In this document: one piece after another, positions 1 to 54,673 of the stretch
Numbering within the stretch: position 1 is the first letter of the stretch
How the letters are laid out: each line of letters opens with the position of its first letter
From: a virus
Taxonomy: Duplodnaviria > Caudoviricetes
IMG/VR virus record: IMGVR_UViG_3300042860_002166
Location: 1-54,673 of that record
Strand: one strand, 5' to 3'
DNA: 54,673 nt
Translations under genes and position numbers: made by a program
Notes under the pieces: model-generated
Databases searched by the model: none
What the model saw: only the letters and a program-made list of their open reading frames with translations
What the model was told of the DNA's origin: nothing

Positions 1-1
1 C

Positions 2-577
2 AACGTCCACCAAGTTTATCTGTGGGGCGACGGGATACAGTTTGAAAACAATCTGTGTCAAGCGAGCGTGCTGGCGTTTGGGCCGAATCCAAACATCGAA
101 GGCAATACTATCGTCGCTGACCGCTGTATTCTGCTTGGCGGGACTCAGGGCGGCTCGACAGCCAGCGGTGGCGGCAATAACTACACGATTCGCAATAACG
201 TGCTGATTGGGTTCGATGATGATTGCTATAGCGACTACGCATTTAACGGAGCGTACCCGACAAACTTGGGCACGCTGGTCGCTGACATCGACGCCAATTA
301 TTACGTGACGCTGACCGGAGCTGCTGGGCTGGCAAGACTGACCGCAGCAGGCCTCACCGCAACCACGATGACGCAGCTTCGCAACCTCTGGCAGCAGTCG
401 GTTCTAAGCGGTTCAGGTTCGGGAGTTTGGGGAGACGCATCCAACAGCGACAACGACTTGGCCAGTTCGCATGTGACGGCTGGGGCTGGATACGATTCCG
501 CTGTTTCGCTTTGTGTTCAATCGGCGGAACTTAGCCGTAGTCAGTTGGCGTCACTTGATACAGCACTCAGGGCTTAG
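2..577 (+). CDS. 5'-truncated beta-helix/pectin-lyase-like protein (possible receptor-binding or depolymerase protein)
   Basis: Frame is open from the window edge. Repeating N/I/V-rich strands (NIEGNTIVAD, YTIRNNVLIG) are typical of right-handed beta-helices. Confidence 0.5.
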   Translation, partial: NVHQVYLWGDGIQFENNLCQASVLAFGPNPNIEGNTIVADRCILLGGTQGGSTASGGGNNYTIRNNVLIGFDDDCYSDYAFNGAYPTNLGTLVADIDANYYVTLTGAAGLARLTAAGLTATTMTQLRNLWQQSVLSGSGSGVWGDASNSDNDLASSHVTAGAGYDSAVSLCVQSAELSRSQLASLDTALRA

Positions 578-649
578 CGCGTGGTCGAAGCGTCTGACGC
601 AGAAGACGATGATAATGGCGTGGGCGACTACTAAAAAGGATGGATGATT

Positions 650-712
650 ATGTGTAAAAAGGGCAAGTGTACCTGCGGCGGAAAGTGCGGCAAGGGAACG
701 GGTGGCAAGTGA
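650..712 (+). CDS. 20-aa Cys/Lys/Gly micropeptide (MCKKGKCTCGGKCGKGTGGK)
   Basis: AAGGA SD upstream. Its stop overlaps the GTG of the next ORF (GTGA at 709-712). Confidence 0.35.
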   Translation: MCKKGKCTCGGKCGKGTGGK

Positions 713-891
713 GCGACGGGCGCCCTGATGGGGTGGATATCGTCCTCTGGCTAGTGGCGCTGGCCGGGTTGTCATTTGCGATTGGGTACGAGACGGGATC
801 TCGCAGGGTTAAAGCCGAAGCCTTGCGGAACGGGTCAGCGCTGGAGAGCGTCGATCTGGAGACTGGCAAAATGAGGTGGGAGTGGAAATGA
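709..891 (+). CDS. small membrane protein
   Basis: One hydrophobic segment (IVLWLVALAGLSFAIGY). ATGA overlap with the next gene. Confidence 0.55.
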   Translation: MSDGRPDGVDIVLWLVALAGLSFAIGYETGSRRVKAEALRNGSALESVDLETGKMRWEWK

Positions 892-1280
892 GCGAGGGAG
901 AAAATTCGAGGGTCAGGGGGGATGCGTTATTCTCCCGGCGTGGCACAGAGTCCGAGGATATGCGATTGATTCGCCGCTCGATACGCAACGGCTGGCCTGT
1001 GAGCGATGAAATTCGGAGGAAGGTAATGGAGCGCGTCGAGGGGATTCTCGACAACTCTAGCGATAGTCGGGACGTTATCAACGCTTCCAAGGTGGCGATT
1101 CAGGCGGACGGGCTTAATGCCAAGCGCGAGGCGATGGAACTGGACGCGGAGAAGGGGCCGGAGATTCACCTCCATGCGCATACAGGGACGGAGGCGGCTC
1201 GGCAGGTTATCGAGAGCGAGCCGGATTATCTGGAGTACCTGCGGAATAAGGCGCTAGAGAGTGGTTCCTCAGATAGCTAG
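888..1280 (+). CDS. terS: putative terminase small subunit
   Basis: About 130 aa, helical, directly upstream of and overlapping TerL. Positional call. Confidence 0.6.
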   Translation: MSEGENSRVRGDALFSRRGTESEDMRLIRRSIRNGWPVSDEIRRKVMERVEGILDNSSDSRDVINASKVAIQADGLNAKREAMELDAEKGPEIHLHAHTGTEAARQVIESEPDYLEYLRNKALESGSSDS

Positions 1281-2604
1281 TCCGCTATTGTTTGCAACGT
1301 ATGCGAGCGCGGGGAAGTGGAAGCCTCAGCGGCATCTAGCTTACATCGACCGGAAGATCACGGACGCGCTCTCAGGCCGGGGGTCGAAGCGGTTACTCGT
1401 CACGATTCCACCGCGCCATGGCAAATCGGAGTTTATCTCCAAATGGTTCCCGGCGTGGTTCGTGGGGATGTATCCGAATAAGCGAGTCATGCTCGCCAGT
1501 TACGAGGCAGATTTTGCGGCTGGCTGGGGGCGTAAGGCGCGGGCGATTCTTGAGGAATGGGGGCACTTGTTCGGTGTTCAGGTAGACCCGGCTTCTCGCG
1601 CGGCAAATCGCTGGGGGATTCTCGGCGCGAGTGGCGGGATGCAAACTGCGGGAGCTGGTGGCCCACTTACGGGCTCGGGCGCAGATATTCTCGTGGTCGA
1701 TGATGCAATCAAAAATTCTGAGGAAGCGGGATCCGACACGATCCGCTCAAAGCTCTGGGATTGGTGGCTCTCGACAGCCTACAGCCGAATCGAGCCGGGC
1801 GGAACTGCGATTGTCCTGCATACGCGATGGCACGAGGACGACCTGATCGGGCGTCTGATTCAGGAGATGGATAACGGGGGCGAGCCTTGGGAGGTGATTA
1901 ACTTCCCCGCGATAGCCGAGGAGCATGACGTACTAGGCCGGAAACCGGGGGAGTCGCTTTGGCCCGCGCGGTACGACGAAAAAGCTCTTGAGCGGATCAA
2001 GAACACTATCGGCCCCTACTGGTGGTCGAGCCTGTATCAGCAGAGACCGAGCCCGCTAGAAGGTGGGATGTTCAAACGGGAATGGTTCAAGGTGGTCGAG
2101 GAGCCGGGGAAGATTGTTAAGCGCTGCCGGTACTGGGATTTGGCGGCTACTCAAGGGGGTGGGGATTACACGGTAGGCGCTTTAATTGGACTAAATGACG
2201 AGGGGGATTATATACTTCTCGATGTGGTGCGCGGTCAGTGGGAGCCTCACAGGCGTGACGCGATCATTCAGGCTACGGCAGCGAGTGACGGGCGGGAAGT
2301 GATGGTCCGCGCGGAGCAAGAGCCGGGAGCCTCGGGCGTGGCACAAATTGACGCGATGACTCGAAGGCTGACGGGGTATCGGTTCAAGGGTGAGAAGGTG
2401 ACTGGGGACAAGGTAGTCCGGGCCGACGCGGCATCAAGCCAAGCGGGCATCGGGCGGATTAAGTTACTCAAGGGGGAGTGGAATCGGGCGTTCCTTGACG
2501 AGGTGACGATGTTTCCCAATGGGAAGCATGATGACCAAGTGGACGCCTTTAGCGGGGCGTTTAACGCGCTAACCAAACCAGTATCTAGTTTCTGTGTAGC
2601 ATAG
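1261..2604 (+). CDS. terL: terminase large subunit
   Basis: Walker A-like PPRHGKS, Walker B-like ILVVDD, TRWHEDDL, nuclease motifs YWDLA and HDDQVDA. Confidence 0.95.
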   Translation: MVPQIASPLLFATYASAGKWKPQRHLAYIDRKITDALSGRGSKRLLVTIPPRHGKSEFISKWFPAWFVGMYPNKRVMLASYEADFAAGWGRKARAILEEWGHLFGVQVDPASRAANRWGILGASGGMQTAGAGGPLTGSGADILVVDDAIKNSEEAGSDTIRSKLWDWWLSTAYSRIEPGGTAIVLHTRWHEDDLIGRLIQEMDNGGEPWEVINFPAIAEEHDVLGRKPGESLWPARYDEKALERIKNTIGPYWWSSLYQQRPSPLEGGMFKREWFKVVEEPGKIVKRCRYWDLAATQGGGDYTVGALIGLNDEGDYILLDVVRGQWEPHRRDAIIQATAASDGREVMVRAEQEPGASGVAQIDAMTRRLTGYRFKGEKVTGDKVVRADAASSQAGIGRIKLLKGEWNRAFLDEVTMFPNGKHDDQVDAFSGAFNALTKPVSSFCVA

Positions 2605-2616
2605 GATATTTTAGGT

Positions 2617-5600
2617 ATGCCAAGGTCTGAAGAAATCGCAAAGGCAATGGCTGAGATGGACCGCTTTAATCAGCAGCCCCGCGCTACTGTTATCGAGGAG
2701 CGATACGAGAAGCGCGTAGCGAGCGTGGGCGGTTCCTATGGCGGGCTGGCTGAGCTAATGAGCCAAGGCAGGCCGGGCAATTGGGCGAGCGACCACAAGG
2801 CAGAGGCAGAGAAATACTCGGGCTGGCATTACGTGGCGATCTCGGCTATCGGCAAGGCGATCCGCTCCTGTGATGTTGAAGCCTACCAAGAGCCGGTAAG
2901 GGAATACTCCAAGGCTTACAACGCGGAGGATGATGATTCGGCTCCGCTTCCGAAGTGGCATCCCCTGATGAAGATTCTGAAGCGGCCTAGCGCGAGTCAA
3001 TCGGGCGCGAGCTTCCGGGAAGAGGTGGCTATCCAGCTTTGCCTCACGGGCAGCGCTTTGATCTGGAACGTGCCAAACCAAATGGGCCGGACGGTCGAGC
3101 GGTACATCATCCCTACGGCGATTGCCGAACCAAGACAACCTGAGAAGGGACTTCCCAAGGGCGGCTGGTACATTAACCCCGAGGTAGCCCGGTGGCAGGT
3201 AGAGAATGGCTGGTTCCTTTACACGGGACTAGCGCAGGCTATCGGCAAGGTAATCGACGCGCGAGACGTTCAGGTTATCCGGTTCATTCACCCGACCTTT
3301 AAGGATGAGGGGCAGAGCCCGGTTAGCGCGGGCGCCTTGTGGACTGACACGAGCGAGAAGATTGACGTATCCCGCCACGCCCACTTGCGGAACGGTTCCG
3401 ATCCCTCAGTGATTATCGGGATTGATGGGGTCGAGGACGAATCGACTCTCCAGCGAATGAGCGCGAAGTTCAATGAGAAATACGCTGGACCGAGCAAGCA
3501 CGGGAAAGCGATGTTTGTGAACGGGCAGAATGTCAAGGTGGAGCCGGTAACGCGGACTCCTGCCGAGATGGCCTATGAGGGGGCGTTCGCTCAGTTCCGG
3601 GACGCGATTATGGCGCTGCATGGGGTAACGCCTATCGCAGCCGGTATCGAAGCGCCTAGCGGTGATGATGGGCTCTACGCGCCGCTGAAGCAGTTTATCG
3701 CGGGAACGGTTCAGCCGATTCTCGACCTTATGGCGGAAGAGGATACCGAGCAGCTCGCTAGTCAGTTTGGCGAGGGGCTGACGGTCTTCTACACCGCTCG
3801 ATCTATCGACGACGCAAAGCTGACCGAGCAGCAAATTAACACCGATATCGCAGCCGGGGCGATTGAGGTAGACGAGATCCGCAAGCTCCGAGGGAGGAAG
3901 CCGTGGGGCGGTGAGAAGGGGAAAGCGGTAGCCGGGCAGGGACCGAAGCAGGAAGGGCCGGGAGGTCTGCCGGGTCTGAATCAGGGGGTTCCGGGATTAG
4001 ACGCGCCAAAGCCTCCAGCAGGCCCACAGGCGAGCGTTCCGGGTCAGCCCGCCCAACCAGCCAAGACACCGGAACAAATCGCAGAGGAGGCCGTAGCGAA
4101 GGCTCTAGCGGCCTTTGAGGATAGGATATCGGTCTTGCTCAAGAGTGGCAGCGATTGCGGCGCGAACGGTCCCGGAGGCGGAGGGTTTCAGGCTGGCAAC
4201 GATTGCGGGGGAAAGCGGGGAGGCAAATGGAGTGAAATGGCCGGTGGTGCAGGGGCAATCGCTGAGGCGGAAAATCAGATTCGCGGCTCCAAGTCAGAGG
4301 TTGCTGTTATTTTTAACCCTGACGGTAAAGAGCTATTTCGGGTGAACGGGATCGAGAATAAGGTAAAATTTACCGATCAAGAATATTCAAAATTTAGCGG
4401 CAAGATTATTACGCACAACCATCCGAGCGATTCAGGCCAACTGGGAACAACTTTTTCCGACCAAGATTTAGCCCTTGCCATAAATGCCAACTTAAAAGAA
4501 TTAAGGTTGGTTGGTTTAGACGGGTCTACTCATTCAATAAAACCATCCGGGGAATCTTGGCCGGATCTTGACGATGTGAATTCAGCCCTAAAAAAAGAGA
4601 GAGCGAAGCTAAAAAAAGAAATCAAGGCTGGCAAGCGTTCTATGTTTGATAACGTAACGCGAATATCTCTGGAAAATGTCTCCGCCAGACTTGGTATTAG
4701 TTATACGCAAGAAAGCAACCGTAAAGCCAAGTCCCTCTCCAAGAGCGCTGACGGATGTGGCGCCAATGCACAGGGCGGAGGTGGATTCCAGCCCGGTAAT
4801 ACTTGTGGGAAGCGGGACGGTAGCGAGGGGGAGTCTCAGGGCGGAGACGCCCGCAAGGTAAACGCTAAGGTACTGGCGTGGGCGAAAGAGAAGTTCGGTG
4901 ACGAGAAGGTAGCAGAGAACTTCGTGCGGTGGTTCGGTGATTCCAAGGTAGTCGATGATGACGGGAACCCGCAGATAGTTTATCACGGAACTACTGGAAA
5001 GTTTGAAAATGTTTTCGACCCAGCAAAGGGGGAGCTAGGAAATCACTTTGGAACTCAGGAAGTAGCAGATGGTTTTGCATCTCGCTTCAATGAATCTGGC
5101 AAGGGAAATCGCGTTTACCCTGCGTTTCTGTCAATAAAAAATCCTTTGAAGATGGTTGATAAGGGCCAATGGGATAACCTTCAAGTTTTGGAGACTTTGG
5201 TCGCCAATGGAAAGATGACACAGAAAGAGGCTGACGACTGGCAATCAGGATTTCAAGAAAGATGGTCGGCTCATAACTGGAAGAGTGGGCCTTACCCGCG
5301 ACAGCAAGAGACAGTGAATTTACTTTCGTCTCATGGGTATGACGGCATAGAATATATCAATCGACGGGAAGGGATTAAACTCCCAAAGGACTTATCTGAG
5401 AATACCAGCAGGCTTAATGGGCTCTCGGATAATGAGTTTCTTGAGCGAGTGCCAAACGCTACCACGAGCTATATCTCTATCTACCCCAATCAAATCAAGT
5501 CCGCTACGGGCAACTCAGGGACGTTCGACCCCGACAATCCGAACATAACCAAGAGCGCTCCCTCAGAGGGCTATCGGCCTCCAGTCTCGGCACAGAGCAA

Positions 5601-7989
5601 CGCGAGAAAAGTCCTTCGATGGAAGCGCGAACACGGGGACGCGGTACAGGGGATGACCGCGACGGGTTGGGCTCGGGCTCGGCAGCTCGCAAGCGGGAAG
5701 AAGGTCAGCCGGGAGACGGTGGGCCGAATGGCGGCATTTGCGCGGCATCGAAAGAACAGCAAGGTAAACCCCAAGTTCCGCGCTGAGCCGTGGCGAGATG
5801 CGGGATACGTGGCGTGGCTGGGCTGGGGTGGTGACTCGGGGATCAACTGGGCAGCGGGAATCGTGGCTGGTGAGGGGAAGAGCGGGAGTGACTGCGGGGC
5901 GAATCAGCCGGGAGGTGGCGGCTTCCGCGCGGGCAACACTTGCGGGAAAGAGGACGGCGGCTCAGGTGATTCGGGTAGCTCGAAGGTTCGCCAGTGGGCA
6001 GAAAAGAAGTTTAAGGACAAGCAGACCGCCGAGAACTTTGCTAAGTGGTTCGGGGACTCTAAGTTTGTTGACGAAAACGGCGAACCGATAGCCGTGTACC
6101 ACGGGACTTCTACGGGGTTCACGGAGTTTCGCAATACAGGGGCAAGGCTTCCGTCAATTGGTTACGGGTTTTACTTTTCACCAGATGCGGACGTTGCATC
6201 GACTTATGCGACAGGAGAAACCCCGCAGGTAATGCAGGTTTACTTGCAAGCGGACAAGGTTTTAGACTGGGATAACCTAAGCAAGTCTGACCGGGAAGCA
6301 GTTGAAAATAGATTGGTCGGTATTGTTCCAGATGACAGGCTAGCTGGTTTTGGTTCGCCGCAGCAGCGGGCATTTTCTAGAGAGCAAGACGATGAAGCCG
6401 AGGCGTTTTATAGGAAAAAAAAGAAAGAGACCGCTCACCTGTACCATGACCGCGCGAAGGCTAGAGTAGATTTTACTGAAGATGGTACGGTGATTTCTTG
6501 GATGGAGCCGGGGCTTGGTAGCGCAACCGATAGCAACCTGAGAACGCTGGCGCAAGAATACGATATGCAGATTGGCGAATCGCTTGGCTATGATGCTGTC
6601 AGAAGCGGTCTTGAGATTGTCGTATTCCGCCCCAATCAAATCAAATCGGCTACCGGCAACTCAGGTGCTTTCTCGCCGGACTCCCGAGATATCACGAAGT
6701 CCTCTGGCTGCGGTGCTAACGCTCAAGGCGGTGGCGGATTCCAGCCGGGTAATACCTGCGCGAGAGAGGACGGGGGCGGAGATGAATCGGGCGACGATTA
6801 CCGAGGAAACCATCGGGCGCCGGGAAGGGATTCAGGCGCCCCCCTCCATGATGTGACCGGGAACGGGGAATACTACCCTGATGATATCTACGGCCCGAAG
6901 GCTGTAAGGCTCTACAACACTGGGAGCGGGAATAAAGAGATGGACGCCAAGTCTATCAAGATTATTCAGTCTCTCCGTGGAAAGCCGGATGCTGAGGTGA
7001 CGATCTACCGAGCGGTTCCGAAAGACACAGATGGAAAAATCAATCCCGGTGACTGGGTAACGATTAACCGTGATTACGCTGTCACTCATGGCGAGGGGCC
7101 GCTTCGTGGCGAATATAGGATAATGGAGCTGAAGGTTCGCGCGTCTGACGTTTTCACTAGCGCGGACAGCATCCACGAGTACGGCTACGACCCTGCCGAG
7201 CGCTCTAAGTCCGGCTCAGACTGCGGCGCCAATGCCGAAGGGGGTGGGGGATTTCAACCGGGAAATAGTTGCGCGAGAGGTGATGGCTCTAAGAGTGGAG
7301 CCGGTGTAATCATTAACGCAAAAGACGCCGCAACTGCCATCGCAAAAGAGGTAATCAAATGGGCGGAGAAAATGAAGCAACAAGATCGGTTGGCTGGGGA
7401 AATGCCGACAGAGGAAGAAGTTAAACAAAATTGGATGAAGCTGTTTCGTAGTCGAAAGCTAAACGAAGGCGACAAAACGGCATTTGCAGAATTGAACCCT
7501 GAGCTAGAATCCTCGATACGCGATGCGGTACAGCAAAACAGCTCAAACCCTGCTTTTCAGGAATTTGTTAAAATTCACGGCGAGTCTCCCGTTATTTACC
7601 GGCGCCAAGAAAAAGGACGAAGCCCAGCAGCGGAATACCGAGGGGTGATTCACGTTTTCGACTCCCCTTTCTGGAAGGGCGAGGGAACGGATGAGCTAAA
7701 ACCGGGCAAGGCTACAGCCGGTGGCATGGGAGGCTATGCGGCTGTCATTCGGCATGAATACGGCCACAAGCTATACGGCGGGCTGACTGTTGACCAGCAA
7801 AGGGAGTGGAGTGGTCTAGTCTCCGCAGTCAAGGATGTAGGAAAAGGTTTAACATCCTACGCAACAAAGAACCCAGAAGAAACATTTTGCGAGTTGTTCG
7901 CGGTTACGACAGACAAGCGATTTAATCCGAGCAGTTTCCCGGATTGGGTGAATCAATTAAGGATTAAACAGAGAGAGTGGTTATTATGA
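2617..7989 (+). CDS. portal protein (about aa 1-440) fused to a roughly 1280-aa multi-module effector extension
   Basis: Follows TerL. HK97-like portal motifs (HPLMKILKRP, LCLTGSALI, GQSPVSA, VDEIRKLRGRKP), then a Pro/Gly linker and repeat-delimited modules. Confidence 0.9.
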   Translation: MPRSEEIAKAMAEMDRFNQQPRATVIEERYEKRVASVGGSYGGLAELMSQGRPGNWASDHKAEAEKYSGWHYVAISAIGKAIRSCDVEAYQEPVREYSKAYNAEDDDSAPLPKWHPLMKILKRPSASQSGASFREEVAIQLCLTGSALIWNVPNQMGRTVERYIIPTAIAEPRQPEKGLPKGGWYINPEVARWQVENGWFLYTGLAQAIGKVIDARDVQVIRFIHPTFKDEGQSPVSAGALWTDTSEKIDVSRHAHLRNGSDPSVIIGIDGVEDESTLQRMSAKFNEKYAGPSKHGKAMFVNGQNVKVEPVTRTPAEMAYEGAFAQFRDAIMALHGVTPIAAGIEAPSGDDGLYAPLKQFIAGTVQPILDLMAEEDTEQLASQFGEGLTVFYTARSIDDAKLTEQQINTDIAAGAIEVDEIRKLRGRKPWGGEKGKAVAGQGPKQEGPGGLPGLNQGVPGLDAPKPPAGPQASVPGQPAQPAKTPEQIAEEAVAKALAAFEDRISVLLKSGSDCGANGPGGGGFQAGNDCGGKRGGKWSEMAGGAGAIAEAENQIRGSKSEVAVIFNPDGKELFRVNGIENKVKFTDQEYSKFSGKIITHNHPSDSGQLGTTFSDQDLALAINANLKELRLVGLDGSTHSIKPSGESWPDLDDVNSALKKERAKLKKEIKAGKRSMFDNVTRISLENVSARLGISYTQESNRKAKSLSKSADGCGANAQGGGGFQPGNTCGKRDGSEGESQGGDARKVNAKVLAWAKEKFGDEKVAENFVRWFGDSKVVDDDGNPQIVYHGTTGKFENVFDPAKGELGNHFGTQEVADGFASRFNESGKGNRVYPAFLSIKNPLKMVDKGQWDNLQVLETLVANGKMTQKEADDWQSGFQERWSAHNWKSGPYPRQQETVNLLSSHGYDGIEYINRREGIKLPKDLSENTSRLNGLSDNEFLERVPNATTSYISIYPNQIKSATGNSGTFDPDNPNITKSAPSEGYRPPVSAQSNARKVLRWKREHGDAVQGMTATGWARARQLASGKKVSRETVGRMAAFARHRKNSKVNPKFRAEPWRDAGYVAWLGWGGDSGINWAAGIVAGEGKSGSDCGANQPGGGGFRAGNTCGKEDGGSGDSGSSKVRQWAEKKFKDKQTAENFAKWFGDSKFVDENGEPIAVYHGTSTGFTEFRNTGARLPSIGYGFYFSPDADVASTYATGETPQVMQVYLQADKVLDWDNLSKSDREAVENRLVGIVPDDRLAGFGSPQQRAFSREQDDEAEAFYRKKKKETAHLYHDRAKARVDFTEDGTVISWMEPGLGSATDSNLRTLAQEYDMQIGESLGYDAVRSGLEIVVFRPNQIKSATGNSGAFSPDSRDITKSSGCGANAQGGGGFQPGNTCAREDGGGDESGDDYRGNHRAPGRDSGAPLHDVTGNGEYYPDDIYGPKAVRLYNTGSGNKEMDAKSIKIIQSLRGKPDAEVTIYRAVPKDTDGKINPGDWVTINRDYAVTHGEGPLRGEYRIMELKVRASDVFTSADSIHEYGYDPAERSKSGSDCGANAEGGGGFQPGNSCARGDGSKSGAGVIINAKDAATAIAKEVIKWAEKMKQQDRLAGEMPTEEEVKQNWMKLFRSRKLNEGDKTAFAELNPELESSIRDAVQQNSSNPAFQEFVKIHGESPVIYRRQEKGRSPAAEYRGVIHVFDSPFWKGEGTDELKPGKATAGGMGGYAAVIRHEYGHKLYGGLTVDQQREWSGLVSAVKDVGKGLTSYATKNPEETFCELFAVTTDKRFNPSSFPDWVNQLRIKQREWLL
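4141..4209 (+). repeat. module-delimiting peptide repeat 1 (KSGSDCGANGPGGGGFQAGNDCG)
   Basis: Translated in frame. One of six copies. Confidence 0.95.
4210..4740 (+). other. portal-extension module A: JAB/MPN-like metallo-domain
   Basis: E...THNHPS-x-TFSDQD fits the JAMM pattern E-HxH-S-xx-D. AT-rich relative to flanks. Confidence 0.65.
4741..4809 (+). repeat. peptide repeat 2 (KSADGCGANAQGGGGFQPGNTCG)
   Basis: Translated in frame. Confidence 0.95.
4810..5556 (+). other. module B: ART-PolyVal-like ADP-ribosyltransferase domain (variant catalytic residues)
   Basis: F-x-x-WFGDSKVVD-x-G-x-P-x-VYHGT ... LSIKNP ... GYDGI ... PNQIKSATGNSGTFD, the signature of ARTs in phage polyvalent proteins. 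Confidence 0.75.
5557..5877 (+). other. module C: small conserved helical phage domain of unknown function
   Basis: GWARARQLA...TVGRMAAFARH...GYVAWLGWGGDSG. Resembles a domain I recall fused to phage head proteins. Bounded by KS sites. Confidence 0.5.
5878..5946 (+). repeat. peptide repeat 3 (KSGSDCGANQPGGGGFRAGNTCG)
   Basis: Translated in frame. Confidence 0.95.
5947..6696 (+). other. module D: second ART-PolyVal-like ADP-ribosyltransferase domain
   Basis: WFGDSKFVD...VYHGT...GFYFS...ASTYA...GYDAV...EIVVFRPNQIKSATGNSG. H-Y-E-type residues appear present. Confidence 0.8.
6697..6762 (+). repeat. peptide repeat 4 (KSSGCGANAQGGGGFQPGNTCA)
   Basis: Translated in frame. Confidence 0.95.
6763..7206 (+). 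other. module E: polyvalent-protein-associated domain, possibly ART-like fold
   Basis: VTIYRAVP...INPGDWVT...YAxxHG...HEYGY. The YR...T...E spacing is reminiscent of ARTs (inference). Confidence 0.4.
7207..7275 (+). repeat. peptide repeat 5 (KSGSDCGANAEGGGGFQPGNSCA)
   Basis: Translated in frame. Confidence 0.95.
7276..7989 (+). other. module F: zincin metallopeptidase (HExxH...E)
   Basis: VIRHEYGH followed by SYATKNPEETFCELF, a lethal-factor/MPTase-like pattern. Confidence 0.75.
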
Positions 7990-9530
7990 CGCAACCATTT
8001 CCCGATCAAGTCGATGAGTTCGAGCCGTTGTATCGGACGCCTTGGCCCACCAAAGAGGAATTGCTTTTGGTATCTGCCGAGCGATCCAAATCCGGCTCAG
8101 GCTGTGGCGCGAACGCTGAGGGTGGCGGAGGCTTTCAGCCCGGCAACACTTGCGGGCGCGAAGATGGCGCGGAGAGTGGGGGAGAGGGTTCAGCCTCCAA
8201 GCAAAAGCTAACAAACAAATGGAACCAGCTCTCTGCCGAGTTAATGAACGCTTCCGGCATGTCGTTTGATGAGGTTCTTGATAAGGTAATGTCCGTCAAA
8301 GGTGGAACCAAGGCAGAGATCGACTGGATGCAGTCAGAGGTTGACAAGCTGAGATCTGGTTCGTTCACTGAGGCCAGAAAAAAGGTTCGCGCCGAACTCG
8401 AAAAGATTCGGGAGGATGTTGTTTCGGTGTGGAGCGTAGAGGAAGAAAAGATCAAGGCAGCAAACAAAGCCGCTACAGAGGCCGATAATAAATGGAAGGA
8501 TTTATCTAAGCAGCACGGGCTGGCGTTCTTGGAGCTGCACTTGGAGAAAGAGAAGTTAAGCAAAAGCGTCAGTCCAGAAGGCGAGCGAAAAGTAGCCGAG
8601 TTGACTGAGCAGGTCGATAAACTTGATGGCCTGCAAAAAGAGTCTTCGCGGAATTTAATAAAATCACTGGACGAAAAAAAGGCTGTTGAAGATGCGGCTC
8701 GGCTAGCCGTTGCCAAGGTGCTTGCCAATGACGCCGAATCAATCTCGAAAACTGCTTATGATGTTCCATTGCAAGAGCTGAGGGATCGACACCTCGACAA
8801 GGTTAAGTCCGGGATGTTTACCGACAGATCGACGGAACGTGCGCAAGAGTTGGCTGAGCAAGGTTCGCAGAAAAAGCCTCGCGTCGAGTCTCAGGAGTTT
8901 CTTGCCTTAGCGGCGAATATAGCCATCCATGAAAACGCTTTAAGGGCTACTGTGGAATATGGTGATATCGACAGGGCTCACGCAGTCCCAGAGATTGACA
9001 AGTTCAAGTATTTTGCTTTGACTGACTCAGGAGCCTCAAAGGAAGAAGCAAGGGCCGAGTCTATTGGGACCGGCAAGGTTGCTCTGTCATACGGTGAAGA
9101 TGTGCCAACTTACCTCCATGAGTACGCCCACCAGATAGAGTTTAACTCCAGAGAAGCTAGGGAGACTGCGCGTGACTTTTTGATGGAAAGGGTTTCTGGG
9201 GATAGGTTTGAAACGCTATCGACTGTTTTCGATAACGCTGGCTATGGTCCTGAAGAGCGCGGCGCGGATGATAATTTCGCAGCCGCATTTAAGGCGGTCG
9301 GATACAATAAAACAGACGGCAGCTATAGCGACCCAGCGCGGAGGGCTTACTACGCTGGCAAGTATTACAAGGACGGATTTACAGAGACGCTTTCGATGGG
9401 GATTGAGCTGTTCCACAAGAACCCTGCGGAGTTTGCCCACGCTGACCCTGAGTGGTTTGATTTGGTAACTGGAGTTCTGACTGGGCGACTGCTCCCGAAA
9501 ACTCAAGAGAGGATTAAGGCGCGAAAATGA
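7986..9530 (+). CDS. repeat-tagged coiled-coil plus zincin metallopeptidase protein (module G)
   Basis: ATGA overlap with the portal stop. Carries repeat 6, a long coiled coil, YLHEYAHQIE and TETLSMGIE. Confidence 0.8.
   Translation: MTQPFPDQVDEFEPLYRTPWPTKEELLLVSAERSKSGSGCGANAEGGGGFQPGNTCGREDGAESGGEGSASKQKLTNKWNQLSAELMNASGMSFDEVLDKVMSVKGGTKAEIDWMQSEVDKLRSGSFTEARKKVRAELEKIREDVVSVWSVEEEKIKAANKAATEADNKWKDLSKQHGLAFLELHLEKEKLSKSVSPEGERKVAELTEQVDKLDGLQKESSRNLIKSLDEKKAVEDAARLAVAKVLANDAESISKTAYDVPLQELRDRHLDKVKSGMFTDRSTERAQELAEQGSQKKPRVESQEFLALAANIAIHENALRATVEYGDIDRAHAVPEIDKFKYFALTDSGASKEEARAESIGTGKVALSYGEDVPTYLHEYAHQIEFNSREARETARDFLMERVSGDRFETLSTVFDNAGYGPEERGADDNFAAAFKAVGYNKTDGSYSDPARRAYYAGKYYKDGFTETLSMGIELFHKNPAEFAHADPEWFDLVTGVLTGRLLPKTQERIKARK
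8088..8156 (+). repeat. peptide repeat 6 (KSGSGCGANAEGGGGFQPGNTCG)
   Basis: Translated in frame, in a separate gene. Confidence 0.95.
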
Positions 9531-9775
9531 AAGCCGTAGTTAAATACAAAAAAATGAGGTTCACGGTCACAACTAAAGGCGGTCTCAAGGTTACAGGCCC
9601 AAAGGGGTTTGATACCGCGCCTCTGGTTGAATACCTCCAGACGGCTTACCAGATGGACTACAGCCCGGCGCTAGGATTCCCGGTTGGGTTCTACGCGGAA
9701 CGGTTAGCCGCGCTCCTAGATGGCGAGGTGGCTAGTGTTGAATTAGGAGAGGAACCGGAAGGGATGATATACTAG
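9527..9775 (+). CDS. small hypothetical protein (candidate partner or immunity protein of module G)
   Basis: 82 aa, ATGA-coupled to the upstream peptidase gene. Confidence 0.6.
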   Translation: MKAVVKYKKMRFTVTTKGGLKVTGPKGFDTAPLVEYLQTAYQMDYSPALGFPVGFYAERLAALLDGEVASVELGEEPEGMIY

Positions 9776-9779
9776 GGCC

Positions 9780-10613
9780 ATGCCAGACGACCCCAACAGA
9801 CTAGACAACGAGGCCAAACTCCAGACGGTGATCATGGCGCTCCTGCTCGACCTTGAGCAAGCGGCGCTCTCCCGGCTCGGGGATAGGCCGATGATGGACG
9901 ACCTGCCGCAGTGGTTCTACGCGCAAGCCAAGCAGATGATTAAGGTCGAGGTGGCGCCTATCCTCAAGGATGTAGCCTTTGACGCGGCAATCCGAACGGG
10001 CGATGAGCTGGGCTGGGACTTGAACGCTATCGGGATCGCCTCAGAGATTAACCGGAGGATTGATAACCAGTCTACGCTCTTGGCTGAGTCGATTCTCACG
10101 AAGCTCCAAAAGCAAGTAGGCGACCGGGTGCGGCAGGTCCGCGCGGGTGAGCTGGCGCTGGGCGCTTATCTGTACATGCTCTGGGGCGAGAAGTTCCCGG
10201 AGTCGGTGAGCATTACCGAGACCACGCGGGCTATCTCAGCGGGTGAGAACGCGACCACGAGAGAGCTGGAGCGAGAGATTGCTCAGCGGCGCCGCGAGGT
10301 GCTAGGTGGTGACGGAGTGGCTGAGGGATATGAGCCGGATGATTCCGAGACGGTAGGCGGGACCAAGCCGGGTGAATCAGCAGCGCCGAAGCCTAGCGAG
10401 ACGGGTACGCCAAGTAGACCACGTAGGCCGATGGCGGATCTCAAGCTGCTCAAGGTGTGGCATACTCAGCGGGATGAAAAGGTCTGCAAGATCTGCGGGC
10501 CACTCGAAGGAAAGAACCAACGATTCTGGGAGGATAAATTCCCTAACGGCCCTCCGGGACACAATAATTGCCGCTGTTTTCTAACCTACCAAGTAATAGG
10601 GACCGGGCTTTGA
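9780..10613 (+). CDS. head morphogenesis protein, MuF / SPP1 gp7 family
   Basis: ITETTRA, KVWHT..DEKVCKICGPL, PPGHNNCRC. Confidence 0.88.
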   Translation: MPDDPNRLDNEAKLQTVIMALLLDLEQAALSRLGDRPMMDDLPQWFYAQAKQMIKVEVAPILKDVAFDAAIRTGDELGWDLNAIGIASEINRRIDNQSTLLAESILTKLQKQVGDRVRQVRAGELALGAYLYMLWGEKFPESVSITETTRAISAGENATTRELEREIAQRRREVLGGDGVAEGYEPDDSETVGGTKPGESAAPKPSETGTPSRPRRPMADLKLLKVWHTQRDEKVCKICGPLEGKNQRFWEDKFPNGPPGHNNCRCFLTYQVIGTGL

Positions 10614-10789
10614 GCTGGACTCCTGAGCGGCGCAAGGCTGCGAGCGAACGCGCGAAAACCCACCGACCTTGGGAGCAGCGTAAACCTCCGGCCAAATGTG
10701 GAAAGTGTGGCGGTAGGTCTATCGTGCGCCGTAGTGGTCTGGTGGGTTATCGCTACTGCGAGGACTGCGGCAAGGGAGAGAAGACTTAG
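10610..10789 (+). CDS. small zinc-ribbon protein
   Basis: TTG start overlaps the MuF stop. CGKC...CEDC. Confidence 0.55.
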   Translation: MSWTPERRKAASERAKTHRPWEQRKPPAKCGKCGGRSIVRRSGLVGYRYCEDCGKGEKT

Positions 10790-10974
10790 CTCCGGGCCAG
10801 TTCCGCAACTTCGATTCGCAGGCTGTAGGCGAGTTCCTCTATCGTGGACTCGCGGGCCTGAATCATCTTTATCTCGCCAGCCGGTATCTCGAAGATTAGC
10901 TCGGCGTAGTACCAGTGGTAGCATCTCCAGAGGCGGAGTTCGCCGTATTCGAGTAGGTCTTGTAGTTCGTTCAT
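10786..10974 (-). CDS. hypothetical protein
   Basis: ATGA-coupled to 10971..11216, with GGAG-like SD. Confidence 0.6.
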   Translation of the reverse strand: MNELQDLLEYGELRLWRCYHWYYAELIFEIPAGEIKMIQARESTIEELAYSLRIEVAELARS

Positions 10975-11216
10975 GTGGAGCCTTGTTCCTTTTTTCTTGC
11001 AAGTCGTCGCCGGTGTTTGTTGTCCATTTGCTCTACTAGCCTGCCGTGAGCCTGAAAGGTCGCGACCATCTGGCTAGTAGTGGAGCCGGATATCCGCGAG
11101 GCTCTAACATCGTCGCTCCACCCTGCCCTAATCTGTTCGAGCGCCTCCATTGCTTCAGGGGAAAGCTCTAAGCCGATTCCTTTTGGTGGGTGTTGCTGTA
11201 GCGTGAGAAATTCCAT
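10971..11216 (-). CDS. hypothetical protein
   Basis: GAGG SD and ATG start. Confidence 0.6.
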   Translation of the reverse strand: MEFLTLQQHPPKGIGLELSPEAMEALEQIRAGWSDDVRASRISGSTTSQMVATFQAHGRLVEQMDNKHRRRLARKKEQGST

Positions 11217-11375
11217 TTGATTCGCCTCAGTTGGTTGGTGAAAAGAAAAAGCCCTTTAACGCGGGGCCAGCGGCTAGTTCGGCGTCCTTTTGTTTATGAG
11301 GAGTCAGGACGGTTTGCCAGCTTGCGAGGGTTACGCGCCACCACTCGCTAGGCGCTATGAAGTCTCGATATCCTA

Positions 11376-11705
11376 TTAGAAGGGGTAAGCGGTATCTTCC
11401 TGCTTGCGAGCGCGAGTCTCTCCCGCATCGACGGCCTCCAGCATGGCGCGGGCCTGCTCGACCTGAGCCATCATCTGGGCCAGTTGCATGACCTCGTTGA
11501 GAAGCTCGGTGGGCCTGCGGTTGTGCGGTAGGCCGTAGTTCTCGATCTCAGCGATGGAGCGCTCGGCTAGGTCGCGGATACCTTCGAGGTTAAACTTGAG
11601 CCGGAATCCGAGTAGGCTCTTGAGGGCCTCCTCAGCTTCCTTCTCAATCTGCTCAGCGGTCTTGATCTCGCGGGTCCGTTCGTAGAGTCCTTTGGGGTAG
11701 TTCAT
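11376..11705 (-). CDS. hypothetical helical protein (MNYPKG...)
   Basis: GGAG SD. TAATG coupling with the upstream ORF. Confidence 0.65.
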   Translation of the reverse strand: MNYPKGLYERTREIKTAEQIEKEAEEALKSLLGFRLKFNLEGIRDLAERSIAEIENYGLPHNRRPTELLNEVMQLAQMMAQVEQARAMLEAVDAGETRARKQEDTAYPF

Positions 11706-11965
11706 TAGTGTTTCTCCGGGGTTGTGGTAATTGACTCGTAGACTTGCCGACCGTGATAGGGGTTGTGATTTACTAGCTTCCACTCCCAGCCATCGGGCGG
11801 CATTTGGCCGGGTAGTGTTGCGCAGTAGTAACTTGAATCAAAAGCAAAAACGTGAATCCTGACGTAGCGGGTAGGTTGGTAGCGGTGTTCTCTAATGCTT
11901 TCGACATCCGACCAGACTGACCACGCAATAGCTTCGGCGGCTGACTTTGTGCGTTTGGCTGTCAT
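11705..11965 (-). CDS. hypothetical protein (MTAKRTK...)
   Basis: AGGA SD and tight packing. Confidence 0.6.
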   Translation of the reverse strand: MTAKRTKSAAEAIAWSVWSDVESIREHRYQPTRYVRIHVFAFDSSYYCATLPGQMPPDGWEWKLVNHNPYHGRQVYESITTTPEKH

Positions 11966-11976
11966 TTGCGGGCATC

Positions 11977-12273
11977 CTAAGCGTAGGCGGTGAAGCTCTG
12001 AGGTGTGCCGTCCCAAAGGCGGGCGCTCTCGTAGCTTTCGATAGTGACCCACTCGCCACGTAGCGAGCGGCGGAATTGCTTGCCGGTGGCAGTCTCACCG
12101 GGGATAACCTTACCCCGCATGTTGCCATCTTCCGTGATGATGGTGGAGAGCTTCTCAAGGGTCACGGTCTTGGCGGTCTTGCGAACCACGCGGTAGAAAC
12201 AGACGTTGGTTTGTTCGTAGCCCCACTGGCTGGTAAAGATGGTTCCGACTTCGATGGTGGCTTGGTCGTTCAT
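11977..12273 (-). CDS. conserved mobile-element hypothetical protein (WGY-E/D-QTN-x-x-FY family)
   Basis: IFTSQWGYEQTNVCFYRVV motif seen in phage/plasmid accessory genes. GGAG SD. Confidence 0.7.
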   Translation of the reverse strand: MNDQATIEVGTIFTSQWGYEQTNVCFYRVVRKTAKTVTLEKLSTIITEDGNMRGKVIPGETATGKQFRRSLRGEWVTIESYESARLWDGTPQSFTAYA

Positions 12274-12286
12274 TTGGGTTCTCCGG

Positions 12287-12478
12287 TTAGTTGCTGAGAT
12301 ATGACTGCTTAAAATTGTTTCTGATTACCGACTCTGCCCGCTCGACCATTTGGAGCAGTTCGGAAACTGACCACTCAACAGCGGTGACAGTTTTGTAGTG
12401 GGCTACGCATGGCTCGCATTTTGCAAGGCTTCGCAATCGCCTTACGAGTTTCTTGCGGTTTTCCATTGTGTCATCCAT
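12287..12478 (-). CDS. hypothetical protein
   Basis: Fits between neighbours, downstream of a repeated promoter-like element. Confidence 0.5.
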   Translation of the reverse strand: MDDTMENRKKLVRRLRSLAKCEPCVAHYKTVTAVEWSVSELLQMVERAESVIRNNFKQSYLSN

Positions 12479-12514
12479 CTGCCAGTATCCGGTTAGTGGT
12501 GAGTTGGTTACAGA

Positions 12515-12565
12515 GGGTTATTCGCTAGTCTCGATATCCTATTGGCAGGATTCAGAAAAATTCTC
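12515..12565 (-). promoter_or_regulatory. repeated promoter-like element (T-tract...AATAGG...GCGAATA on the minus strand)
   Basis: Similar to elements at 12855-12902, 13254-13300 and 35189-35235. Each lies upstream of a small minus-strand gene. Confidence 0.55.
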
Positions 12566-12814
12566 GATTAGTTTCTTGAGCTGCCTGATTTGCTTGCGGG
12601 CTGACTGGCGCTCCTCTGCTTCGTCAGAGTCGAGCATCTCGCTCTGGCAGGTTCCGCCCTCTAGGAACAGGCTGAGAACGTGGCGGGCCTCGCTGACAAG
12701 CTGGGAATCCTCCATAGCCTCTAGTTTGATTCCGTCATCATGGCAGACGTTTTCAAGGGTGTTCGATAGCTCGGTGATGCGGTTGGCGGCGAGGATTAGT
12801 TTCGGGGTAGCCAT
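12539..12814 (-). CDS. hypothetical protein (MATPKL...)
   Basis: AGGAG SD. Confidence 0.65.
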   Translation of the reverse strand: MATPKLILAANRITELSNTLENVCHDDGIKLEAMEDSQLVSEARHVLSLFLEGGTCQSEMLDSDEAEERQSARKQIRQLKKLIENFSESCQ

Positions 12815-12854
12815 TTCATTTTCTCCTAGTTGGTAAACTGAACAGGTAACAAGA

Positions 12855-12902
12855 GAGTATTCGCTAAGCACGTTAGCCTATTGGAAAGATTCCAAAAAAT
12901 TC
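12855..12902 (-). promoter_or_regulatory. repeated promoter-like element
   Basis: gagtattcgcta...cctattgg..gatt..aaaaattc aligns with 12515-12565. Confidence 0.55.
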
Positions 12903-12908
12903 TTGGTT

Positions 12909-12960
12909 GCCTCGTCAGTGACCGGGAACCGCCCGGCCAGACCCCCGCAGGGGTTTCGGC
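12909..12960 (-). ncRNA. hammerhead ribozyme, type II
   Basis: Minus strand reads GCC GAAA CCCC-ugcg-GGGG UC UGGCCGGG-cgguu-CCCGGUCA CUGACGA GGC. The core is complete, with three stems and a GUC cleavage triplet. The 3' AACC can pair with loop GGUU. Confidence 0.92.
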
Positions 12961-13206
12961 TTACTCCGCGATATTTAAGACTCGCTCTTGTCCGAGGTCG
13001 AGCTTGAATCGCAGGGATACCCGGTATTCATTCTCGTAGGTCGGGACTCCCGGCTTGTATGGCTGAAGTACAGACTTCGGAAAGTAGCACTCGTAACCGT
13101 TATCAATGTTCTGGACTTTTACGGCCCGCTGGGTTTCGCCTACAACCTTCACGATAGCAGCATCAAAAGCCCGCTCGTGAATAACCAGTGTTTGCCCGAT
13201 AGTCAT
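12961..13206 (-). CDS. hypothetical protein (MTIGQTL...)
   Basis: GGAG SD. The stop codon abuts the ribozyme. Confidence 0.65.
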   Translation of the reverse strand: MTIGQTLVIHERAFDAAIVKVVGETQRAVKVQNIDNGYECYFPKSVLQPYKPGVPTYENEYRVSLRFKLDLGQERVLNIAE

Positions 13207-13253
13207 TTTTGATTCTCCGTTAGTGGTCTCAACTCGTCCCATTGTATGAGTGA

Positions 13254-13286
13254 GTATTCGCGTCCTGCAATAGGATATCGGAAGTA
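13254..13286. repeat. dispersed repeat GTATTCGC-N5-GCAATAGGATATCGGAAGTA, copy 1
   Basis: Identical, apart from N5, to 35189-35221. Confidence 0.9.
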
Positions 13287-13312
13287 AATTGACAGAAAAT
13301 TCAGGCTTTTCC

Positions 13313-13337
13313 TAAGTCCTTGAGCCACTAGGACTTA
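13313..13337. promoter_or_regulatory. palindrome TAAGTCCT-N9-AGGACTTA (protein-binding or recombination-like site)
   Basis: Perfect 8-bp inverted repeat in a divergent intergenic region. Confidence 0.45.
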
Positions 13338-13403
13338 CGGCGGGCTAATCAATGTTAGAAACGGTATTTGCCGCATTTCCAGTAAATAGGATATCCTGCC
13401 ACC

Positions 13404-14633
13404 ATGAGAAAACGTCTCGGAACGATCTACAAATTCGCCGGTTCCCCTGCATTAGCTGGGGCCGGTCGCATTACGAACGTAGACACCGCGCGAAGGACAG
13501 CCTCGGCGGTTATCTCGACTCCTGCGCCGGATCGGGTGCGCGACTCGCTCAATCCGCTGGGCTGCTCACTAGATGAGTACCAGACTAACCCGGTGGTATT
13601 TTGGGAACACGGCAAGGTATTAACCAAGCCAATCGGCACGAGCCAAGACCCCAACACCGGCAGGCTCTCGGTTCAAAAGACACAATCCAACGTAGTCGCT
13701 ACTTGCTGGTTTACGGATAAGTTTCTCGAAGCTGAGCAGATTTTCGAGCTGGTAGCCGAGGGGACGGTTCGGGCTACATCGGTTCGCTTTACGCCGGTGA
13801 CTCAGCCGGTGGTCAGAAAGTCAGATACCTACTTTGAGGAATGGATGCTCCTCGAATGGAGCTGGGTTGGTATCGGGTGCAATCCCGAGGCCATCGCGGC
13901 AACGGTTGCCAAGGGGCAGCTCGCGGGACGGCAGATTGTGCCGAGTATCGCGAAGAGTTTGGAACTGTATTTACCTAATCGCAAGATTCAAGTACCGGGG
14001 TTCAAGGCAATGGAATACGAAGAGATGGAAGACGAAATGCCTCAAGATGAAGGCATGACCACAGAGGACGCCCCGAAAGAGGAAGAGGACCGAGCCGAAG
14101 AGATGCCAGCCAAGGGCTACGGCGCTCAGCTTATGGAAGCGGCCTATAAGGCTGTCTCTGAGCTATACGGCAATATGGAACAAGGGATGGGGCCGCTGGA
14201 GAATCCAACGGTCAAAGAGGCCATGACGGCGATCATGGAGAACCTCGGACAGATCAAGCTGGCGATGGAAGGCGCTTACTCCGAGAACTACAAGGCGAAG
14301 CTCGGTGAGGTGTGTGAGTCGTGCGGGCAGGAACAGGACGAGGAGGCGATGCTCAAATCGTTTCTCTCTCTTGGCGCTACCCAGCGGTTTGAGTTGATGG
14401 GCGTGGCGGATCGACTGAAGAGCGTTTCTTCGAGTCGCAATCTGACAAAGTTCCAGCGCGACAATCTGCGGGAATCCGCTCGGACTCTGGATCGGCTGTT
14501 CTCTAAGGCGAAAGAACAGCGGACACAGAAGCCGAAGGAGACCCCGGAAGTTGCAAAGCAGCTCTCTGAAATGTTTGGAGAGATGAAGGACTTAATCGGA
14601 ACGCTCAAAAGCGCGGTTCCGGCTCGTAAGTGA
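13404..14633 (+). CDS. prohead maturation protease (HK97/S78 family) with acidic scaffold-like C-terminal extension
   Basis: DRVRD, NPVVFWEHG..PIG, TSVRF, LLEWSWVGIGCNPEA. Directly upstream of the capsid gene. Confidence 0.9.
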   Translation: MRKRLGTIYKFAGSPALAGAGRITNVDTARRTASAVISTPAPDRVRDSLNPLGCSLDEYQTNPVVFWEHGKVLTKPIGTSQDPNTGRLSVQKTQSNVVATCWFTDKFLEAEQIFELVAEGTVRATSVRFTPVTQPVVRKSDTYFEEWMLLEWSWVGIGCNPEAIAATVAKGQLAGRQIVPSIAKSLELYLPNRKIQVPGFKAMEYEEMEDEMPQDEGMTTEDAPKEEEDRAEEMPAKGYGAQLMEAAYKAVSELYGNMEQGMGPLENPTVKEAMTAIMENLGQIKLAMEGAYSENYKAKLGEVCESCGQEQDEEAMLKSFLSLGATQRFELMGVADRLKSVSSSRNLTKFQRDNLRESARTLDRLFSKAKEQRTQKPKETPEVAKQLSEMFGEMKDLIGTLKSAVPARK

Positions 14634-14654
14634 TTTTTCACAAGGGAATAGGAT

Positions 14655-15932
14655 ATGAGTGATATCGATCTGAAAAACAGCATCGACGAAATCCGCAAGG
14701 AGTTTGGTTCCTTGCGTGAAGTGTTCAAGGGTTTGAACCAGCCCGCGCCACGGTATACCGAGGACGCTGAAGGTGGTTCAGTTTCGTACTTCGAGGAATC
14801 GAATGAGTACGTTGCTTTCGACTTGGAGAAGGCTCGCGCTGAGCGGGAAGCCGGTCAGAAGTGCAAGAGCTTGAAACTGCCCAAGGGCTACAAGCACGGA
14901 GTCTTCAAGGGCTTCGGTGACTTCCTCAAGAGCGGTTATCAATCCGGTGGTACTGGCGAATGGCGCTCGAAGGTCAACAACGTCTACGAGAAGGCTATCC
15001 AAGGGATGGGCGTTCAGGTAGGCGAAGACGGCGGGTTCCTCGTGATGCCAGAATTTGCTTCCGGGATTCTGGAGCGAGTCTACAGCAATAACCTGTTTGC
15101 TCAGACGGACAATTACACCGTATCGGGCAACACCATGACCTTTAACCGCAATGCGGAAACCAGCCGGGCCAATGGCTCGCGGCATGGTGGCTTGCGTGGT
15201 TACTGGGGTGCGGAAGGTGGCTCGCTGACCTCCAGCTCTCCGAAGATTCGGCAAACCGTTCTGAACCTGAAGAAACTTCACGTTCTGGTTTACCTGACAC
15301 AAGAGCTGATCGACGACGCCGGTACTGCAATCGAGCAGTACGTTACCCGCAAGGCCGCTGAAGAGTTCAACTTCATGCTAGGTGATGCGGTGTTTAACGG
15401 TACTGGTGTTGGTCAGCCTTTGGGTATCCTGAGCGCTCCTGCTCTGGTCTCGGTTGCCAAGGAAGCCGGGCAAGCGGCGGATACGATTGTTGCCGCGAAT
15501 ATCGACAAGATGTTTGCTCGCAAGATCGCCGGTGGAAACTACTCTTGGTATCACAATCAAGACTGCGGCGCTCAACTCGACAACCTCGCGCAGGATGTTG
15601 GTACGGGCGGCATGGCTCTGTATCGTCCGGCTAACGGAATCGCTGGCGCTGCTCCTCAGACTCTCAAGGGTCTGGGCCGCGCAGAGACCGAGTTCAACTC
15701 GACTCTGGGTGATCAGGGTGACTTGATTCTTGCCGACCTCTCGAAGGTGCTGAGCATCTCCAAGGGTGGCATTTCTCAACAGGCCTCGATGCACGTTGCC
15801 TTCTTGACTGACCAAATGGCTATCAAGTTTACGATGCGCTGCGATGCTCGCCCTTGGGAAGATACACCGCTGACTCCGTACAAGGGCAGCGCGACCCAAT
15901 CGGCATTTGTTACTCTCGACGCTCGCGCCTAA
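14655..15932 (+). CDS. major capsid protein, HK97 fold
   Basis: N-terminal delta-like region, then KAIQGM...GGFLVMPE, ELIDD, GTGVGQPLGIL, FVTL. Confidence 0.95.
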   Translation: MSDIDLKNSIDEIRKEFGSLREVFKGLNQPAPRYTEDAEGGSVSYFEESNEYVAFDLEKARAEREAGQKCKSLKLPKGYKHGVFKGFGDFLKSGYQSGGTGEWRSKVNNVYEKAIQGMGVQVGEDGGFLVMPEFASGILERVYSNNLFAQTDNYTVSGNTMTFNRNAETSRANGSRHGGLRGYWGAEGGSLTSSSPKIRQTVLNLKKLHVLVYLTQELIDDAGTAIEQYVTRKAAEEFNFMLGDAVFNGTGVGQPLGILSAPALVSVAKEAGQAADTIVAANIDKMFARKIAGGNYSWYHNQDCGAQLDNLAQDVGTGGMALYRPANGIAGAAPQTLKGLGRAETEFNSTLGDQGDLILADLSKVLSISKGGISQQASMHVAFLTDQMAIKFTMRCDARPWEDTPLTPYKGSATQSAFVTLDARA

Positions 15933-15950
15933 TTCACGAAAGGAATTAAC

Positions 15951-16478
15951 ATGAACGCAAGTTTCTTTGGAATGGGATGCGATTTAATCCCGGATCTGAT
16001 TAACCAAGACGCCAACAGCGATCTGACTGGCGACTGGGTGAATCTTGAGAATTACGAGCGGGCTTACCTGCTCCTCATCAAGCCAGCCGGAACGGCAGGT
16101 GATGATCTCTCGATTGTCATCAACCAAGCTACCGACAACGCGGGAACCGGCTCAAAGGCCGTGACTTTCCAGCGAGTTTGGTACAAGGTCGGAACCATGA
16201 CCGCGCAGAATACTTGGACCTACGTTGACTTGGGCTCAACCGGCTCGGCTGACTTGGACCTCGTGAGCGTGGGTGGTACTGATATCGCTTCGGACACGAG
16301 CGCCGCTGTGGTGCTGGTTGAAGTGATGGCCGATTCTCTGGATGTGAACGCCGGTTTCAAGTTCGTCCAATCTTCCTATGAAGGTGACGACGTTGGAAAC
16401 GCGCTGCTTATCAATTCCCACTGGGTTCTGTGCGGAAGCGCATATCCACGGAATGTTCCGCTGACCGCGCTCAGCTAG
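15951..16478 (+). CDS. putative capsid decoration/accessory protein
   Basis: Beta-rich 175 aa directly after the capsid gene, before a terminator. Confidence 0.55.
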   Translation: MNASFFGMGCDLIPDLINQDANSDLTGDWVNLENYERAYLLLIKPAGTAGDDLSIVINQATDNAGTGSKAVTFQRVWYKVGTMTAQNTWTYVDLGSTGSADLDLVSVGGTDIASDTSAAVVLVEVMADSLDVNAGFKFVQSSYEGDDVGNALLINSHWVLCGSAYPRNVPLTALS

Positions 16479-16496
16479 TTTGAATCTCACTCCCCA

Positions 16497-16542
16497 GCGG
16501 GTGGCAGGGTGCAATCCATTAGCGCCTTGCCACCCGTTTTTT
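16497..16542 (+). terminator. intrinsic terminator
   Basis: gcgggtggcagggtgc / gcgccttgccacccgt hairpin followed by a T-run. Confidence 0.85.
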
Positions 16543-16577
16543 CTGACCTAATCTCATAACCAAGGACAACCCTGAAT

Positions 16578-17489
16578 ATGTCACGTACTGAATTGTTTTC
16601 GCGCAAGCAAGCTGGTGGTGTTTTCACTTTTACTGACGAATCAAAATCAACCGGCGAAAAGTTCTGGGTTCATTCTGGAACTGGCTCTAACTCTACTGGC
16701 TCTGGGCGCAACCCAGACGCCCCTTTTGCGACTATCGACTACGCTATCGGCCAATGCACCGCAAACCAAAATGACGTTATCTACGTCATGCCGGGCCATG
16801 CCGAGACGCTCGCGGCTGATGCCTCGGATATCGCGGTAGACGTTGCCGGTGTCTCGATTGTCGGGCTGGGTAACAGCTCTAACCGTCCGGTGATTACCTT
16901 TACTCACACTGGCGCTACGGTTGCCGTGAGCGCTGATAACTGCCGGGTCTCGAATCTGGTATTCCAAAACGACGTTGATAGCCAAACTGCGGTTGTGACC
17001 GTGACCGGCGCGGGCTGTACGATTGATAGCTGCTCGTTCATGGAAGGGTCCGCGAAGCAATACCTTTTGGGTGTTCTGGTTTCAACCGGCGCCGCTCGCG
17101 CGACTGTGCGAAACTGCGTCTTCCGCTCGGTGGCGACTGGCTCTGACGCGGCTATCCGAATTGGCGCGGCTGTGGATCGCTGTGTTATCGAGGGCTGTGA
17201 TGTGTATGGCGACTTTAATGACGCCTGCATCCACAACCCAACGGGTAACGTGGCTACTACCATGCGGCTTCAGAACAACATTCTCACCAACCTTCAATCA
17301 GGCGATCATGCGATTGAGCTGGTGAGCGCCTGTACTGGCGTGATTGCTTTTAACGTGGTCAATAGCACTCTGGCCGCTGCGGCGACCCGAACGGCACTGG
17401 ACCCCGGCTCGTGTTACTGTATCGAAAACTATGGCTCGGATGGCGTGGGTGATGTGAACGGCGTTCTCAACCCTGCCGCTGATGCCTAG
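16578..17489 (+). CDS. right-handed beta-helix virion protein (head fibre-like)
   Basis: PFATIDYAI, DVIYVMPGHAE, repeated C-x-I/V-x-N/D-C-x-F strands. Confidence 0.7.
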   Translation: MSRTELFSRKQAGGVFTFTDESKSTGEKFWVHSGTGSNSTGSGRNPDAPFATIDYAIGQCTANQNDVIYVMPGHAETLAADASDIAVDVAGVSIVGLGNSSNRPVITFTHTGATVAVSADNCRVSNLVFQNDVDSQTAVVTVTGAGCTIDSCSFMEGSAKQYLLGVLVSTGAARATVRNCVFRSVATGSDAAIRIGAAVDRCVIEGCDVYGDFNDACIHNPTGNVATTMRLQNNILTNLQSGDHAIELVSACTGVIAFNVVNSTLAAAATRTALDPGSCYCIENYGSDGVGDVNGVLNPAADA

Positions 17490-17519
17490 TAGTTCTTTTT
17501 CTCACCGGAGGCGATTTTT

Positions 17520-17978
17520 ATGGCGAAAGAATTTGAACCCAAGGCGGCTGTACCTAATCAGGAAATCTTGGTTAGCGAGGCAGCGAATATCTACCGGCAG
17601 CTTGTAGCTCAGAGGCCGGGCTATCAACTCAGCGAACTGGCGAAGCAGGCGTTTACGCTCGCTCAGCCGTTTGCCGAGGAAGCTCAGCGGATTATCTCAG
17701 GCGGCAAGGTAGAAGCTCCCAAGGCTGAGGAGCGGTCTCCGATGGTTCTGGTTTGGATGTGGGACGATGTGAAGCAAGAGCCTCTCATCGACGTAAACAC
17801 GGGGCGACCCGTGACGCAAGAGATGCCGGGCGACCCGGACTCCCACGCTCCGAAACTTAACCCGGCGCACCCGATCAATCAGCGTTATTGGCTGAGCTTG
17901 AATAAGCAAGGGAAGTCGATTCCAGAACGCTACAAGGCGGCTCTCCGAGAGTACGCCGAAGCGGTCTTAAACAGCTAA
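17520..17978 (+). CDS. hypothetical protein
   Basis: Strong GGAGG SD. Confidence 0.7.
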   Translation: MAKEFEPKAAVPNQEILVSEAANIYRQLVAQRPGYQLSELAKQAFTLAQPFAEEAQRIISGGKVEAPKAEERSPMVLVWMWDDVKQEPLIDVNTGRPVTQEMPGDPDSHAPKLNPAHPINQRYWLSLNKQGKSIPERYKAALREYAEAVLNS

Positions 17979-17988
17979 GGGGTGGCCG

Positions 17989-18648
17989 GTGGCGATTGCG
18001 AGCGTAACAGAGTTCAAGACGCATTTGGGGCTGAGTGGAACGGCGAGCGATTCGCTGTACCAGACTTACCTTAATCAGGCGTCCGCGATTATTACTCGCA
18101 AGACCGGCCTCGTTTTCGATAGTGCCTCGGCTACAGAGTTTTACCAAGGGACTGGCACGAATCAGCTAGTTCTGAGGCGCAGACCTGTAACAGCCGTGGC
18201 TTCCGTTTACGTTGACGATTCGGCGTATTTTGGTTTCGCCTCCGGTGCGTTCGGATCGTCAACGCTTTTAACATCTGGTGAGGACTACGCGCTTGATATT
18301 ACCTCAAGCTCTTTCTCGCGGAGTGGGATTCTCTACCGAGTTGGTTCGGTCTGGCCGGCGCGAAGAGTGACCAGCGGATCGGAGCTAATCGGCGGAGAGA
18401 TTCCGGGACTTGGTAACATAAAAGTTACCTATACGGCTGGCTACTCGACAACGCCGGACGATTTGAAACTTGCCGGGATTCTACTCGCGCGGGTGATTAT
18501 GCTCTCCAGTTCCAACGGCGGGCAGATGGTCGCGAGCGAATCTCTGGAATACTACTCGTATTCACTCAAAGGCAATGCCGACGCTTCTAACGATATGCAC
18601 TCGGTCCAGTCGATTGTAAATGGATACCGGGAGTTCAACTGGTGCTAG
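17989..18648 (+). CDS. head-tail connector (gp6/gp15-like adaptor)
   Basis: SVTEFKTHLG...VTYTAGY...PDDLKLA...SESLEYYSY. Confidence 0.85.
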   Translation: MAIASVTEFKTHLGLSGTASDSLYQTYLNQASAIITRKTGLVFDSASATEFYQGTGTNQLVLRRRPVTAVASVYVDDSAYFGFASGAFGSSTLLTSGEDYALDITSSSFSRSGILYRVGSVWPARRVTSGSELIGGEIPGLGNIKVTYTAGYSTTPDDLKLAGILLARVIMLSSSNGGQMVASESLEYYSYSLKGNADASNDMHSVQSIVNGYREFNWC

Positions 18649-18995
18649 ACGCTTCCCAGCTCGCAGATCGTTTTCTGATTATGCCGGGCAGAAAGACGCT
18701 CAGTTATCAGGAGCGGCAGGGGCCGACATGGGGGACCGCGTTTACGGTGTATGACGCTGAGAGGAAGAATCCAACGGCGAAAGATTTGGCCGATGGTCAA
18801 TCTTTCCTGAGCGCTAACGATACGATTTTCTACGTCTGGAAAAGCCGGATAGGTTCAGTTGAGCCTAAGCCGGGCGATAAGTTCAGCGTCTCGGATTCGC
18901 TCGCGCCGGACAATGGTGAAGCGTTTACGGTGCGGCTGGTGAGTACGTTCCTGCTAGGTCAGAGATATCAGCTTGTTTGCGGAAAGCAGAAATGA
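18642..18995 (+). CDS. putative head-closure protein
   Basis: Position, 117 aa beta-rich, PKPGD motif. Confidence 0.55.
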   Translation: MLDASQLADRFLIMPGRKTLSYQERQGPTWGTAFTVYDAERKNPTAKDLADGQSFLSANDTIFYVWKSRIGSVEPKPGDKFSVSDSLAPDNGEAFTVRLVSTFLLGQRYQLVCGKQK

Positions 18996-19444
18996 CCACG
19001 ATAGAAGCTGAGCAACTGCCGGGAGTCCTCGATAAGCTCGTAAAGTCTCTCGAAGGCGATATGAGTGAGGCTCTTGATATGTGCCGGGCTGATATCGCGG
19101 GTATGTTTATGGATATCTTCCAGCGGGCTCAGGATGCGGGCGGGACGGCATGGCCTGCTCACGCTCCTGAGACGGTAAGGCAGTACGGGCCTCATCCGCT
19201 GCTTATCCTGACTACAGCGCTGATGCAGAGCGTGACTACGGATTTCGGGACGGGGGATAGCGTTATCGAGAACTCGGGCCGGGATCTGGCTTGGGGTACA
19301 AATCTTGAGTACGGCGGATACAACAACTACGGCACGAGCCGAATCCCTCCGCGCGAGTTTCTCTACTGGACAGATGACGGCGCTGATGCTGTGGTAGAGA
19401 CGCTCGGTAAGTGGGTGGATGAGAATATCTTGGGGAGTATCTAA
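18992..19444 (+). CDS. phage virion morphogenesis (tail completion) protein
   Basis: G..W..., LILTTALMQS, GTNLEYG..NNYGT.RIPPREFL. Confidence 0.8.
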   Translation: MTTIEAEQLPGVLDKLVKSLEGDMSEALDMCRADIAGMFMDIFQRAQDAGGTAWPAHAPETVRQYGPHPLLILTTALMQSVTTDFGTGDSVIENSGRDLAWGTNLEYGGYNNYGTSRIPPREFLYWTDDGADAVVETLGKWVDENILGSI

Positions 19445-20173
19445 GTGCCGACCACGTACACTTATACCGACAAAGGCGACGGGTTTGGGGTTACGCTTAC
19501 AATTGCCGGGGGTGGTGCTGGGGATAGTCATACTGCCTACGTTCAGGCTTTTTCAGGGGGCTTGGGTTCCTCTGGGACTTGGACTAGCCCCGGAAGCCGG
19601 ATTGGAAACGGTGTTATCAATCTTCTTTTGACTAACGGGCATTACTTCGGGTATGTTTCGTCGGCTGGCGTTCCTAGTTCAGTGCAATACTTCGTATCTA
19701 CTGGCTCGACAACGAGCGTTCATTATCGCTGTTTAGATGCGGTACGGGCGCGAATCCTGCTTTGTGATTTGGAAGATTTAGCCGATGCCTCGGTGGTTAT
19801 CCGTCAACTCCCAAGTGATCGGGGTTTTGATGATGGGACGTATGACCTGCCGGGGATTGTGATTAGTCAGATCGGGGTCGAGAATCAGAATCCTAGTGAG
19901 GGGACGAATATCCGTGATGATGTTCAGTACCCGGTAACGATTACGGTACTGGCTGCGGGGAATCAAGACCTCGTAACGAATCAGGAAAAATACCTCAAGT
20001 GGCGCGAACAGATTAACCGCGCTTTGAGGAATCAGAGGCTAACGGGGGTGGATGAAGTTTACAAGGTCACGGTCACGCCGGGTCCGATTACGTCACCTAA
20101 TGCAGCTTGGAACAACTACTATCACTCACAACTAATCGTGCGGTGCGTAAGCCGCGAGGTTAGAGGCTTATAA
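19445..20173 (+). CDS. putative tail terminator with N-terminal beta extension
   Basis: Position before the tail tube; LPGIVI...YPVTITV. Confidence 0.5.
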   Translation: MPTTYTYTDKGDGFGVTLTIAGGGAGDSHTAYVQAFSGGLGSSGTWTSPGSRIGNGVINLLLTNGHYFGYVSSAGVPSSVQYFVSTGSTTSVHYRCLDAVRARILLCDLEDLADASVVIRQLPSDRGFDDGTYDLPGIVISQIGVENQNPSEGTNIRDDVQYPVTITVLAAGNQDLVTNQEKYLKWREQINRALRNQRLTGVDEVYKVTVTPGPITSPNAAWNNYYHSQLIVRCVSREVRGL

Positions 20174-20185
20174 GGAAAATAGGAT

Positions 20186-21085
20186 ATGGGTACTCCCTCG
20201 ATCAGTACGCTGGCGAAAATGGCGTTAAAATCTGGCGTGGTCACTGGTATCAGCGATTTCAGCGCTGGAACTGCGATTGAGTTCTTGTCTGAGGAACTGC
20301 GATACACTCAGGCGCTTCTCTACAATAACGGAATCCGTGGTACACGCTCCCGCAATGGCGAACGATGCCGGATTGCTCAGGGCGTGGTTTCGGGTTCAAT
20401 CGTCCTGCACCCGACCCCTACAGAGATTACGTCGCTCTTGCCGCTTATCTTGGGCTCGGGAAGCGTACTTGCCGAAGCGGTCGAGGAGTTCGGCGTTCTT
20501 ATTGACCGGGTGGCAAATCGATTTGTCTACACTGGTTGCCGGGTTAGCCGCGCTACCATCTCCGGCTCGCAGGGCCAGCCGATTACTTTCCGGCTCGATA
20601 TCGAGGGCGAGACTGAGGTGATTTCGGCTTCGGCGTTCCCTTCGCTGACCATCGACGCGGGGGCTCCGTATATCTTCTCGGATACCACGTTTACTTTATC
20701 GGCAGACGCAAGCGCTACTGAGGTTCGCGCGTTTGAGATTGTGATTGATAACGGATTGATCACCGACCGTTTCAATAACTCGGTGACTCGAACGGTTATC
20801 CCCGGCGCTGACCGGATGGTAATGTTTAATCTGACAGTTCCCTATACGGCTGACGAGGTGAACTTACACGCTCAGACAGCAGCGGGCGCGGCTGGTACGC
20901 TGACCGTAACTAACGGCAATACATCTACGCTCTTCTCGTTTGCGAACCTCAAGAGCAATCCGGGCCAGAGTCCGGTTGTCGGCTCTCGTGGTGGCGAGAT
21001 TCTCTTGAATCTCCAGCTTCAGGCATACAAAACAGATGCTTCGGGTGTTGCGGAACTTGTGATCACGAATGACGCGACGCCCTAG
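20186..21085 (+). CDS. major tail tube protein
   Basis: IEFLSEEL, GIRGTRSR, VSGSI, YTGCRV; position upstream of chaperone and tape measure genes. Confidence 0.8.
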   Translation: MGTPSISTLAKMALKSGVVTGISDFSAGTAIEFLSEELRYTQALLYNNGIRGTRSRNGERCRIAQGVVSGSIVLHPTPTEITSLLPLILGSGSVLAEAVEEFGVLIDRVANRFVYTGCRVSRATISGSQGQPITFRLDIEGETEVISASAFPSLTIDAGAPYIFSDTTFTLSADASATEVRAFEIVIDNGLITDRFNNSVTRTVIPGADRMVMFNLTVPYTADEVNLHAQTAAGAAGTLTVTNGNTSTLFSFANLKSNPGQSPVVGSRGGEILLNLQLQAYKTDASGVAELVITNDATP

Positions 21086-21096
21086 TGAGCAGGAAA

Positions 21097-21717
21097 ATGG
21101 CAAGAATTGATATTACGAACAAGCGGTTTAATAGGTTGACTGCGATCAAATACGTAGGAAAAAACACTCACGGTCATTCTGTTTGGGAGTGCTTGTGTGA
21201 TTGCGGTAAGACCGCTTTTGTTCCTGTTGGTTGTTTGAGTACCGGAAACACCAAAAGTTGCGGTTGCTTAAAGCTGGAGCGATCGTCTTTTCTTAATCGC
21301 ACTCACGGAAAGTCTAGTTCTCCCGAGTATCGCAACTGGTGCGCGATGAAGGAGCGATGTAACAGCGAGGCTCACAAAAACTACGGGGATTATGGCGGGC
21401 GAGGTATTCGTGTTTGTGATCGATGGAAAAGCAGTTTTGAAAACTTCTTAACCGATATGGGTACTCGCCCAACTCCAAGATCAACGGTAGAGCGAATTGA
21501 TTCAGATAAGGGCTACTCGCCAGAAAACTGCCGATGGGCTGAGATTGATGAGCAGCAAAGAAACAAAAGAAATACTGTTCGCATTGTTTTCAATGGTGAA
21601 AGCAAAAGCATCGGTGAGTGGGCTCAATTACTTGGCGTGACTGTCAATTTTATTACCAAAAGGCTTTATCGAGGATGGAGCCCGCATGATGCCTTGTCTG
21701 TTCCCAAGTTACGATAG
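21097..21717 (+). CDS. free-standing HNH homing endonuclease
   Basis: WECLCDCG, KSCGC, YGGRGIRVCDRW, ERIDSDKGYSPENCRWA. AT-richer than flanks. Confidence 0.88.
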   Translation: MARIDITNKRFNRLTAIKYVGKNTHGHSVWECLCDCGKTAFVPVGCLSTGNTKSCGCLKLERSSFLNRTHGKSSSPEYRNWCAMKERCNSEAHKNYGDYGGRGIRVCDRWKSSFENFLTDMGTRPTPRSTVERIDSDKGYSPENCRWAEIDEQQRNKRNTVRIVFNGESKSIGEWAQLLGVTVNFITKRLYRGWSPHDALSVPKLR

Positions 21718-21741
21718 TTATTTTTCTAGGAGGCGATTTTT

Positions 21742-22182
21742 ATGGTTAATGCGTTTATTGACGGAACCCTTGAGGATGGATTTATCAAGGAGTTCAAAAG
21801 TGTTCATCCGGCTTGTTCTTTCCGTTATCGGCCAATGCTCCTTGAGCAGCGGGCGGGCATGGTAAAGAAATGCGCGGTAATGCGTGACGCGGCTCAGGCG
21901 GAATTGATTGTTGCGTCTGAGCTTGCCAAGCATATCAAGGAATGGGACTTGGTGGATCGCGACGGGGCAACGGTTCCGATTGAGGGGAAGACGATTGCAA
22001 AGCTCAAGTTTGCGATGTTCAACCGGCTCGCGGGAATCGTCCTCTATGGAACAGAGGGCTCGGATGATAACCCCGAGAAGCAAACCGAGGAGCGTATCTA
22101 CGATTCAGAGCTTGCTGCGATTAGCGCGGTTGAAGACAAGTGCGAGGGCGATGTTCGCGTGGAGACTAACTTAAAAAACTAA
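21742..22182 (+). CDS. tail assembly chaperone (gpG-like)
   Basis: Upstream of the tape measure gene; ends in slippery A AAA AAC TAA. Confidence 0.8.
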   Translation: MVNAFIDGTLEDGFIKEFKSVHPACSFRYRPMLLEQRAGMVKKCAVMRDAAQAELIVASELAKHIKEWDLVDRDGATVPIEGKTIAKLKFAMFNRLAGIVLYGTEGSDDNPEKQTEERIYDSELAAISAVEDKCEGDVRVETNLKN

Positions 22183-22595
22183 GGCAAGGTCTAGCGCTGC
22201 TCATCACGAATCCTGAGCTTGCGACTAGACCTTGTGGCGATTGCCAGAAGTGGGTTTTTCTCGACAAGATACAAGGCGAGCGGTACGACACAGACGAGCG
22301 CGGGGGAAAGATAATGACAAGGAACGGCAAGCGAGTGGAGCGGGGGACTGCTCTACCGCCTTGCCAGACTTGCCCAAAGAAGTCTCCTGAGCAGGCGAAA
22401 GACTACGAGCTGAACAACCGGAATATCCGAATGTATGAGATGTACTTGAAATCGCAGGCGACTTGCGGGCTGTGCCTTGGTGACTTGGCGCACGATCCTG
22501 TAGTTCAGCGCGATTTCGCGATCATCCATCAAATCGTAACGATGGTCCGGGACTCTCGGGCTGAGATGATGGCTATGCGCGGGGCTTTGCTGTGA
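22173..22595 (+). CDS. -1 frameshift extension of the tail chaperone (gpGT-like)
   Basis: Heptamer A AAA AAC at 22173-22179. The -1 frame (KLRQGLALL...CGDC...CQTCP) is open to 22595. Confidence 0.8.
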   Translation, partial: KKLRQGLALLITNPELATRPCGDCQKWVFLDKIQGERYDTDERGGKIMTRNGKRVERGTALPPCQTCPKKSPEQAKDYELNNRNIRMYEMYLKSQATCGLCLGDLAHDPVVQRDFAIIHQIVTMVRDSRAEMMAMRGALL

Positions 22596-24889
22596 ATCGA
22601 GAATTGACAGTTAATCTCAGGCTAACGGCGGCTACTGGCGAAAATGCCAAGATAGCCTCTCAGGTCACGGATACACTGAACAAGATTCACACGGCGGCTT
22701 CTCTCGCGGCTAAGGCTGCGGAATCGGTTGGCAAGTCCGTAGCCACAATGGGAAGCGCTGCGCAGACGGCAAGCCAGAATTCTCAAGCGTTGAAATCTGG
22801 TCTTGAGGGAATTAGCCAATCGGCCTCGACTGCGGCGAAGTCTGTTGAGAATCTGACCTCAAGCCTCAAGAAAGCTAATGAGGCGCAGTTGTCGGGCGCT
22901 GCGGCTTGGACTTCAGCGGCAAAGCGTTACGCGATGGCTGGGCCGGGGACGACCGCTTACGGCAGTCCTATCGGGCCGATGCCGTCTAGGGCTGGTCCCG
23001 GTGGTGTAGAGATGTGGACCTCTGCATCTACCTACTACGGCCCAAGGTCTTTCTCTCAGTTGTCTGGTGCTGAGCTGGGCGCGTTTGCGCGGCGAACAAC
23101 AGCGGCGAATCCTTACGAGATGTATCACTCTCCGATTGGCCCAAAGAGATTCGAGGATCTGACTGGTCCTGAGTTGTCCGCGTATGCCCGCAGAATGACG
23201 CCGGGCTACGATAATAACCACCGTGAAGTTCAAGGGCCGGTTGAGCCTAATTACGGCGGGATTATCGGCGGTATCCAAGAGGATATGGCCTCAAAACTGA
23301 AAGAGCAAACCGAGGAGACTAACAGGCTCGCGGATGCGCGGAATAAGCTCGCAGCAATTGACAACAAGTTGATGACTGGCGTAACCCAGCTTGGCAGCGG
23401 GATTACATCGCTTGCCCGTTCGATGGTCCTTCTGACTGCGGCGACGGACGAAGACGCTGCCAAGATGCTGATTATGCTTGCCCGCTTTGAGGCGGTTGTT
23501 CAGGCGGTCAAGGGCATTACCTCGGTAGTTCGCGGCGCTACGGCGGTCTGGAACGCATACAACAAAGCAGCGGCTATCGCGGCTACTATTGGCGGCGCGG
23601 GGATGATGGGCGGTCGGCGTGGTGGTTCGACGGCTGCGGGCTTGGCTGGTGGGGCTATTGCCGGGGGTTCGGTGGCGGCTGGCGGAGAGGCTGCGGGTGG
23701 GTTCCTTACTAGCACCTTGGTAGGTATCGGGCAGGGGCTTACAGAATTGTCACCGTTGGCAACTGGTAGCGCAATAGGCCGAACCTTCCTCGGTGGTGTA
23801 GCTGCTGGTTACGGCGCTACTGCGCTGGTAAACAACGGGCTTATGTACGATGTACGAGGCAACCCGCTAACCGCTGGAGCTAGGACTGGTGCAGTCAATC
23901 AGGGCTATGGAACACAACAAGCCTTTGAGTGGGACTCGCTTACTGGTTTCTTGGGTTCCACTTGGCGCGCAAGAAACAGCCAGATAGCCTCGGCGGATGG
24001 TGTCGCCCGGATGCAGCAACAGCTTGCCGAGCGAGAGGAAATGAATAGCCGAACGTCAAACAGACGGATTCGCGATCAGCGCATTGGACGCGCCCAGTGG
24101 GATATCGACACCCAACAATCCATGTTCCTTGCTTCGATTCAAGACCCGGCAAGAAACCCCAACTGGCGAGATCAATTTGTCCAGCAAGGGCGAGTGAACA
24201 CCGCTGAGATAAACGCTATTGAAAGCCGTTTACGATCTTCGGCGCTAACGATAACCAAAGACGACAATGCCGAGGCAAGAGAAAAAAAGGATGAGGAGCG
24301 CAACCAGTTAAGCGAGCGACTCAACGAACTGACGCGGCAAAGGCTGTCTCTCATGCAGCAAGAAGCCGAGACGGCTAATCGGATCGTTGCGTCTCAGCGG
24401 CAGAGCCTCGCCCAAATGGGAAGTGGTGATACTAGGAGATTAGCCGATGCAATACGAACCGCTGAATCCGGCGGTGATTTGACGGCGCGGCAGATTGCGA
24501 TGCTTCGGCAAAACAACATCGTTGGTTATGACGACCAAATTAGAACCAACGAAGAACGATTGATATCGAGAGACCCGAACGCACGATACATCTACGAAAA
24601 TCAGCGTGAGAAAACGCAGGTAGATGAACTTACTAGAAATTTCAATGTAGCCGTTAATTCTGAAATGGTACTAAAGGTTCAAGCGGAACTCGATAGCTCA
24701 GCCCCCAAGTGGATGAGCGAGGCGATGAAGTTCCTGACTCAGCAAGTCGAGAGAATAAAGACAGAGACAGCCAATCTCATCAATCAGCAGTTTGATAACG
24801 CAGCCAGAAAGAACGAGCAAAACGGGAAGGCTCAAGGCGGTGGTGGTGGCGGTGTGATTCCTGCAAGCGCTGGACCGGGGATTAAGTAA
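22592..24889 (+). CDS. tape measure protein
   Basis: 765 aa, Ala/Gly-rich and helical, with hydrophobic stretches. Follows the chaperone. Confidence 0.82.
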   Translation: MNRELTVNLRLTAATGENAKIASQVTDTLNKIHTAASLAAKAAESVGKSVATMGSAAQTASQNSQALKSGLEGISQSASTAAKSVENLTSSLKKANEAQLSGAAAWTSAAKRYAMAGPGTTAYGSPIGPMPSRAGPGGVEMWTSASTYYGPRSFSQLSGAELGAFARRTTAANPYEMYHSPIGPKRFEDLTGPELSAYARRMTPGYDNNHREVQGPVEPNYGGIIGGIQEDMASKLKEQTEETNRLADARNKLAAIDNKLMTGVTQLGSGITSLARSMVLLTAATDEDAAKMLIMLARFEAVVQAVKGITSVVRGATAVWNAYNKAAAIAATIGGAGMMGGRRGGSTAAGLAGGAIAGGSVAAGGEAAGGFLTSTLVGIGQGLTELSPLATGSAIGRTFLGGVAAGYGATALVNNGLMYDVRGNPLTAGARTGAVNQGYGTQQAFEWDSLTGFLGSTWRARNSQIASADGVARMQQQLAEREEMNSRTSNRRIRDQRIGRAQWDIDTQQSMFLASIQDPARNPNWRDQFVQQGRVNTAEINAIESRLRSSALTITKDDNAEAREKKDEERNQLSERLNELTRQRLSLMQQEAETANRIVASQRQSLAQMGSGDTRRLADAIRTAESGGDLTARQIAMLRQNNIVGYDDQIRTNEERLISRDPNARYIYENQREKTQVDELTRNFNVAVNSEMVLKVQAELDSSAPKWMSEAMKFLTQQVERIKTETANLINQQFDNAARKNEQNGKAQGGGGGGVIPASAGPGIK

Positions 24890-25614
24890 TGTACCTCAAA
24901 TACGGCAATTATACCCATGAGATAGGCGAGTGCGCAATCGTTATCCAAAAGGAATCCGTCCTTAACGCTGACAATAACAAGGTCGGCTGGAGGGAGACTT
25001 GGCAGATATCTGGGATGCTTCGCGGAACTGATACATCCGACCTCACTACAAAGCTCAGGGCGCTGGAGACCGCTTACGGGGTCAACGGTAGGGATTTGCT
25101 CCTACTAAACGACAACGGAACTGAGACGGCTCACAAGTTGATTAGCAATCGCTCGCGTAGTGGTGTTATGATTTCCCGGCTGGATTACCCGGTTGGCGAG
25201 GGCGCTGAGTACACCACATTCCGCAACTACCAGATCATCGCTGAGTGCGATATCTCAATCCTTGAAGTGGTTGACATGGTTGGCGGAAGAGGAAGAGGGG
25301 GAGGCGGTGGAATCACTCTGAGCTACGTCGAGGCGATCACAACTCGCGGAACTGGTGGGCCGAGAATTGTGGTGCTTGAAACAATGGGCGGTCCACCTGT
25401 AAAGCAGATAGTCTCAAACCAAACATCGGTGTATAAGACGCAAAGCGGGAGCGCCACAGGTGTTTACGGATACCCTCCGGTTCCGCCTCCGATGGACCCG
25501 GCAAACGAGATTGCTGATAGGCGAGTCATTCAGCAGGAATTGCCTTCGACTGTCAGCCCGAACGGCAAGGAATCGATTTACAAGGTTAGTTGGTCTTACG
25601 AGTTTGTGAGTTAA
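24889..25614 (+). CDS. tail protein (distal tail-like)
   Basis: Position directly after the tape measure gene. Confidence 0.55.
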   Translation: MYLKYGNYTHEIGECAIVIQKESVLNADNNKVGWRETWQISGMLRGTDTSDLTTKLRALETAYGVNGRDLLLLNDNGTETAHKLISNRSRSGVMISRLDYPVGEGAEYTTFRNYQIIAECDISILEVVDMVGGRGRGGGGGITLSYVEAITTRGTGGPRIVVLETMGGPPVKQIVSNQTSVYKTQSGSATGVYGYPPVPPPMDPANEIADRRVIQQELPSTVSPNGKESIYKVSWSYEFVS

Positions 25615-25617
25615 GCG

Positions 25618-26916
25618 ATGGCAACAGTATTTTGGAAAGGCGCGGTAGCCGCTACGAATCAGGCCACAAGCTGGGCCTTTGCGGGTACTTGGGAATCATC
25701 CGATGTGATCACGGTCACTATCGGATCGAAGACTATCTCAACCACGGCGGGAAGCGCGACAACTGCAACGGTCGTAAGCAATCTGGTGACAACTCTACAA
25801 GCGGTAGATGAGCCTGAGTTCTACGCGATTGCTTGGAGCGCAAGCACCACAACGCTGACAGCCACGGCTAACATCGCGGGCGCTCCGTTTACCTGCACGA
25901 TTGCCACGACGGAAACGGGCGGAGGTGCTGCGGATGCTCAGACTATCAACGGAACCACAAGCTCAACCGGCACGGCGGTAACGACCTGCACCGGCCCGAA
26001 CTTCGCGAACCTTGCTGGTAACTGGGTTGGTAACTCGCTCCCGGTCGATGGGGATACGGTCGTTTTCAGTAACTCGGACGTATCAGTCCTCTACGGTCTG
26101 GACCTCAACGGGGTCACGCCAGCAGCTATCTACATCGACTCCAGCTACACCGGAGAGATAGGATTACCTGCATATAACTCGCTCGCGGGCGGGGTGTACT
26201 ACGAGTACCGGGATCGCTATCTGAAATTCTGCAACTCAGGCGATGCCGCGACCACTGAGGTTTACATTGGGCAAGGCAACGGATCGGGCAGCGGAAGAAT
26301 CCAACTGGACTGCGGTACGGGCCGGGTAAATGTCTACGTCTACAGGACTGGACTCAGCAGTGACTCGAACCAAGGGGCGTTTAAGTTCCGGGGTAGTCAT
26401 GCCTCGAATACTCTCACAGTTCAGCGCGGTTCGGTGTACGTTGGAACGGACAGCGGAACGAATCCGGTAGTAGCTACTTTGAAGGTCGGCTACGTCTCAA
26501 ATCCCGATGGAGATTCGGCGGTCGAGACGGATGTGGGTGTGACGCTTACGACGGTCGAGGTGTCGGGCGGTGTGCTTACAAGCCGTAGCGCGCTTACCAC
26601 GCTCACTCAGACGGGCGGGACGGTGAACCATTACGCGGGCGCTGTGACCACGGCGACGGTCGAGCAGGGAACTCTAAACTATCTCTCGACGGGAACGATT
26701 ACGAATCTCAAGGTAGGCGGTGGCGCGGTGTTTGACTGCCGGGGCTCGATGAGCGCGAGAACGATTACCAATCTGGAGCTACACGCGGGCTCAGAGTTTC
26801 ACGACCCAGCCGGTACGGTCACGGCTACTAACGGCTATGACTTCTACCGCTGCTCGGTTGCGGAGACGGTGTTTGATGTAGTACCTCACAGAACTTGGAC
26901 GCCAACTAGCATCTAA
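25618..26916 (+). CDS. Thr/Gly-rich tail structural protein
   Basis: Beta-rich repetitive strands in the tail module. Confidence 0.6.
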   Translation: MATVFWKGAVAATNQATSWAFAGTWESSDVITVTIGSKTISTTAGSATTATVVSNLVTTLQAVDEPEFYAIAWSASTTTLTATANIAGAPFTCTIATTETGGGAADAQTINGTTSSTGTAVTTCTGPNFANLAGNWVGNSLPVDGDTVVFSNSDVSVLYGLDLNGVTPAAIYIDSSYTGEIGLPAYNSLAGGVYYEYRDRYLKFCNSGDAATTEVYIGQGNGSGSGRIQLDCGTGRVNVYVYRTGLSSDSNQGAFKFRGSHASNTLTVQRGSVYVGTDSGTNPVVATLKVGYVSNPDGDSAVETDVGVTLTTVEVSGGVLTSRSALTTLTQTGGTVNHYAGAVTTATVEQGTLNYLSTGTITNLKVGGGAVFDCRGSMSARTITNLELHAGSEFHDPAGTVTATNGYDFYRCSVAETVFDVVPHRTWTPTSI

Positions 26917-28760
26917 TGAACAGGGCGCAGGCAGTCATAACCGGAGTGAACCAAGTCATCTCCTTTCGGGGTACGCTCAACCACGGTATCCAGCCTTCTA
27001 CGTTTGTGGTTGAGATTATTCCGCAAGTGATAAATGAGTCGAATGTAACGATAGCCGTGAAGTACCCCGATCCGGCCACAGCCTTTGAACTCAAAGAATG
27101 TATAATTGATTCCAGTTCCTACTCATCGACTCGCTCGGGTTTAATCTCCACACTCTACATCAAAGATTTTCGGTGGAAGTGGGCTTACAAGCGCATTACC
27201 TTGCTGGCGAATATCCGCAAGGGTAACGGCGAGATAATCATCGACGAGAATTACGTGTATCACCAACGCAAGATGAGCGTAAGAAATATTCTCGATCAAA
27301 TAGAGGTAGCCCTCGGCGTTAGAATTATTCTCTCCGCTACGCTCCCGGTTGACTATTACCCCGAGATTATTTGGGACAACTACCCCGCAGCCACAGCGCT
27401 GAGCGACCTACTCAGCCCGTTGGCTGTTCGGATTGTGCCGAGTTATGAGCCGAATGTTATTTCAATCCACAATGCCGGAAAAGGTTCACCTCTTCCGACA
27501 GATGACCTCGAATCCTACGGCACAGACACGAACCCCAAGGAGAAGCCGAGGCAGATTCGGATTGTCTCCGCGCCGGTAATCAAGACGGTTGATGTTGGCC
27601 TTTACCCGGTAGTGAAAACGTCAAACAGATTCGAGCCAGCCGATATGAGCCAGTACCGCCCGAGCTTTGGTCGCTGGGGCGCTGCTGTGGATGTTTCAGA
27701 CGAGATAGCTTCCTATCCAAACAAAACAGGCCGGGACTTGACAACTCAAGAGTGCGAGTTTGTTGAGCAGTCTGTTTTTAAGTGGTATAGGATCTTGCCC
27801 TACCCTAGTCCCGCTACCGAGGAAACTGACGGATCTCTTGGGTGGATTACGACGTCCTCCGTAGAGGGCTATAAAAATTACATACAAACCAACTACGATA
27901 TTCTTCGTGGACTACAGAATTTTATCTGCGAGCGATCAACCAGAACAACGATAGAGCAAAACGGTGAGGTAACTTACGTCCTGTCTGCTCGCCCTCCGTT
28001 TGTCTACGGTGCTTTTCAGCATGAGCAGGAAACTGACGTAGACGCGCAAGCCCACCTAACAGCATCGGGCAACTCCTGCGACTCGTTCAAAGACATTGAC
28101 GAAAAGACTAAGACATGGTTGTCGTATATTGAGCCTGACACAAACGAGGACAATAAAACTTGGAATGATAGATACCGAAGGTTTATCGTCCCTGTTCCGT
28201 TCTCAATCGACTTCGATGCCGGTCTGGTTCAGTTCTCGCGGAAGGTGTTCCTAGAGCGAGACGGTGAGCCATACTTCCCGGAGCTTTGCCTCCGTATCGC
28301 GGTTAAAACAATCAATGATAAAGGCACGTTTAACCGGCTTGAGCATGTAATCCAAGTGGACCCCAACAGTCCCGCAGAGGAGATTTACATCGAGCTTAAT
28401 GACGTTGTACCGATGTGGGAGTACGGGGACGGGTTCAAGAACCGTGATAACTACATGAAGCAGCTTAGCGACTACGGCAGTCAGATACTCGCGTCTCTAT
28501 TGCTCCCAGATGAAGCCGGGACGGCAACCTATGCCGGGGTGAAGAAGATATACCTCGACGGCTCCATTCAGAGCGTTAGTTGGTCGATTGGTCAAGGCGG
28601 GGCGCGGACCTCCGCTACGTGGAACCACGACACCGGGACAGACACAACGGTCAGTTTCCTAGCCCGCCAGCAAGCGATTGAGATGGGCAAGAGCATGAGG
28701 GACTCAGACCTACAGCGGAACGCAACCCGCCGAAAGGATATCGGACTGCCGCCGTTATGA
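26916..28760 (+). CDS. tail tip/baseplate hub-like protein
   Basis: 614 aa, tail module position, C-terminal IQSVSWSIG..GART. Confidence 0.55.
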   Translation: MNRAQAVITGVNQVISFRGTLNHGIQPSTFVVEIIPQVINESNVTIAVKYPDPATAFELKECIIDSSSYSSTRSGLISTLYIKDFRWKWAYKRITLLANIRKGNGEIIIDENYVYHQRKMSVRNILDQIEVALGVRIILSATLPVDYYPEIIWDNYPAATALSDLLSPLAVRIVPSYEPNVISIHNAGKGSPLPTDDLESYGTDTNPKEKPRQIRIVSAPVIKTVDVGLYPVVKTSNRFEPADMSQYRPSFGRWGAAVDVSDEIASYPNKTGRDLTTQECEFVEQSVFKWYRILPYPSPATEETDGSLGWITTSSVEGYKNYIQTNYDILRGLQNFICERSTRTTIEQNGEVTYVLSARPPFVYGAFQHEQETDVDAQAHLTASGNSCDSFKDIDEKTKTWLSYIEPDTNEDNKTWNDRYRRFIVPVPFSIDFDAGLVQFSRKVFLERDGEPYFPELCLRIAVKTINDKGTFNRLEHVIQVDPNSPAEEIYIELNDVVPMWEYGDGFKNRDNYMKQLSDYGSQILASLLLPDEAGTATYAGVKKIYLDGSIQSVSWSIGQGGARTSATWNHDTGTDTTVSFLARQQAIEMGKSMRDSDLQRNATRRKDIGLPPL

Positions 28761-29311
28761 GCAAAAGCATCTACGATAACTATTTCTGGATACCATTTCG
28801 GAACGATTCCGGCGAGACGATCCCGGCTTATAGTTCCCTCAAGATTACAGGTGTGGTCTCTGGCGGTGCGCGGATTACGCTGACCTGCGACAAGCCAGAC
28901 AATAGTACGTGTACCTACGCCGCTAGTGGTCCGTTCGCGGTTCCTGTTGATGGGTACGGTAGCGCCTGTGTGTCGTCGCATCGAATCGTAAAAGTATCTG
29001 CGTCAGTATCTACCGGAGATGAGATTGGGCCGGTTGGTGGATCTTGGGAATCGGGCGATGGCGGAAACGGGATGATGGTTTACGGCATGATCGACGCTAC
29101 AAAAAATTTAGCGCTCGTAAGCCTATTGCCAAAGGCGGAGACCTGCGGGCAGGACTCCAGTAGTTCTTACGGCTCAAGCTATTGCGTCTCTATACCGGGC
29201 GTTGACTTAGACGCTATCGAGCTTGTTGACGCGGTGGATGCTGATTACGTGCTGGCGATTCGTAACGGGTGCTTGGTCAAGGTCGCTTTAACTGAGTGCG
29301 GCTCTGGATAG
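28757..29311 (+). CDS. putative tail tip protein
   Basis: FRNDSGETIPAY motif; coupled start. Confidence 0.55.
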   Translation: MSKSIYDNYFWIPFRNDSGETIPAYSSLKITGVVSGGARITLTCDKPDNSTCTYAASGPFAVPVDGYGSACVSSHRIVKVSASVSTGDEIGPVGGSWESGDGGNGMMVYGMIDATKNLALVSLLPKAETCGQDSSSSYGSSYCVSIPGVDLDAIELVDAVDADYVLAIRNGCLVKVALTECGSG

Positions 29312-29316
29312 GTGAA

Positions 29317-29778
29317 ATGGCATCGCTTTGGATAAAGTTTGGCGGTTTGCTTCACAACGGATCAAGCCTTTACGCCTGTGAGGCCTGCCCTTGTCCAGAC
29401 GGCAGTAGCTTTGGCAGTAGTAGCGGGAGCGGTAGTGGTAGCGGTAGCGGCTCGGTCGGTTCATCTGACGGTTGCACCAGTAGCACTTGTGTAGAGGTTC
29501 CATGCTGTCCCGGCGTTCAGATACCAACTGTGCTGACAGTGGTTGTAACCGGAGGAAGTTGTGCCGGAACCTATTCTATGGTTTGGGATGGTCGCGGCTG
29601 GGTCAGTGGCGACTTCCCTTACCTAATGGAAATGACTTGCGAAACCTTTGGCTGGTATTTTCAGGTCGCAGCAAGTGCAGAATCGCCCACCAGCGAGGTT
29701 TGTAGTCCGTTCCAGCTTGAGTTTAGTTTCATCAGCGATGCTTTGTGTGGCACGTTTACCGCAACAGTCACAGGCTAA
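29317..29778 (+). CDS. Cys-rich protein with Ser-Gly linker (putative tail fibre component)
   Basis: CEACPCP, SG low-complexity run, CC, CSPFQL. Confidence 0.6.
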   Translation: MASLWIKFGGLLHNGSSLYACEACPCPDGSSFGSSSGSGSGSGSGSVGSSDGCTSSTCVEVPCCPGVQIPTVLTVVVTGGSCAGTYSMVWDGRGWVSGDFPYLMEMTCETFGWYFQVAASAESPTSEVCSPFQLEFSFISDALCGTFTATVTG

Positions 29779-29780
29779 AA

Positions 29781-31388
29781 ATGAAAGTCGCCTTCGTTTG
29801 GCCGTTCTGGCAGCGGCCCGCAAAATATGATGAACTCCGCTGGTCAGTTCGCAGCGTCTATCAGAACTTCGTCGAGCCGGGATGCGAAATACAAACGGTT
29901 ATCGTTGGCGATCAGCCAGTGGTCCGAAAGCATACGTCTAGTTGGTATGGCGGCAGAATAATAAGCGTACCGCGTACTGTTTCGGGTGGCGGAGGTGCAG
30001 GGCTAGAGGACCAATGCCGCAAATGGATGATGGCCCTTGAAGACGAGAGCTTGCCGGATACGCTCGTTTGGATGATGGACGATGTTTACTTAATCAAGCC
30101 TGTTACGCTTGAAGACTTGAGATTGCCTCGATCAATGGGGCTCTGGACTCGGGAGCGGCTGGATAACTGGAGCCCGAGTAGTTGGTGGCTACTGGCAAAA
30201 AAAAGAACCTTGCTAGAGTTAAGTAGTCGCGGCCTGCCGATGTTTGACTTTGCAACTCACTTGCCTCATGTTGTGAATCGGCGCCGCTGCTTAGAAATAC
30301 TGCGAGACTACAAGCTGCCGGAGTCTCGGATGCTATGGGAGGTCGTTTACGAGAACGCAAACCTTGCTGAATCTCCACAGCCAGCGACTCCGTTTCTAAG
30401 GATTATTTCCCAAAAGAAATGCCTCAAGGGAACCTATGGAGCAACTGAAAAGGCAAGTGTCCTTGTAAGTGCCGGTGATTCTTGGAATGAAGCTCATAGA
30501 GCTTACCTTTACCAGACTTTCCCTAATCAATCTCCTGTTGAGCTTGATAGCCCGATTCCTCCAAAGATTCAGCCTTCAGAGCCGAGGCAACCTGAGGCGC
30601 CGGTAATTCACTCCAGCAGGCCGAAGGTTACTTGCGTGATGAACGCTTGGGGGCGACCCAATGCTTTCCCTTGCCAATTCAACGCAATCAAGAGCCAGAG
30701 CGTAGAGAATGAGGTTCTCGTATGGCAGAACGCACACCAAGAAACCAAGAAAAACTGGAATCGCGATTGGTTCGATGAAGCACAACTAACTCACGGCGCT
30801 TGCAATAAGAACCTCGGCGTATGGGCTCGGTTCGCTTTCGCGCTGAACGCCCGAACTGAGTTTGTTTGTGTATTCGATGATGACATAGTACCGGGAAAGG
30901 ATTGGCTGGCTAACTGCTTCGATACGTTTGCCAAGTATCCCGGACTGCTTGGCGGTAATGGGGTAATCTTCCACAGCCTTACAAACTACAACGCAAGAGA
31001 CAATTACGGCTGGGCTTTCCCAAACCGATATGCAACTCAGGTGGATATCGTGGGCCATGCTTGGTTTATGCGGCGAGAGTGGCTTGGTCTTTATTGGTCG
31101 GAGCTTCCAGACTTATCTCAGCCAGTCATAGCCGGAGAGGATTTTCACGCTTCTTACATGCTACAGAAACACGGGATAAACACTTTTGTCCCGCAACACA
31201 GGAAGCACACCCCGAACCGCTGGAGTTGCAAGAGTCAAAAGCAAGGGAAAACATTTGGGCGGATGAGCGTTGCGCTGAGCAAACACGCTGAGCATAGCTC
31301 GGCAATTCGAGACGGGCTCTCTCTTTACGTCTCTAAAGGGTTCCGTCTCTTAGAACACGACAAGCTAACAAAAAAGCCCGGCGATTAA
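29781..31388 (+). CDS. two-domain glycosyltransferase-like protein
   Basis: N-domain ELRWSVRSV...MMDDVY (Stealth/GT-like). C-domain GT-A/GT2-like with VFDDDIVPG and GED. Confidence 0.75.
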   Translation: MKVAFVWPFWQRPAKYDELRWSVRSVYQNFVEPGCEIQTVIVGDQPVVRKHTSSWYGGRIISVPRTVSGGGGAGLEDQCRKWMMALEDESLPDTLVWMMDDVYLIKPVTLEDLRLPRSMGLWTRERLDNWSPSSWWLLAKKRTLLELSSRGLPMFDFATHLPHVVNRRRCLEILRDYKLPESRMLWEVVYENANLAESPQPATPFLRIISQKKCLKGTYGATEKASVLVSAGDSWNEAHRAYLYQTFPNQSPVELDSPIPPKIQPSEPRQPEAPVIHSSRPKVTCVMNAWGRPNAFPCQFNAIKSQSVENEVLVWQNAHQETKKNWNRDWFDEAQLTHGACNKNLGVWARFAFALNARTEFVCVFDDDIVPGKDWLANCFDTFAKYPGLLGGNGVIFHSLTNYNARDNYGWAFPNRYATQVDIVGHAWFMRREWLGLYWSELPDLSQPVIAGEDFHASYMLQKHGINTFVPQHRKHTPNRWSCKSQKQGKTFGRMSVALSKHAEHSSAIRDGLSLYVSKGFRLLEHDKLTKKPGD

Positions 31389-31395
31389 CCGGGCT
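31370..31395 (-). terminator. intrinsic terminator at the convergence of the late and early arms
   Basis: agcccgg-N7-ccgggct with an A-tract on the plus strand (U-tract on minus). Confidence 0.7.
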
Positions 31396-31409
31396 GGGAG
31401 GCGGGACTG

Positions 31410-31748
31410 TTAAAGGCCCATTTGGTTTTCAAGCTGAGCCTTTCGCTGGAGTAGCTTGCTTTTCTTTTCGTCGAAATCCTTTAGCCATTTGCTGGTTTCG
31501 GTGTAAACCCGAATCATATCCTTGTCCCTCTTGGAGGCTTTCTCTAGCGTACCAGCATCCATTAGTTTACGGCCTTCATCGGAAATCATTTCGCTGGCTC
31601 GCGATCTCAAGTCAACAGTCTCCTCGATTTCCGCTTGTGTTGATTCAATAGCCTTGAGAACCGATGAGTACGCAACTTCTGGCGATGCCTCTTGAGCAGA
31701 GCAACCAGACAGAGCAAGGACAAGCACAATCAAAATTGCCATTCTCAT
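31410..31748 (-). CDS. lipoprotein
   Basis: Signal peptide with lipobox LSGC. Confidence 0.75.
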   Translation of the reverse strand: MRMAILIVLVLALSGCSAQEASPEVAYSSVLKAIESTQAEIEETVDLRSRASEMISDEGRKLMDAGTLEKASKRDKDMIRVYTETSKWLKDFDEKKSKLLQRKAQLENQMGL

Positions 31749-32380
31749 ACCAACACACCTCCCGCGCCCGCTAAGGCGACCACTTGATTCTCTAGTTCCT
31801 GATACCGAGCGTGGAACAATTCCAGCGCCTCACGTAGTTTCTCAGTGTATTCGTCTGGCTCGACCCGAACAACCAGCTCGGGAAGTCCCGGACAATAGCT
31901 CACGAAGTCCCACCACTGGCGCCCGGTAATGATTAACGAGCCGTGAACCTGAGGCTTGTAGGTGTCCGGTAGCGTACCAGATAGTAGCCACTCGACCTGA
32001 GTATGAGGGAGCGGGCATTTGATTTCTATCCCGCCATCCTCGCCAACGATGCCATCCGGCGAGCAGCCGAACCGCTCGCAGTCCGAGAGAGCAAAGCCCA
32101 CCTCATTAACCTCAACACCGTGAACCAGCGAGTACCAGCTTCTAGCGTTAGCCTCAAGGCTAGTACCGCGTTCCATCGCAGCCGTTGCCGGGTTCATGGT
32201 AGTAAGCGGGTACTCGGTTGAGAGCTTCTCGCCAATCAGCTTGTACACGTAGCCATCGGCAGACTTCGAGAGTTTGCCGGTAGCCGGAGTGAGTATATTG
32301 GAAAACTCGCTCGCAGTTGGTACACCTCGACGAACAGCCCACCACTCAGGGCTATACTGGGCAAAGTCAAACAGTTTCAT
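31745..32380 (-). CDS. YqaJ / lambda-exonuclease family recombination nuclease
   Basis: Q.SPEWW..RRG.PTASE, AMERG..LE, GCSPDG, IEIKCP, QV.GSL..TGRQWWDFVSY. Confidence 0.92.
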   Translation of the reverse strand: MKLFDFAQYSPEWWAVRRGVPTASEFSNILTPATGKLSKSADGYVYKLIGEKLSTEYPLTTMNPATAAMERGTSLEANARSWYSLVHGVEVNEVGFALSDCERFGCSPDGIVGEDGGIEIKCPLPHTQVEWLLSGTLPDTYKPQVHGSLIITGRQWWDFVSYCPGLPELVVRVEPDEYTEKLREALELFHARYQELENQVVALAGAGGVLV

Positions 32381-32457
32381 AAGATACCTCCGTTCCCGCT
32401 CGGTAAAAATCCCGCCGAGACGCGAAAATAATCCCGCGCGGGAAAACGTCCTATAGC

Positions 32458-32691
32458 CTATACGTACTGCGCAGCAACTTCGGCGCATATGCTTTGAATC
32501 TTTGGAGTCTCGGCAGGCTCGCGGACGCGAACCCAATACTGGACCATCCCCCACCGTTTTTCTTGATAGGGGTAGGTCCAGTCCAAGCCCGACCACTCAG
32601 CCAGCATCGCTACCGATTCATTTCCAGTACAAACCCAGTACCAGCCGCGCTTATCTGGGTAGCCGGTATTCCAGCCCTTAAACTGTTCCAC
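32458..32691 (-). CDS. hypothetical Trp-rich protein
   Basis: GGAG SD; WNTGYP.KRGWYWV. Confidence 0.6.
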   Translation of the reverse strand: MEQFKGWNTGYPDKRGWYWVCTGNESVAMLAEWSGLDWTYPYQEKRWGMVQYWVRVREPAETPKIQSICAEVAAQYV

Positions 32692-32737
32692 TGCGATTCT
32701 CCATTTGTAAAAGATAGAACGTCATCGACGAAGCTCC

Positions 32738-33139
32738 CTAGAAAGGCATCTCGTGAGCGTTTGTCTGCCGTGATTGTGGAGTGACGCGGACAGTTGCCGC
32801 GCCTTGCTGCTTTGGCGCGCCGAGTCCTTGCAGGCGCTCAGCCACAACCTTGAGCTTGCTCCGCTTCTGCCCGTCCTGCTCCCACGAGTCGAGCTTCAGC
32901 CGCCCCTCGACGCTCACAGACGAGCCCTTAGAGAGATACTCGGAGGCATACTCAGCGGTCTTCCCCCAAACAGTCACATCGACGAAACACGGCTCCTCCA
33001 CCCATTCATCTCCCTTCTTTACCCGGTGATTGACGGCAAGGCCAATCTCCGCGACTGAGGTTCCGTTACCAATCTGGCGAATCTCCACATCGCGGGTCAG
33101 ATTGCCGATCAAAGTTACCTGATTCAAACTAGCCATCAC
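32738..33139 (-). CDS. ssb: single-stranded DNA-binding protein
   Basis: LNQVTLIGNLTRD, VEGRL...W, C-terminal PF. Confidence 0.95.
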   Translation of the reverse strand: MMASLNQVTLIGNLTRDVEIRQIGNGTSVAEIGLAVNHRVKKGDEWVEEPCFVDVTVWGKTAEYASEYLSKGSSVSVEGRLKLDSWEQDGQKRSKLKVVAERLQGLGAPKQQGAATVRVTPQSRQTNAHEMPF

Positions 33140-33148
33140 TCACCTCAC

Positions 33149-33895
33149 TTACTTAGAAACTTCCACTTTGACAGATTCGAGCTTGCGATTCAGAAGCCGG
33201 ATAGCCTCGTCAAATCGCTGGGCCGGGAGACGCTCCAGACCTTGGATCTTGAACACGCTTAGAAACTTATCGAAGTCCACCGGATTGCCTGCCTCGCGGC
33301 ACTTGTCCAAGAGGATGTTGATTTGCTGGATTTGGTCCGCGCCGATATGGGCCGGTCGCCAGTTCCCATCGTTGTCCTCGTCTGCGATGGCGCAGTTAAA
33401 GATCATGCGAATGAGATACCGCTGGCCGTAGGTATACGTTGAACCTGTGGCCTGTGTCGCGTTCATCGAGGACTTGCCGCCCCGCGCCCCAGCACCGTCT
33501 AGCGGGATATCTGCCCGCGATACCTCAACGTGGCCTTCGCGGTGCATGACATGGCAGACGATTCGGATATGCTCAGGAATCGGACAATCCTCAATACCGA
33601 ACGAGAGCGAGAATCCGAACCGGGTGTAAACCGGTTTCATTGCTTGGATAAGATCCTCCAGCCGCGCAAACTTGCTCCGCGTATGCGGGTTGTCCGCGCT
33701 CTTGATTACCGTAGGCATCTCAGCCTGAGTTAAGCACATGTCCCGGTTATAAGCCTCGCGCCTACGCTCGCGGGTCCACCGCTCTTGCAGGTCAAGTAGC
33801 TGCCCGAGTTGCTCAGGTGCTACCCCGTTATTCAATGCCCGGTCAATGATTGCCAGCGGGCTGCTGGCTACTTCTGCTCTTACTACGTCATTCAT
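33149..33895 (-). CDS. erf: ERF-family single-strand annealing protein
   Basis: NPHTRSKFARLEDL...Q.TGSTYTYGQRY...DNDGN. Lies next to ssb and the exonuclease. Confidence 0.88.
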   Translation of the reverse strand: MNDVVRAEVASSPLAIIDRALNNGVAPEQLGQLLDLQERWTRERRREAYNRDMCLTQAEMPTVIKSADNPHTRSKFARLEDLIQAMKPVYTRFGFSLSFGIEDCPIPEHIRIVCHVMHREGHVEVSRADIPLDGAGARGGKSSMNATQATGSTYTYGQRYLIRMIFNCAIADEDNDGNWRPAHIGADQIQQINILLDKCREAGNPVDFDKFLSVFKIQGLERLPAQRFDEAIRLLNRKLESVKVEVSK

Positions 33896-34092
33896 ACGCT
33901 CACACCTCCAAAGTATTTCGAGTCGTTCAAGTGAACCCAGACAGCGCGGGGCCGATCTGGGTCGCCGTGACTAATCTCCGCAGCGCCGCCAACCGCGACG
34001 GCGCTAATCCAAAACTCCCGCCCGCTTGTGTCAATGAACCGCTTGCCGCTAATCATCGCCTTGCAGGCTTCCTTTATCGTCATTACGCTCAC
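33892..34092 (-). CDS. hypothetical protein
   Basis: AAGGAG SD; ATGA overlap with erf. Confidence 0.6.
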   Translation of the reverse strand: MSVMTIKEACKAMISGKRFIDTSGREFWISAVAVGGAAEISHGDPDRPRAVWVHLNDSKYFGGVSV

Positions 34093-34111
34093 TCCTTGTA
34101 GTACGCGATAT

Positions 34112-34139
34112 ATCCTATACCTGTTTCGGTAAAAATCAA
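34112..34139 (-). promoter_or_regulatory. putative sigma70 promoter (TTGATT-N16-TAGGAT)
   Basis: Read on the minus strand upstream of 33892..34092. Confidence 0.45.
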
Positions 34140-34154
34140 GAAACCAAGAAAAAA

Positions 34155-34355
34155 CTAACCAGCATTAGGGCCAGCAGGACCACGATCCTGACCGTCCTCA
34201 GCTTTCGCTCGTACATCATCAATCCTCCTGATTCGGGTTTCCTTTGGCGCTTCGATTCCGATTCTCGTCCTACCCCTTGAGGACTTGAGAACCGTAATCA
34301 CAATGCCGCCGTCGATTTCGATTGATTCGCCCGTCATCCTTGACAAAACTAACAT
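34155..34355 (-). CDS. csrA: carbon storage regulator CsrA/RsmA homologue
   Basis: MLVLSR..GESI.I...I.ITVL......RIGIEAP....I.R. Confidence 0.92.
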   Translation of the reverse strand: MLVLSRMTGESIEIDGGIVITVLKSSRGRTRIGIEAPKETRIRRIDDVRAKAEDGQDRGPAGPNAG

Positions 34356-34367
34356 CTCAGCACTCCT

Positions 34368-34463
34368 TTAACTCGCTGGCGATAAGACGAGACCAGCAAG
34401 AACTAAACCAACTGCTACACACACAACAAGCACAACCGCAATCGCCTCCTCGGTCAGCTTCAC
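34368..34463 (-). CDS. small single-TM peptide
   Basis: GTG start, IAVVLVVCVAVGLVLAGLVL. Confidence 0.45.
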   Translation of the reverse strand: MKLTEEAIAVVLVVCVAVGLVLAGLVLSPAS

Positions 34464-34663
34464 TTCGCCACCCTTGCAGGTGCGCGGAACCTGACGCAAT
34501 CTAGCGAGTGGCAAACTCCCACGTAAACCCAGCGGGCAAAGAAAGCACTGAAGATATAGCGATGACCGCGACCGTCTTGGAAGATATCCCCAGCCTCGGG
34601 AGGGCTGCTTGTCCAAATCAGCCCTCCATCGTTCGGGCCATCGAAACATGGAAACTCTCTCAC
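34460..34663 (-). CDS. hypothetical protein
   Basis: AAGGAG SD with GTG start. Confidence 0.5.
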   Translation of the reverse strand: MREFPCFDGPNDGGLIWTSSPPEAGDIFQDGRGHRYIFSAFFARWVYVGVCHSLDCVRFRAPARVAK

Positions 34664-34800
34664 GACTCAACTCCTTTACTCAGTAGTGGAAATCCGTATA
34701 CTAGACACACGACCGGACACCTTTGGACCGGCTCGGAAACTCTCGGGAAAAATTCCGGGAGCTTCCGGGCAGGCCCGATATCCTATAGCTCGCCCGTCGA

Positions 34801-35154
34801 TTACAAAAACCCGCCCTGAGTCAATGCGGACTCGTCTCCACGATTATCGAGCGTCTCGTATTGGCGGTCTACCAAGTCTCGGTCGATTGCCCCGTAAGTT
34901 CCGGTAGCCTTCTCCAGCACGTAGGCTACGGAGCCGGTGTACTCGAATGAAGCAAACACCTTACGGGCTTCCTCTAGGGTATCGTGGTAATCGGTCTCCA
35001 GCACATCGCCAGACTCGGCTACCGCGCTAACCACGTACTCCACTTTACAAAACGTCTTGTCGCAGGCTTCAGAGTGTTGCTCATTGCTCAGCGACCGAAC
35101 CCAAGCGATATGCTCGTCCTCAGTCATGCTTGCGATATTCTTCGGTAGTCTCAT
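34801..35154 (-). CDS. hypothetical protein
   Basis: AGGAG SD; downstream of the repeated element. Confidence 0.7.
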   Translation of the reverse strand: MRLPKNIASMTEDEHIAWVRSLSNEQHSEACDKTFCKVEYVVSAVAESGDVLETDYHDTLEEARKVFASFEYTGSVAYVLEKATGTYGAIDRDLVDRQYETLDNRGDESALTQGGFL

Positions 35155-35188
35155 TTACGCTCTCCTGATTAGTCTAAGTTACTCTAAG

Positions 35189-35221
35189 GTATTCGCAGTA
35201 CGCAATAGGATATCGGAAGTA
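35189..35221. repeat. dispersed repeat GTATTCGC-N5-GCAATAGGATATCGGAAGTA, copy 2
   Basis: Matches 13254-13286. Confidence 0.9.
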
Positions 35222-35299
35222 TTCCCGAAAAACTATTGAGATATTCCCGGTAGCCGCTACAATTCCGCCGTAAGTCCCCGAATACCAAGGAGTTAGGAA

Positions 35300-35497
35300 A
35301 TGTCGAAAAATCTCAAAAAGTCCCGGCAGATTGAGAAATCTGGGCCGGAATCCCGTACAAAGTACCTCCGGGTTAGGTTCTCGGAGCGGGAATTGTCCCA
35401 GATCAAAAAATCCGCCAAGCAGAGCGGAAAGCCCTACATGGCGGATTGGGTGAGAGAACGTCTTGGACTTGAACCAACCGGCTACGGCCAGAGTTAG
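35300..35497 (+). CDS. ribbon-helix-helix DNA-binding protein
   Basis: RTKYLRVRFSERELSQIKKSAKQSG..MADWVRERL; AAGGAG SD. Confidence 0.75.
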   Translation: MSKNLKKSRQIEKSGPESRTKYLRVRFSERELSQIKKSAKQSGKPYMADWVRERLGLEPTGYGQS

Positions 35498-36348
35498 AGA
35501 GTCGGCGGCATGGGCCGCGCCATCTGAGCTATGGCCGGATTCAGGTAAAAACGGATCGTAGTCTGGCTCGTGGTGTGACCGGCTTGGAGGTATCCCGTCC
35601 CCGGAGCTACTTGCTCGACTGCGGTGATGCTCGACCTCCGCAGTTTTTTGAACGGCTTCCCATTGCAGGAGAGCCCGATATCCTCCGCAACATCTGCGAC
35701 CATCGAGCTGAGCCGTCTGGCGACCAATGCACCGCCCGGCCAGATTAGCTTGCGAGGTGGCGCCCAATCGTCGAAGGTCCGAATGACTAATTTCTTGGTA
35801 TGCTCGCTCAGCCGACACAGCACAAGCCTTCCGGTTTTAATCTGTACGATTTCCAGCCAACCATCATACTCAGCGTGCGCCCGCTCCAGTCGGAGCAAAT
35901 CAGCTCTCCGCATCCCGGTATCCCACGCCGCCCGCACCAGTGCGGCTAAAGCGAGTCCGGTTTGAATCTCACTCTCGGGTATCCTGCCAGTGATTTTCTC
36001 ACAGGCTTCCGCCAGACTCTTGACTTGCTCAGCGGTCCAAACATCGCGGCGCGTTTCTGGTAAACGAATCTCGCGAATCTTTTTCGGCGCTGAACAAAAG
36101 CCCTCATCTGAGGCCGCTCTCCACAAGGCGAGAATCTGTCTTCGTTTACTCGCTACGGTGTGAGGCTTCGCCGTTACGGCATAGTCTCGGAGGAAACGAT
36201 TCACAACCTCATCGCTGAGCGTTTTGATATTTATAGGTTCCTTGTGCCACTTGCTCAAGACCTGAGCGGTAGTCCTGTACTGCTCGATTGTGCTTTCTTT
36301 AATGTCATGGCTGAGCGCGTACGATTCGACAAAATCTGTCAGTAACAT
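35494..36348 (-). CDS. int: tyrosine integrase/recombinase
   Basis: TGMRRADLL (Arg I), KTG, KLRR, GH...TT..FY. Adjacent to the tRNA fragment. Confidence 0.88.
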   Translation of the reverse strand: MLLTDFVESYALSHDIKESTIEQYRTTAQVLSKWHKEPINIKTLSDEVVNRFLRDYAVTAKPHTVASKRRQILALWRAASDEGFCSAPKKIREIRLPETRRDVWTAEQVKSLAEACEKITGRIPESEIQTGLALAALVRAAWDTGMRRADLLRLERAHAEYDGWLEIVQIKTGRLVLCRLSEHTKKLVIRTFDDWAPPRKLIWPGGALVARRLSSMVADVAEDIGLSCNGKPFKKLRRSSITAVEQVAPGTGYLQAGHTTSQTTIRFYLNPAIAQMARPMPPTL

Positions 36349-36516
36349 TTGGCGGGTCTCTGACCAAAGTTAATCACTCCGTTGGTATCGCTGTGCTGCA
36401 TTGGCACATGAGCGATTCTCCTGTGCTGTACCCACTGTGCGACTCCGCACACAAATGTGTCAAGCTGAAACAATCGTAGGCTGCGAGTGGGGAAAAGTCT
36501 AGCCCCTAAAGCCTAT

Positions 36517-36573
36517 CGCTAGACTTAGGATCTAGTACCGCAAGGTGTGCAGGTTCGATCCCTGTCATCCCCA
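36517..36573 (+). other. putative attP: 3' two-thirds of tRNA-Leu(TAG)
   Basis: Anticodon arm ctaga-cttagga-tctag, long variable arm taccgcaaggtg, T-arm gcagg-ttcgatc-cctgt, 3' catcccca. No D-arm. Lies next to int. Confidence 0.82.
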
Positions 36574-36609
36574 CTGGCTGAAAATGCTCAATAACAAGGG
36601 ATAAACAAC

Positions 36610-37101
36610 ATGATTCCAAGGGATTCCGAGAACAACCCTCTCCTGCAAAGTATTGCGGCTAATCTTAGACTTCACCGCGCACGGCTGGGGCTAAACCAAA
36701 CGGAATTTGGCAAACTCATCAAGATGAGCCAGACCGGAGTAAGCAAGATAGAGAAGGCAAGTTACGCCCCGACGCTCTACCAAATCTACAGAATTTGCCG
36801 GGGACTGAATATTTCAGTAGCCGCCCTTTTGGGGGTAAAATCCTCGGCTCCAGCCCCGAAAAGCTACAAAGACTTCCGGGTTAAATTCTCCCGCAGGCTC
36901 AGAGATGCGAGAGAATCGAGAGAACTTACTCAATTGGAACTGAGCGAAAAGGTGGGTATGAAGCAGCCCACGTACAACAAGATTGAGAAATGCGCCAAGA
37001 GCCGATTCAATCCCGATAGGATATTAGCTCCAGACTTGGAGACGATCACTCACATAGCGCGGGCGATGAAGATGGAGCCGGTCGCCCTGCTGATCGATTG
37101 A
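36610..37101 (+). CDS. tandem XRE helix-turn-helix protein, probable repressor
   Basis: Two HTH_3 domains (LNQTEFGK...QTGVSKIEK; LTQLELSEKVGMKQPTYNKIEK). Confidence 0.85.
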   Translation: MIPRDSENNPLLQSIAANLRLHRARLGLNQTEFGKLIKMSQTGVSKIEKASYAPTLYQIYRICRGLNISVAALLGVKSSAPAPKSYKDFRVKFSRRLRDARESRELTQLELSEKVGMKQPTYNKIEKCAKSRFNPDRILAPDLETITHIARAMKMEPVALLID

Positions 37102-37278
37102 TTCCCTTCTCGCGGCCCATTCCTTGCGTAGCCAGTCGATGTTTCCTTGGTCGAGAGTCCAAGCATAGCCAAGCTCAATCTCACGGCGGATAATCGTCCC
37201 GAGCTGCTGGAGCCTCTCCGTAGAGTCAGCGGAGCGAATCGCCTCGTTCAACAAACAGAAGTCCAGTAGCTTGCTCAC
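37024..37278 (-). CDS. hypothetical protein
   Basis: GTGA coupling with the HNH gene. Overlaps the repressor 3' end convergently. Confidence 0.5.
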   Translation of the reverse strand: MSKLLDFCLLNEAIRSADSTERLQQLGTIIRREIELGYAWTLDQGNIDWLRKEWAARRESIDQQGDRLHLHRPRYVSDRLQVWS

Positions 37279-37700
37279 GGTCTCAATCCGTATCGTTTCT
37301 CGAATCGGTAAAGCGTTCCCCACACCCAGCCAAGTCTCCGGGTTATCTCGCGCCGCGGGACTCCGCGCGAGAGCATTTCCACTACCGGCCCAAGGAATTG
37401 CTCGTCATATTTGACCAAGTGCTTCAGCCGCCCTTTTTCTTTGCAGTCCTGCATATTCTCGCGCCGAGTTCCCGCGAATAAATGCTCGGGGTTACAGCAC
37501 CTTGGATTGTCGCACTTGTGGCAAACGTCCTTGCCCTTGGTCTCACTACCGGGATTCGCCAGCTCATAGGCCAGCCGGTGAACAGATACCAGCTTTCGAT
37601 TGACCTTCGCGCGTGGGTAGCCCGAGGCCGTAGCCCCGCGCCATACCCAGCAGCCAGATTCAGAGAGTGAGCAGCGGTCCCGGATCGCGTCGAGGTCCAT
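37275..37700 (-). CDS. HNH endonuclease with C-terminal HTH
   Basis: GCWVW.G...GY, HRLAY, VCHKCDNPRCCNPEHL..GT..EN..D. Confidence 0.92.
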   Translation of the reverse strand: MDLDAIRDRCSLSESGCWVWRGATASGYPRAKVNRKLVSVHRLAYELANPGSETKGKDVCHKCDNPRCCNPEHLFAGTRRENMQDCKEKGRLKHLVKYDEQFLGPVVEMLSRGVPRREITRRLGWVWGTLYRFEKRYGLRP

Positions 37701-38866
37701 TACTTCCCCTTCTTCACTTTGAGGGGTTGCATGATTCGAGCCTTGGCTAGCTCGATGTAATCCGGGTTCAGCTCAATCCCTACTCCGTTCCTGCCGTGAT
37801 GGCGGGCTACTTGAAGCGTAGTCCCGGAACCAGCGAACGGGTCAAGTACCGTGCAGGGCATGACCTCAGCCGCGCAGTCACAGGACGGAGCCCAACCGAG
37901 CGTCTCGACCGCCACCCCGGCTACGTCATTGGCGCAGGCGTTGCCGGTTCCCTCCTCGTGGGTTCGCTTGGTGTAGGCGTTTGGTCGAGAGCGCTTGAGC
38001 TTCGTTTTGCTTGTCTGACGAATCAGCGGCGCCCGGCAGTTGGAACAGCATCCCTCCGCGCTCGTACCCGCGAGGATACAGGGCTCGATCAGATCGGGTG
38101 GGAAGGTGGCGAAATGAGCGCCCTTGTAAGGCTTGGTCGAGACCTTCCAGACAGAGCGGCGGTTGCGGCCCTTGATTGCACCGTCAGAATTCCACTGAAG
38201 GATGCGCGAATCTGTACCGTCGTTCCTGTCGCCCGGAGCGTAGTTCCGCGTCCCGCCACCGGGACTACCCATGCGTTCGTCCGCAAACGCCTCCTTCACC
38301 GCCTCCGCGTCGTAGGAATAGCGCTCTGACTTGGCAAGGAGAAAGATGTACTCGTGGGCAGTTGTGCAGCGGTCAGTCACACTCGATGGCATCGGGCTTG
38401 GCTTGTGCCAGATGATATCCTGACGGAGAATCCACCCGTCAGCCTGAAGCGCGAACGCGACTCGCCACGGGATACCGATAAGGTTTTTGGGCCTTAATCC
38501 TGAAAAATCCCTTGGCTTGTCAAACTGCCTCTTTTGCTTGTATCCACTTTTCCCACCAGAAGCATTGATTCCGTTATTCCCGCCCGTCATTGTTGACCCG
38601 GCATACGAATCCCCCAAATTCAGCCAGAGAGTCCCATCCTTGCGGAGAACCCGGCGCACGCCCCGAAACACCTCGACCATCTTCGCCACGTAAGCCTCTG
38701 GCGATGGCTCTAGGCCGATCTGCCCGTCCGCGCCATAGTTCCGGAGTCCGAAGTAAGGCGGGCTCGTTACGCAACACTGAATCGACTCAGAGGCGATATC
38801 CTCCATCCTCTCCAGCACATCCCCGCACAACACAAACGAACGCCCATCATCGCTCAGCCAATCCAT
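37700..38866 (-). CDS. beta-class N4-C/N6-A DNA methyltransferase
   Basis: TSPPY (motif IV), HFATFP, VLDPFAGSGTT (motif I), GIELN. Confidence 0.95.
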   Translation of the reverse strand: MDWLSDDGRSFVLCGDVLERMEDIASESIQCCVTSPPYFGLRNYGADGQIGLEPSPEAYVAKMVEVFRGVRRVLRKDGTLWLNLGDSYAGSTMTGGNNGINASGGKSGYKQKRQFDKPRDFSGLRPKNLIGIPWRVAFALQADGWILRQDIIWHKPSPMPSSVTDRCTTAHEYIFLLAKSERYSYDAEAVKEAFADERMGSPGGGTRNYAPGDRNDGTDSRILQWNSDGAIKGRNRRSVWKVSTKPYKGAHFATFPPDLIEPCILAGTSAEGCCSNCRAPLIRQTSKTKLKRSRPNAYTKRTHEEGTGNACANDVAGVAVETLGWAPSCDCAAEVMPCTVLDPFAGSGTTLQVARHHGRNGVGIELNPDYIELAKARIMQPLKVKKGK

Positions 38867-38882
38867 AGCACCGATATCCTAT

Positions 38883-39329
38883 CTACTTAACCTGAATCGC
38901 TTCCTTGACTGCCTCCAATGCCTCACTGAGAGCCTCAGAATCGCCCCGTGGCGTGATTCTCAGGAGGTTAATGGCGTTTGATACCCTGCGCTCTGAGAGC
39001 TTCTCTACGAGGCTTTTAAGCAAGCTCTCGAAGACGCTGCCCTGTGCCGCTACTTTGACCCCGCGCCGGGCAAAGAAGTCAACCGCCTTTTCCCGCTTGT
39101 TCGCGCGGATATCCTCTAAGACGAGATCGACCTCCATCTGCCCCACGCCGTCCGGCAGTTTGCCGAGAACTTCCTTGCGGTCAGAGGATAGGCACATCCC
39201 AAGAACAATCATCGCCAGATCGCGAGCGTCCTGAGCCCGGCGTTCTTCGAGCCGTTTCCGCGCCTCAGCAATTCCGGCCATCGCGGCATCGTGATCCCTG
39301 CGGTCCTGAATCTGTTGTAAAGCGTTCAT
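38883..39329 (-). CDS. hypothetical helical protein
   Basis: GGAGG SD before MNALQQ. Confidence 0.65.
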   Translation of the reverse strand: MNALQQIQDRRDHDAAMAGIAEARKRLEERRAQDARDLAMIVLGMCLSSDRKEVLGKLPDGVGQMEVDLVLEDIRANKREKAVDFFARRGVKVAAQGSVFESLLKSLVEKLSERRVSNAINLLRITPRGDSEALSEALEAVKEAIQVK

Positions 39330-39393
39330 TACTAGCCTCCGTGTATGCCCGTTATCGTATCGCCCTAGACTTCCGCTGTCTAGGTACAAAATC

Positions 39394-39738
39394 CTATTCG
39401 CAGTCGAAGGGACAATCTTGGGGAAGTGTGGAAAGATCTACCCAGCTCAGCACCTCAGCCCGAGCCGCGCGAATGGCTTCGAGAAACGTCCGAACGTGCT
39501 TGCGTTCCTCGACCACGTTAGAGAGCCAGCGCACGTAGTCCTGAGGACATTCATCAAGGTAAAGCCCCGCATGTTTGCCGAATGTCATCTTGTGGCGGAG
39601 CTGCTGGGGGCGTGGAGCCTTGGGCTCGTAGCTCAGGATAGAATCTGCTAACCTGCCAGCCTCAATCTCGGGGATGAGGTCGTTAGCCTTGAGTATCTGT
39701 TTGATCAGCCGGTTGCGCTTGGTTGCTGGTGTGGTCAT
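39394..39738 (-). CDS. protein with FGKH/YxxWL domain (DUF3820 / exonuclease X C-terminal-like)
   Basis: MTFGKHAG..L...PQDYVRWL. Confidence 0.7.
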   Translation of the reverse strand: MTTPATKRNRLIKQILKANDLIPEIEAGRLADSILSYEPKAPRPQQLRHKMTFGKHAGLYLDECPQDYVRWLSNVVEERKHVRTFLEAIRAARAEVLSWVDLSTLPQDCPFDCE

Positions 39739-40245
39739 TTTTGCTAGTTTCCTTACTTTTGCGCGCACCGCCCGCATTGTCCCTTAGGTTAGGGTACTCG
39801 GCTTCTTGCCGCGTTAGCGTTCGGTTGGGCTGCTTTGGGAGGCTTTACCTAAGGGCCGGGTTGTCAGCGTGGGACAGCGCCCGGAATTTTCGTTACCTCT
39901 ATCAGCTTCGCGGTGGCGAGCCGCTTGTAGCACCAACCTTGCGAGTTACCAACCTAGATCCGGCTGGTGTTGCTTACGTCTCGCTTACCCGATTGCTGGA
40001 CTGGGGCGGACCATTCCCTGCGCGTGCCGCAGATTAACGCCTTTTGATGTTCGCTATCGTCCCCGGATTATCTAACGATTTGCCGGGTGTCCCATAAACA
40101 ACGGCATCTTGTGCCGCGATGGAGTGTAATAGGCTTCTTGCGCTGCTCGTCCGTCGTTAGCGGCAACTCTGACCAAGAATGAATCTTGCGCTTAGAACGT
40201 CAGTCTGCCACGAACAAGCAGCACAAGGAACCCACTACCTACAAA

Positions 40246-40275
40246 ATCCTATAACTGAGCTAGTCTAGTGTCAAG
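40246..40275 (-). promoter_or_regulatory. sigma70-like promoter TTGACA-N17-TAGGAT
   Basis: Perfect -35 box and 17-nt spacer on the minus strand, pointing into a roughly 500-bp non-coding region. Confidence 0.7.
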
Positions 40276-40281
40276 TAAAAA

Positions 40282-40506
40282 CTATCCATCCTCGCGGTTG
40301 TTTTTCTTCCGCCGAAACTTCCCGAGAGTCTTTACCCTGCTCTGGTTCATCGCGGCGCTGAGTCCTCGCGGGGCCACAGCGGCCCACTGTTCGCACCAGT
40401 GGCACTGAGCGGGGCCAAAGTCATCGGCGTAGTTGGTCGCGTCACAGGCTGGACATTCCCAATCTACTACAGTGAACCCGGTAACTATCGGCAGACTTCC
40501 GCTCAT
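40282..40506 (-). CDS. small zinc-finger protein
   Basis: CPAC...CHWC; ATGA coupling. Confidence 0.65.
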   Translation of the reverse strand: MSGSLPIVTGFTVVDWECPACDATNYADDFGPAQCHWCEQWAAVAPRGLSAAMNQSRVKTLGKFRRKKNNREDG

Positions 40507-42071
40507 TTGAACCTCGCTTTAGGGATGTACTGGGGATAAACTTCGCGCACACTTTTGCGCCATTCAGCCGAGCCCTTGTCGGGCAACTGGTATGCCTTGG
40601 TCTCTACAGGGACTCCTTGCTTTTCCGCTTTCTTGGCGGCAAGGTGGAAAGCCTGAGAGACGCTGTGTCCGAGGATGCTCGAAGCGTAGAGCTGAGAACG
40701 CCAGACCTGATCAAACGTCTTGGGCGCTTTGTATTTGGTATCGCGCCCGGTCTTCTTGACGAGTTGACCGTCGATCTGGCGAACAATCTTGACGCTTCGT
40801 TTATGGTGATAGCCGCAGGCCGGGCAGAAACTACCGTGGGTACGCATCGCGGTACACTGGGGGCAACAAATTGGCTCGGCTTCCTCACCTTGTTCCTTGC
40901 GGCGCCGTTCCTGCTCTTTTTTCTGAATGGAGTTGTTAGTACACCCCAGTTCCCACTCTCGATCTTCGCCGGGCAAGCCGTGCCGGTCAGTGTTGCCTCC
41001 GTGGTCTTGGAGGATCTTGTGATCGTAGTCTCGATGGAACCGTTGACCGCGCCCGACGCTCTGGAGGTAGGTCGAGAGCCCGCCCATGCTCGTAGCCAAG
41101 ATAACGTGGTAGACCGAGGGGATATTGATGGCTTCGCGAAGTACGAACCGATTCCAAAGGATCTTGAACTCGCCGGAGGTCAACCCGTCGATCACCTCTT
41201 TCCGCGTGGAATCGCAGGTCTCAGCCTCAGTTATCTCGATTTCAGTTCCTTGGTCATTCCACCGGGCGCACATTACCCGTTCCCCGTCGATGTGGGCGCA
41301 GGGTACTCCGCGCTTGGCAAACTCGCGGACAAACCAGCGGGACTCAGCGACACCGGGCGCGAAAGCGATGGCTGGCTTTTCCAGCGGGTTAAGTTTCCTC
41401 CACCATTCGTAGACTCTGCCGACAATGGTTGGGACCGCGTTTATCTTCCGGTCGTCACCGTATGAGAAATCACCGCCCGGCATAGCGCGAATCTTGCTGA
41501 GGTCTGGCCGGTCGGGTCCGTAGCAGGTCATCGGGAGATGAGCCTTGCAATCCAGCATCTCGGAATACTTGCCAGCATCTACGATAGATTCATACATTCC
41601 GCCGATATCTACCGGGGTCGCGGTGAATCCAATGCGTTTAGCTCCGCCTAGTTTGTGCCGGTCGAATACGGCGCGAGCCTTTTCGCCTGTTTGCTGGTGG
41701 GCTTCGTCTACGATCACGATATCGGCTTGGGGGAACTCAAAAGTGAACTTGTCCATCCGTGCGTAAACGGTATCGAGCGAGCAAATCTGAATCGCGGCTT
41801 CCGGGTTAGCCATATCGGAAAAGCCCGACGCAATAACCCCAAAGGGAACTCCTGTACTACTTAGCCCGTCGATAATCTGCCGGGTTAAAAGTACCCGGTG
41901 AGTGTAGATACATACGCGTTTTCCGGCCTGAGCCGCAGGGATAGCGAGCCGGTGCATGATTTCCGTCTTGCCAGCTCCGCACGGCGCACAAATGGCCCAA
42001 GCGGACTGCCCTGCCCTGTACGCGGCGCGGGACTGCTCAATCGCTCGAATTTGATGGGGCCAGAGGTCCAT
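40503..42071 (-). CDS. superfamily II DEAH helicase with C-terminal zinc finger
   Basis: PCGAGKT, DEAH, TATP, QSVGRGQR, CPQC...CPACG. Confidence 0.93.
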   Translation of the reverse strand: MDLWPHQIRAIEQSRAAYRAGQSAWAICAPCGAGKTEIMHRLAIPAAQAGKRVCIYTHRVLLTRQIIDGLSSTGVPFGVIASGFSDMANPEAAIQICSLDTVYARMDKFTFEFPQADIVIVDEAHQQTGEKARAVFDRHKLGGAKRIGFTATPVDIGGMYESIVDAGKYSEMLDCKAHLPMTCYGPDRPDLSKIRAMPGGDFSYGDDRKINAVPTIVGRVYEWWRKLNPLEKPAIAFAPGVAESRWFVREFAKRGVPCAHIDGERVMCARWNDQGTEIEITEAETCDSTRKEVIDGLTSGEFKILWNRFVLREAINIPSVYHVILATSMGGLSTYLQSVGRGQRFHRDYDHKILQDHGGNTDRHGLPGEDREWELGCTNNSIQKKEQERRRKEQGEEAEPICCPQCTAMRTHGSFCPACGYHHKRSVKIVRQIDGQLVKKTGRDTKYKAPKTFDQVWRSQLYASSILGHSVSQAFHLAAKKAEKQGVPVETKAYQLPDKGSAEWRKSVREVYPQYIPKARFK

Positions 42072-42340
42072 TAGCTCATCTCCTTGCCTGAGCGGATATT
42101 CCTAGTACCTCCGCCCGTACTGAACCGGAACGGCCCGACCGAATCAGGAGCAGCGGCGCCGTCGCCATCATCGAACCGATTATCTTGGTACTCGCGCTCC
42201 CGGAGCGCCTTGACGGTCCCGCAGTTCGTGCAGGAGTAATCGAAGCAAGCCCGTTCGCGCCGCGACCGAACGAATCGGTTCAAGTAAACCATCCGTTCCG
42301 CGTCGTCTTTCCATTCTTTCCCGCATCCGATGCAGTTCAT
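42071..42340 (-). CDS. small zinc-ribbon protein
   Basis: CIGC...CTNC. Confidence 0.6.
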   Translation of the reverse strand: MNCIGCGKEWKDDAERMVYLNRFVRSRRERACFDYSCTNCGTVKALREREYQDNRFDDGDGAAAPDSVGPFRFSTGGGTRNIRSGKEMS

Positions 42341-42352
42341 AACACTGATATC

Positions 42353-42958
42353 CTATCCGTCGAGCCAGTTTTCAACATTTGCCCAGTAATCATCAAACTT
42401 CCGGCCAGCCCCGAGATTCGAGAGAGCCAGCCTCAAGCCGTTAAGATGCTGCCGAGCTAGTCGCAAATGACGCTCCTCCCGCTCAACGGTATCCGATGGA
42501 GGCTCTGGTTCTTGTTCTGGCTGAGCCTTCTTTGTCTGCTTTCCAAGCGTCTCATCTACTACCGACTTGATAACCTTGGCGGTGGGCTTGCACCCTTCGG
42601 CCTCGCACTTGGCAGCAATTTTCTCAACGATATCAGGGAGAGCTTCGGTCCCGACCTTTGAAAGCTCGCGTAGCTGTCGCTCGTTTGTGATTTCGTCGGT
42701 GATTGAATCTCCACCAATGGTGGATAACTCAGTTTTAATCTCAGCCGCTTCCATAAGCTGGTAAGCACGAGATTTCTGAATCCCCCACCGCTCGGACACG
42801 AACGACTCAAACGTGTCGTGAGTCTCGCGGTACAGCTTCCGCTTGTTGATTTCCATCAAGGATTTGCCTACCTCAAGGAATTTTGAGAGCCCGTCCTCGA
42901 TTACCGCGCAGAGCTTTTCCAGCTCCGTTTTTTCCTGTTTTGTCAACCCGGATTCCAT
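42353..42958 (-). CDS. conserved phage DNA-binding-like protein
   Basis: VGKSL.EI...KLYR....TFE.F...RWG...SRAYQLM.AA...NERQLREL. Confidence 0.75.
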   Translation of the reverse strand: MESGLTKQEKTELEKLCAVIEDGLSKFLEVGKSLMEINKRKLYRETHDTFESFVSERWGIQKSRAYQLMEAAEIKTELSTIGGDSITDEITNERQLRELSKVGTEALPDIVEKIAAKCEAEGCKPTAKVIKSVVDETLGKQTKKAQPEQEPEPPSDTVEREERHLRLARQHLNGLRLALSNLGAGRKFDDYWANVENWLDG

Positions 42959-43096
42959 TGTTCGCCTCCTCTACTGCCCTGCTCAATCGCGAATCATTCG
43001 CAGAAAAATTTCCTTCAATGTTGCCAAGTATAGCAATTAGACTCTAGCCAGTCTAGGTACAAAAAGCTATAAATGGAGCATCGCAAAGGAGGCGGT

Positions 43097-43510
43097 ATGC
43101 GGCCTATCTATGAGAACGGAACAACTCTCGCGGCAGAGGAAGCCACGATTCGCAGGGTAGCGGATAGATGGGGGGTCACGTTTCAAAAGCTCCCAATTCA
43201 GTACCGCGTCGATTGGGCTTTGATACGTGATGGAAAAGTGGCGTGTTGGTGTGAGTGCAAGAGGCGCCACAACAATAAAGGCAAGTATCCCAGCCTCATG
43301 CTCAGCCTCTCGAAGGTGACGCATGGGCTGGAGCTTGCCCGCCAAACCGGCTTGCCGTTTCTGGTTGTGGTCGAGTGGGATGATTGCTTGGCTTACTGGA
43401 AGGCCGATAGGATATCGGGTGTTCGGCTTGGGGGTCGGGTTGATCGTGGTGACTGGCAGGACGTAGAGCCGGTCGTAGATATCGGGACTGAGTTATTTAC
43501 GGAGCTGTGA
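43097..43510 (+). CDS. PD-(D/E)xK nuclease-fold protein
   Basis: YRVDW...ECKRR; AAGGAGG SD. Confidence 0.65.
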   Translation: MRPIYENGTTLAAEEATIRRVADRWGVTFQKLPIQYRVDWALIRDGKVACWCECKRRHNNKGKYPSLMLSLSKVTHGLELARQTGLPFLVVVEWDDCLAYWKADRISGVRLGGRVDRGDWQDVEPVVDIGTELFTEL

Positions 43511-43824
43511 TGCTTAACAGACTAGGCGCTGAGATTGTGGTGATTAACGAGGCCAACGGCTGGGACGTAGCGCAGTCCGGGGACTGGCATCGAACCGAGT
43601 ACAAGATTCCGGCGAAGCTCGCTCTGATTACCTCAGAGGTCTCTGAGGCTCTCGAAGCGTACCGGAAAGATGACTTGGTAAATTTCGGGGAGGAATTGGC
43701 GGATACGCTGATTCGAGTATTGGACCTCGCTAGTGGGCTGGGGATTGATTTGGATTCAGCGGTATCCGCGAAGCTGGAGAAGAACAAGCAGCGCGGTTAT
43801 CGGCATGGTGGAAAACGAGTATAG
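43507..43824 (+). CDS. MazG-like nucleotide pyrophosphohydrolase
   Basis: LITSEVSEALEA...EELADTLIRVLDL...K...N..R. Confidence 0.88.
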   Translation: MMLNRLGAEIVVINEANGWDVAQSGDWHRTEYKIPAKLALITSEVSEALEAYRKDDLVNFGEELADTLIRVLDLASGLGIDLDSAVSAKLEKNKQRGYRHGGKRV

Positions 43825-43834
43825 GAGATTTATT

Positions 43835-44344
43835 ATGTGCGACTTTATAGGATTTACGTCCTACGTTAATACTGGGCCGGTCTCGAAGATTGCGATTGAC
43901 AATCAGAGCGAGGCGGGCTGGTCCATGATTAGCGTGACCTATGACTTTACACCACAGTTTGAGCTAGGCGGATTGACCAATCAGCTCTCTCCGGGGCTGT
44001 ACGGGCTGGAGACAATCGTTACCGCGAGTGGTAATCAGTCATTCACCGGCTACAGCATCTCAGGCCAGAGCATGACTTGGACATTTAGCGGAATGGGTTC
44101 AGGTGAAGGGACTGGTTGGAAGTTGCCTATCGGCGGTGGTATCAGGGGTGGTGAGATTAACGGCACGACAATCTCGGCTCAGTTTACAAATGGGTCCGAG
44201 TCCCGTGAGGTCGAGTATCAATTTTCTGGCGTGACTGGCAACGGTGTCAGTTTTTACGCCAACGCTTCAGTGCCAGAACCTAGCGGCATCGCGTTAATCG
44301 GGATGCTCGTTGGTGTTTTGGTTGCACGGTTCCGCAGCCGGTAA
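43835..44344 (+). CDS. PEP-CTERM domain protein
   Basis: C-terminal VPEPS, then a TM helix, then basic RFRSR. Confidence 0.85.
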   Translation: MCDFIGFTSYVNTGPVSKIAIDNQSEAGWSMISVTYDFTPQFELGGLTNQLSPGLYGLETIVTASGNQSFTGYSISGQSMTWTFSGMGSGEGTGWKLPIGGGIRGGEINGTTISAQFTNGSESREVEYQFSGVTGNGVSFYANASVPEPSGIALIGMLVGVLVARFRSR

Positions 44345-44441
44345 ATCTGCGGTCCTGTCCGAGGAGAGAAGGACCAGCGAAACGTACTAGCGGCGTCGGC
44401 CCGACTAGGGTGTGCGTGACGGCTGGGAGAGACCGGCGATT

Positions 44442-44547
44442 GGTTCGGCGGCGTGGTGGGACACGCGGCACATCTGCCACATCGACGGATGTGGTGCTGC
44501 CTAGTGCATGACTGGCACGGATGCAGGTTCAAATCCTGCCCGAACCA
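44442..44547 (+). ncRNA. atypical tRNA-like RNA (no canonical anticodon loop)
   Basis: Acceptor ggttcgg/ccgaacc-A, D-like arm gcgt...acgc, T-arm gcagg-ttcaaat-cctgc. The centre holds a long bulged hairpin and a second hairpin. Confidence 0.6.
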
Positions 44548-44654
44548 TTGGATGTTGGTGAAATGTGCGGAGGTGAGCGATGGAAGCCGACTGGCGAGAG
44601 GCACAGTATTCTGTTGCGAAAACACCCCCAAATTAGCAACAAGACCGTTCACCC

Positions 44655-44704
44655 AACGTCGGGAAAAACGTCGGGGAAAACGGGCTGAAAACGTCGGGGA
44701 AAAG
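44655..44704. repeat. short tandem repeat AACGTCGGG(G)AAA, three copies plus one degenerate
   Basis: aacgtcgggaaaaacgtcggggaaaacgggctgaaaacgtcggggaaaag. Confidence 0.8.
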
Positions 44705-44735
44705 TTTGATCGGCGCAGGAAAAAGGAGAGGTGTA

Positions 44736-45029
44736 ATGCCCAGTTTTAATCTATGGCGCGGTGTTCTTTTGGAATACGTGCCACCGCAAAGATCGGTCGA
44801 GTTCTCCGCTCAGCTCGCGAGGCTGTTTACTCAGTTCGGCCATGAATGGGAGGTCGAGACGGTATCCCCGCGCGAGAAGGTAGATTCAGAGGAAGACATG
44901 GCGCGGCAGTCTGCGATCCGCGTGGAGATTAGCTCGGCTTGGTCCGATGTGGAGCGCTCGCGCCGGTCGATGGGTGTGGTGAATGGTGAGCGGTTGGCGG
45001 AACTGGAATCTCGTATTTTATCGGAGTAA
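44736..45029 (+). CDS. hypothetical protein
   Basis: GGAGAGG SD. Confidence 0.55.
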   Translation: MPSFNLWRGVLLEYVPPQRSVEFSAQLARLFTQFGHEWEVETVSPREKVDSEEDMARQSAIRVEISSAWSDVERSRRSMGVVNGERLAELESRILSE

Positions 45030-45041
45030 ATATAGGATAAC

Positions 45042-45536
45042 ATGGCTAAAGCACGGAAGCCGCTGAAGCGTAAGACACCACTAAAACGAACGCCGCTCAG
45101 GAGAACAGCCACCAAGAAAAAGCGTAAGCCAGTCGGAAGCGTGGCGGCGCTCAAGAAAAAGGCTTGGGAGTTATGCTCTCGCGCGATACGTTTGGAGGCG
45201 CGGGAAGATGATGGGCTCGTGACCTGCATAACTTGCGGCGTTCGCTTGCCGTGGAACCGGGGGATACAGGCCGGGCATTTCATCGACGGGAGATATAACG
45301 CGATTTTGTTCGATGAGCGCGGGATTCATCCGCAGTGTATGGGCTGTAACGTCATGCTCAACGGTCGGAAGGAAGAATACTTCGTTTGGATGGAGTCGGA
45401 GTACGGGCGCGAGGTGATAGATGAACTGAGACGGCAAAGGAATGAGAGCCGGAGTTTTTCGGCTGAGGAGCTGCTGAAAATGATGGATGAATTCAAGTTA
45501 AGGATTAACAACTCGATAGGGAGGCTGGGGCTGTGA
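45042..45536 (+). CDS. ninG: NinG/Rap-family recombination endonuclease
   Basis: CITCG...QAGHF.......FDE..IHPQC..CN....G....Y. Confidence 0.9.
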   Translation: MAKARKPLKRKTPLKRTPLRRTATKKKRKPVGSVAALKKKAWELCSRAIRLEAREDDGLVTCITCGVRLPWNRGIQAGHFIDGRYNAILFDERGIHPQCMGCNVMLNGRKEEYFVWMESEYGREVIDELRRQRNESRSFSAEELLKMMDEFKLRINNSIGRLGL

Positions 45537-45889
45537 AAAAGAACTCTGAGATTGTGGAGCCGTCGATTAGGGCTCAGCTCTTCTCGAAAATGGAGATCGC
45601 GCTGGACGCAAAGAATCAAGATCGCTGCTATGCGATGATCGATTGGTACTTTACAGAATTGACGGCGCACGATGATCCTGACGAGAGCCCGCCACTAGAG
45701 TTGATTGGTATCCCGGACGATGTAGCAGACGCTTTTTACGCTCATGGGATTTGTTCGGTGGCGCAGCTTTGCGAGCATAGCGTAAAGGAACTGCGGGTAC
45801 TGCCTCAGATTGGGCCAAAGAGTATCCGGGTGATTACCGAGCGTCTCGATGCTTGCGGGTACTCGCTTCGATTTGACAACGATAAATAA
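45533..45889 (+). CDS. protein with RNA polymerase alpha-subunit C-terminal-like domain
   Basis: LELIGI....AF...GI.SV.QL.......L..LPQIGPKS...I...L aligns with the alphaCTD pattern. Confidence 0.7.
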   Translation: MKKNSEIVEPSIRAQLFSKMEIALDAKNQDRCYAMIDWYFTELTAHDDPDESPPLELIGIPDDVADAFYAHGICSVAQLCEHSVKELRVLPQIGPKSIRVITERLDACGYSLRFDNDK

Positions 45890-45949
45890 GGTTTGCTAGG
45901 TTGCGTCAAGTCCGGGGGCTTACTCTAACCAAAGAAGGGTAGGTGATCA

Positions 45950-46612
45950 GTGTATCTCCTTCGCGCCCTCTCGTGCGGTGTGATTGTACTATTCTCGCAG
46001 ACGGCCTTTTCTCAGGTCGGCAAGGAAACTACCTACTGGAATTGGACCGAGCCTAGTGAGTTGCATAAGGCGGTTGTCCGGGTAAAGGTCCAAGGTTCTC
46101 AGGGTATGAGCTGGAGCGGTAGCGGGTCGGTAGTCGATGGTGGCCGGATAATTACGGCGGCGCACGTTCTTGATCAGGGTGTTTCTTTTTCGGTTGAGTT
46201 TTTTGATGGCACAGTGGCAAGCGGCAAGGTAATTAACCTTAATACGAAAGTAGATGTAGGTGTTCTGAGCTGTGAAGTGCCAAGCGGAGTAACCGTCCTT
46301 AAAGTGGCAGAAAATCCTCCCGAGGATGGGTCTTACGTGGAGATTTGTGGGTTTGGTGGCAGTGGTCCGCTACGTCACTTTTCTGGTCATACGGGCATCT
46401 ATTCCGATGATGTTCTCGGGGTCGATGCTTACGTGATACCGGGTGATTCTGGCGGCTGTGTGTTGAATGAAAAAGGCGAGCTAGTCGGCGTGGTCTCTGG
46501 TGGCATGTGCTGGAGTAGCTCGAAGGTAGTCAAGTCCAGCGGCTCAACGATGAAGGCTACGTGGCCGGTTCGCTGTGGCGGTCTTGGTGCAATCAAGCAG
46601 GCGCTCAAATGA
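45950..46612 (+). CDS. secreted trypsin-like serine protease
   Basis: Signal-like N-terminus; ITAAHV, DVGVL, GDSGG. Confidence 0.92.
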   Translation: MYLLRALSCGVIVLFSQTAFSQVGKETTYWNWTEPSELHKAVVRVKVQGSQGMSWSGSGSVVDGGRIITAAHVLDQGVSFSVEFFDGTVASGKVINLNTKVDVGVLSCEVPSGVTVLKVAENPPEDGSYVEICGFGGSGPLRHFSGHTGIYSDDVLGVDAYVIPGDSGGCVLNEKGELVGVVSGGMCWSSSKVVKSSGSTMKATWPVRCGGLGAIKQALK

Positions 46613-46821
46613 ATGGGCCAAAAGATGATTTCCCAGACGATTTCGAGTCTGGTAGGTTAGCTTACTTGGCTGGGCGTGATCAGGGTGATTGTCCTTACCG
46701 GCATGACAAGAAAGAGATCCCGGATTATAGGCCGGGACAGCGGAGAGCTTGGCTGGCGGGCTGGCTCGAAGCGGCGTATTTTACCGATTACTGGAGGCGA
46801 AAACTTGAACGCGAAAAATAG
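46609..46821 (+). CDS. ribosome modulation factor (Rmf)-like protein
   Basis: G..A..AGR....CPY.......R.AWL.GW.EA pattern of Rmf. Confidence 0.7.
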   Translation: MNGPKDDFPDDFESGRLAYLAGRDQGDCPYRHDKKEIPDYRPGQRRAWLAGWLEAAYFTDYWRRKLEREK

Positions 46822-47488
46822 GATATTGGGTCTTGTGTTGGCGCTGATTCCGGCGATGTGCTGGGCTCAGCTCAAGGTCGAGATCCCCAAGCAGGTAGGC
46901 GAGCATCAATTAGCGGTTATCAAGGTCGAGGCCGGAGACGGGCTAGAGGTTGATGTAGAGGTTTGGAAAAGCCTTGATCAATCCGTTTCCTACCGTGAAC
47001 TGAAGGCGGCAAGCGGGCGAGAGTTTGGCTTCGTCGCGCCTCCCGGTGAGTATTTTGTGCGAGTGTACGGCTGGAAAGCCGGGAGCGTGGAAAAGTATAG
47101 CGGCAAAGTGGTTATCGGCGGACCTCCTCAGCCGGAGCCGGGGCCGATTGACCCAGTTGACCCGGATAATGGATTAACCGGGCTGGCGAAAGTCTCGTAT
47201 GAGGCAGCGATGAAGGTGTTCAGTGTAACGCGCGAGCAGGAAGCGAAAGAGCTGGCCCGCGTTTATTCGTCCGTATCTTCTCAGTCGGCTGCGCTACCAA
47301 ACATGACAGCGGCACAAATGACTCAGCAGGTGCGCGAGAGTAACCGCGATTCAATGAATGATGAGGCAAAGGCGGCTTGGTCCTCGTGGGCGGCTGTCAT
47401 ATCTAGGGAGCTGGAGACGGTCTCGGATAAGCAGAAATTGATCGAGGCTTACCGGGATATTGCTCGCGGGCTGGAAAAGGTTAAGTAA
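46805..47488 (+). CDS. secreted protein: Ig-like domain, Pro-rich linker, helical domain
   Basis: Signal peptide ending AMCWA-Q; PPQPEPGPIDPVDP linker. Confidence 0.7.
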   Translation: MNAKNRILGLVLALIPAMCWAQLKVEIPKQVGEHQLAVIKVEAGDGLEVDVEVWKSLDQSVSYRELKAASGREFGFVAPPGEYFVRVYGWKAGSVEKYSGKVVIGGPPQPEPGPIDPVDPDNGLTGLAKVSYEAAMKVFSVTREQEAKELARVYSSVSSQSAALPNMTAAQMTQQVRESNRDSMNDEAKAAWSSWAAVISRELETVSDKQKLIEAYRDIARGLEKVK

Positions 47489-47497
47489 GGAGGCGAT

Positions 47498-49471
47498 ATG
47501 AGTTTTGACCGTATGGAGGGGTGGGTTCCCCCTGAAGAGCGAACCTACGAAGTAGCGAAGCGGCATGATGAGATCGTGAGTTTTGCGAAGCTGTTCTGTA
47601 CGGCAGCGGCGCCGCTCTCAGATACCGGCAAGGGGAAGGTAGTTCTCTTGTGGAAGGCGCTAGAAACGGTGATTAAGGGTCCGCTCCCGCCTCGGGCTCA
47701 GGCGATTGGAGATTGTTTCGCTGCGGGGACAATCGTTCTCGGTGAGCAAATCAAGCCCATTGAGCAAGTAGCGGTAGGCGATATGGTCTGGACCGCTGAG
47801 GGGAAGCAAGCTCGGGTTATTTCGACTCGGGAAATTGTCACCGATAAGCGGGCGGTTACGGTAAAGGCTTTGGGATCAATGCCTATCGTATGCACCGAGG
47901 ATCATCGGTTTTTGGTCTATCGAATGGGCAAGGTATGCGGCAAGCGGGTTACGCAAAAATACTACCAGCGAGCCATGGCTGGCACGGCGGGCGTTAGCCC
48001 TAAAGTGGTCGAGCGTTATAACGCAAGAGAAGCGGTTTGGGTTCGTGCGAGTGAACTACAGACAACTGACTATCTTTTGACGCCAGCCAATATCAAGCAA
48101 CTACCAACACCACAAGATCCATTTGGATTCTCGAAGGTTGAGGACGGGTTGTTTACGCTCGGTTATTTTCTTGGAGATGGTCACGCCAGCGGCGCGACTG
48201 TTGAGATTGTAGTGGCTTCTGGGGAGATTCAGTCCCGGATCTGCAAGGTGTTTGAGTCTCTTGGGTATCGGTACGTTGTCGAGTTGAATCACAAGGGCTC
48301 GACGGCAAATCGGATTCGGGTTAATTCAAGAGAGCTTGTTAGTTGGTTTCGGGAGACCTTTTACACCAATGACAAGTCGAAGAACTTCCCCGGCTGGGCT
48401 GTTGGTTGCTCTGAGGTTATCGAGGGGCTGCTTGAGTCCGATGGTTGCGATCTCAAGAGCGAGGGCTTTTGTATCGACACCACGAGCCATTCGATAGCTT
48501 ACGGCGTATTTCAGTCTTTGGCTTGCTTGGGTTTCGTTCCATCAATGGGTGAAAATAAACGAACAAACACTTACGCAAATCCAAAGAAGCTCTACCGCGT
48601 TATCTGGAAGGCTGAGCGAGAGCGTGAGGTGGTCTGGACGGATGGCGAGTACATTTGCCGACCAGTAAAATCAGTAAGCATCGGTGAACCCGGAATGACG
48701 GTATACGATATCGGTGTTGAGGATGATCATCATTCGTTTATCGCTAACGGGGTTGGGGTTCATAATTGCGTTAGCTGGGGTTTTGGTCATTGCGTAGACG
48801 TACTCTCAGCGGTTGAAATTGTCCTTCGCGGTGAGGCAGAGCAGTATCTCGCGGAGTGTGCGACCGAATGGATCTACGGTACAAGCCGGGTGATTCAGGG
48901 TGGCGGGCGATTGCGTAACTCCGATGGCTCGCTTGGTTCGTGGGCTCAGGCTGCGGTTAAGGAAAATGGAACGCTGATCCGCAAGGATTACGGTAGCGGG
49001 GTAGACCTCCGCAAGTATTCCGGGGACCGCGCGAAGGACTGGGGTTTTCGTGGCTTGCCGCACGAGATGGAAAAGATTGCGGATGAGCATCCGGTTGAGA
49101 CTACCGCGCTCGTCACAAGCTACGAGGAGGCTCGGGACTCAATCGCTAACGGGTATCCGGTCGCGGTTTGCTCTGGTGTCGGATTCACGATGGAGCGGGA
49201 CTCTGAGGGATTCTGTCGGCGCAAGGGTAGCTGGGCTCATTGTATGGCGTTTACCGCAGTAGACGACGCTCACCGCAGGCCGGGCCTACTCTGTCAAAAC
49301 TCGTGGGGTGATTACGTTGGCGGTCCAACTCGACACGGCCAGCCGGTGGGTTCGTTCTGGGTAGATGCGGACGTAGCCGACGCGATGCTTAGGCAGAATG
49401 ACAGCTACGCGCTTTCGGGATTCAAGGGATACCCGAAGCAAGTAGACAAACTCGATCATAGGCCGTGGTAA
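47498..49471 (+). CDS. papain-like (C1) cysteine protease containing an intein
   Basis: Spliced sequence reads QAIGD/CVSWG; catalytic WAHCM and QNSWG present. Confidence 0.9.
   Translation: MSFDRMEGWVPPEERTYEVAKRHDEIVSFAKLFCTAAAPLSDTGKGKVVLLWKALETVIKGPLPPRAQAIGDCFAAGTIVLGEQIKPIEQVAVGDMVWTAEGKQARVISTREIVTDKRAVTVKALGSMPIVCTEDHRFLVYRMGKVCGKRVTQKYYQRAMAGTAGVSPKVVERYNAREAVWVRASELQTTDYLLTPANIKQLPTPQDPFGFSKVEDGLFTLGYFLGDGHASGATVEIVVASGEIQSRICKVFESLGYRYVVELNHKGSTANRIRVNSRELVSWFRETFYTNDKSKNFPGWAVGCSEVIEGLLESDGCDLKSEGFCIDTTSHSIAYGVFQSLACLGFVPSMGENKRTNTYANPKKLYRVIWKAEREREVVWTDGEYICRPVKSVSIGEPGMTVYDIGVEDDHHSFIANGVGVHNCVSWGFGHCVDVLSAVEIVLRGEAEQYLAECATEWIYGTSRVIQGGGRLRNSDGSLGSWAQAAVKENGTLIRKDYGSGVDLRKYSGDRAKDWGFRGLPHEMEKIADEHPVETTALVTSYEEARDSIANGYPVAVCSGVGFTMERDSEGFCRRKGSWAHCMAFTAVDDAHRRPGLLCQNSWGDYVGGPTRHGQPVGSFWVDADVADAMLRQNDSYALSGFKGYPKQVDKLDHRPW
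47714..48766 (+). mobile_element. 351-aa intein with LAGLIDADG homing endonuclease
   Basis: Starts CFAAGT. Block B CTEDHRF, LGYFLGDG and EGLLESDG, ends VYDIGV...HSFIANGVGVHN before the +1 Cys. Confidence 0.95.
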
Positions 49472-49824
49472 TGGTGAGCAAGAAAAGAATCTACTCTCTG
49501 GTTTTCGTAACGCTTAATCTCGGTTCTTTCGTGGAATACGGGAAGTGGTGGAACTCGGATATTCCCGATGGTCGGCACTACGTTTTGGTCAGCGCCGAAT
49601 GGTGCGAGCCGTGTAAGCAGTTCAAGCGTGAGCTGAAGACTGAAGCGCTGGCGAAAGATATCAATATCATCGTACTTGACGTAGACCGGCATCCAGAGAT
49701 AGCCAAGAAGATGAACCCTCAAGGGATGATTCCGGCTCTGCTGGAGTACACGAAAAAGGGAGACGATTGGACGGTGAGAAAGTATGAGGGCAAGGAACTG
49801 AAGAAGTTCCTCAAGGGGGAATAA
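49471..49824 (+). CDS. thioredoxin-like protein
   Basis: SAEWCEPCK, LDVD, IP cis-Pro loop. Confidence 0.85.
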   Translation: MVSKKRIYSLVFVTLNLGSFVEYGKWWNSDIPDGRHYVLVSAEWCEPCKQFKRELKTEALAKDINIIVLDVDRHPEIAKKMNPQGMIPALLEYTKKGDDWTVRKYEGKELKKFLKGE

Positions 49825-50081
49825 TGCGAGACGATTACTCAGAGCATTGGCGCGAGTGGGTAGGCTACGAATTCGACTCAAAGCCGAAAAAGTACAGTTC
49901 GCTTACAGACTGGGAGGGCTACACGATGGACTCTTTCGGCAATCAGCCAGTGAAAGAGTTTGCAGACTGGTTTGAGGAAAATGAAGAGCTGTTAGAAGAG
50001 GATTTTGAGGGTCTTGACTTTACGGCGCGTTTGCTGATTAAGGACTGGCTCTCTCAGGCTTACGAGGCTGGCCGTGAGTAA
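49824..50081 (+). CDS. acidic hypothetical protein
   Basis: TAATG coupling. Confidence 0.6.
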   Translation: MRDDYSEHWREWVGYEFDSKPKKYSSLTDWEGYTMDSFGNQPVKEFADWFEENEELLEEDFEGLDFTARLLIKDWLSQAYEAGRE

Positions 50082-50301
50082 AGCTCAACTAAACATCGCG
50101 TGGATGTGGGACTGTGATAACTGCGGAGAGGAAAACTTCGAGCGGTCATATTCGCCCGAGATTGACCCGGAAGACTTAGCGGAAATCGCTGTAGAAAACG
50201 GACACGATCCCGACGCAATGCTTTGCGCGTTTCCGTTCGAGGTGAAGTGTTTCAACTGCGGGACTGAGTACGATACTGAGATATCTGGGGAGGCGGAATG
50301 A
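50074..50301 (+). CDS. small zinc-finger protein
   Basis: WDCDNCGEENF...CFNCG. Confidence 0.65.
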   Translation: MSKAQLNIAWMWDCDNCGEENFERSYSPEIDPEDLAEIAVENGHDPDAMLCAFPFEVKCFNCGTEYDTEISGEAE

Positions 50302-50948
50302 TTTGGTTTGTTTGGTGTGTGATGCTGGCTCAGGATTTCGTGCCGCTCCAGTCTGAGGACTTACGGATCGTCGAAAGGATTCGGTCGATTGAGTCCCGGC
50401 TCGATGAGCAGATCAGCCTATGGCCCGCCCTTGAAACGATCCGGCGCGAGCTGGCAGAGTCTCGCAAGGAACGGGAGGAGATTCGCGGGATACTATCGCG
50501 GTTCGATTTAACGGCACTGAGAGACGCGGTAAGCGAACTGGGTAAAAGGTCAGCCGATGAACGGGCTGGCATCCTCAGCGCAATTCTAGGCGGTAAAGAA
50601 TCAATCCTAGAGGCAATTAAGCCCGTCAGTGGAATCCTTGATGAGGTCCGCGCTAACCGTGCGGAAATGGCACAACTAAAAAACGGTCTGTTTTCTGGGT
50701 TGGCTGAAGTGCGCGCGGAAGTAATTCGCGCCAAGGCGGAGTTGACGGAGGCGAAAAGCAAACTGATTGAGGCACAGGCGGAGTTAGCCGCAATCCAAGG
50801 GAGTCTCGGCCAGCGGTTCTTCTGGTTTACGATCTACCTTGTCGGTGGGTGTGCGGTTTTGCTCATTGGTGGCACACTTGTTATAGGTTTTGTGTACGCG
50901 AAGCTAGCCAAGTTGATCAATCAGATTCCATTTCCAAAGGTGGTCTAA
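50298..50948 (+). CDS. coiled-coil membrane protein
   Basis: Hydrophobic N-terminus, long heptad region, C-terminal TM helix. Confidence 0.7.
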   Translation: MIWFVWCVMLAQDFVPLQSEDLRIVERIRSIESRLDEQISLWPALETIRRELAESRKEREEIRGILSRFDLTALRDAVSELGKRSADERAGILSAILGGKESILEAIKPVSGILDEVRANRAEMAQLKNGLFSGLAEVRAEVIRAKAELTEAKSKLIEAQAELAAIQGSLGQRFFWFTIYLVGGCAVLLIGGTLVIGFVYAKLAKLINQIPFPKVV

Positions 50949-51148
50949 TGGAGTTTGTGGGCTGGTACTTTCTCAGTGGCCTAATTTTCGTGATGATAGG
51001 ATATTTGGCCTTGCCCTTAGACTCGATGGAGTCTAAATTAAAAGACCAGATAAGCTATACGCTCGGGGGAGTGTTGTTATTGGTGTTTTGGCCTGCTCTT
51101 CCCCTTGCTGCGCTGGTATCGGCGTGGAGAAAGATACCTAAGCGATGA
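50948..51148 (+). CDS. small two-TM membrane protein (holin-like candidate)
   Basis: Two hydrophobic helices and a basic C-terminus. Confidence 0.5.
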   Translation: MEFVGWYFLSGLIFVMIGYLALPLDSMESKLKDQISYTLGGVLLLVFWPALPLAALVSAWRKIPKR

Positions 51149-51525
51149 ACGATTTTGTTAAATGGCTAGGCGGTTTGTTTGCTGGATTGTTTAAGAACGT
51201 CAGCATTACGCCAGATACCAAGGATGATTACGAGGCGGTACTCAAGGGCGGCGCGACGGTAAACACGGAGTGGAGCAAACTTTACCAGACGATGAGCGAG
51301 CAACTTAAAATCGCACTGGTTCGCGTGGACACCTTAGAGAAAGAGTGCAACGACACACGCGAGCAGCTCACTTGTGCGATTAAGAAACTGAATCAAGAGT
51401 ATATCGACTGTGAGAATCATCGCGCGATGGCGGCATCGGAGATTGCAGAACTGAAGCGACAGAATGGGCGGTTGGTTAAACGGATTGAGGAGCTGGAGGC
51501 TGAGGTAGCCACGCTCAGGAAGTAG
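51145..51525 (+). CDS. coiled-coil protein with amphipathic N-terminus
   Basis: Heptad pattern; ATGA coupling. Confidence 0.65.
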   Translation: MNDFVKWLGGLFAGLFKNVSITPDTKDDYEAVLKGGATVNTEWSKLYQTMSEQLKIALVRVDTLEKECNDTREQLTCAIKKLNQEYIDCENHRAMAASEIAELKRQNGRLVKRIEELEAEVATLRK

Positions 51526-51549
51526 CCGCAAGGCTGTACGGAGGCGAAC

Positions 51550-52086
51550 TTGGAAATTCTCGTAGACTGTGATGGAGTCCTCGCGGACTTTGTATCTAGC
51601 GCCGCTCGCGTTCACGACAAGAGCCCAGAGATTCTCTCTTGGGACTTCTGGCTAGAGTGGGGGCTTGAGCCCGATGAGTTTTGGGCGCCGCTTGCCACTC
51701 GTGATTTCTGGCTGGGTCTTCAGCCTTACAAGTGGGCTAATGATTTCCTCGCCTCTCTACGGGAGCTGGGCGAGGTAACGATCTGTACCTCACCGATGCA
51801 CCTGAATACGGAGGTTTGCATTGGCGCCAAGCTCGACTGGCTGGAGAGCTATTTTGGCATCCGCCCGGTCGATGTGATGGTAGGGCGCAAGAAATGGCTC
51901 ATGGCTGGCAAGGGCCGCGTTCTGATTGATGACTACGAAGAGAACGTGGGCAAATTCTGGCAGGCCGGAGGGAGTTCTATCCTGTTCCCGCAGCCGTGGA
52001 ATCTCTCAGCCGGAAAGAATTACCAGCACGTTTTGAACAATCTTGAGTATATGGTTCGCAGTCCGATTGTAATGGGAGTGGCCTAA
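51550..52086 (+). CDS. HAD-family 5'(3')-deoxyribonucleotidase (NT5C-like)
   Basis: DCDGVLADF, CTSP, K..WL, LIDD. Confidence 0.88.
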   Translation: MEILVDCDGVLADFVSSAARVHDKSPEILSWDFWLEWGLEPDEFWAPLATRDFWLGLQPYKWANDFLASLRELGEVTICTSPMHLNTEVCIGAKLDWLESYFGIRPVDVMVGRKKWLMAGKGRVLIDDYEENVGKFWQAGGSSILFPQPWNLSAGKNYQHVLNNLEYMVRSPIVMGVA

Positions 52087-52316
52087 TGAAACTGACAGAG
52101 ATCGCAAAGCAGAAGGTTCGCAGGTCGGGGGAGGCGAGTTGGTTTGAGTCGCTAACCAAGTCGCAGCAGGAGGAGATTAAGGGGGAGCTGAAGCGGTGGG
52201 GTAATGGCCCGCTATCCCCGTTTGCCTTGGCGGTGATCGAGAAGTTTAAGCTGAACCGTAAAATTCCTTGTATCCGCGAAACTCTGAGGGCAATCCAAAA
52301 TGGCAAACTTAGCTAG
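52086..52316 (+). CDS. hypothetical protein
   Basis: Coupled to neighbouring genes. Confidence 0.6.
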   Translation: MKLTEIAKQKVRRSGEASWFESLTKSQQEEIKGELKRWGNGPLSPFALAVIEKFKLNRKIPCIRETLRAIQNGKLS

Positions 52317-53361
52317 TCTTGCGGCGTCGAAGGTGGAAGAGGCTCGGAAGTTTGGCGCTGAGCAGCGGCTCGATAGCCAGTTACGAGCGGCAAAGAGCCT
52401 GATCACTGACCTGAGAAAGTCGGTTGAGTCTCGGGATAAGCAGATCTCGGCGCTGGAGCAAACGATTGACCTGATTTGCCTAATGGAGGACACCCGAAAA
52501 AAGGCAGAGAAAATCATCGTCCCCAAGAGCAAGGCAAATGAAGCGGTTCCGATCTTCCTGTGGTCCGATTGGCACGTAGAGGAGATGGTGGACCGGCGCA
52601 AGACGCTTGGGAAAAACGAATACAATCTCAAGGTAGCAGAGGCTCGGGCAAAGCGATGCGCGGAATCGACGGTGAAGATGATTCGTCACGCTAGGCTAAG
52701 CAGTCACGTTAGGAGCTGTCTGCTAGTTCTCGGAGGGGATTTCATTACGGGTGATATTCACCAAGAACTCTGCGAGACAAATTTACTTGGTCCAGCGGAG
52801 GCTTGTGTATTTGCCCGCGAGCTTCTGGCCTCTGGACTGGAGGCGATCCGGGCGGAGAAGTATCTCCAGAAAATCCGCGTGGTCTGCATTGTCGGGAACC
52901 ACGGACGCACGACAAAAAAGATGCAGTTTAAGAACGGGACGGAAAAGTCTTTCGAGACCATTATCTACGCTGAGCTTGCCCGGATGTTTACGGATAAGCG
53001 GTTTGAGTTCACGATTGCCCGAGGTGGTGTTGAGATGGTCCCGATGGCTCCGGGGTTTGATATCCGCGCGTTCCACGGTCATCAAGTAAAGTACCAAGGT
53101 GGAATCGGCGGGCTAACGATTCCGCTTACGAAATGGATTCACCGGCAAGACCAAACCCAGAGCGCCGCTTGGAATCTAATGGGTCACTGGCATCAGTACG
53201 GGCTCCCTACTCCGCGCTGTTTGTGCAACGGATCGATCAAGGGCTGGGATGAGTACGCGGCGGAGCATGGGTTCGGGTTTGAGCCTCCTCAGCAGGCTGG
53301 CGCTATTTACGACGCGAGCCGATCAAGGATCGGTGGCGTGTTCCCGATTTACTGCGAGTAG
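52300..53361 (+). CDS. calcineurin-like metallophosphoesterase
   Basis: SDWH, GGDFITG, GNHG, HGH, GHWH. Confidence 0.9.
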   Translation: MANLASLAASKVEEARKFGAEQRLDSQLRAAKSLITDLRKSVESRDKQISALEQTIDLICLMEDTRKKAEKIIVPKSKANEAVPIFLWSDWHVEEMVDRRKTLGKNEYNLKVAEARAKRCAESTVKMIRHARLSSHVRSCLLVLGGDFITGDIHQELCETNLLGPAEACVFARELLASGLEAIRAEKYLQKIRVVCIVGNHGRTTKKMQFKNGTEKSFETIIYAELARMFTDKRFEFTIARGGVEMVPMAPGFDIRAFHGHQVKYQGGIGGLTIPLTKWIHRQDQTQSAAWNLMGHWHQYGLPTPRCLCNGSIKGWDEYAAEHGFGFEPPQQAGAIYDASRSRIGGVFPIYCE

Positions 53362-53571
53362 TCCTCCGGTAGTACCATAGGATGACAAGCCAGATATCTT
53401 CGTCATCATCATCATCGAAGTCGTCCATAGCGGTTACTCCAGAGGTAGCCGCATTATCCCAAGGACGGGCTGAAAAAGGCAAAGGGAAAATTAGCCATCG
53501 TTTGATTTGACAGAAAAGGCTGAAAAAAAGCACAATATGCCCTGATAGGATATACAAACTAGGGGCAATCT

Positions 53572-53919
53572 ATGCGCATTAGTTACCAAACGGCCACTAT
53601 TGCATCATCTGGAACGACCAGCGGTGCGGTATCAACTGGCATTATCGGAACGGAAAATACCCAGCTCATGGGGCTGGAGTTCCCGGCAGCAATGACCGGC
53701 ACGAGTATGACCTTTACGGGCTCGCGGACCTCAGACGGAACCTATGTGACTATTACTGAGGTAGGCGGGGCGAGTAACTACTCGGTTACGGTGGCGGCTA
53801 ACAAGTTCGTACCTGTTGATCCGCGAGTATTTTCTACCTTTCCGTTTATCAAGCTGGTTAGCGGCTCGGCGGAGGGCGCTGATCGCTCGATTATCGTACA
53901 CTCCCGCCCGGTGCAGTAA
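53572..53919 (+). CDS. small beta-sandwich protein (possibly structural)
   Basis: Thr/Ser/Gly-rich; AGGGG SD. Confidence 0.65.
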   Translation: MRISYQTATIASSGTTSGAVSTGIIGTENTQLMGLEFPAAMTGTSMTFTGSRTSDGTYVTITEVGGASNYSVTVAANKFVPVDPRVFSTFPFIKLVSGSAEGADRSIIVHSRPVQ

Positions 53920-54431
53920 TGACTAGGTTTTGCGGGTGCGAGGAGTTGCCAAAAGAGAACGAATCTATGGCGATGCGGGCTGCGGCTCGGTCGCGGACTT
54001 TTCGCTTTAATCTTGTCTACGGCAATTACCCCGGCTTCGCGTTCAAGGGAATGACTAACACTCAAGCAGTCGCGGTGATTCGCAAGGCGATGGCTGACCT
54101 GTCAAAGGTGTCTGGGGCGAAGTTTGTCGAGTCGAGCAGCAAGCCGCACGTCCGGTTCTATTTCATGGCTCAAGTGAAGTACAACGCCATCGGCGTGTAC
54201 ATGGGAGACGGCAAGATTTACCTGTCGCAGTCTCGGCCAATCACGGCTCCGGTCGCAGGCATCTGCGTCCAGCACGAGGTCGGGCATTACCTCGGCGTCA
54301 AGGCCAGTCCAGCCGCCGACAAGTGGGGCCATTGTCCCGACAAGGGCTGCGTGATGAACATCAACGGAACTGGGCCAGCGTGGTGCGGCCGATGCCGTGG
54401 TCAGTTGGTCGCCAAATACGGAGCTAAGTAG
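53919..54431 (+). CDS. zincin metallopeptidase (metzincin-like)
   Basis: HEVGHYLG...HC....CVMN...C..C. Confidence 0.8.
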   Translation: MTRFCGCEELPKENESMAMRAAARSRTFRFNLVYGNYPGFAFKGMTNTQAVAVIRKAMADLSKVSGAKFVESSSKPHVRFYFMAQVKYNAIGVYMGDGKIYLSQSRPITAPVAGICVQHEVGHYLGVKASPAADKWGHCPDKGCVMNINGTGPAWCGRCRGQLVAKYGAK

Positions 54432-54673
54432 ATGGGACTATTGCTGTTGATGGGAAGCGCATCAACGCCGACAACTCCGCCACTGCTGGACACCTACACT
54501 GGCTCGGCAGGTGCCTATAGTCTGCGGAAATTGCGAACTGCTTACGCTGGCAGTTGCTTGCGTGTGCGACGTTCTAGCGACAGCACAGAACAGGATATTG
54601 ATTTTTCTGGCGGTTTAATTGACACGGCGTCGCTGTTGTCGTTTTGCGGTGCTGGCGATGGGTTCGTTAAAAC
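54432..54673 (+). CDS. 3'-truncated concanavalin-A/LamG-like (arabinofuranosidase-B-catalytic-like) protein
   Basis: AYSLRKLRTAYAGSCLRVRRSSD.TEQDI.F motif; runs off the window. Confidence 0.65.
   Translation, partial: MGLLLLMGSASTPTTPPLLDTYTGSAGAYSLRKLRTAYAGSCLRVRRSSDSTEQDIDFSGGLIDTASLLSFCGAGDGFVK

Follow-up and report, generated by a model that had tools for sequence, protein, structure and literature searches.

A sharply defined, strand-oriented 9-bp motif at the gene junctions of an apparently temperate phage, tentatively interpreted as operator and transcription roadblock sites

The window analyzed here is a complete virus record of 54673 bp, with 94.8% of its length under open reading frames (ORFs). 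In addition to the terminase, portal, capsid and tail genes, it encodes two proteins considered below as readers of a sequence motif. The first, on the plus strand (36610..37101), belongs to the XRE family and combines, within a single chain of 163 aa, two HTH_3 domains (residues 20-71 and 95-152); conservation of the second domain extends over 15 residues in a related genome (G001) despite an overall identity of 55%, and the single-sequence structure model of the protein is poor (pLDDT 55). The XRE gene adjoins a weak tyrosine-integrase-like gene (35494..36348, minus strand), and a stretch resembling the 3' half of a tRNA is located at approximately 36540-36578. Given these two features, the phage looks temperate; its nearest prophage relatives are in Planctomycetota. 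The second is a CsrA homologue of 66 aa (34155..34355, minus strand; Pfam E 3e-15) that retains R44, which we take to be a functional residue of CsrA, and has a 41% identical counterpart at the matching place in G001.

The 9-mer ATAGGATAT is present in this genome in 18 exact copies, compared with 0.10 expected from dinucleotide-preserving shuffles of the 54673 bp. The first-pass annotation listed 17 of these copies, each of which is an exact match at the coordinate and on the strand given, and missed the one at 50996..51004 (plus strand); its chance estimate was 0.4 copies, and the computed values are lower. It also proposed k-mer enrichment against a Markov background as a check, and such enrichment was found (18 vs. 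0.20 copies under an order-3 model of the same genome). With up to one mismatch allowed, 33 sites were detected vs. 5.5 expected, the excess among the one-mismatch forms being about 10 above expectation. Forms with exactly two mismatches show no excess (71 vs. about 76 expected in 10 first-order Markov simulations) and, accordingly, the specificity appears sharp. In planctomycete genomes with related prophages, the motif shows no enrichment (0 copies in 7.2 Mb).

As noted in the first-pass annotation, the motif follows the local gene direction, with two divergent intergenic regions in which orientation is ambiguous: all 16 judgeable exact copies agree with the flanking or enclosing genes, and the copies at 13270 and 35205 are not judgeable. 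The one-mismatch sites are all in the sense orientation (15/15), and those with two mismatches are divided between approximately 33 sense and 29 antisense sites in a hand count from the listing. Three of the 18 exact copies are intragenic; the other fifteen are found at gene junctions or ahead of probable true starts. Seven copies are found less than 20 nt from a start, and eight are either intragenic or more than 60 nt away from any start; the start offsets, counted from the first base of the motif, are 7, 7, 16, 16, 16, 17, 18, 27 and 35 nt, the remaining copies being beyond 60 nt or lacking a start. Every functional module contains copies, which are not limited to a single temporal class.

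Overlap with, or immediate proximity to, the starts of the portal, protease, capsid, tail tube and methylase genes, which had been claimed from inspection of the sequence, is borne out by the positions. At the terminase/portal junction (2601..2609, plus strand), the terminase gene terminates in the TAG of the motif, and the portal ATG (2617) begins 7 nt past the motif. The copy at 38874..38882 (minus strand) is located directly past a TAG stop, again with the methylase ATG (38866) 7 nt on, and the ATG (13404) of the first gene of the structural operon, in the protease/scaffold position, comes 9 nt after the copy at 13386..13394 (plus strand). The capsid (14648..14656, plus strand) and tail-tube (20179..20187, plus strand) genes have the same layout: the motif is inserted between the ribosome-binding site (AAGGGA and AAGGAAA, respectively) and the start codon, and its final two bases, AT, open the ATG (14655 and 20186). 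The motif TAG also serves as the upstream stop codon at 12534..12542 (minus strand; ORF 12539-12814, minus strand), at 42348..42356 (minus strand; ORF 42353-42958, minus strand), where the ATG of the next gene is 7 nt on, and at 46818..46826 (plus strand; ORF 46561-46821), just before the likely true start, GTG 46835, which is followed by a signal-peptide-like sequence. At four independent junctions, the ATG is precisely 7 nt past the motif (offset 16) and there is no second ribosome-binding site; the sole AGGA of three genes is supplied by the motif, the usual ribosome-binding site of this phage being of the GGAG type with a 6-8 nt gap.

The other copies are more heterogeneous in context. On the minus strand, the copy at 11368..11376 overlaps the TAA stop of the upstream gene, with the next start about 150 nt on; that at 34110..34118 is located past the terminator-like hairpin that ends csrA and is followed by an AAGGAG ribosome-binding site and an ATG (34083); and that at 34778..34786 lies about 14 nt past the stop of ORF 34801-35154 (minus strand). 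The 12534 copy belongs to a repeated module, in which the motif continues as N8-GCGAAT; the paralogous module carries the two-mismatch form ATAGGCTAA (12873..12881, minus strand), about 60 nt before a gene with an AGGAG ribosome-binding site. On the plus strand, the copy at 50996..51004 is flanked by ORFs 50298-50948 and 51145-51525, and that at 53545..53553 is located 8 nt past a promoter-like TTGACA-N18-CACAAT site (identified by eye), with the next ATG 27 nt from the first base of the motif. The copy at 43407..43415 (plus strand) lies within the 3' end of ORF 43073-43510, its first base 100 nt before the start of the pyrophosphatase gene. Within the 1790-aa portal/ART-PolyVal ORF, the copy at 4121..4129 (plus strand) is read as D-R-I-S, with an in-frame TTG 14 nt from its first base, and a sense copy is located in the 3' part of the XRE gene itself (37016..37024, plus strand). 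The codons read in the three intragenic copies include AGG (13% of Arg) and ATA (12% of Ile), both of them uncommon. The one-mismatch sites include AAAGGATAT (28733..28741, plus strand), followed by cgg, with its first base 24 nt before the start at 28757; ATAGGATTT, of the subfamily ATAGGATTTtgtaNNtag, at a gene junction (39389..39397, minus strand); a second ATAGGATTT (40244..40252, minus strand); and ATAGGATAA (45032..45040, plus strand), 1 nt before the ATG of a NinG-like gene.

Two copies are located in divergent regions and adjoin leftward promoter-like sites. The first of these (13270..13278, plus strand) is in the region heading the structural operon, next to a TTGCAG-N18-TACAAT site (identified by eye); the second (35205..35213, plus strand), between ORF 34801-35154 (minus strand) and the RHH gene, lies upstream of the best sigma-70-like promoter of that region (35236-35263). 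Both carry the composite ATAnnnTAT-N8-GCGAAT, for which there are 5 matches vs. 0.22 expected and in which the orientation of the central triplet is immaterial. More generally, C-G-G comes directly after the motif, T is present at offset 15, seven bases downstream, in 16 of the 18 copies, and T-A is found at offsets 15-16; the bases upstream show no conservation among the 18 copies. Given the CGG and T15 downstream and the lack of an upstream signal, the footprint is asymmetric and spans about 16 bp. The outer arms, ATA and TAT, mirror each other, and it is the GGA between them and the CGG..T downstream that make the site asymmetric.

Comparison with relatives adds a further line of evidence. 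In nine matching pairs of sites from this phage and G001, the motif is identical at 81 of 81 bases, compared with 381 of 540 (70.6%) in the flanks (P ~5e-13), a contrast indicative of selection on the motif. The exact copies in G001 include those at 2601, 20179 and 4121, the last one preserved though the flanking codons differ. Other G001 sites have lost the GGA: it is replaced at four sites, by ATAGGTTAT (twice, one of them the counterpart of 34778), ATAGGGTAT and ATACGATAT (the counterpart of 35205). The 46818 copy reads ATAGGATAA there, and the 37016 copy is not kept. Given that the G001 assembly is poor, with frameshifts and a junk end, conclusions from its variant sites are weakened. In L110/L111, a lineage closer than G001, only TAGGnTA is kept and GGA survives at one of five matching or related sites; the forms without GGA are ATAGGTTAT (at 13270), ATAGGCTAA (at 13386) and ATAGGGTAT, and the 20179 copy reads ATAGGTTATG in L111. 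Altogether, matching sites in relatives read GGT, GGC, GGG or CGA while the rest of the element is kept: T1, A2, G4, T6 and A7 never differ in the 22 matching-site comparisons, and position 5 varies most (identical in 18/22). Taken together, the observations above establish that ATAGGATAT is in excess, sharply specified, oriented with the genes, placed mostly at junctions, conserved and extended downstream.

Could the motif lack a dedicated function, its excess being a by-product of stop codon, Shine-Dalgarno and start composition at junctions? It does include TAG, AGGA and AT(G), and in several copies a stop or start codon is drawn from these. The first-pass annotation had itself raised stop and Shine-Dalgarno composition alone as a refutation, and this account fails because no enrichment is seen at two mismatches and ribosome-binding sites in this phage are ordinarily of the GGAG type. 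The count of 18 against 0.1 expected without a two-mismatch tail, the conserved T at offset 15, the preservation of the motif amid diverged flanks, and the copies far from starts or within genes also speak against composition, which we regard as an extremely improbable explanation.

The loss of GGA in relatives bears directly on the proposal of the first-pass annotation that the motif is an RNA target of the phage CsrA. Under this reading, AUAGGAUAU, the motif as RNA, would be a high-affinity GGA site for the phage's own CsrA in or close to translation initiation regions, through which CsrA would control translation of the portal, protease, capsid, tube, methylase and other genes. A bona fide CsrA domain is encoded here and has a counterpart in G001; GGA is present in 18 of 18 copies, in the sense orientation and with seven copies within 20 nt of a start; and AGGAU.U is similar to the CsrA selection consensus. 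Known CsrA/RsmE sites likewise contain an A/U-flanked GGA, in sense and often near start codons. Those sites, however, are normally degenerate and multiple rather than single exact 9-mers, and here GGA is retained at only one of the five L110/L111 sites and replaced at four in G001, with the rest of the element kept, which counts against CsrA. Nor does the GGA appear consistently looped: of 12 minimum-free-energy folds of 60-nt windows, two leave it fully unpaired or place it in a loop, such folds being a weak kind of evidence. The 13270 and 35205 copies have no evident upstream promoter and are unlikely to be fully transcribed in the motif orientation, and the GCGAAT composite accepts the central triplet on either strand. 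It therefore seems very unlikely that the virus-encoded CsrA governs a regulon of portal, protease, capsid, tail-tube and methylase genes, the GGA-less forms of sister lineages decaying or being read otherwise.

The proximity of some copies to starts is also reminiscent of the start-associated sequences (SAS) of cluster K mycobacteriophages, i.e., the motif could be an RNA element at the ribosome-binding position that is read by a phage or host factor other than CsrA. SAS are 13-bp asymmetric repeats, GGGATAGGAGCCC, in 11-19 copies of one orientation; they sometimes take in the stop codon of the preceding gene and do not occur in the host genome (PMC3203893). They are restricted to the non-structural half of the phage genome, where almost every associated start has one at a distance of 3-7 bp. 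Their function was still unverified in 2025. The phage motif shares with SAS asymmetry, single orientation, copy number, occasional use as a stop and absence from the host genome, as well as the ATAGGA core; in a by-eye comparison with the quoted consensus, the similarity is confined to ATAGGA, and no match to GGGATAGGAGCCC with two or fewer mismatches was found. The seven copies close to starts and the three genes with a motif-supplied AGGA are compatible with such a signal. In contrast to SAS, eight of the 18 copies are remote from starts or intragenic, structural genes (portal, capsid, tube) are included, and the spacing varies (7, 16, 17-18, 27, 35) in a phage that has an ordinary ribosome-binding site. 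We consider an SAS-like role improbable.

Strict sense orientation and tolerance of any position within transcription units would also suit an elongation-control signal acting on the non-template strand or in nascent RNA, such as a pause, a site for antiterminator loading (ops/RfaH-like or Q-like) or a RegB-like RNase cleavage site; a -10-like sequence could cause sigma-dependent pausing. No NusG/RfaH-like, Q-like or RNase genes were recognized in 100 Pfam/PHROG protein scans, and ops and qut sites occur once or twice per operon, in contrast to the 18-28 copies here. This possibility, too, appears very unlikely.

A promoter function deserves more weight. The first-pass annotation interpreted TAGGAT as a -10 box at 40246 and 34112, and this holds at both places: TTGACA-N17-TAGGAT is found at 40274-40246, where the 40244 variant is the clearest promoter-embedded copy (TAGGAT 17 bp past a perfect TTGACA at 40274-40269), and TTGATT-N16-TAGGAT is found at 34110. 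The interpretation does not generalize: the 18 exact copies show no -35 box 16-18 bp upstream (mean best score 2.17/6 vs. 2.37 for 20000 random positions), and -35 matches are limited to the 40244 variant (6/6) and 34110 (4/6). The remaining version is a phage-specific promoter consisting of a single -10-type element (TAGGAT, which fits TAnnnT), used by the host RNA polymerase with an unrecognized phage factor; transcription would start 4-8 nt downstream and yield leaderless or near-leaderless mRNAs where the ATG is 7 nt past the motif. TAGGAT carries the A2 and T6 characteristic of a -10 hexamer, and these key positions, along with T1, are retained across all 22 comparisons; the copy at 34110 is suitably placed past a terminator-like hairpin; T-A at offsets 15-16 resembles a start dinucleotide; four independent junctions have the ATG at offset 16 and no other ribosome-binding site; the repeated modules on the minus strand consist of the motif, about 50 nt, a ribosome-binding site and an ATG; and TAnnnT, being symmetric across strands, would suit both divergent regions. 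Single-element promoters are known from phages with their own sigma factors, namely T4 late promoters (TATAAATA, with gp55) and those of phiEco32 (TAATGTATA, with gp36), which similarly are 8-9-bp, near-exact -10-type elements in many copies, without a -35 box and oriented with the genes.

Those elements each serve one temporal class, whereas here every module has copies, and two of the conserved ones extend into start codons. A transcript initiated from the motif at the capsid or tube gene would miss the start codon because the motif comes after the ribosome-binding site and runs into the ATG. Both of these sites are retained in other lineages, and three capsid homologues (56-59% identical) share a conserved N-terminus beginning at M1. 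An exact 9-mer without a two-mismatch tail is also unlike host-type sigma-70 promoters. The 100 protein scans, which covered most of the listed ORFs (a greedy set, some against both libraries), revealed no sigma factor, RNA polymerase or late activator; many ORFs are without a family assignment, so a very divergent factor may have escaped them. On balance, a general promoter role appears unlikely.

Of the three readings offered by the first-pass annotation, the DNA operator fits best, once extended to genome-wide operator/stoperator sites; the CsrA target is disfavored, and the -10 box applies at the two places named but not generally. We tentatively propose, by analogy with cluster A mycobacteriophages and without regarding it as the probable outcome, that ATAGGATAT is an asymmetric DNA site for a phage protein, which would act as operator and transcription roadblock. 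Under this model, the motif together with the T seven bases downstream would form a double-stranded binding site, about 16 bp long, for a sequence-specific protein encoded by the phage; the few copies that overlap or adjoin promoters would be operators, and at most copies, located in short intergenic gaps and oriented with transcription, the bound protein would block elongating RNA polymerase, so that the roadblocks would silence the entire genome in the lysogen. We infer that the site works as DNA, that it does so by forming a roadblock, and which protein reads it (see below). The model strains least over the placements, whether overlapping a start codon, 60-150 nt from any start or intragenic, and the motif is fitted into narrow gaps, serving as stop or start codon, in a genome almost fully covered by ORFs.

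Cluster A mycobacteriophages have 20-30 asymmetric sites of 13-14 bp that follow the direction of transcription; the majority occupy the short spaces between genes, others are part of promoters, and they are bound by a monomer with two DNA-binding domains (PMC9283540, PMC6550527). The system of these phages (L5, TipsytheTRex) and the one proposed here have in common many short sites without full dyad symmetry (20-30 there; 18 exact copies and about 10 variants here), spread genome-wide, oriented with transcription, mostly in intergenic gaps and with a few in promoters of a temperate phage. The most likely reader is the XRE protein beside the integrase-like gene: like the cluster A repressor, it combines two DNA-binding domains in one chain, and with two helix-turn-helix domains it could bind a non-dyad site as a monomer. 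The two systems also differ. The sequence is not that of the cluster A sites, and the core is 9 bp plus one T as opposed to the 13-14 bp reported there. The candidate reader, a tandem XRE HTH_3 protein, has no detectable sequence relation to the solved cluster A repressor (L5 gp71/TipsytheTRex), a search of all PDB chains having returned only CylR2 (E 0.008), so the resemblance would be analogy rather than descent. The host is unlikely to be an actinobacterium. No copy with two or fewer mismatches is present in the main divergent early region (42958-43073), where the model expects the primary operator. Also counting against the model are the sense copy inside the XRE gene and its absence from G001, and the 7-nt ATG spacing at four junctions together with T-A at offsets 15-16 fits a start site or a translation signal more naturally. 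Finally, all stoperators among the literature matches listed are from actinobacterial phages, which lowers the prior for this model.

Oriented genome-wide repressor sites (stoperators) and SAS have so far been reported only for actinobacteriophages. If the stoperator model is correct, this uncultured temperate phage would represent an independent case, with a reader from another protein family, the tandem XRE HTH proteins; silencing of a whole genome by oriented roadblocks would then be a recurrent solution that extends beyond mycobacteriophages, and the compact 9+1-bp site would be suited to studying how RNA polymerase is blocked in a manner that depends on orientation. Regardless of how it works, the motif can serve as a marker of regulatory junctions in this phage clade.

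The window, which is an entire virus record (54673 bp, 54% G+C), carries 18 copies of the motif ATAGGATAT, against 0.10 expected from dinucleotide-preserving shuffles. An order-3 Markov background predicts 0.20 copies and ranks the motif as the most enriched 9-mer of the genome, in agreement with the enrichment reported in the first-pass annotation; all positions given there are correct (17/17), and one copy that had been missed is located at 50996(+). When up to one mismatch is allowed, 33 sites are found versus 5.5 expected, and at exactly two mismatches there is no enrichment (71 sites versus about 76 in 10 simulations). Given the lack of a two-mismatch excess, the signal has sharp limits, which sets it apart from ordinary host promoters and Shine-Dalgarno elements. 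The motif is real, under selection and tied to the direction of transcription, and there is next to no chance that its excess is an artefact of composition.

Every copy of judgeable orientation (16/16) points the same way as the local genes; those at 13270 and 35205 lie in divergent gaps, where orientation is not judgeable. Three copies are intragenic (4121, 37016 and 43407), and the others are located at junctions or 5' of probable genuine starts; ORFs make up 94.8% of the genome. At 2601, 12534, 42348 and 46818, the upstream gene terminates with the TAG of the motif, and in the capsid (14655-15932) and tail tube (20186-21085) genes the last AT of the motif opens the ATG. Counted from the first A of the motif, the start codon is at offset 7 in these two genes, at 16 in the portal, methylase and 42340 genes and at 17-18 in the 46835 and protease genes, with further copies at 27 and 35; the rest have a start 60-150 away or none at all. 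The usual ribosome-binding sites of the phage are GGAG, GGAGG or AAGGAG, with a gap of 6-8 nt. Those of the capsid and tube genes (AAGGGA and AAGGAAA) are upstream of the motif, which therefore separates each ribosome-binding site from its ATG. There is no doubt about the capsid start, since three homologues (56-59% identical) share a conserved N-terminus beginning at M1. The near-start copies resemble the start-associated sequences of cluster K mycobacteriophages, and a start-associated translation signal would fit them but not the eight copies that are intragenic or far from any start, so we consider this reading improbable.

Alignment of the 18 copies reveals no information upstream of the motif. 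Downstream, C, G and G are found at offsets 9-11 (10/18, 10/18 and 12/18), C at offset 14 (10/18), T at offset 15 (16/18) and A at offset 16 (10/18); the element is thus asymmetric, about 16-17 bp long. The flanks form three subfamilies, namely ATAGGATATcgagact (copies 11368 and 12534), GTATTCGC-N8-ATAGGATATcggaagta (copies 13270 and 35205) and ATAGGATTTtgtaNNtag (sites 39389 and 40244, together with two sites in the related genome G001). The composite ATAnnnTAT-N8-GCGAAT is found five times in the window versus 0.22 expected, whichever strand carries the GGA: at 12520-12542(-), 12859-12881(-), 13256-13278(-), 35191-35213(-) and 6558-6580(+). Two of these five hits contain the + strand motif in reverse as their 9-mer, so GCGAATA(C) may represent a further signal, or else a leader common to minus-strand transcripts.

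The element had been suggested to contain a -10 box, TAGGAT, which matches TAnnnT, and this holds for one variant that has a perfect -35 at 17 bp. Furthermore, the T-A at offsets 15-16 resembles a start dinucleotide, and in four junctions an ATG is present at offset 16, such that the mRNAs would be leaderless. As a general description the box fails: the exact copies have no -35 (at 16-18 bp, the mean of the best match to TTGACA is 2.17/6 versus 2.37 at random positions), the conserved capsid and tube copies would place transcript starts within the ORF, and copies are distributed across early, recombination, replication and structural modules alike. In the Pfam and PHROG scans, which covered most of the listed ORFs, no family of sigma factors, RNA polymerases, late activators or Q-like proteins was detected. 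A phage-specific promoter accordingly appears unlikely, albeit worth keeping in view. MotA-box-like (-30; no T at offset 20), sigma-28-like (lacking TAAA at 15 bp), DnaA box, IHF and extended anti-Shine-Dalgarno pairing readings were dropped by eye as poor fits, and so were an EcoRV site (GATATC occurs 44 times, 10 of these within the motif) and Chi-like or nick sites (orientation reverses along with the gene blocks).

Conservation was assessed in several relatives. The IMG/VR record G001 (56.8 kb) is syntenic, most of its proteins are 55-89% identical, and it has 12 exact copies; in the nine at matching positions, the motif is 81/81 identical versus 381/540 for the 30-nt flanks (P about 5e-13). 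Given that this assembly is error-prone, with fragmented ORFs, a frameshifted XRE gene and a low-complexity end, its variant sites should be read cautiously. At positions 1-550 (L014), about 550 nt of A/G-rich low-complexity sequence interrupts its capsid gene. Three near-identical fragments (L108, L109 and L112) keep the copies amid changed intergenic flanks. Most informative are L110 and L111, two independent contigs of a closer lineage (capsid 92%, DNA about 80-82% identical), which read ATAGGTTAT at the 13270 site, ATAGGCTAA at the 13386 site, TTAGGATATG at the capsid, ATAGGTTATG at the tube and ATAGGGTAT; the core TAGGnTA is present in 5/5 and GGA in 1/5. Across 22 matching comparisons, there is no change at positions 1, 2, 4, 6 and 7, and position 5 varies most.

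These comparisons bear on the proposal that the motif is an RNA target of CsrA. The phage does encode a real CsrA (34155-34355(-)), with a divergent homologue, 41% identical, in G001 (39919-40050). As the general reader, however, CsrA is hard to sustain: conserved sites in relatives have lost GGA, GGA is in a loop inconsistently (2/12 folds, such folds being weak evidence), there is no evident promoter to transcribe the 13270 and 35205 copies, and the composite is indifferent to the GGA strand. We give CsrA little credence, and about as little to an elongation-control or RNA-processing signal; a small part of the probability is assigned to no model.

The motif is absent from more distant relatives (capsid 47-58% identical) and from related prophages in Schlesneria and Pirellulaceae genomes; a 7.2 Mb Schlesneria genome has 0 copies. 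An IMG/VR scan with ATAGGATATCGGNNNTA yielded 85 stretches, with several copies per locus only in the clade of this phage. IMG/VR related-locus scans with the helicase (40503-42071(-)), CsrA and XRE produced no further relatives, and a scan of genomes with the 13404 protein found nothing. This clade-specific distribution points to a phage-encoded reader. The 9-mer string occurs in 103 papers, and the 10 listed do not concern phage regulation.

Other repeats are present in the relatives. G002 and G003 (L017-L021; capsid 58% identical) lack ATAGGATAT and contain 10-12 copies of GAATGATAAT, which is not analogous: its orientation is independent of the genes, many copies on one side are themselves TGATAATG stop-start overlaps, and on the other side the sense strand carries the reverse complement GATTATCATT. 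In L120 (capsid 47% identical), TGGGCAGT is repeated 20 times within 21 kb versus about 1 expected, with 15/20 on one strand and in varied contexts, and Schlesneria prophage relatives have intergenic tandem CTGAAAA heptamers, up to 6 copies, on both strands (L151 4461-7668; L153 1718-1904); both are motifs of a different kind. The region 14400-15600 of L143 is repetitive and rich in TAG triplets (AGTTCTAC 11 times, ACTAGGAGT 7 times); it may encode a repeat protein in a changed code or be non-coding.

Gene content was derived from Pfam and PHROG protein scans. The terminase (1261-2604) is followed by a single fusion ORF of 1790 aa (2617-7989), with a portal domain at residues 104-426 and an ADP-ribosyltransferase 'polyvalent protein' (ART-PolyVal) domain at residues 1152-1352; the 4121 copy and an in-frame TTG at 4135 directly follow the portal part, so the tail part might also be produced on its own. 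Downstream of a MuF-like gene (9780-10613), small minus-strand genes without family matches occupy 10900-13242, between the head-morphogenesis and structural genes, and three of them are each preceded by a paralogous intergenic module (motif or variant, then TAGCGAATA). At the head of the structural operon, the 107 bp separating two motif copies (13279-13385) contain a conserved hairpin TAAGT...ACTTA (5 invariant and 1 compensatory pair in 5 sequences) and the invariant block TCAATGTTAGAAACG..ATTTGCCG. Further genes encode YqaJ, SSB and ERF (31745-33895(-)), a 117 aa protein (34801-35154(-)), a NikA-like RHH protein (35300-35497), an HNH protein (37275-37700(-)), an N6/N4 methylase (37700-38866(-)), a pyrophosphatase (43507-43824), a NinG-like protein (45042-45536) and an exonuclease (52300-53361). 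A weak PEP-CTERM sorting motif (E 0.005), which is a feature of host envelopes and uncommon in phage genes, lies at the C-terminus of the predicted 43733-44344 protein, and the 657 aa protein at 47498-49471 matches intein-splicing, LAGLIDADG and Hint families, its extein having no family match.

The phage looks temperate, judging from a weak integrase-like gene (35494-36348(-)) and an adjoining stretch (36540-36578) that resembles a tRNA 3' half (T-arm and acceptor) and lies between this gene and XRE. ARAGORN calls no tRNA gene there; the stretch, also present upstream of the XRE gene of G001, is likely the attP core. Of 301 sampled Planctomycetota genomes, one matches it, with one mismatch, and a host is therefore not called. 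The closest genomic capsid relatives, 48-55% identical, belong to Planctomycetota (Schlesneria and Pirellulaceae; L149, L151-L154), two within one complete Schlesneria chromosome, and another is in a Peribacteria-labelled MAG (L150); these placements suggest that the clade infects planctomycetes. Two runs from wastewater carry an RNA-Seq label (shares 0.14 and 0.05; contigs) but are probably DNA, and they gave no transcript starts or ends.

The explanation that we tentatively favor, at somewhat less than even odds, is a stoperator-like protein-binding DNA site, because this model is under the least strain across all placements. According to passages in PMC9283540 and PMC6550527, the stoperators of cluster A mycobacteriophages are 20-30 asymmetric sites, oriented with transcription, within promoters and short intergenic gaps, and their reader is a monomeric protein that has two DNA-binding domains. 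The anatomy of the phage motif agrees with these published sites, and the candidate reader, the XRE protein (36610-37101; 163 aa), has two HTH_3 domains in one chain, with 15 residues of the second HTH identical in G001; its single-sequence AlphaFold model is too poor for use (pLDDT 55), and no more than three homologues exist for an alignment. CsrA and XRE proteins that are 92-99% identical are also encoded on contigs of 27-34 kb (P0004, P0005, P0027). Against a stoperator-like site, the divergent region 42958-43073 has no copy, one sense copy lies within the XRE gene itself, and no relationship between the sequences of XRE and the mycobacteriophage repressor is detectable. Under the stoperator-like model, a motif that meets a promoter would act as an operator and one located elsewhere as a roadblock, and the motif set is best filed, by analogy, as one that would work like stoperators without being a member of that group by descent.

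What the first reader, a model, noticed from the sequence alone, without database searches (positions are those of the whole stretch)
2617..9775. Portal polyprotein carrying an array of effector modules, each headed by a Lys-Ser site and usually a Cys-Gly tag
Seen in sequence: a normal portal domain (about 440 aa) continues for about 1350 aa. The extension is divided by five copies of K-S-x(2-3)-CGANxxGGGGF(Q/R)xGNxC (4141, 4741, 5878, 6697, 7207). A sixth copy (8088) heads the next gene. Between the tags lie a JAB domain, two ART-PolyVal-like domains, two uncharacterised domains and HExxH zincins. The one junction without a tag (B/C, 5551) still reads TKS. Established: the HK97 prohead protease cleaves its capsid protein at Lys103-Ser104, MuF and polyvalent proteins carry ART, JAB and zincin effectors, and portals are dodecamers. 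Inference: the portal drags about 12 copies of a cargo string into the prohead. The phage S78 protease (13404) then cuts at K/S, releasing separate effectors that begin with a common disulfide- or metal-binding tag, possibly an ejection or retention signal. This would be a modular virion-delivered anti-defence or host-takeover payload built on the portal rather than on MuF. I do not know of it being described.
Basis: partly seen in the sequence, partly recalled or inferred. Interest (0 to 1): 0.95.

Follow-up and report, generated by a model that had tools for sequence, protein, structure and literature searches.

The report
Portal-anchored effector string with junction tags
An uncultured phage fuses its portal protein to a string of enzyme modules, each headed by the same short Cys-Gly-rich peptide, and that peptide also marks head-protein-to-cargo joints in many other uncultured phages.

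Summary
Gene 2617-7989 encodes a 1790-aa protein: an HK97-family portal, then five modules, each headed by K-S-x(2-3)-CGANxxGGGGFxxGNxC. A sixth copy heads the next gene (6 matches against 0 in 100 shuffles).

The tag is conserved as a peptide, not as a DNA repeat. It is predicted disordered and is widespread: 270 protein clusters, up to 7 tags per protein. A shorter form, NCGTGxGGFxxGNxC, is commoner still.

Tags sit between head-interior anchors and cargo. The anchors are three portal families, MuF and the S78 prohead protease. Tags also sit between cargo modules and at the N-termini of free-standing head-module proteins. Relatives with 76-99% identical portals carry different module sets, and one module indel is bounded by tags.

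Portal- and MuF-fused effectors and polyvalent proteins are already published (Iyer 2017). I found no mention of the tag in the passages and listings I searched.

Cleavage at Lys|Ser by the prohead protease is plausible. K-S lies upstream of 46% of tags against 5.5% of background windows, and this clade's protease-scaffold has two invariant K-S. It is untested and not general. Verdict: a new variant of a known kind; the tag's mechanism is open.

The parts
1261..2604 (+). Large terminase subunit, directly upstream of the portal gene
   Evidence: phrog_38 E 5.1e-110
2617..7989 (+). Portal-polyvalent fusion gene (1790 aa)
   Evidence: Uninterrupted ORF. Pfam Phage_portal plus two ART-PolyVal. An identical protein is on record in the protein collection (P0157).
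2617..3936 (+). Portal domain, HK97 family (aa 1 to about 440)
   Evidence: PF04860 101.1 bits, aa 104-426. PDB 6tba HK97-family portal, E 6.7e-5.
3937..4140 (+). Pro/Gly/Ala-rich linker ending in a predicted helix that runs into tag 1
   Evidence: Translation. AF2 predicts a helix for the 19 residues before the tag.
4141..4206 (+). Junction tag 1 (K-S-G-S-D plus Cys loop)
4207..4740 (+). Module A, JAB/RadC-like by motif only
   Evidence: H-N-H-P-S-D...S-D-Q-D in the translation. No Pfam hit. Atlas leads to JAB-clan families at scores of 0.79 and below. 98.9% identical module in locus L024.
4741..4806 (+). Junction tag 2
4807..5550 (+). Module B, ART-PolyVal ADP-ribosyltransferase
   Evidence: PF18760 E 6.5e-19
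5551..5877 (+). Module C, an uncharacterised domain joined to B without a tag
   Evidence: phrog_2859 E 2.3e-13. No Pfam hit. Homologous domains lie at a portal C-terminus and a protease N-terminus in other contigs.
5878..5943 (+). Junction tag 3
5944..6696 (+). Module D, second ART-PolyVal
   Evidence: PF18760 E 1.2e-24
6697..6759 (+). Junction tag 4
6760..7206 (+). Module E, a widespread phage domain of about 140 aa with no assigned function
   Evidence: phrog_2579 E 4.7e-33. 363 homologs, most with no Pfam family recorded. AF2 pLDDT above 90. BFVD matches to uncharacterised phage proteins, E to 1e-15. Atlas and VIA leads to ART-like folds are weak.
7207..7272 (+). Junction tag 5
   Evidence: Tag plus linker is predicted disordered between two confident domains.
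7273..7986 (+). Module F, HExxH zincin (lethal-factor/PPEP-like fold)
   Evidence: HEYGH in the translation. VIA Z 7.9 to PPEP-2 (rmsd 3.9) and PPEP-3 (rmsd 4.2), and the list is dominated by zincins. Foldseek pdb gave no match at E<=0.001.
7986..9530 (+). Next gene: 36-aa leader, tag 6 (8088-8153), coiled-coil region, HExxH zincin module G. Its ATG overlaps the stop of the portal gene (ATGA).
   Evidence: Homologs start at the same M-T-Q-P-F. The same module is the last fused module in six relatives.
9527..9775 (+). Small ORF (82 aa) of unknown function; not shown to belong to the system
   Evidence: No Pfam, PHROG or NCBIfam hit. No tblastn match in the related loci. In L024 the MuF-homologous DNA follows within about 100 bp of the array.
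9780..10613 (+). MuF/SPP1 gp7-like minor head protein
   Evidence: PF04233 27.2 bits (cut-off 29.6) at the C-terminus. TIGR01641 E 1.2e-4. PHROG head morphogenesis hits.
13404..14633 (+). Prohead protease (aa 1 to about 190) fused to a scaffold-like C-terminal half
   Evidence: PHROG 80 and 617. NF045541 positions 1-306, E 1.1e-7. Invariant H69 and S126, and two invariant K-S (K184-S185, K318-S319), in 7 homologs.
14655..15932 (+). HK97-family major capsid protein
   Evidence: PF05065 E 2e-35. TIGR01554 157.6 bits.

Best explanation
This is a virion-delivered polyvalent effector system whose carrier is the portal protein itself.

The portal C-terminus faces the capsid interior (established knowledge, recalled). 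The 1350-aa extension is therefore built into the prohead with the portal ring, nominally 12 copies (inferred).

The string is a chain of independently folded cargo units. Each unit consists of a short amphipathic or hydrophobic run, a K-S, a 17-aa Cys-bounded Gly/Phe/Asn loop, a Gly/Ser/Asp-rich spacer and then an enzyme domain. The enzyme domains are two ART-PolyVal, a JAB-like domain, an uncharacterised phage domain and zincins.

The tag is a disordered short linear motif. It marks the start of every unit that the head machinery handles separately. My preferred mechanism is that it is the recognition element for head maturation. The prohead protease, or the protease-scaffold core, engages it and cuts in the variable segment just upstream. 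In this phage clade that cut is most likely after Lys in h-h-K|S. This frees the portal channel and leaves separate effectors inside the capsid, each starting with the tag. They leave with the DNA at infection.

Because the tag is shared, modules can be gained, lost, reordered or split off as separate genes by recombination at tags.

Shown here: the architecture, peptide-level conservation of the tag, its distribution and its anchor-cargo position, and the shuffling at tags. Inferred: incorporation, cleavage, the scissile bond and ejection.
For: **Architecture and context.**

**The tag is selected as a peptide.** The six copies share 83% amino-acid identity but 71% nucleotide identity. Of 212 codon pairs that encode the same residue, 139 use different codons.

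**The tag is a flexible motif.** AF2 gives it as coil, pLDDT 55-59, alone. It is disordered (pLDDT 33-41) between two domains with pLDDT around 90.

**Distribution.**
- The strict DNA pattern is found in 22 stretches from 17 IMG/VR contigs and 2 stretches of genome contigs.
- The tag profile finds 270 proteins at E<=0.001 among 1.84 billion representatives. Up to 7 tags per protein were counted in the 152 proteins examined.

**Anchor-to-cargo position.**
- Of 76 short-form ORFs, 23 carry a portal domain from three Pfam families, 8 carry S78 or S78_2 protease and 3 carry MuF.
- Among the 120 listed homologs of the fusion protein, tags occur in 13 of 14 portal-bearing, 4 of 4 MuF-bearing and 0 of 35 PF18857-bearing proteins.
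- The same 75-aa tail follows the tag on S78 proteases and on a portal.

**Variable cargo.**
- 358 inter-tag segments fall into 111 BLAST clusters, 81 of them singletons.
- Ten relatives with 76-97% identical portals match the query over only 30-55% of its length and carry different module orders.

**Shuffling at tags.** Against locus L024, DNA homology stops inside tag 1. It resumes exactly at the first base of a tag, bracketing a 1.2-kb module.

**Cleavage site.**
- K-S lies within 12 aa upstream of 46% of 270 tags against 5.5% of 8346 background windows.
- A K or R lies 2-5 aa upstream in 169 of 210 tags.
- In 7 aligned protease-scaffold homologs, I-x-K-S-L at the end of the protease domain and K-S-F-L in the scaffold are invariant.
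- In two other phages the tag sits after an N-terminal region that I read by eye as protease and before a scaffold-like part. Pfam did not confirm the protease reading for these two.

**Head-module link.** A capsid protein 59-60% identical to this one is present in 4 of 5 other long-form contigs. Pfam S78 is present in 7 of 10 long short-form contigs.
Against: There are no protein-level data of any kind; the phage is an uncultured virus record.

K-S is absent upstream of 54% of long-form-dominated tags and 80% of short-form tags. In 23 of 210 tags there is no K or R within 8 aa. One subclass has E-S-D-E instead.

Some proteins begin directly with the tag, for example M-S-G-S-D-C... and M-P-S-N-C.... 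One protein carries the tag 29 aa from its N-terminus, ahead of the protease domain. A pure cleavage signal would have little to do in these positions.

The K-S in this phage's capsid protein (aa 92-93) is shared by only 3 of 8 aligned relatives, so it cannot be used as a matching maturation site.

Pfam Peptidase_S78 does not recognise this phage's protease. 3 of 10 long short-form contigs gave no S78 hit.

Co-occurrence counts come from related sequences and are not independent.
Confidence: 0.45

Rival explanations
1. The tag is a cargo-loading or co-assembly address, and cleavage is secondary. It binds a conserved surface inside the prohead (scaffold, capsid-protein lumen or portal crown), or it binds other tags. 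Anything that bears it, whether cargo, scaffold or protease, is gathered into the assembling head. This is analogous to the T4 capsid-targeting sequence or to encapsulin cargo-loading peptides.
For: It explains every context seen:
- N-terminal tags on free-standing proteins; the first tag lies within 130 aa of the start in 114 of 152 proteins;
- proteins that start with the tag;
- a tag ahead of a protease domain, and tags between an apparent protease part and a scaffold-like part;
- the same small cargo on either protease or portal;
- multivalency, with up to 7 tags per protein.

The tag is a disordered motif followed by a flexible spacer, as expected of a docking peptide. Long-form tag phages share a 59-60% identical capsid protein in 4 of 5 contigs.
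Against: In portal-, MuF- or protease-fused arrays an address is redundant. Yet the tags there are under long-term purifying selection. The short form occurs with three different portal families, so any receptor would have to be very conserved or generic. No partner was identified.
Confidence: 0.25
2. The tag is an exit or handling signal for ejection. A flexible N-terminal leader on every mature effector engages the portal and tail channel, or initiates unfolding, so that the proteins can leave the capsid.
For: It is the only function needed equally by fused modules after cleavage and by free-standing ones. The tag is always N-terminal to a domain: the 5th percentile of post-tag segment length is 100 aa. 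It is followed by a disordered spacer.
Against: Tags also head scaffold-like regions and a protease, which are not expected to be ejected. There is no direct evidence.
Confidence: 0.12
3. Processing is done by an effector-borne peptidase (the zincin modules F or G, or the JAB-like module) or by self-cleavage at the tag, not by the prohead protease. Iyer et al. proposed this kind of processing for metallopeptidase domains of polyvalent proteins.
For: A G-type zincin is the last fused module in six close relatives and the adjacent gene here. PMC5512222 proposes autoproteolytic processing by such domains (passages). The residue before the first Cys is D or N in 59% of tags, which is compatible with side-chain-assisted cleavage.
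Against: The G-type zincin was found in 0 of 5 other tag-bearing viral contigs, two of them complete. The JAB-like module occurs in 3 of 358 segments. The -1 residue is G, S or A in about 25% of tags, which rules out a universal Asn/Asp mechanism. A 17-aa disordered loop has no fold to catalyse anything.
Confidence: 0.08
4. The two invariant cysteines make the tag a metal- or disulfide-bridged connector. Two tags would share a Zn, or tags would form disulfides in the released virion. This would lock the cargo into an inner body that dissolves in the reducing host cytoplasm.
For: Both Cys are invariant in all 42 aligned copies and in all subclasses. The loop has no predicted structure on its own, as expected if a ligand or partner is needed.
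Against: No test was possible. Proteins with a single tag are the commonest (78 of 152). No further conserved ligand residues are seen.
Confidence: 0.07
5. The tag has no biochemical role. It is a generic flexible linker, or only a DNA-level recombination joint.
For: Module indels end at tags. The region is disordered.
Against: Twelve columns are invariant in 42 copies. Codons are largely randomised, with 139 of 212 differing, so the peptide is conserved, not the DNA. Generic linkers do not keep invariant Cys, Phe and Asn across three portal families.
Confidence: 0.03

Closest known systems
Polyvalent proteins, and effectors fused to portal, MuF or the capsid-processing peptidase (Iyer et al. 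2017, PMC5512222; Iyer et al. 2022, PMC9503650; passages read)
   Same: Several conflict-type domains sit in one polypeptide, with ART-PolyVal the commonest. The gene lies among terminase and portal head genes. Packaging into the head, injection and proteolytic processing are all predicted. Fusions of single effectors to portal, MuF and the protease are described there.
   Different: Here a whole multi-module array hangs on the portal. Every unit is headed by one conserved 17-aa Cys-Gly loop. None of the passages returned by my term searches mention such a motif. 'linker', 'glycine', 'cysteine', 'boundar' and 'low-complexity' have 0 occurrences in the 2017 main text; its supplements were not visible. 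Giant PF18857-bearing polyvalent proteins lack the tag (0 of 35).
MuF polymorphic toxins of temperate phages (Jamet et al. 2017, PMC5576092; passages read)
   Same: A conserved head-protein N-terminal part carries a variable C-terminal toxin or effector, encoded next to the portal gene.
   Different: They have one toxin per protein and MuF as the carrier. No junction motif is reported: 'linker', 'conserved motif', 'cleav', 'junction' and 'glycine' have 0 occurrences in that text. Here the carrier is the portal, several modules are chained, and a shared tag is present. 4 of 4 MuF-bearing homologs also carry tags.
T4 internal proteins with an N-terminal capsid-targeting sequence removed by the gp21 prohead protease, and the propeptides of giant-phage ejection proteins (recalled; SPN3US papers seen only in the listing)
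   Same: A short N-terminal signal sits on proteins that are packed into the head, processed by the prohead protease and ejected.
   Different: In T4 the signal lies upstream of the cut and is discarded. Here the conserved element lies downstream of the putative cut and would stay on the mature protein. It also repeats inside one polypeptide.
Encapsulin cargo-loading peptides (recalled, not tested)
   Same: A short, Gly-rich, disordered peptide plus a flexible spacer addresses diverse enzymes to the lumen of an HK97-fold shell.
   Different: The encapsulin peptides best known to me (recalled) are C-terminal and bind the shell protein. Here the position is N-terminal or internal, two Cys are invariant, and no receptor is known.
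Pre-toxin junction motifs of polymorphic toxins, such as VENN in CdiA (recalled)
   Same: A conserved short motif immediately precedes hypervariable toxin modules, and recombination breakpoints map to it.
   Different: Those motifs belong to secreted bacterial toxins and a different secretion logic. This one is in phage head proteins and repeats up to 7 times.

Membership tests
Polyvalent proteins (Iyer et al. 2017) | Two or more distinct effector-type domains in one polypeptide | tested here: met
   Two ART-PolyVal, a zincin-fold module with HExxH, and modules A, C and E.
Polyvalent proteins (Iyer et al. 2017) | Phage class: encoded among portal, terminase and head genes | tested here: met
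   TerL upstream; MuF-like, protease-scaffold and capsid protein downstream.
Polyvalent proteins (Iyer et al. 2017) | Packaged in the virion and delivered to the host | not testable with these tools
   Needs virion proteomics.
Portal protein, HK97 family (PF04860 / TIGR01537) | Score over the curated cut-off | tested here: met
   PF04860 101.1 bits against 39.1. TIGR01537 scores only 44.4 against 112. PDB 6tba E 6.7e-5.
HK97-type prohead protease, Peptidase_S78 (gene 13404) | Match to PF04586 | tested here: inconclusive
   No PF04586 hit at E<=1. PHROG 80 at 5.7e-5. NF045541 protease part at E 1.1e-7, below its cut-off.
HK97-type prohead protease, Peptidase_S78 (gene 13404) | Conserved catalytic His and Ser | tested here: inconclusive
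   H69 and S126 are invariant in 7 homologs. Their assignment as catalytic residues rests on recall.
MuF / SPP1 gp7 (gene 9780) | Score over the curated cut-off | tested here: inconclusive
   PF04233 27.2 against 29.6 bits. TIGR01641 22.4 against 39.65. The position after the portal gene fits.
JAB/JAMM (module A) | Family model match, or the H-x-H...S-x-x-D metal site | tested here: inconclusive
   No Pfam hit. The motif is present by eye (the signature is recalled). Atlas leads are under 0.9.
Zincin metallopeptidases (modules F and G) | HExxH motif | tested here: met
   HEYGH in F and HEYAH in G.
Zincin metallopeptidases (modules F and G) | Zincin fold, M34 lethal-factor/PPEP-like | tested here: inconclusive
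   F only. VIA Z 7.9 to PPEP-2 and PPEP-3 (rmsd 3.9 and 4.2, 146 and 160 aligned). Z 10.5 to lethal factor, but at rmsd 12.3. Nearly all rows are zincins. Foldseek pdb gave nothing at E<=0.001. G was not folded.
Capsid-targeting or cargo-loading peptides (T4 CTS, encapsulin CLP) | The peptide is sufficient to load a foreign protein into the shell | not testable with these tools
   Functional analogy only.
Junction motifs of polymorphic toxins (functional class) | A conserved motif directly precedes variable modules, and breakpoints map to it | tested here: met
   111 clusters among 358 segments. Different module sets on 76-97% identical portals. Indel ends lie at tags.

The most novel reading that the evidence does not exclude
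The Cys-Gly loop with its upstream helix is a portable, near-universal 'head cargo label' of HK97-type phages. It is a peptide of about 25-30 aa that is enough to have any protein taken into a prohead, cut free by the maturation protease and delivered to the host. Phages with three unrelated portal families share it, and it is exchanged with its modules by recombination. It would be a phage counterpart of encapsulin loading peptides and a ready-made handle for loading engineered proteins into capsids.
Probability: 0.3. Interest if true: 0.85.

Novelty: new variant of a known kind. Interest (0 to 1): 0.68.

Why it matters
How phages choose, load, process and eject the proteins they carry in their heads is known for only a few model phages. 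It is unknown for the polyvalent and MuF- or portal-fused effectors predicted from genomes.

A single conserved peptide sits at every anchor-cargo and cargo-cargo joint in hundreds of uncultured phage proteins. That gives the question a concrete, mutable target. It also gives a search key for finding new virion-delivered effectors: 81 of 111 module clusters are singletons.

It shows that cargo sets turn over on an almost unchanged portal, the pattern expected of an arms-race payload. If the tag proves sufficient for loading, it would be useful for packaging proteins into phage capsids.

Tried and rejected
**Complex prediction.** I ran protease-scaffold, capsid protein and a 35-aa tag together. 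The verdict was 'no answer' (score 0.00). I use it neither for nor against binding.

**Tag structure alone**. The result was low confidence with no fold, taken only as 'disordered motif'.

**Isolated phages.** tblastn of a 35-aa tag against the INPHARED phage records found nothing; BLAST's low-complexity filter may have masked it. tblastn of a protease-tag-tail protein matched 605 records, but no record covered 80% or more of the query, and the 25 listed matches end within residues 188-215, upstream of the tag. I therefore know of no cultured phage with the tag, but these two searches are not exhaustive.

**G-type zincin as a universal tag peptidase.** Rejected for the family: 0 of 5 contigs.

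**DNA-repeat origin of the tags.** Rejected.

**E-type subclass covariation test.** The CGAGSPGG pattern gave only 1 stretch in IMG/VR. The planned test of upstream residue against protease-scaffold sites could not be made.

**Capsid-protein K-S (aa 92-93) as a matching maturation site.** Not conserved, so dropped.

**Ideas considered and dropped without a test:**
- a CGEQ-like thioester, because the Asn is replaced by Gly in two subclasses;
- intein-like Asn|Cys cleavage, because the -1 residue is often G, S or A;
- JAB cleavage after Gly-Gly, because the JAB-like module is rare.

**Other searches with nothing to report.**
- Pfam on the small ORFs at 10.6-13.3 kb and on module C: no hits.
- jackhmmer for more protease-tag proteins found only the two queries.
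- Literature: four searches and term searches in four papers gave no mention of the motif. Supplements are closed, and the domain alignments of PMC5512222 could hold it.

Full report
**What is there**

The window is a whole virus record of 54,673 bases. Downstream of a large terminase (1261-2604, phrog_38 E 5e-110) lies one open frame, 2617-7989, of 1790 aa.

Its first 440 or so residues are an HK97-family portal. Pfam PF04860 scores 101 bits against a cut-off of 39, and PDB 6tba matches at E 6.7e-5. A Pro/Gly/Ala-rich linker follows.

The rest is cut into modules by five copies of CGANxxGGGGFxxGNxC. Each copy is preceded by K-S and two or three small residues. A sixth copy lies 36 residues into the next gene.

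The degenerate DNA form of the motif matches six times in the window, against none in 100 shuffles.

The next gene starts at an ATG that overlaps the portal gene's stop (ATGA). Further downstream come, in order:
- a MuF-like gene (9780-10613; just under the Pfam cut-off);
- a protease fused to a scaffold-like half (13404-14633);
- an HK97-type capsid protein (14655-15932).

**The modules**
- B and D are ART-PolyVal (E 6.5e-19 and 1.2e-24).
- F and G carry HExxH.
- I folded E-tag5-F with 62 sequences and got mean pLDDT 85. F aligns to zincin peptidases: VIA Z 7.9 to the Pro-Pro endopeptidases PPEP-2 and PPEP-3, Z 10.5 to lethal factor at a poor rmsd, and nearly every row a zincin. Foldseek pdb gave nothing at E<=0.001.
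- E is a very common phage domain without a Pfam family. It has 363 homologs and BFVD matches to E 1e-15, all uncharacterised. The ART-like leads are weak.
- A has the H-x-H...S-x-x-D look of a JAB/RadC domain (signature recalled) but no model match.
- C is uncharacterised. Related domains sit at a portal C-terminus and a protease N-terminus in other contigs.

**The tag is a conserved peptide, not a repeat of DNA**

The six copies are 83% identical as protein and 71% identical as DNA. Where two copies have the same residue, they use different codons in 139 of 212 cases.

AF2 gives the tag no fold, either alone or between two confident domains. In the second model, residues 149-180 have pLDDT 33-41. 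The 19 residues before tag 1 are predicted helical. A Gly/Ser/Asp-rich spacer follows every tag.

**It is widespread**
- The strict pattern occurs in 22 stretches from 17 IMG/VR contigs, up to 7 per contig. It occurs in only 2 stretches of the bacterial and archaeal genome collection. One is a Pirellulaceae MAG prophage; the other is a 2.8-kb contig that is a close relative of this phage.
- A 35-column profile of 42 copies has 12 invariant columns. It finds 270 proteins at E<=0.001 among 1.84 billion cluster representatives, 58 of them at E<=1e-10. In the 152 proteins examined I counted up to 7 tags per protein, in proteins up to 4085 aa.
- Three subclasses appear: CGAN..GGGGF (149 of 210 unique tags), CGAGSPGGxGF (27) and the shorter CGTGxGGF (26).
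- I found no cultured phage with it (not exhaustive).

**Where it sits**

In 114 of 152 proteins examined (P0001, P0002 and the 150 listed hits) the first tag lies within 130 residues of the start. Several proteins start with it outright.

Of the 37 best hits, 22 carry ART-PolyVal, 4 a portal and 3 MuF. Others carry ADPrib_exo_Tox, GNAT, InPase or a topoisomerase I core.

Of 76 short-form ORFs, 23 are portals of three Pfam families (Phage_portal_2 12, Phage_portal 9, Portal_Mu 2). Eight carry S78 or S78_2 prohead protease, 3 carry MuF, and 9 carry ART-PolyVal.

In four S78-bearing proteins that I looked at:
- In three, the tag lies about 45 residues after the protease domain and is followed by a tail of about 75 aa. 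The same tail follows a tag on a portal in another contig.
- In one, the tag is 29 residues from the N-terminus, ahead of the protease.

In two further proteins the tag separates an N-terminal region that I read by eye as protease from a long scaffold-like part. Pfam did not confirm the protease reading for these two.

Among the 120 listed ART-sharing homologs of the fusion protein, tags occur in 13 of 14 with a portal and 4 of 4 with MuF. They occur in 0 of 35 with PF18857, which is the giant polyvalent type.

So the tag marks the joint between something that is built into the head interior and whatever is carried behind it. It also marks joints between carried units.

**The cargo is variable and shuffles at tags**

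The 358 segments between tags fall into 111 BLAST clusters, 81 of them singletons. The median post-tag segment is 268 aa.

Ten database relatives have portals 76-97% identical to this one but match over only 30-55% of the query. Their maps show other orders and contents. In six of them the G module, a separate gene here, is the last fused module.

Against the close relative L024, DNA identity (91%) runs from the linker into tag 1 and stops there. It resumes (95.5%) exactly at the first base of L024's second tag, which matches this phage's tag 1. It then continues through module A and tag 2. A 1.2-kb module is thus present in one phage and absent in the other, with both ends in tags.

**Is Lys|Ser a cleavage site?**

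For:
- K-S lies within 12 residues upstream of 46% of 270 tags, against 5.5% of 8346 control windows from the same proteins. The reverse dipeptide S-K shows no such excess.
- A K or R lies 2-5 residues before the first Cys in 169 of 210 tags. The residue after the nearest K is Ser in 88 of 167.
- The spacing varies, as expected for a site in a flexible segment.
- In this phage's clade, 7 aligned protease-scaffold proteins at 27-42% identity have 45 invariant positions. These include I-x-K-S-L at the end of the protease domain and K-S-F-L in the scaffold. Self-cleavage sites would be expected at such positions.

Against:
- K-S is absent from most short-form tags; only 20% have it.
- One subclass has E-S-D-E instead.
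- Some proteins need no cut at all.
- The capsid protein's own K-S is not conserved.
- The protease is only weakly assignable to S78.

Pfam S78 is present in 7 of 10 long short-form contigs. A capsid protein 59-60% identical to this one is present in 4 of 5 long-form contigs. These sequences are related, so the counts are not independent.

**Reading**

The architecture is a polyvalent, virion-delivered effector set carried by the portal. That much is a variant of what Iyer et al. described. They report effectors fused to portal, MuF and the processing peptidase, and predict head packaging and proteolytic processing (PMC5512222, PMC9503650; passages).

The shared junction tag is the part I could not find in print. 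I did not see the supplements.

I prefer the view that the tag is the element by which the head-maturation machinery recognises each unit, with cleavage just upstream (0.45). This fits its position at every joint, including the two apparent protease-to-scaffold joints, and it fits the K-S data.

A loading or co-assembly address (0.25) explains the N-terminal tags and the tagged protease better. It may well be the primary role. The two readings are compatible if the protease-scaffold core is the receptor.

Less likely are an ejection signal, metal or disulfide bridging, and effector-borne or self-processing. A functionless linker is disfavoured by the codon evidence.

**Verdict**

The portal-polyprotein idea is not new in kind. 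The conserved tag, its breadth and its role as the unit boundary of a shuffling cargo array appear new and are directly testable.

Noticed in passing
L058:3989-5023, L086:4082-5212, L077:10158-11549, L083:3-1499, L037:1-1047: The same C-terminal domain of about 75 aa (K-H-D-V-K-L-P ... L-T-I-D-Q ... A-L-K-Q-L-G-Y ... D-L-V-Y) follows a short-form tag on S78 prohead proteases in three contigs and on portals in two. It is a small cargo that is swapped between anchors. Its function is unknown.
   Followed up: partly
window 5551-5877; L077:10158-11549 (N-terminus); L072:9037-10077: The module C type domain (... R-M-x-x-F-x-A-R-H ... W-x-x-W-G-G-D ...) recurs at a portal C-terminus, at the N-terminus of an S78 protease, and in a gene between portal and scaffold-like genes. 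It has no Pfam family.
   Followed up: partly
window 7986-7989: The portal-array gene and the next tag-bearing gene overlap as ATGA, with a purine-rich stretch about 10 nt upstream. In six relatives the same module is fused in frame instead, so this looks like a recent split with translational coupling.
   Followed up: partly
L017 (IMG/VR contig, 1940 nt held): This is a 91%-identical portal relative. Its array is broken by several frame changes, one of them inside tag 1. This looks like assembly or indel error rather than biology, so I did not use it as evidence.
   Followed up: partly
window 10614-13403: A 2.8-kb stretch between the MuF-like gene and the protease holds only small ORFs on both strands. 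None has a Pfam hit, and AT skew is negative here. It may be an inserted cassette inside the head module.
   Followed up: partly
L149-L153 (five contigs): In five short-form contigs the tag-bearing ORF (242-638 aa) lies immediately downstream of a 645-995-aa ORF that overlaps the contig's Pfam S78 match, probably a protease-capsid fusion. In these the tag is followed by A-G-Q/G-x-x-A-D rather than a Gly-rich spacer.
   Followed up: no
window 37700-38866 (-), 40503-42071 (-), 52300-53361 (+): A DNA methyltransferase (phrog_67, 4e-72), a helicase (phrog_16, 4e-56) and an exonuclease (phrog_284, 3e-35). Several large ORFs in the tail region (22592-28760) have no PHROG hit.
   Followed up: no
L023 (Pirellulaceae MAG, 400-kb contig): A prophage carries, in the same order, a portal (42% identical), a separate 701-aa tag-bearing gene, MuF, a protease-scaffold and a capsid protein (49% identical). 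This hints at planctomycete hosts for this phage group.
   Followed up: no

Follow-up and report, generated by a model that had tools for sequence, protein, structure and literature searches.

Organization of the locus

The window, by which we mean the whole 54,673-nucleotide stretch of DNA analysed here (IMG/VR record IMGVR_UViG_3300042860_002166; Duplodnaviria; Caudoviricetes), contains six in-frame copies of a short peptide, called the tag below. Five copies lie in one long open reading frame and the sixth in the next. The genes and tags are as follows.

1261-2604: TerL (match 5e-110)
2617..7989, + strand: portal-fused polyvalent protein of 1790 aa, with a portal and five tagged cargo modules
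2617..4155, + strand: portal domain, 513 aa (PHROG portal families, 2e-26)
4156..4206, + strand: tag 1, CGANGPGGGGFQAGNDC, at the portal-cargo junction; a recombinant of two tags of the relative L030
4207..4755, + strand: module 1, 183 aa, with an HNHPS...SDQD motif; 98% identical to a module of P0029/L030
4756..4806, + strand: tag 2 (ORF 2617-7989)
4807..5892, + strand: module 2, ART-PolyVal with a C-terminal phrog_2859 domain (Pfam/PHROG)
5893..5943, + strand: tag 3, an FRAGN variant (ORF 2617-7989)
5944..6708, + strand: module 3, ART-PolyVal, 31% identical to module 2
6709..6759, + strand: tag 4 (ORF 2617-7989)
6760..7221, + strand: module 4, phrog_2579, annotated as "ParB C-terminal domain" (3e-35)
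7222..7272, + strand: tag 5 (ORF 2617-7989)
7273..7986, + strand: module 5, with an HEYGH motif, zincin-like by motif only; it holds the sole cargo cysteine
7986..9530, + strand: ORF2, 514 aa, whose ATG overlaps the stop of the preceding ORF as ATGA
8103..8153, + strand: tag 6 (ORF2)
9780..10613, + strand: MuF-like minor head protein (Phage_Mu_F 6.9e-06 in Pfam, below the cut-off; PHROG head morphogenesis)
13404..14633, + strand: prohead protease-scaffold fusion, a candidate processing enzyme (PHROG head maturation protease, 5.7e-05)
14655..15932, + strand: HK97-type major capsid protein (Pfam Phage_capsid, 2e-35)

The 1790-aa protein consists of a portal followed by five cargo modules, with one tag ahead of each. 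Pfam recognizes Phage_portal at aa 104-426 (9e-29) and two ART-PolyVal domains (1.1e-42). Module 1 matches no Pfam or PHROG family; its HNHPS...SDQD motif is presumably RadC/JAB-like. ORF2 is built of a 39-aa leader, tag 6, a spacer, a coiled-coil hairpin, and a helical domain with HEYAH. Since the cargo hangs on the portal C-terminus, we infer that the polyvalent protein is located inside the head.

The tag consensus is CGAN..GGGGF..GN.C (C-G-A-N-x-x-G-G-G-G-F-x-x-G-N-x-C). Twelve of the 17 columns are invariant among the six copies (C G A N / G G G G F / G N / C). A first-pass annotation of this DNA had given the motif as CGANxxGGGGFQPGN. Its invariant parts (both cysteines, GAN, GGGGF, and GN) hold, but the Q-P positions vary, being QA in copy 1 and RA in copy 3; the four Gly-Phe codon strings quoted there belong to copies 1, 2, 5, and 6. 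No copy of the motif occurs in the other frames or on the opposite strand of the window. A degenerate DNA pattern of the tag gives six forward and no reverse matches, and its backwards-read control gives none. The conserved unit is a glycine-rich loop of 12-15 residues between two cysteines; after the second cysteine come a small residue and a spacer rich in Gly/Asp.

The tag family in other viruses

Among viral contigs, 17 match the degenerate DNA pattern, at 22 loci in all, and one contig has at most seven tags. A tag profile searched against 1.84 billion (1.84e9) representative proteins matches 284 clusters at E <= 1e-3 and 61 at E <= 1e-10. The family contains a 17-residue and a 14-residue form. 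In total, 310 tags were located in 155 of the 156 proteins examined, half of which (78/156) carry a single tag. No two successive tags in the 155 proteins are closer than 112 aa, and the median spacing is 284. In 80 of these proteins the first tag starts no more than 40 aa from the N-terminus, in 17 no more than 12 aa, and just two have 15 or fewer residues behind the last tag. The tag is very probably the N-terminal boundary of a domain-sized module.

The Pfam scan covered 117 of the 156 tagged proteins. Cargo domains include ART-PolyVal (37), Phage_Mu_F (9), Phage_portal (6, plus 3 of the lambda type), ADPrib_exo_Tox (7), GNAT (6), InPase (4), Topoisom_I (3), and NUDIX (2). The cargo of these 117 proteins is the repertoire of polyvalent proteins. 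The tags themselves are covered by no Pfam family, be it those of the window ORFs or those of the scanned proteins.

The tag is present on the portal in the window and in G005 and inside MuF in G002. In G004 (100% complete) and G007 (85% complete), tags are confined to a free-standing polyprotein, with none on the portal, MuF, or any other ORF. The tagged protein of G007 starts with MSGND-CGAN, and an in-frame stop lies six codons upstream. Two portal families occur among the tag-bearing phages. A tblastn search of the cargo region against cultured phages returned single-domain matches only, at less than 60% identity, and none of 231 records covers 80% of the region.

Conservation of the peptide

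The 51-nt cores of the six window copies share 0.63-0.78 of their nucleotides in pairwise comparison, versus 0.71-1.00 of their amino acids. The first-pass annotation had proposed a codon alignment with dN/dS. The pooled Nei-Gojobori proportions are pS 0.87 and pN 0.11; synonymous sites are thus saturated among the window copies, and dS is undefined in most pairs. In 5000 simulated draws, the same six peptides were encoded with the codon usage of the polyprotein itself. The mean core DNA identity is 0.707 as observed and 0.710 (sd 0.011) as simulated. Because the observed identity equals the random-codon expectation, no residual DNA identity exists among the window tags, and the excess over protein constraint that was sought there is absent. 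The longest exact run common to any two window copies is 7-15 nt. Selection against DNA identity, as in deletion avoidance, was also considered, and the difference is not significant (z = -0.4).

The tag codons of the distant phage G007 are likewise randomised (z = -0.6). In G004 and G005, the DNA identity of the tags exceeds what the peptide requires (z = 5.8 and 8.6), so the randomised codon state is not general. Two earlier proposals are borne out. With codons at random-choice identity and the same peptide in 284 protein clusters, it is nearly certain that selection acts on the tag peptide and not on the DNA. The window copies are also not recent duplicates, their synonymous divergence being equal to random codon choice.

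Exchange of modules at the tags

Comparison with relatives locates crossovers at the tags. Over its first 29 nt, tag 1 matches L030 tag A exactly, and it matches L030 tag B exactly from AACGATTGC onward. L030 has 1278 bp between these two tags, encoding a 409-aa module, that are missing from the window. Tag 1 is a chimera at the nucleotide level. In a comparison with another relative, G008, the replaced segments have six boundaries, five of them no more than 18 nt away from a tag. Portals 83-84% identical to that of the window occur in P0026, P0037, P0066, P0020, and P0097, together with different cargo arrays.

Exchange also involves ORF2. The cargo of P0009 is 99% identical to that of ORF2 and has a different leader. 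The leader of P0006 is 97% identical to the ORF2 leader, while the cargo behind it is just 47% identical. The ORF2-type cargo is tag-fused in P0026, and in the window it is a separate gene with its own leader and tag. Across seven ORF2 homologues with cargos 36-52% identical, KSGS-x-CGAN..GGGGFQPGNTCGREDGA is invariant. The tag stays with the module once the module becomes its own gene.

The tag is, with high likelihood, the crossover point for in-frame gain, loss, and replacement of modules. The earlier statement that the tags are not a DNA recombination site is not supported, in view of the chimeric tag 1, the G008 boundaries, and the excess DNA identity in G004 and G005.

Copies 5 and 6 had been considered traces of an older module duplication, since both have AERS upstream and both were said to precede a zincin. 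The shared flank is real: AERSKSGS precedes both, and the tag units are identical at 29 of 35 residues. However, the likeness is confined to this 35-aa unit, and an older module duplication is not supported. Nothing detectable is common to the two cargos beyond HEYxH (E = 0.83). The ERSKSGS flank also lies ahead of ART cargos in the relatives P0005 and P0010. As for the zincins, HExxH is present in both cargos, but no Pfam match was obtained for the HEYGH and HEYAH modules, and no fold match for ORF2. The coiled coil of the ORF2 model dominated its Foldseek and VIA-align searches, which returned coiled-coil look-alikes only. The label zincin for module 5 and the ORF2 cargo is a putative one, taken from the HExxH motif alone.

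Cysteines and predicted structure

Both cysteines accompany 306 of 308 GF..GN occurrences, whereas about 1.5 would be expected by chance, and they lie 12-15 residues apart in 306/306 tags. Chance or low complexity as the source of the tags was rejected on this pairing and on the empty backwards-read control. Relative to the last cysteine, Asn at -2 is 100% and Gly at -3 98% conserved. Cysteine is otherwise rare in tagged proteins, with 620 residues inside tags versus 253 in the 118,694 aa outside (0.21%). In the tagged ORFs of the window, 12 cysteines are in tags and three outside, two of these in the portal domain.

The tag is predicted to be unstructured, both alone and in context. For the 37-aa tag unit (42-row alignment), AlphaFold2 predicts no secondary structure, at a pLDDT of 52.9. 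In the model of ORF2, pLDDT is below 50 over residues 1-75 and reaches 80-94 in the cargo. The tag profile has no match at E <= 10 among all PDB chains.

The tag does not match several known kinds of element. A zinc ribbon or knuckle requires four Cys/His ligands, and the conserved unit has two Cys and no His. Inteins and Hint domains comprise some 130 or more residues, while the tag has 14-17, no Pfam match, and no predicted structure. A 2A-like ribosome-skipping peptide was also rejected. The 2A consensus is a C-terminal D(V/I)ExNPG-P; the tag consensus has no NPGP, and the residues behind its Phe vary.

The upstream flank and candidate proteases

All six window tags have K-S three to five residues upstream. 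In the protease-scaffold protein, K184-S185 and K318-S319 are invariant in an alignment of five phages. This protein family is found in eight of ten tag-bearing viral records, five of which formed the model-building set and three of which were newly found; G002 (90% complete) and G009 gave no match. Across the tag family, the pre-tag flank is loosely conserved, K occupying each of positions -5 to -3 in about 20% of tags and S occupying -2 in 41%. Some lineages have no K before the tag, as in VIERRE-C and KFTFD-C. Co-variation of this flank with the K-S site of the capsid protein was considered, but the capsid site DFLK-SGY is the same in G000, G004, and G005 and the pre-tag flanks differ, so that this comparison is uninformative. 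The protease domain (residues 1-195) was also modelled in complex with the tag unit; the model scored 0.00, was run without controls, and is counted neither way.

Other peptidases co-occur with the tag only patchily. The ORF2 zincin domain is found in none of the ten other tag-bearing records, several of them incomplete. Trypsin_2 is found in three of five records (G000, G004, and G005) and is absent from G002 and G007. No tagged protein of G005 (0/4), G007, or G002 has HExxH. On these grounds, and with the incompleteness of several records in mind, the ORF2 zincin, Trypsin_2, and HExxH domains were rejected as a general tag peptidase.

Comparison with known systems

The locus resembles the polyvalent proteins of phages and conjugative elements described by Iyer, Burroughs, Anand, de Souza, and Aravind (2017, PMC5512222). 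These proteins combine many effector domains in one polypeptide, are fused to portal or MuF, and belong to phages with portal-terminase packaging; their proteolytic processing is postulated, and ART-PolyVal, InPase, RadC, 2H, GNAT, and NUDIX domains recur. The 1790-aa ORF likewise joins two ART-PolyVal domains, phrog_2579, phrog_2859, and two further modules. TerL lies upstream, the portal is in the same ORF, and the MuF, protease-scaffold, and capsid genes are downstream. PMC5512222 stresses zincin-like peptidases, a frequent but not obligatory part of such proteins, whereas HExxH is present here in just 31 of 156 tagged proteins. A term search of the main text of PMC5512222 and one of PMC5576092 found no junction motif. 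In a literature text search, "GGFQPGN" was not found and "ART-PolyVal" appeared in unrelated papers only. We found no published description of the tag.

The pre-toxin motifs of polymorphic toxins, such as VENN of CdiA and the PxxxxDPxGL-type motif of Rhs, are similar in that a short conserved peptide starts a variable cassette and cassettes are swapped there (PMC3150448, PMC9424206). The tag, too, is a short conserved peptide at a cassette boundary where exchange takes place. It differs in its unrelated, Cys-bracketed sequence and in standing before every module, whereas pre-toxin motifs occur once, before the C-terminal toxin. No Pfam match to the described pre-toxin families was obtained for the tags of the window ORFs or the 117 tagged proteins. 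The nicking loops of AB toxins are flexible stretches of 12-25 residues between functional domains, bracketed by two cysteines; after nicking, the disulfide holds the parts together until reduction in the target cytosol. The two tag cysteines similarly enclose a predicted flexible inter-domain loop. However, AB-toxin loops are not known to be conserved in sequence beyond a protease site, while the tag loop itself is invariant, and a disulfide and a nick are hypothetical here.

Cleavage motifs of capsid-targeting elements are about three residues long and lineage-specific. The tag, in contrast, has 14-17 residues, is constant across lineages, and is repeated inside polyproteins; it probably stays on the mature module. 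It may share with capsid targeting sequences and propeptides, such as those of the T4 internal proteins, SPN3US, and the phiKZ-like ejection proteins, the character of a short N-terminal element. Those elements are carried by head-packed proteins and trimmed by the prohead protease (PMC9026906, PMC5694885, PMC10052503). The tag is N-terminal (<=40 aa) in the 80 proteins mentioned above and also internal, and only the portal and MuF fusions point to packaging.

Possible functions of the tag

We tentatively favor, at somewhat less than an even chance, a reading in which the tag serves every module as its own N-terminal handle and as a release element. Inside the head, cleavage at the tag or immediately ahead of it would break up the string of modules, so that each mature module would start with a tag. 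The cut may fall at the upstream K-S, a guess prompted by the K-S before the six window tags and the invariant K-S sites in the protease-scaffold. The cysteine pair might then close the loop, by a disulfide or a metal, once the particle is outside the reducing cell, and reopen in the next host. Once exposed, the tag would keep a module in the head, whether freed by cleavage or encoded separately, or lead the module out with the DNA. The chances of proteolytic release at or near the tag seem evenly balanced, and the closure of the cysteine pair may equally well take place or not. Tags 3-12 residues from the start codon (the 17 proteins above) would gain nothing from cleavage, and release can therefore not be the only function. 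Further points count against this reading: the upstream flank is loosely conserved and lacks K in some lineages; the conserved unit of some 24 residues is, to our knowledge, far longer than familiar prohead-protease sites; no partner is conserved across all tag-bearing phages; and portal-fused modules have no obvious need of a handle for targeting.

A rather unlikely alternative is that the tag is purely a protease recognition signal, a long site structured on binding and read by a prohead, other phage, or host protease, with no later role. It would explain the tag at each boundary between modules, among them the portal-cargo and MuF-cargo junctions, which logically call for release, and it fits the predicted disorder around the tag and the K-S sites in both the tag flanks and the protease-scaffold. 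Processing by zincin-like or assemblin-like peptidases is proposed for polyvalent proteins in PMC5512222. However, a pure signal does not explain the tags at extreme N-termini, the tags kept on stand-alone genes with unrelated leaders or none, a conserved unit of about 24 residues, or an invariance that spans phages with differing or unfound proteases.

It is improbable that the tags bind one another, through a shared metal or intermolecular disulfides, such that separate tagged cargo joins an array anchored on portal or MuF and forms a protein bolus in the head. The tag itself would then be the only partner needing constancy across divergent phages, and two invariant cysteines are half a four-ligand site. 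The cysteine depletion of the cargo, the multiple tags on many proteins, and the tags on the portal (window, G005) and inside MuF (G002) are consistent with such an array. The free-standing polyproteins of G004 and G007 and the single tags on half of the tagged proteins argue against it.

Equally improbable is a redox-gated release peptide, in which the two cysteines would clamp the Gly-rich loop after the particle has left the cell, and the clamped loop would self-cleave at Gly-Asn or alone determine that the protein leaves the capsid with the DNA. Self-cleavage as such, in the manner of an asparagine peptide lyase, is less probable still; the Gly-Asn before the second cysteine would cyclise in the constrained loop without a protease. 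Precedents for Asn cleavage come from the capsids of other viruses, where it depends on assembly, and from the NPTH loop in the switch proteins of type III export. The near-complete conservation of the Gly-Asn pair of the tag and the lack of a protease common to all tag-bearing phages agree with this, and chemistry, unlike a protein partner, fits invariance across unrelated capsid machineries. Known Asn lyases, however, require a folded scaffold, while the tag is predicted to be disordered and resembles no solved chain, and N-terminal tags would release a short peptide only.

That the tag is mainly a DNA-level recombination site for module shuffling, with the peptide incidental, is highly improbable. 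The crossover inside tag 1, the segment boundaries at tags, and the excess identity in G004 and G005 would suit such a site, but it would conserve nucleotides rather than amino acids, and in the window and G007 the codons are fully randomised, yet 12 of 17 residues, both cysteines among them, are invariant. A passive low-complexity linker without specific function, as a glycine-rich and predicted disordered stretch between domains might suggest, is almost certainly wrong, given that 12 positions, Cys, Phe, and Asn among them, stay invariant in 284 clusters despite randomised codons.

Significance

For the entry of polyvalent effectors into the head, their possible cutting, and the delivery of the pieces to the next host, only peptidase domains have been proposed so far. 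An invariant peptide before every module provides a concrete experimental handle on these steps. The same coding stretch at each boundary also accounts for the diversification of such proteins, since it permits in-frame deletion, insertion, and swapping of modules, as the comparison with relatives displays to the nucleotide. Should the tag by itself be sufficient for packaging or release, it would serve to load proteins into phage particles. If the reading as a redox-gated release peptide were true, the tag would be a minimal "cargo tag" of 14-17 residues, graftable onto any protein, for phage delivery.

Organization of the tag-bearing genes

The tag is a 17-residue peptide, CGAN..GGGGF..GN.C, which a six-frame scan finds five times in ORF1 (at 4156, 4756, 5893, 6709, and 7222), once in ORF2 (at 8103), and nowhere else in the window. 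Searching the DNA with a degenerate pattern of the tag yields 6 matches on the forward strand and none on the reverse strand, and the control pattern yields none. The six copies reported in the first-pass annotation are confirmed; 12 of the 17 columns are invariant among them, and the Q-P pair varies. The record, 54,673 bp from an uncultured virus, is estimated to be about 60% complete. Its tagged genes are embedded in the head gene order as follows.

1261-2604: large terminase gene (PHROG, 5e-110), directly before ORF1 in gene order
2617-7989: ORF1, 1790 aa, downstream of the terminase gene
ORF1, before tag 1: portal, 513 aa, with the N-terminal portal domain (Pfam Phage_portal, aa 104-426, 9e-29)
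ORF1, module 1: 183 aa, without family assignment
ORF1, module 2: 362 aa, ART-PolyVal and a phrog_2859 domain
ORF1, module 3: 255 aa, the second of the two ART-PolyVal domains found by Pfam in ORF1
ORF1, module 4: 154 aa, phrog_2579, 'ParB C-terminal'
ORF1, module 5: 238 aa, HEYGH motif
ORF2, start ATG overlapping the ORF1 stop (ATGA): 39-aa leader, tag 6, spacer, long coiled-coil hairpin, helical domain with HEYAH
3' of ORF2: MuF-like gene, prohead protease-scaffold fusion, HK97-type capsid gene
10586-13242 (-): small ORFs that break the head gene order between the MuF and protease-scaffold genes

The reverse-strand block has the appearance of an accessory cassette that was inserted there. 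The non-structural genome part contains a gene for a trypsin-like serine peptidase of 220 aa (45950-46612 (+), Pfam Trypsin_2, 4e-15); G004 and G005, two relatives, have kept it, and it is missing from the tag-bearing records G002 and G007. The replication module is marked by an SSB (32738-33139), a superfamily-2 helicase (40503-42071), and a PDDEXK endonuclease (43073-43510). The SSB is the sole non-structural window protein that is also common to the distant tag-bearing phage G002.

Selection on the tag peptide

The nucleotide identity of the tag cores, copy against copy, is 0.63-0.78. The pooled pS is 0.87 and the pN is 0.11, so the synonymous sites are saturated. When codons were drawn randomly from the usage of the polyprotein itself for the same six peptides, the expected mean core identity was 0.710 ± 0.011, and that observed was 0.707. 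The tag DNA of the window therefore carries no trace of common descent beyond the peptide constraint, which bears out the earlier claim of selection on the peptide. In the same test, no significant avoidance of DNA identity was detected among the window tags. The tag DNA of the distant phage G007 is randomised likewise (7 tags, z = -0.6), whereas identity is in excess in the relatives G004 (z = 5.8) and G005 (z = 8.6). Codon randomisation is thus a trait of some lineages and not of the tag itself.

Tags as crossover points

Behind the first tag, five portals that are 83-84% identical to that of the window carry different module arrays. The ORF2 cargo, the domain behind the tag, recurs at 99% identity in the tagged protein P0009 with a different leader (the residues before the tag). 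The ORF2 leader recurs at 97% identity in P0006, where the cargo is only 47% identical. A single junction can be followed at the DNA level in the relative L030, which is 95% identical to the window over 836 nt and has two tags, A and B, where the window has tag 1. The first 29 nt of tag 1 equal those of tag A, and from AACGATTGC on it equals tag B; the upstream flank of tag 1 matches that of A at 41/45 and its downstream flank that of B at 44/45. In L030, 1278 bp separate A from B and code for a module of 409 aa, which is missing from the window.

G008 is a close relative (L044-L046, 80-90% amino acid identity) whose genes fall apart into numerous short ORFs, probably as a result of frameshifts introduced by assembly errors; it was used only for block boundaries at the DNA level. 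Three segments are replaced between G008 and the window. Five of the six boundaries lie no more than 18 nt from tags 1, 2, 3, 5, and 6; the remaining boundary is the start of MuF. Taken together, the chimeric tag 1, the G008 boundaries, and the swapped arrays indicate that the tags are in-frame crossover points, though selection keeps the peptide rather than the DNA. The first-pass statement that the tag is not a DNA recombination site was therefore wrong, and the older duplication it proposed for modules 5 and 6 finds no support.

Distribution, cargo, and placement of the tag

The degenerate DNA pattern matches 22 loci on 17 IMG/VR contigs, with at most 7 tags per contig, and only two contigs among species-representative genomes. 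One of the two, 400 kb long and from a Pirellulaceae MAG (L029), holds a prophage-like head module in the order portal, 2H-phosphoesterase protein of 701 aa with a single internal tag, MuF, and capsid gene. This locus is the only hint of a host for the tag-bearing phages. Searched against 1.84 billion representative proteins, a profile built from 42 tag units (tags with flanks) retrieves 284 at E <= 1e-3, and 310 tags were found in 155 of 156 proteins examined. The loop has two lengths, with 17 residues in 235 tags and 14 residues (CGTGAGGFQPGNTC) in 72. The 14-residue form, written N/D-CGTGAGGFQPGNTC-A/G with its flanking residues, is present in up to 6 copies in proteins of 750-2100 aa, including P0038, P0048, P0052, P0060, P0069, and P0073, and the second half of its loop is the constant part. 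The first Cys-Gly, the Gly-Phe, the Gly-Asn, and the last Cys are invariant in these tags. Ala or Gly follows the last Cys in 96% of tags, and then a Gly/Asp/Ser-rich stretch.

Cargo was surveyed by Pfam in 117 tagged proteins, 26 of them drawn from the 44 that exceed 1000 aa and 91 of smaller size. ART-PolyVal was found in 37, Phage_Mu_F and the portal domain in 9 each, ADPrib_exo_Tox in 7, GNAT in 6, InPase in 4, topoisomerase IB in 3, and NUDIX in 2. These domains are the repertoire described for 'polyvalent proteins' by Iyer et al. 2017 (PMC5512222). Among cultured phages, no close relative of the cargo region was found.

Tags are placed on the N-terminal side of modules. In 155 tagged proteins they are never closer than 112 aa (median spacing 284), which indicates one tag per domain-sized module. 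The start of the first tag lies in the N-terminal 40 aa in 80 of these proteins and in the N-terminal 12 aa in 17; only 2 end no more than 15 residues past the last tag. Leader length varies from the four residues MPSN- up to about 90, and a short hydrophobic-alternating stretch plus Lys closes many of them. A 2466-aa protein of G007 starts MSGND-CGAN, with a stop codon six codons upstream. Stand-alone cargo genes retain the tag: the ORF2-type cargo is tag-fused in the protein P0026 and free-standing in the window. In seven ORF2 homologues with unrelated leaders and cargo of 36-52% identity, KSGS-x-CGAN..GGGGFQPGNTCGREDGA is invariant and is more conserved than the HExxH region.

Other arrangements are seen in relatives. 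The tagged polyproteins of G004 (28229-35398, L032) and G005 (45798-55099, L036) lie between head-tail connector genes and not on the portal. A second conserved element, HE(S/T)LW(L/T)SVFK(A/S)DD, stands before many of their tags and also serves as the N-terminal leader there. The G005 portal (L034, 7801-10572 (-)) has a degenerate tag, CGAGSAGGKGFAPGNTC, and about 330 Q/P/A-rich residues inserted inside its C-terminal tail; the basic end GKVRPDERR..GRRAT, common to G004, is kept after the insert. The stand-alone tagged ART proteins P0005, P0010, and P0015 have a strongly basic C-terminal tail (e.g., ...SRKKSA..RIKRRKGG) after the conserved ART-domain end IKSATGNSGxFDPxxPxITK.

Cysteines and predicted structure

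In 306 of 308 GF..GN occurrences, one Cys follows at a distance of two residues and another precedes at a distance of at most 14; the 2 exceptions compare with 1.5 expected by chance. Tagged proteins contain 620 Cys inside tags and 253 outside, the latter in 118,694 aa (0.21%). Cys makes up 1.5-1.9% of the other ORFs of five phages, a baseline from crude ORF sets that are partly spurious. The six window tags hold 12 Cys, and 3 occur elsewhere, 2 of them in the portal domain. AlphaFold2 gives the isolated tag unit a pLDDT of 52.9 and no secondary structure. In the ORF2 model, residues 1-75 (leader, tag, and spacer) are below 50 and the cargo is at 80-94. A search of solved chains with the tag profile found none resembling it. 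The tag looks like a linear motif that would take shape only with the help of a partner, cofactor, or covalent clamp.

Possible roles of the tag

The tag may be the N-terminal element of each module itself, coupled to release and a Cys clamp, a composite reading that we regard as possible, if somewhat short of probable. To act in the next host, a module would have to be released from the portal or MuF that carries it. Each of the six window tags has a K-S 3-5 residues upstream, and the protease-scaffold carries invariant K-S sites. A cut at the pre-tag K-S would leave each mature module starting with its tag, as in proteins whose coding sequence itself places the tag at the start. Since the Cys pair is invariant in otherwise cysteine-free cargo, it may form a clamp, by disulfide or metal, outside the cell. 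AB toxins use disulfide-bracketed loops in a similar spirit.

If the tag were purely a signal for cutting between domains, its position at the extreme N-terminus, its retention on stand-alone genes, and the conservation of a unit of about 24 residues would go unexplained. A handle that binds a phage protein would not account for the invariance of the tag across phages with different portals, nor was a common partner found among tag-bearing phages. The ORF2 zincin-like domain is found in 0 of 10 other tag-bearing records, the tagged proteins of three phages contain no HExxH, Trypsin_2 occurs in 3 of 5 tag-bearing phages, and 8 of 10 records have the protease-scaffold family. A 'velcro' of tags binding one another, with the portal as anchor, does not work for G004 and G007, in which a free-standing polyprotein is the only tagged protein.

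Relation to known systems

The motif string had no match in the literature searched, where no published description of the tag was found, and the main texts of PMC5512222 and PMC5576092 contain no terms describing such a junction motif. Like the tag, the VENN-type pre-toxin motifs of polymorphic toxins are conserved peptides at a cassette boundary. Unlike them, the tag is unrelated in sequence, repeated before every module, and bracketed by Cys. With ORF1, the polyvalent-protein class gains a new member.
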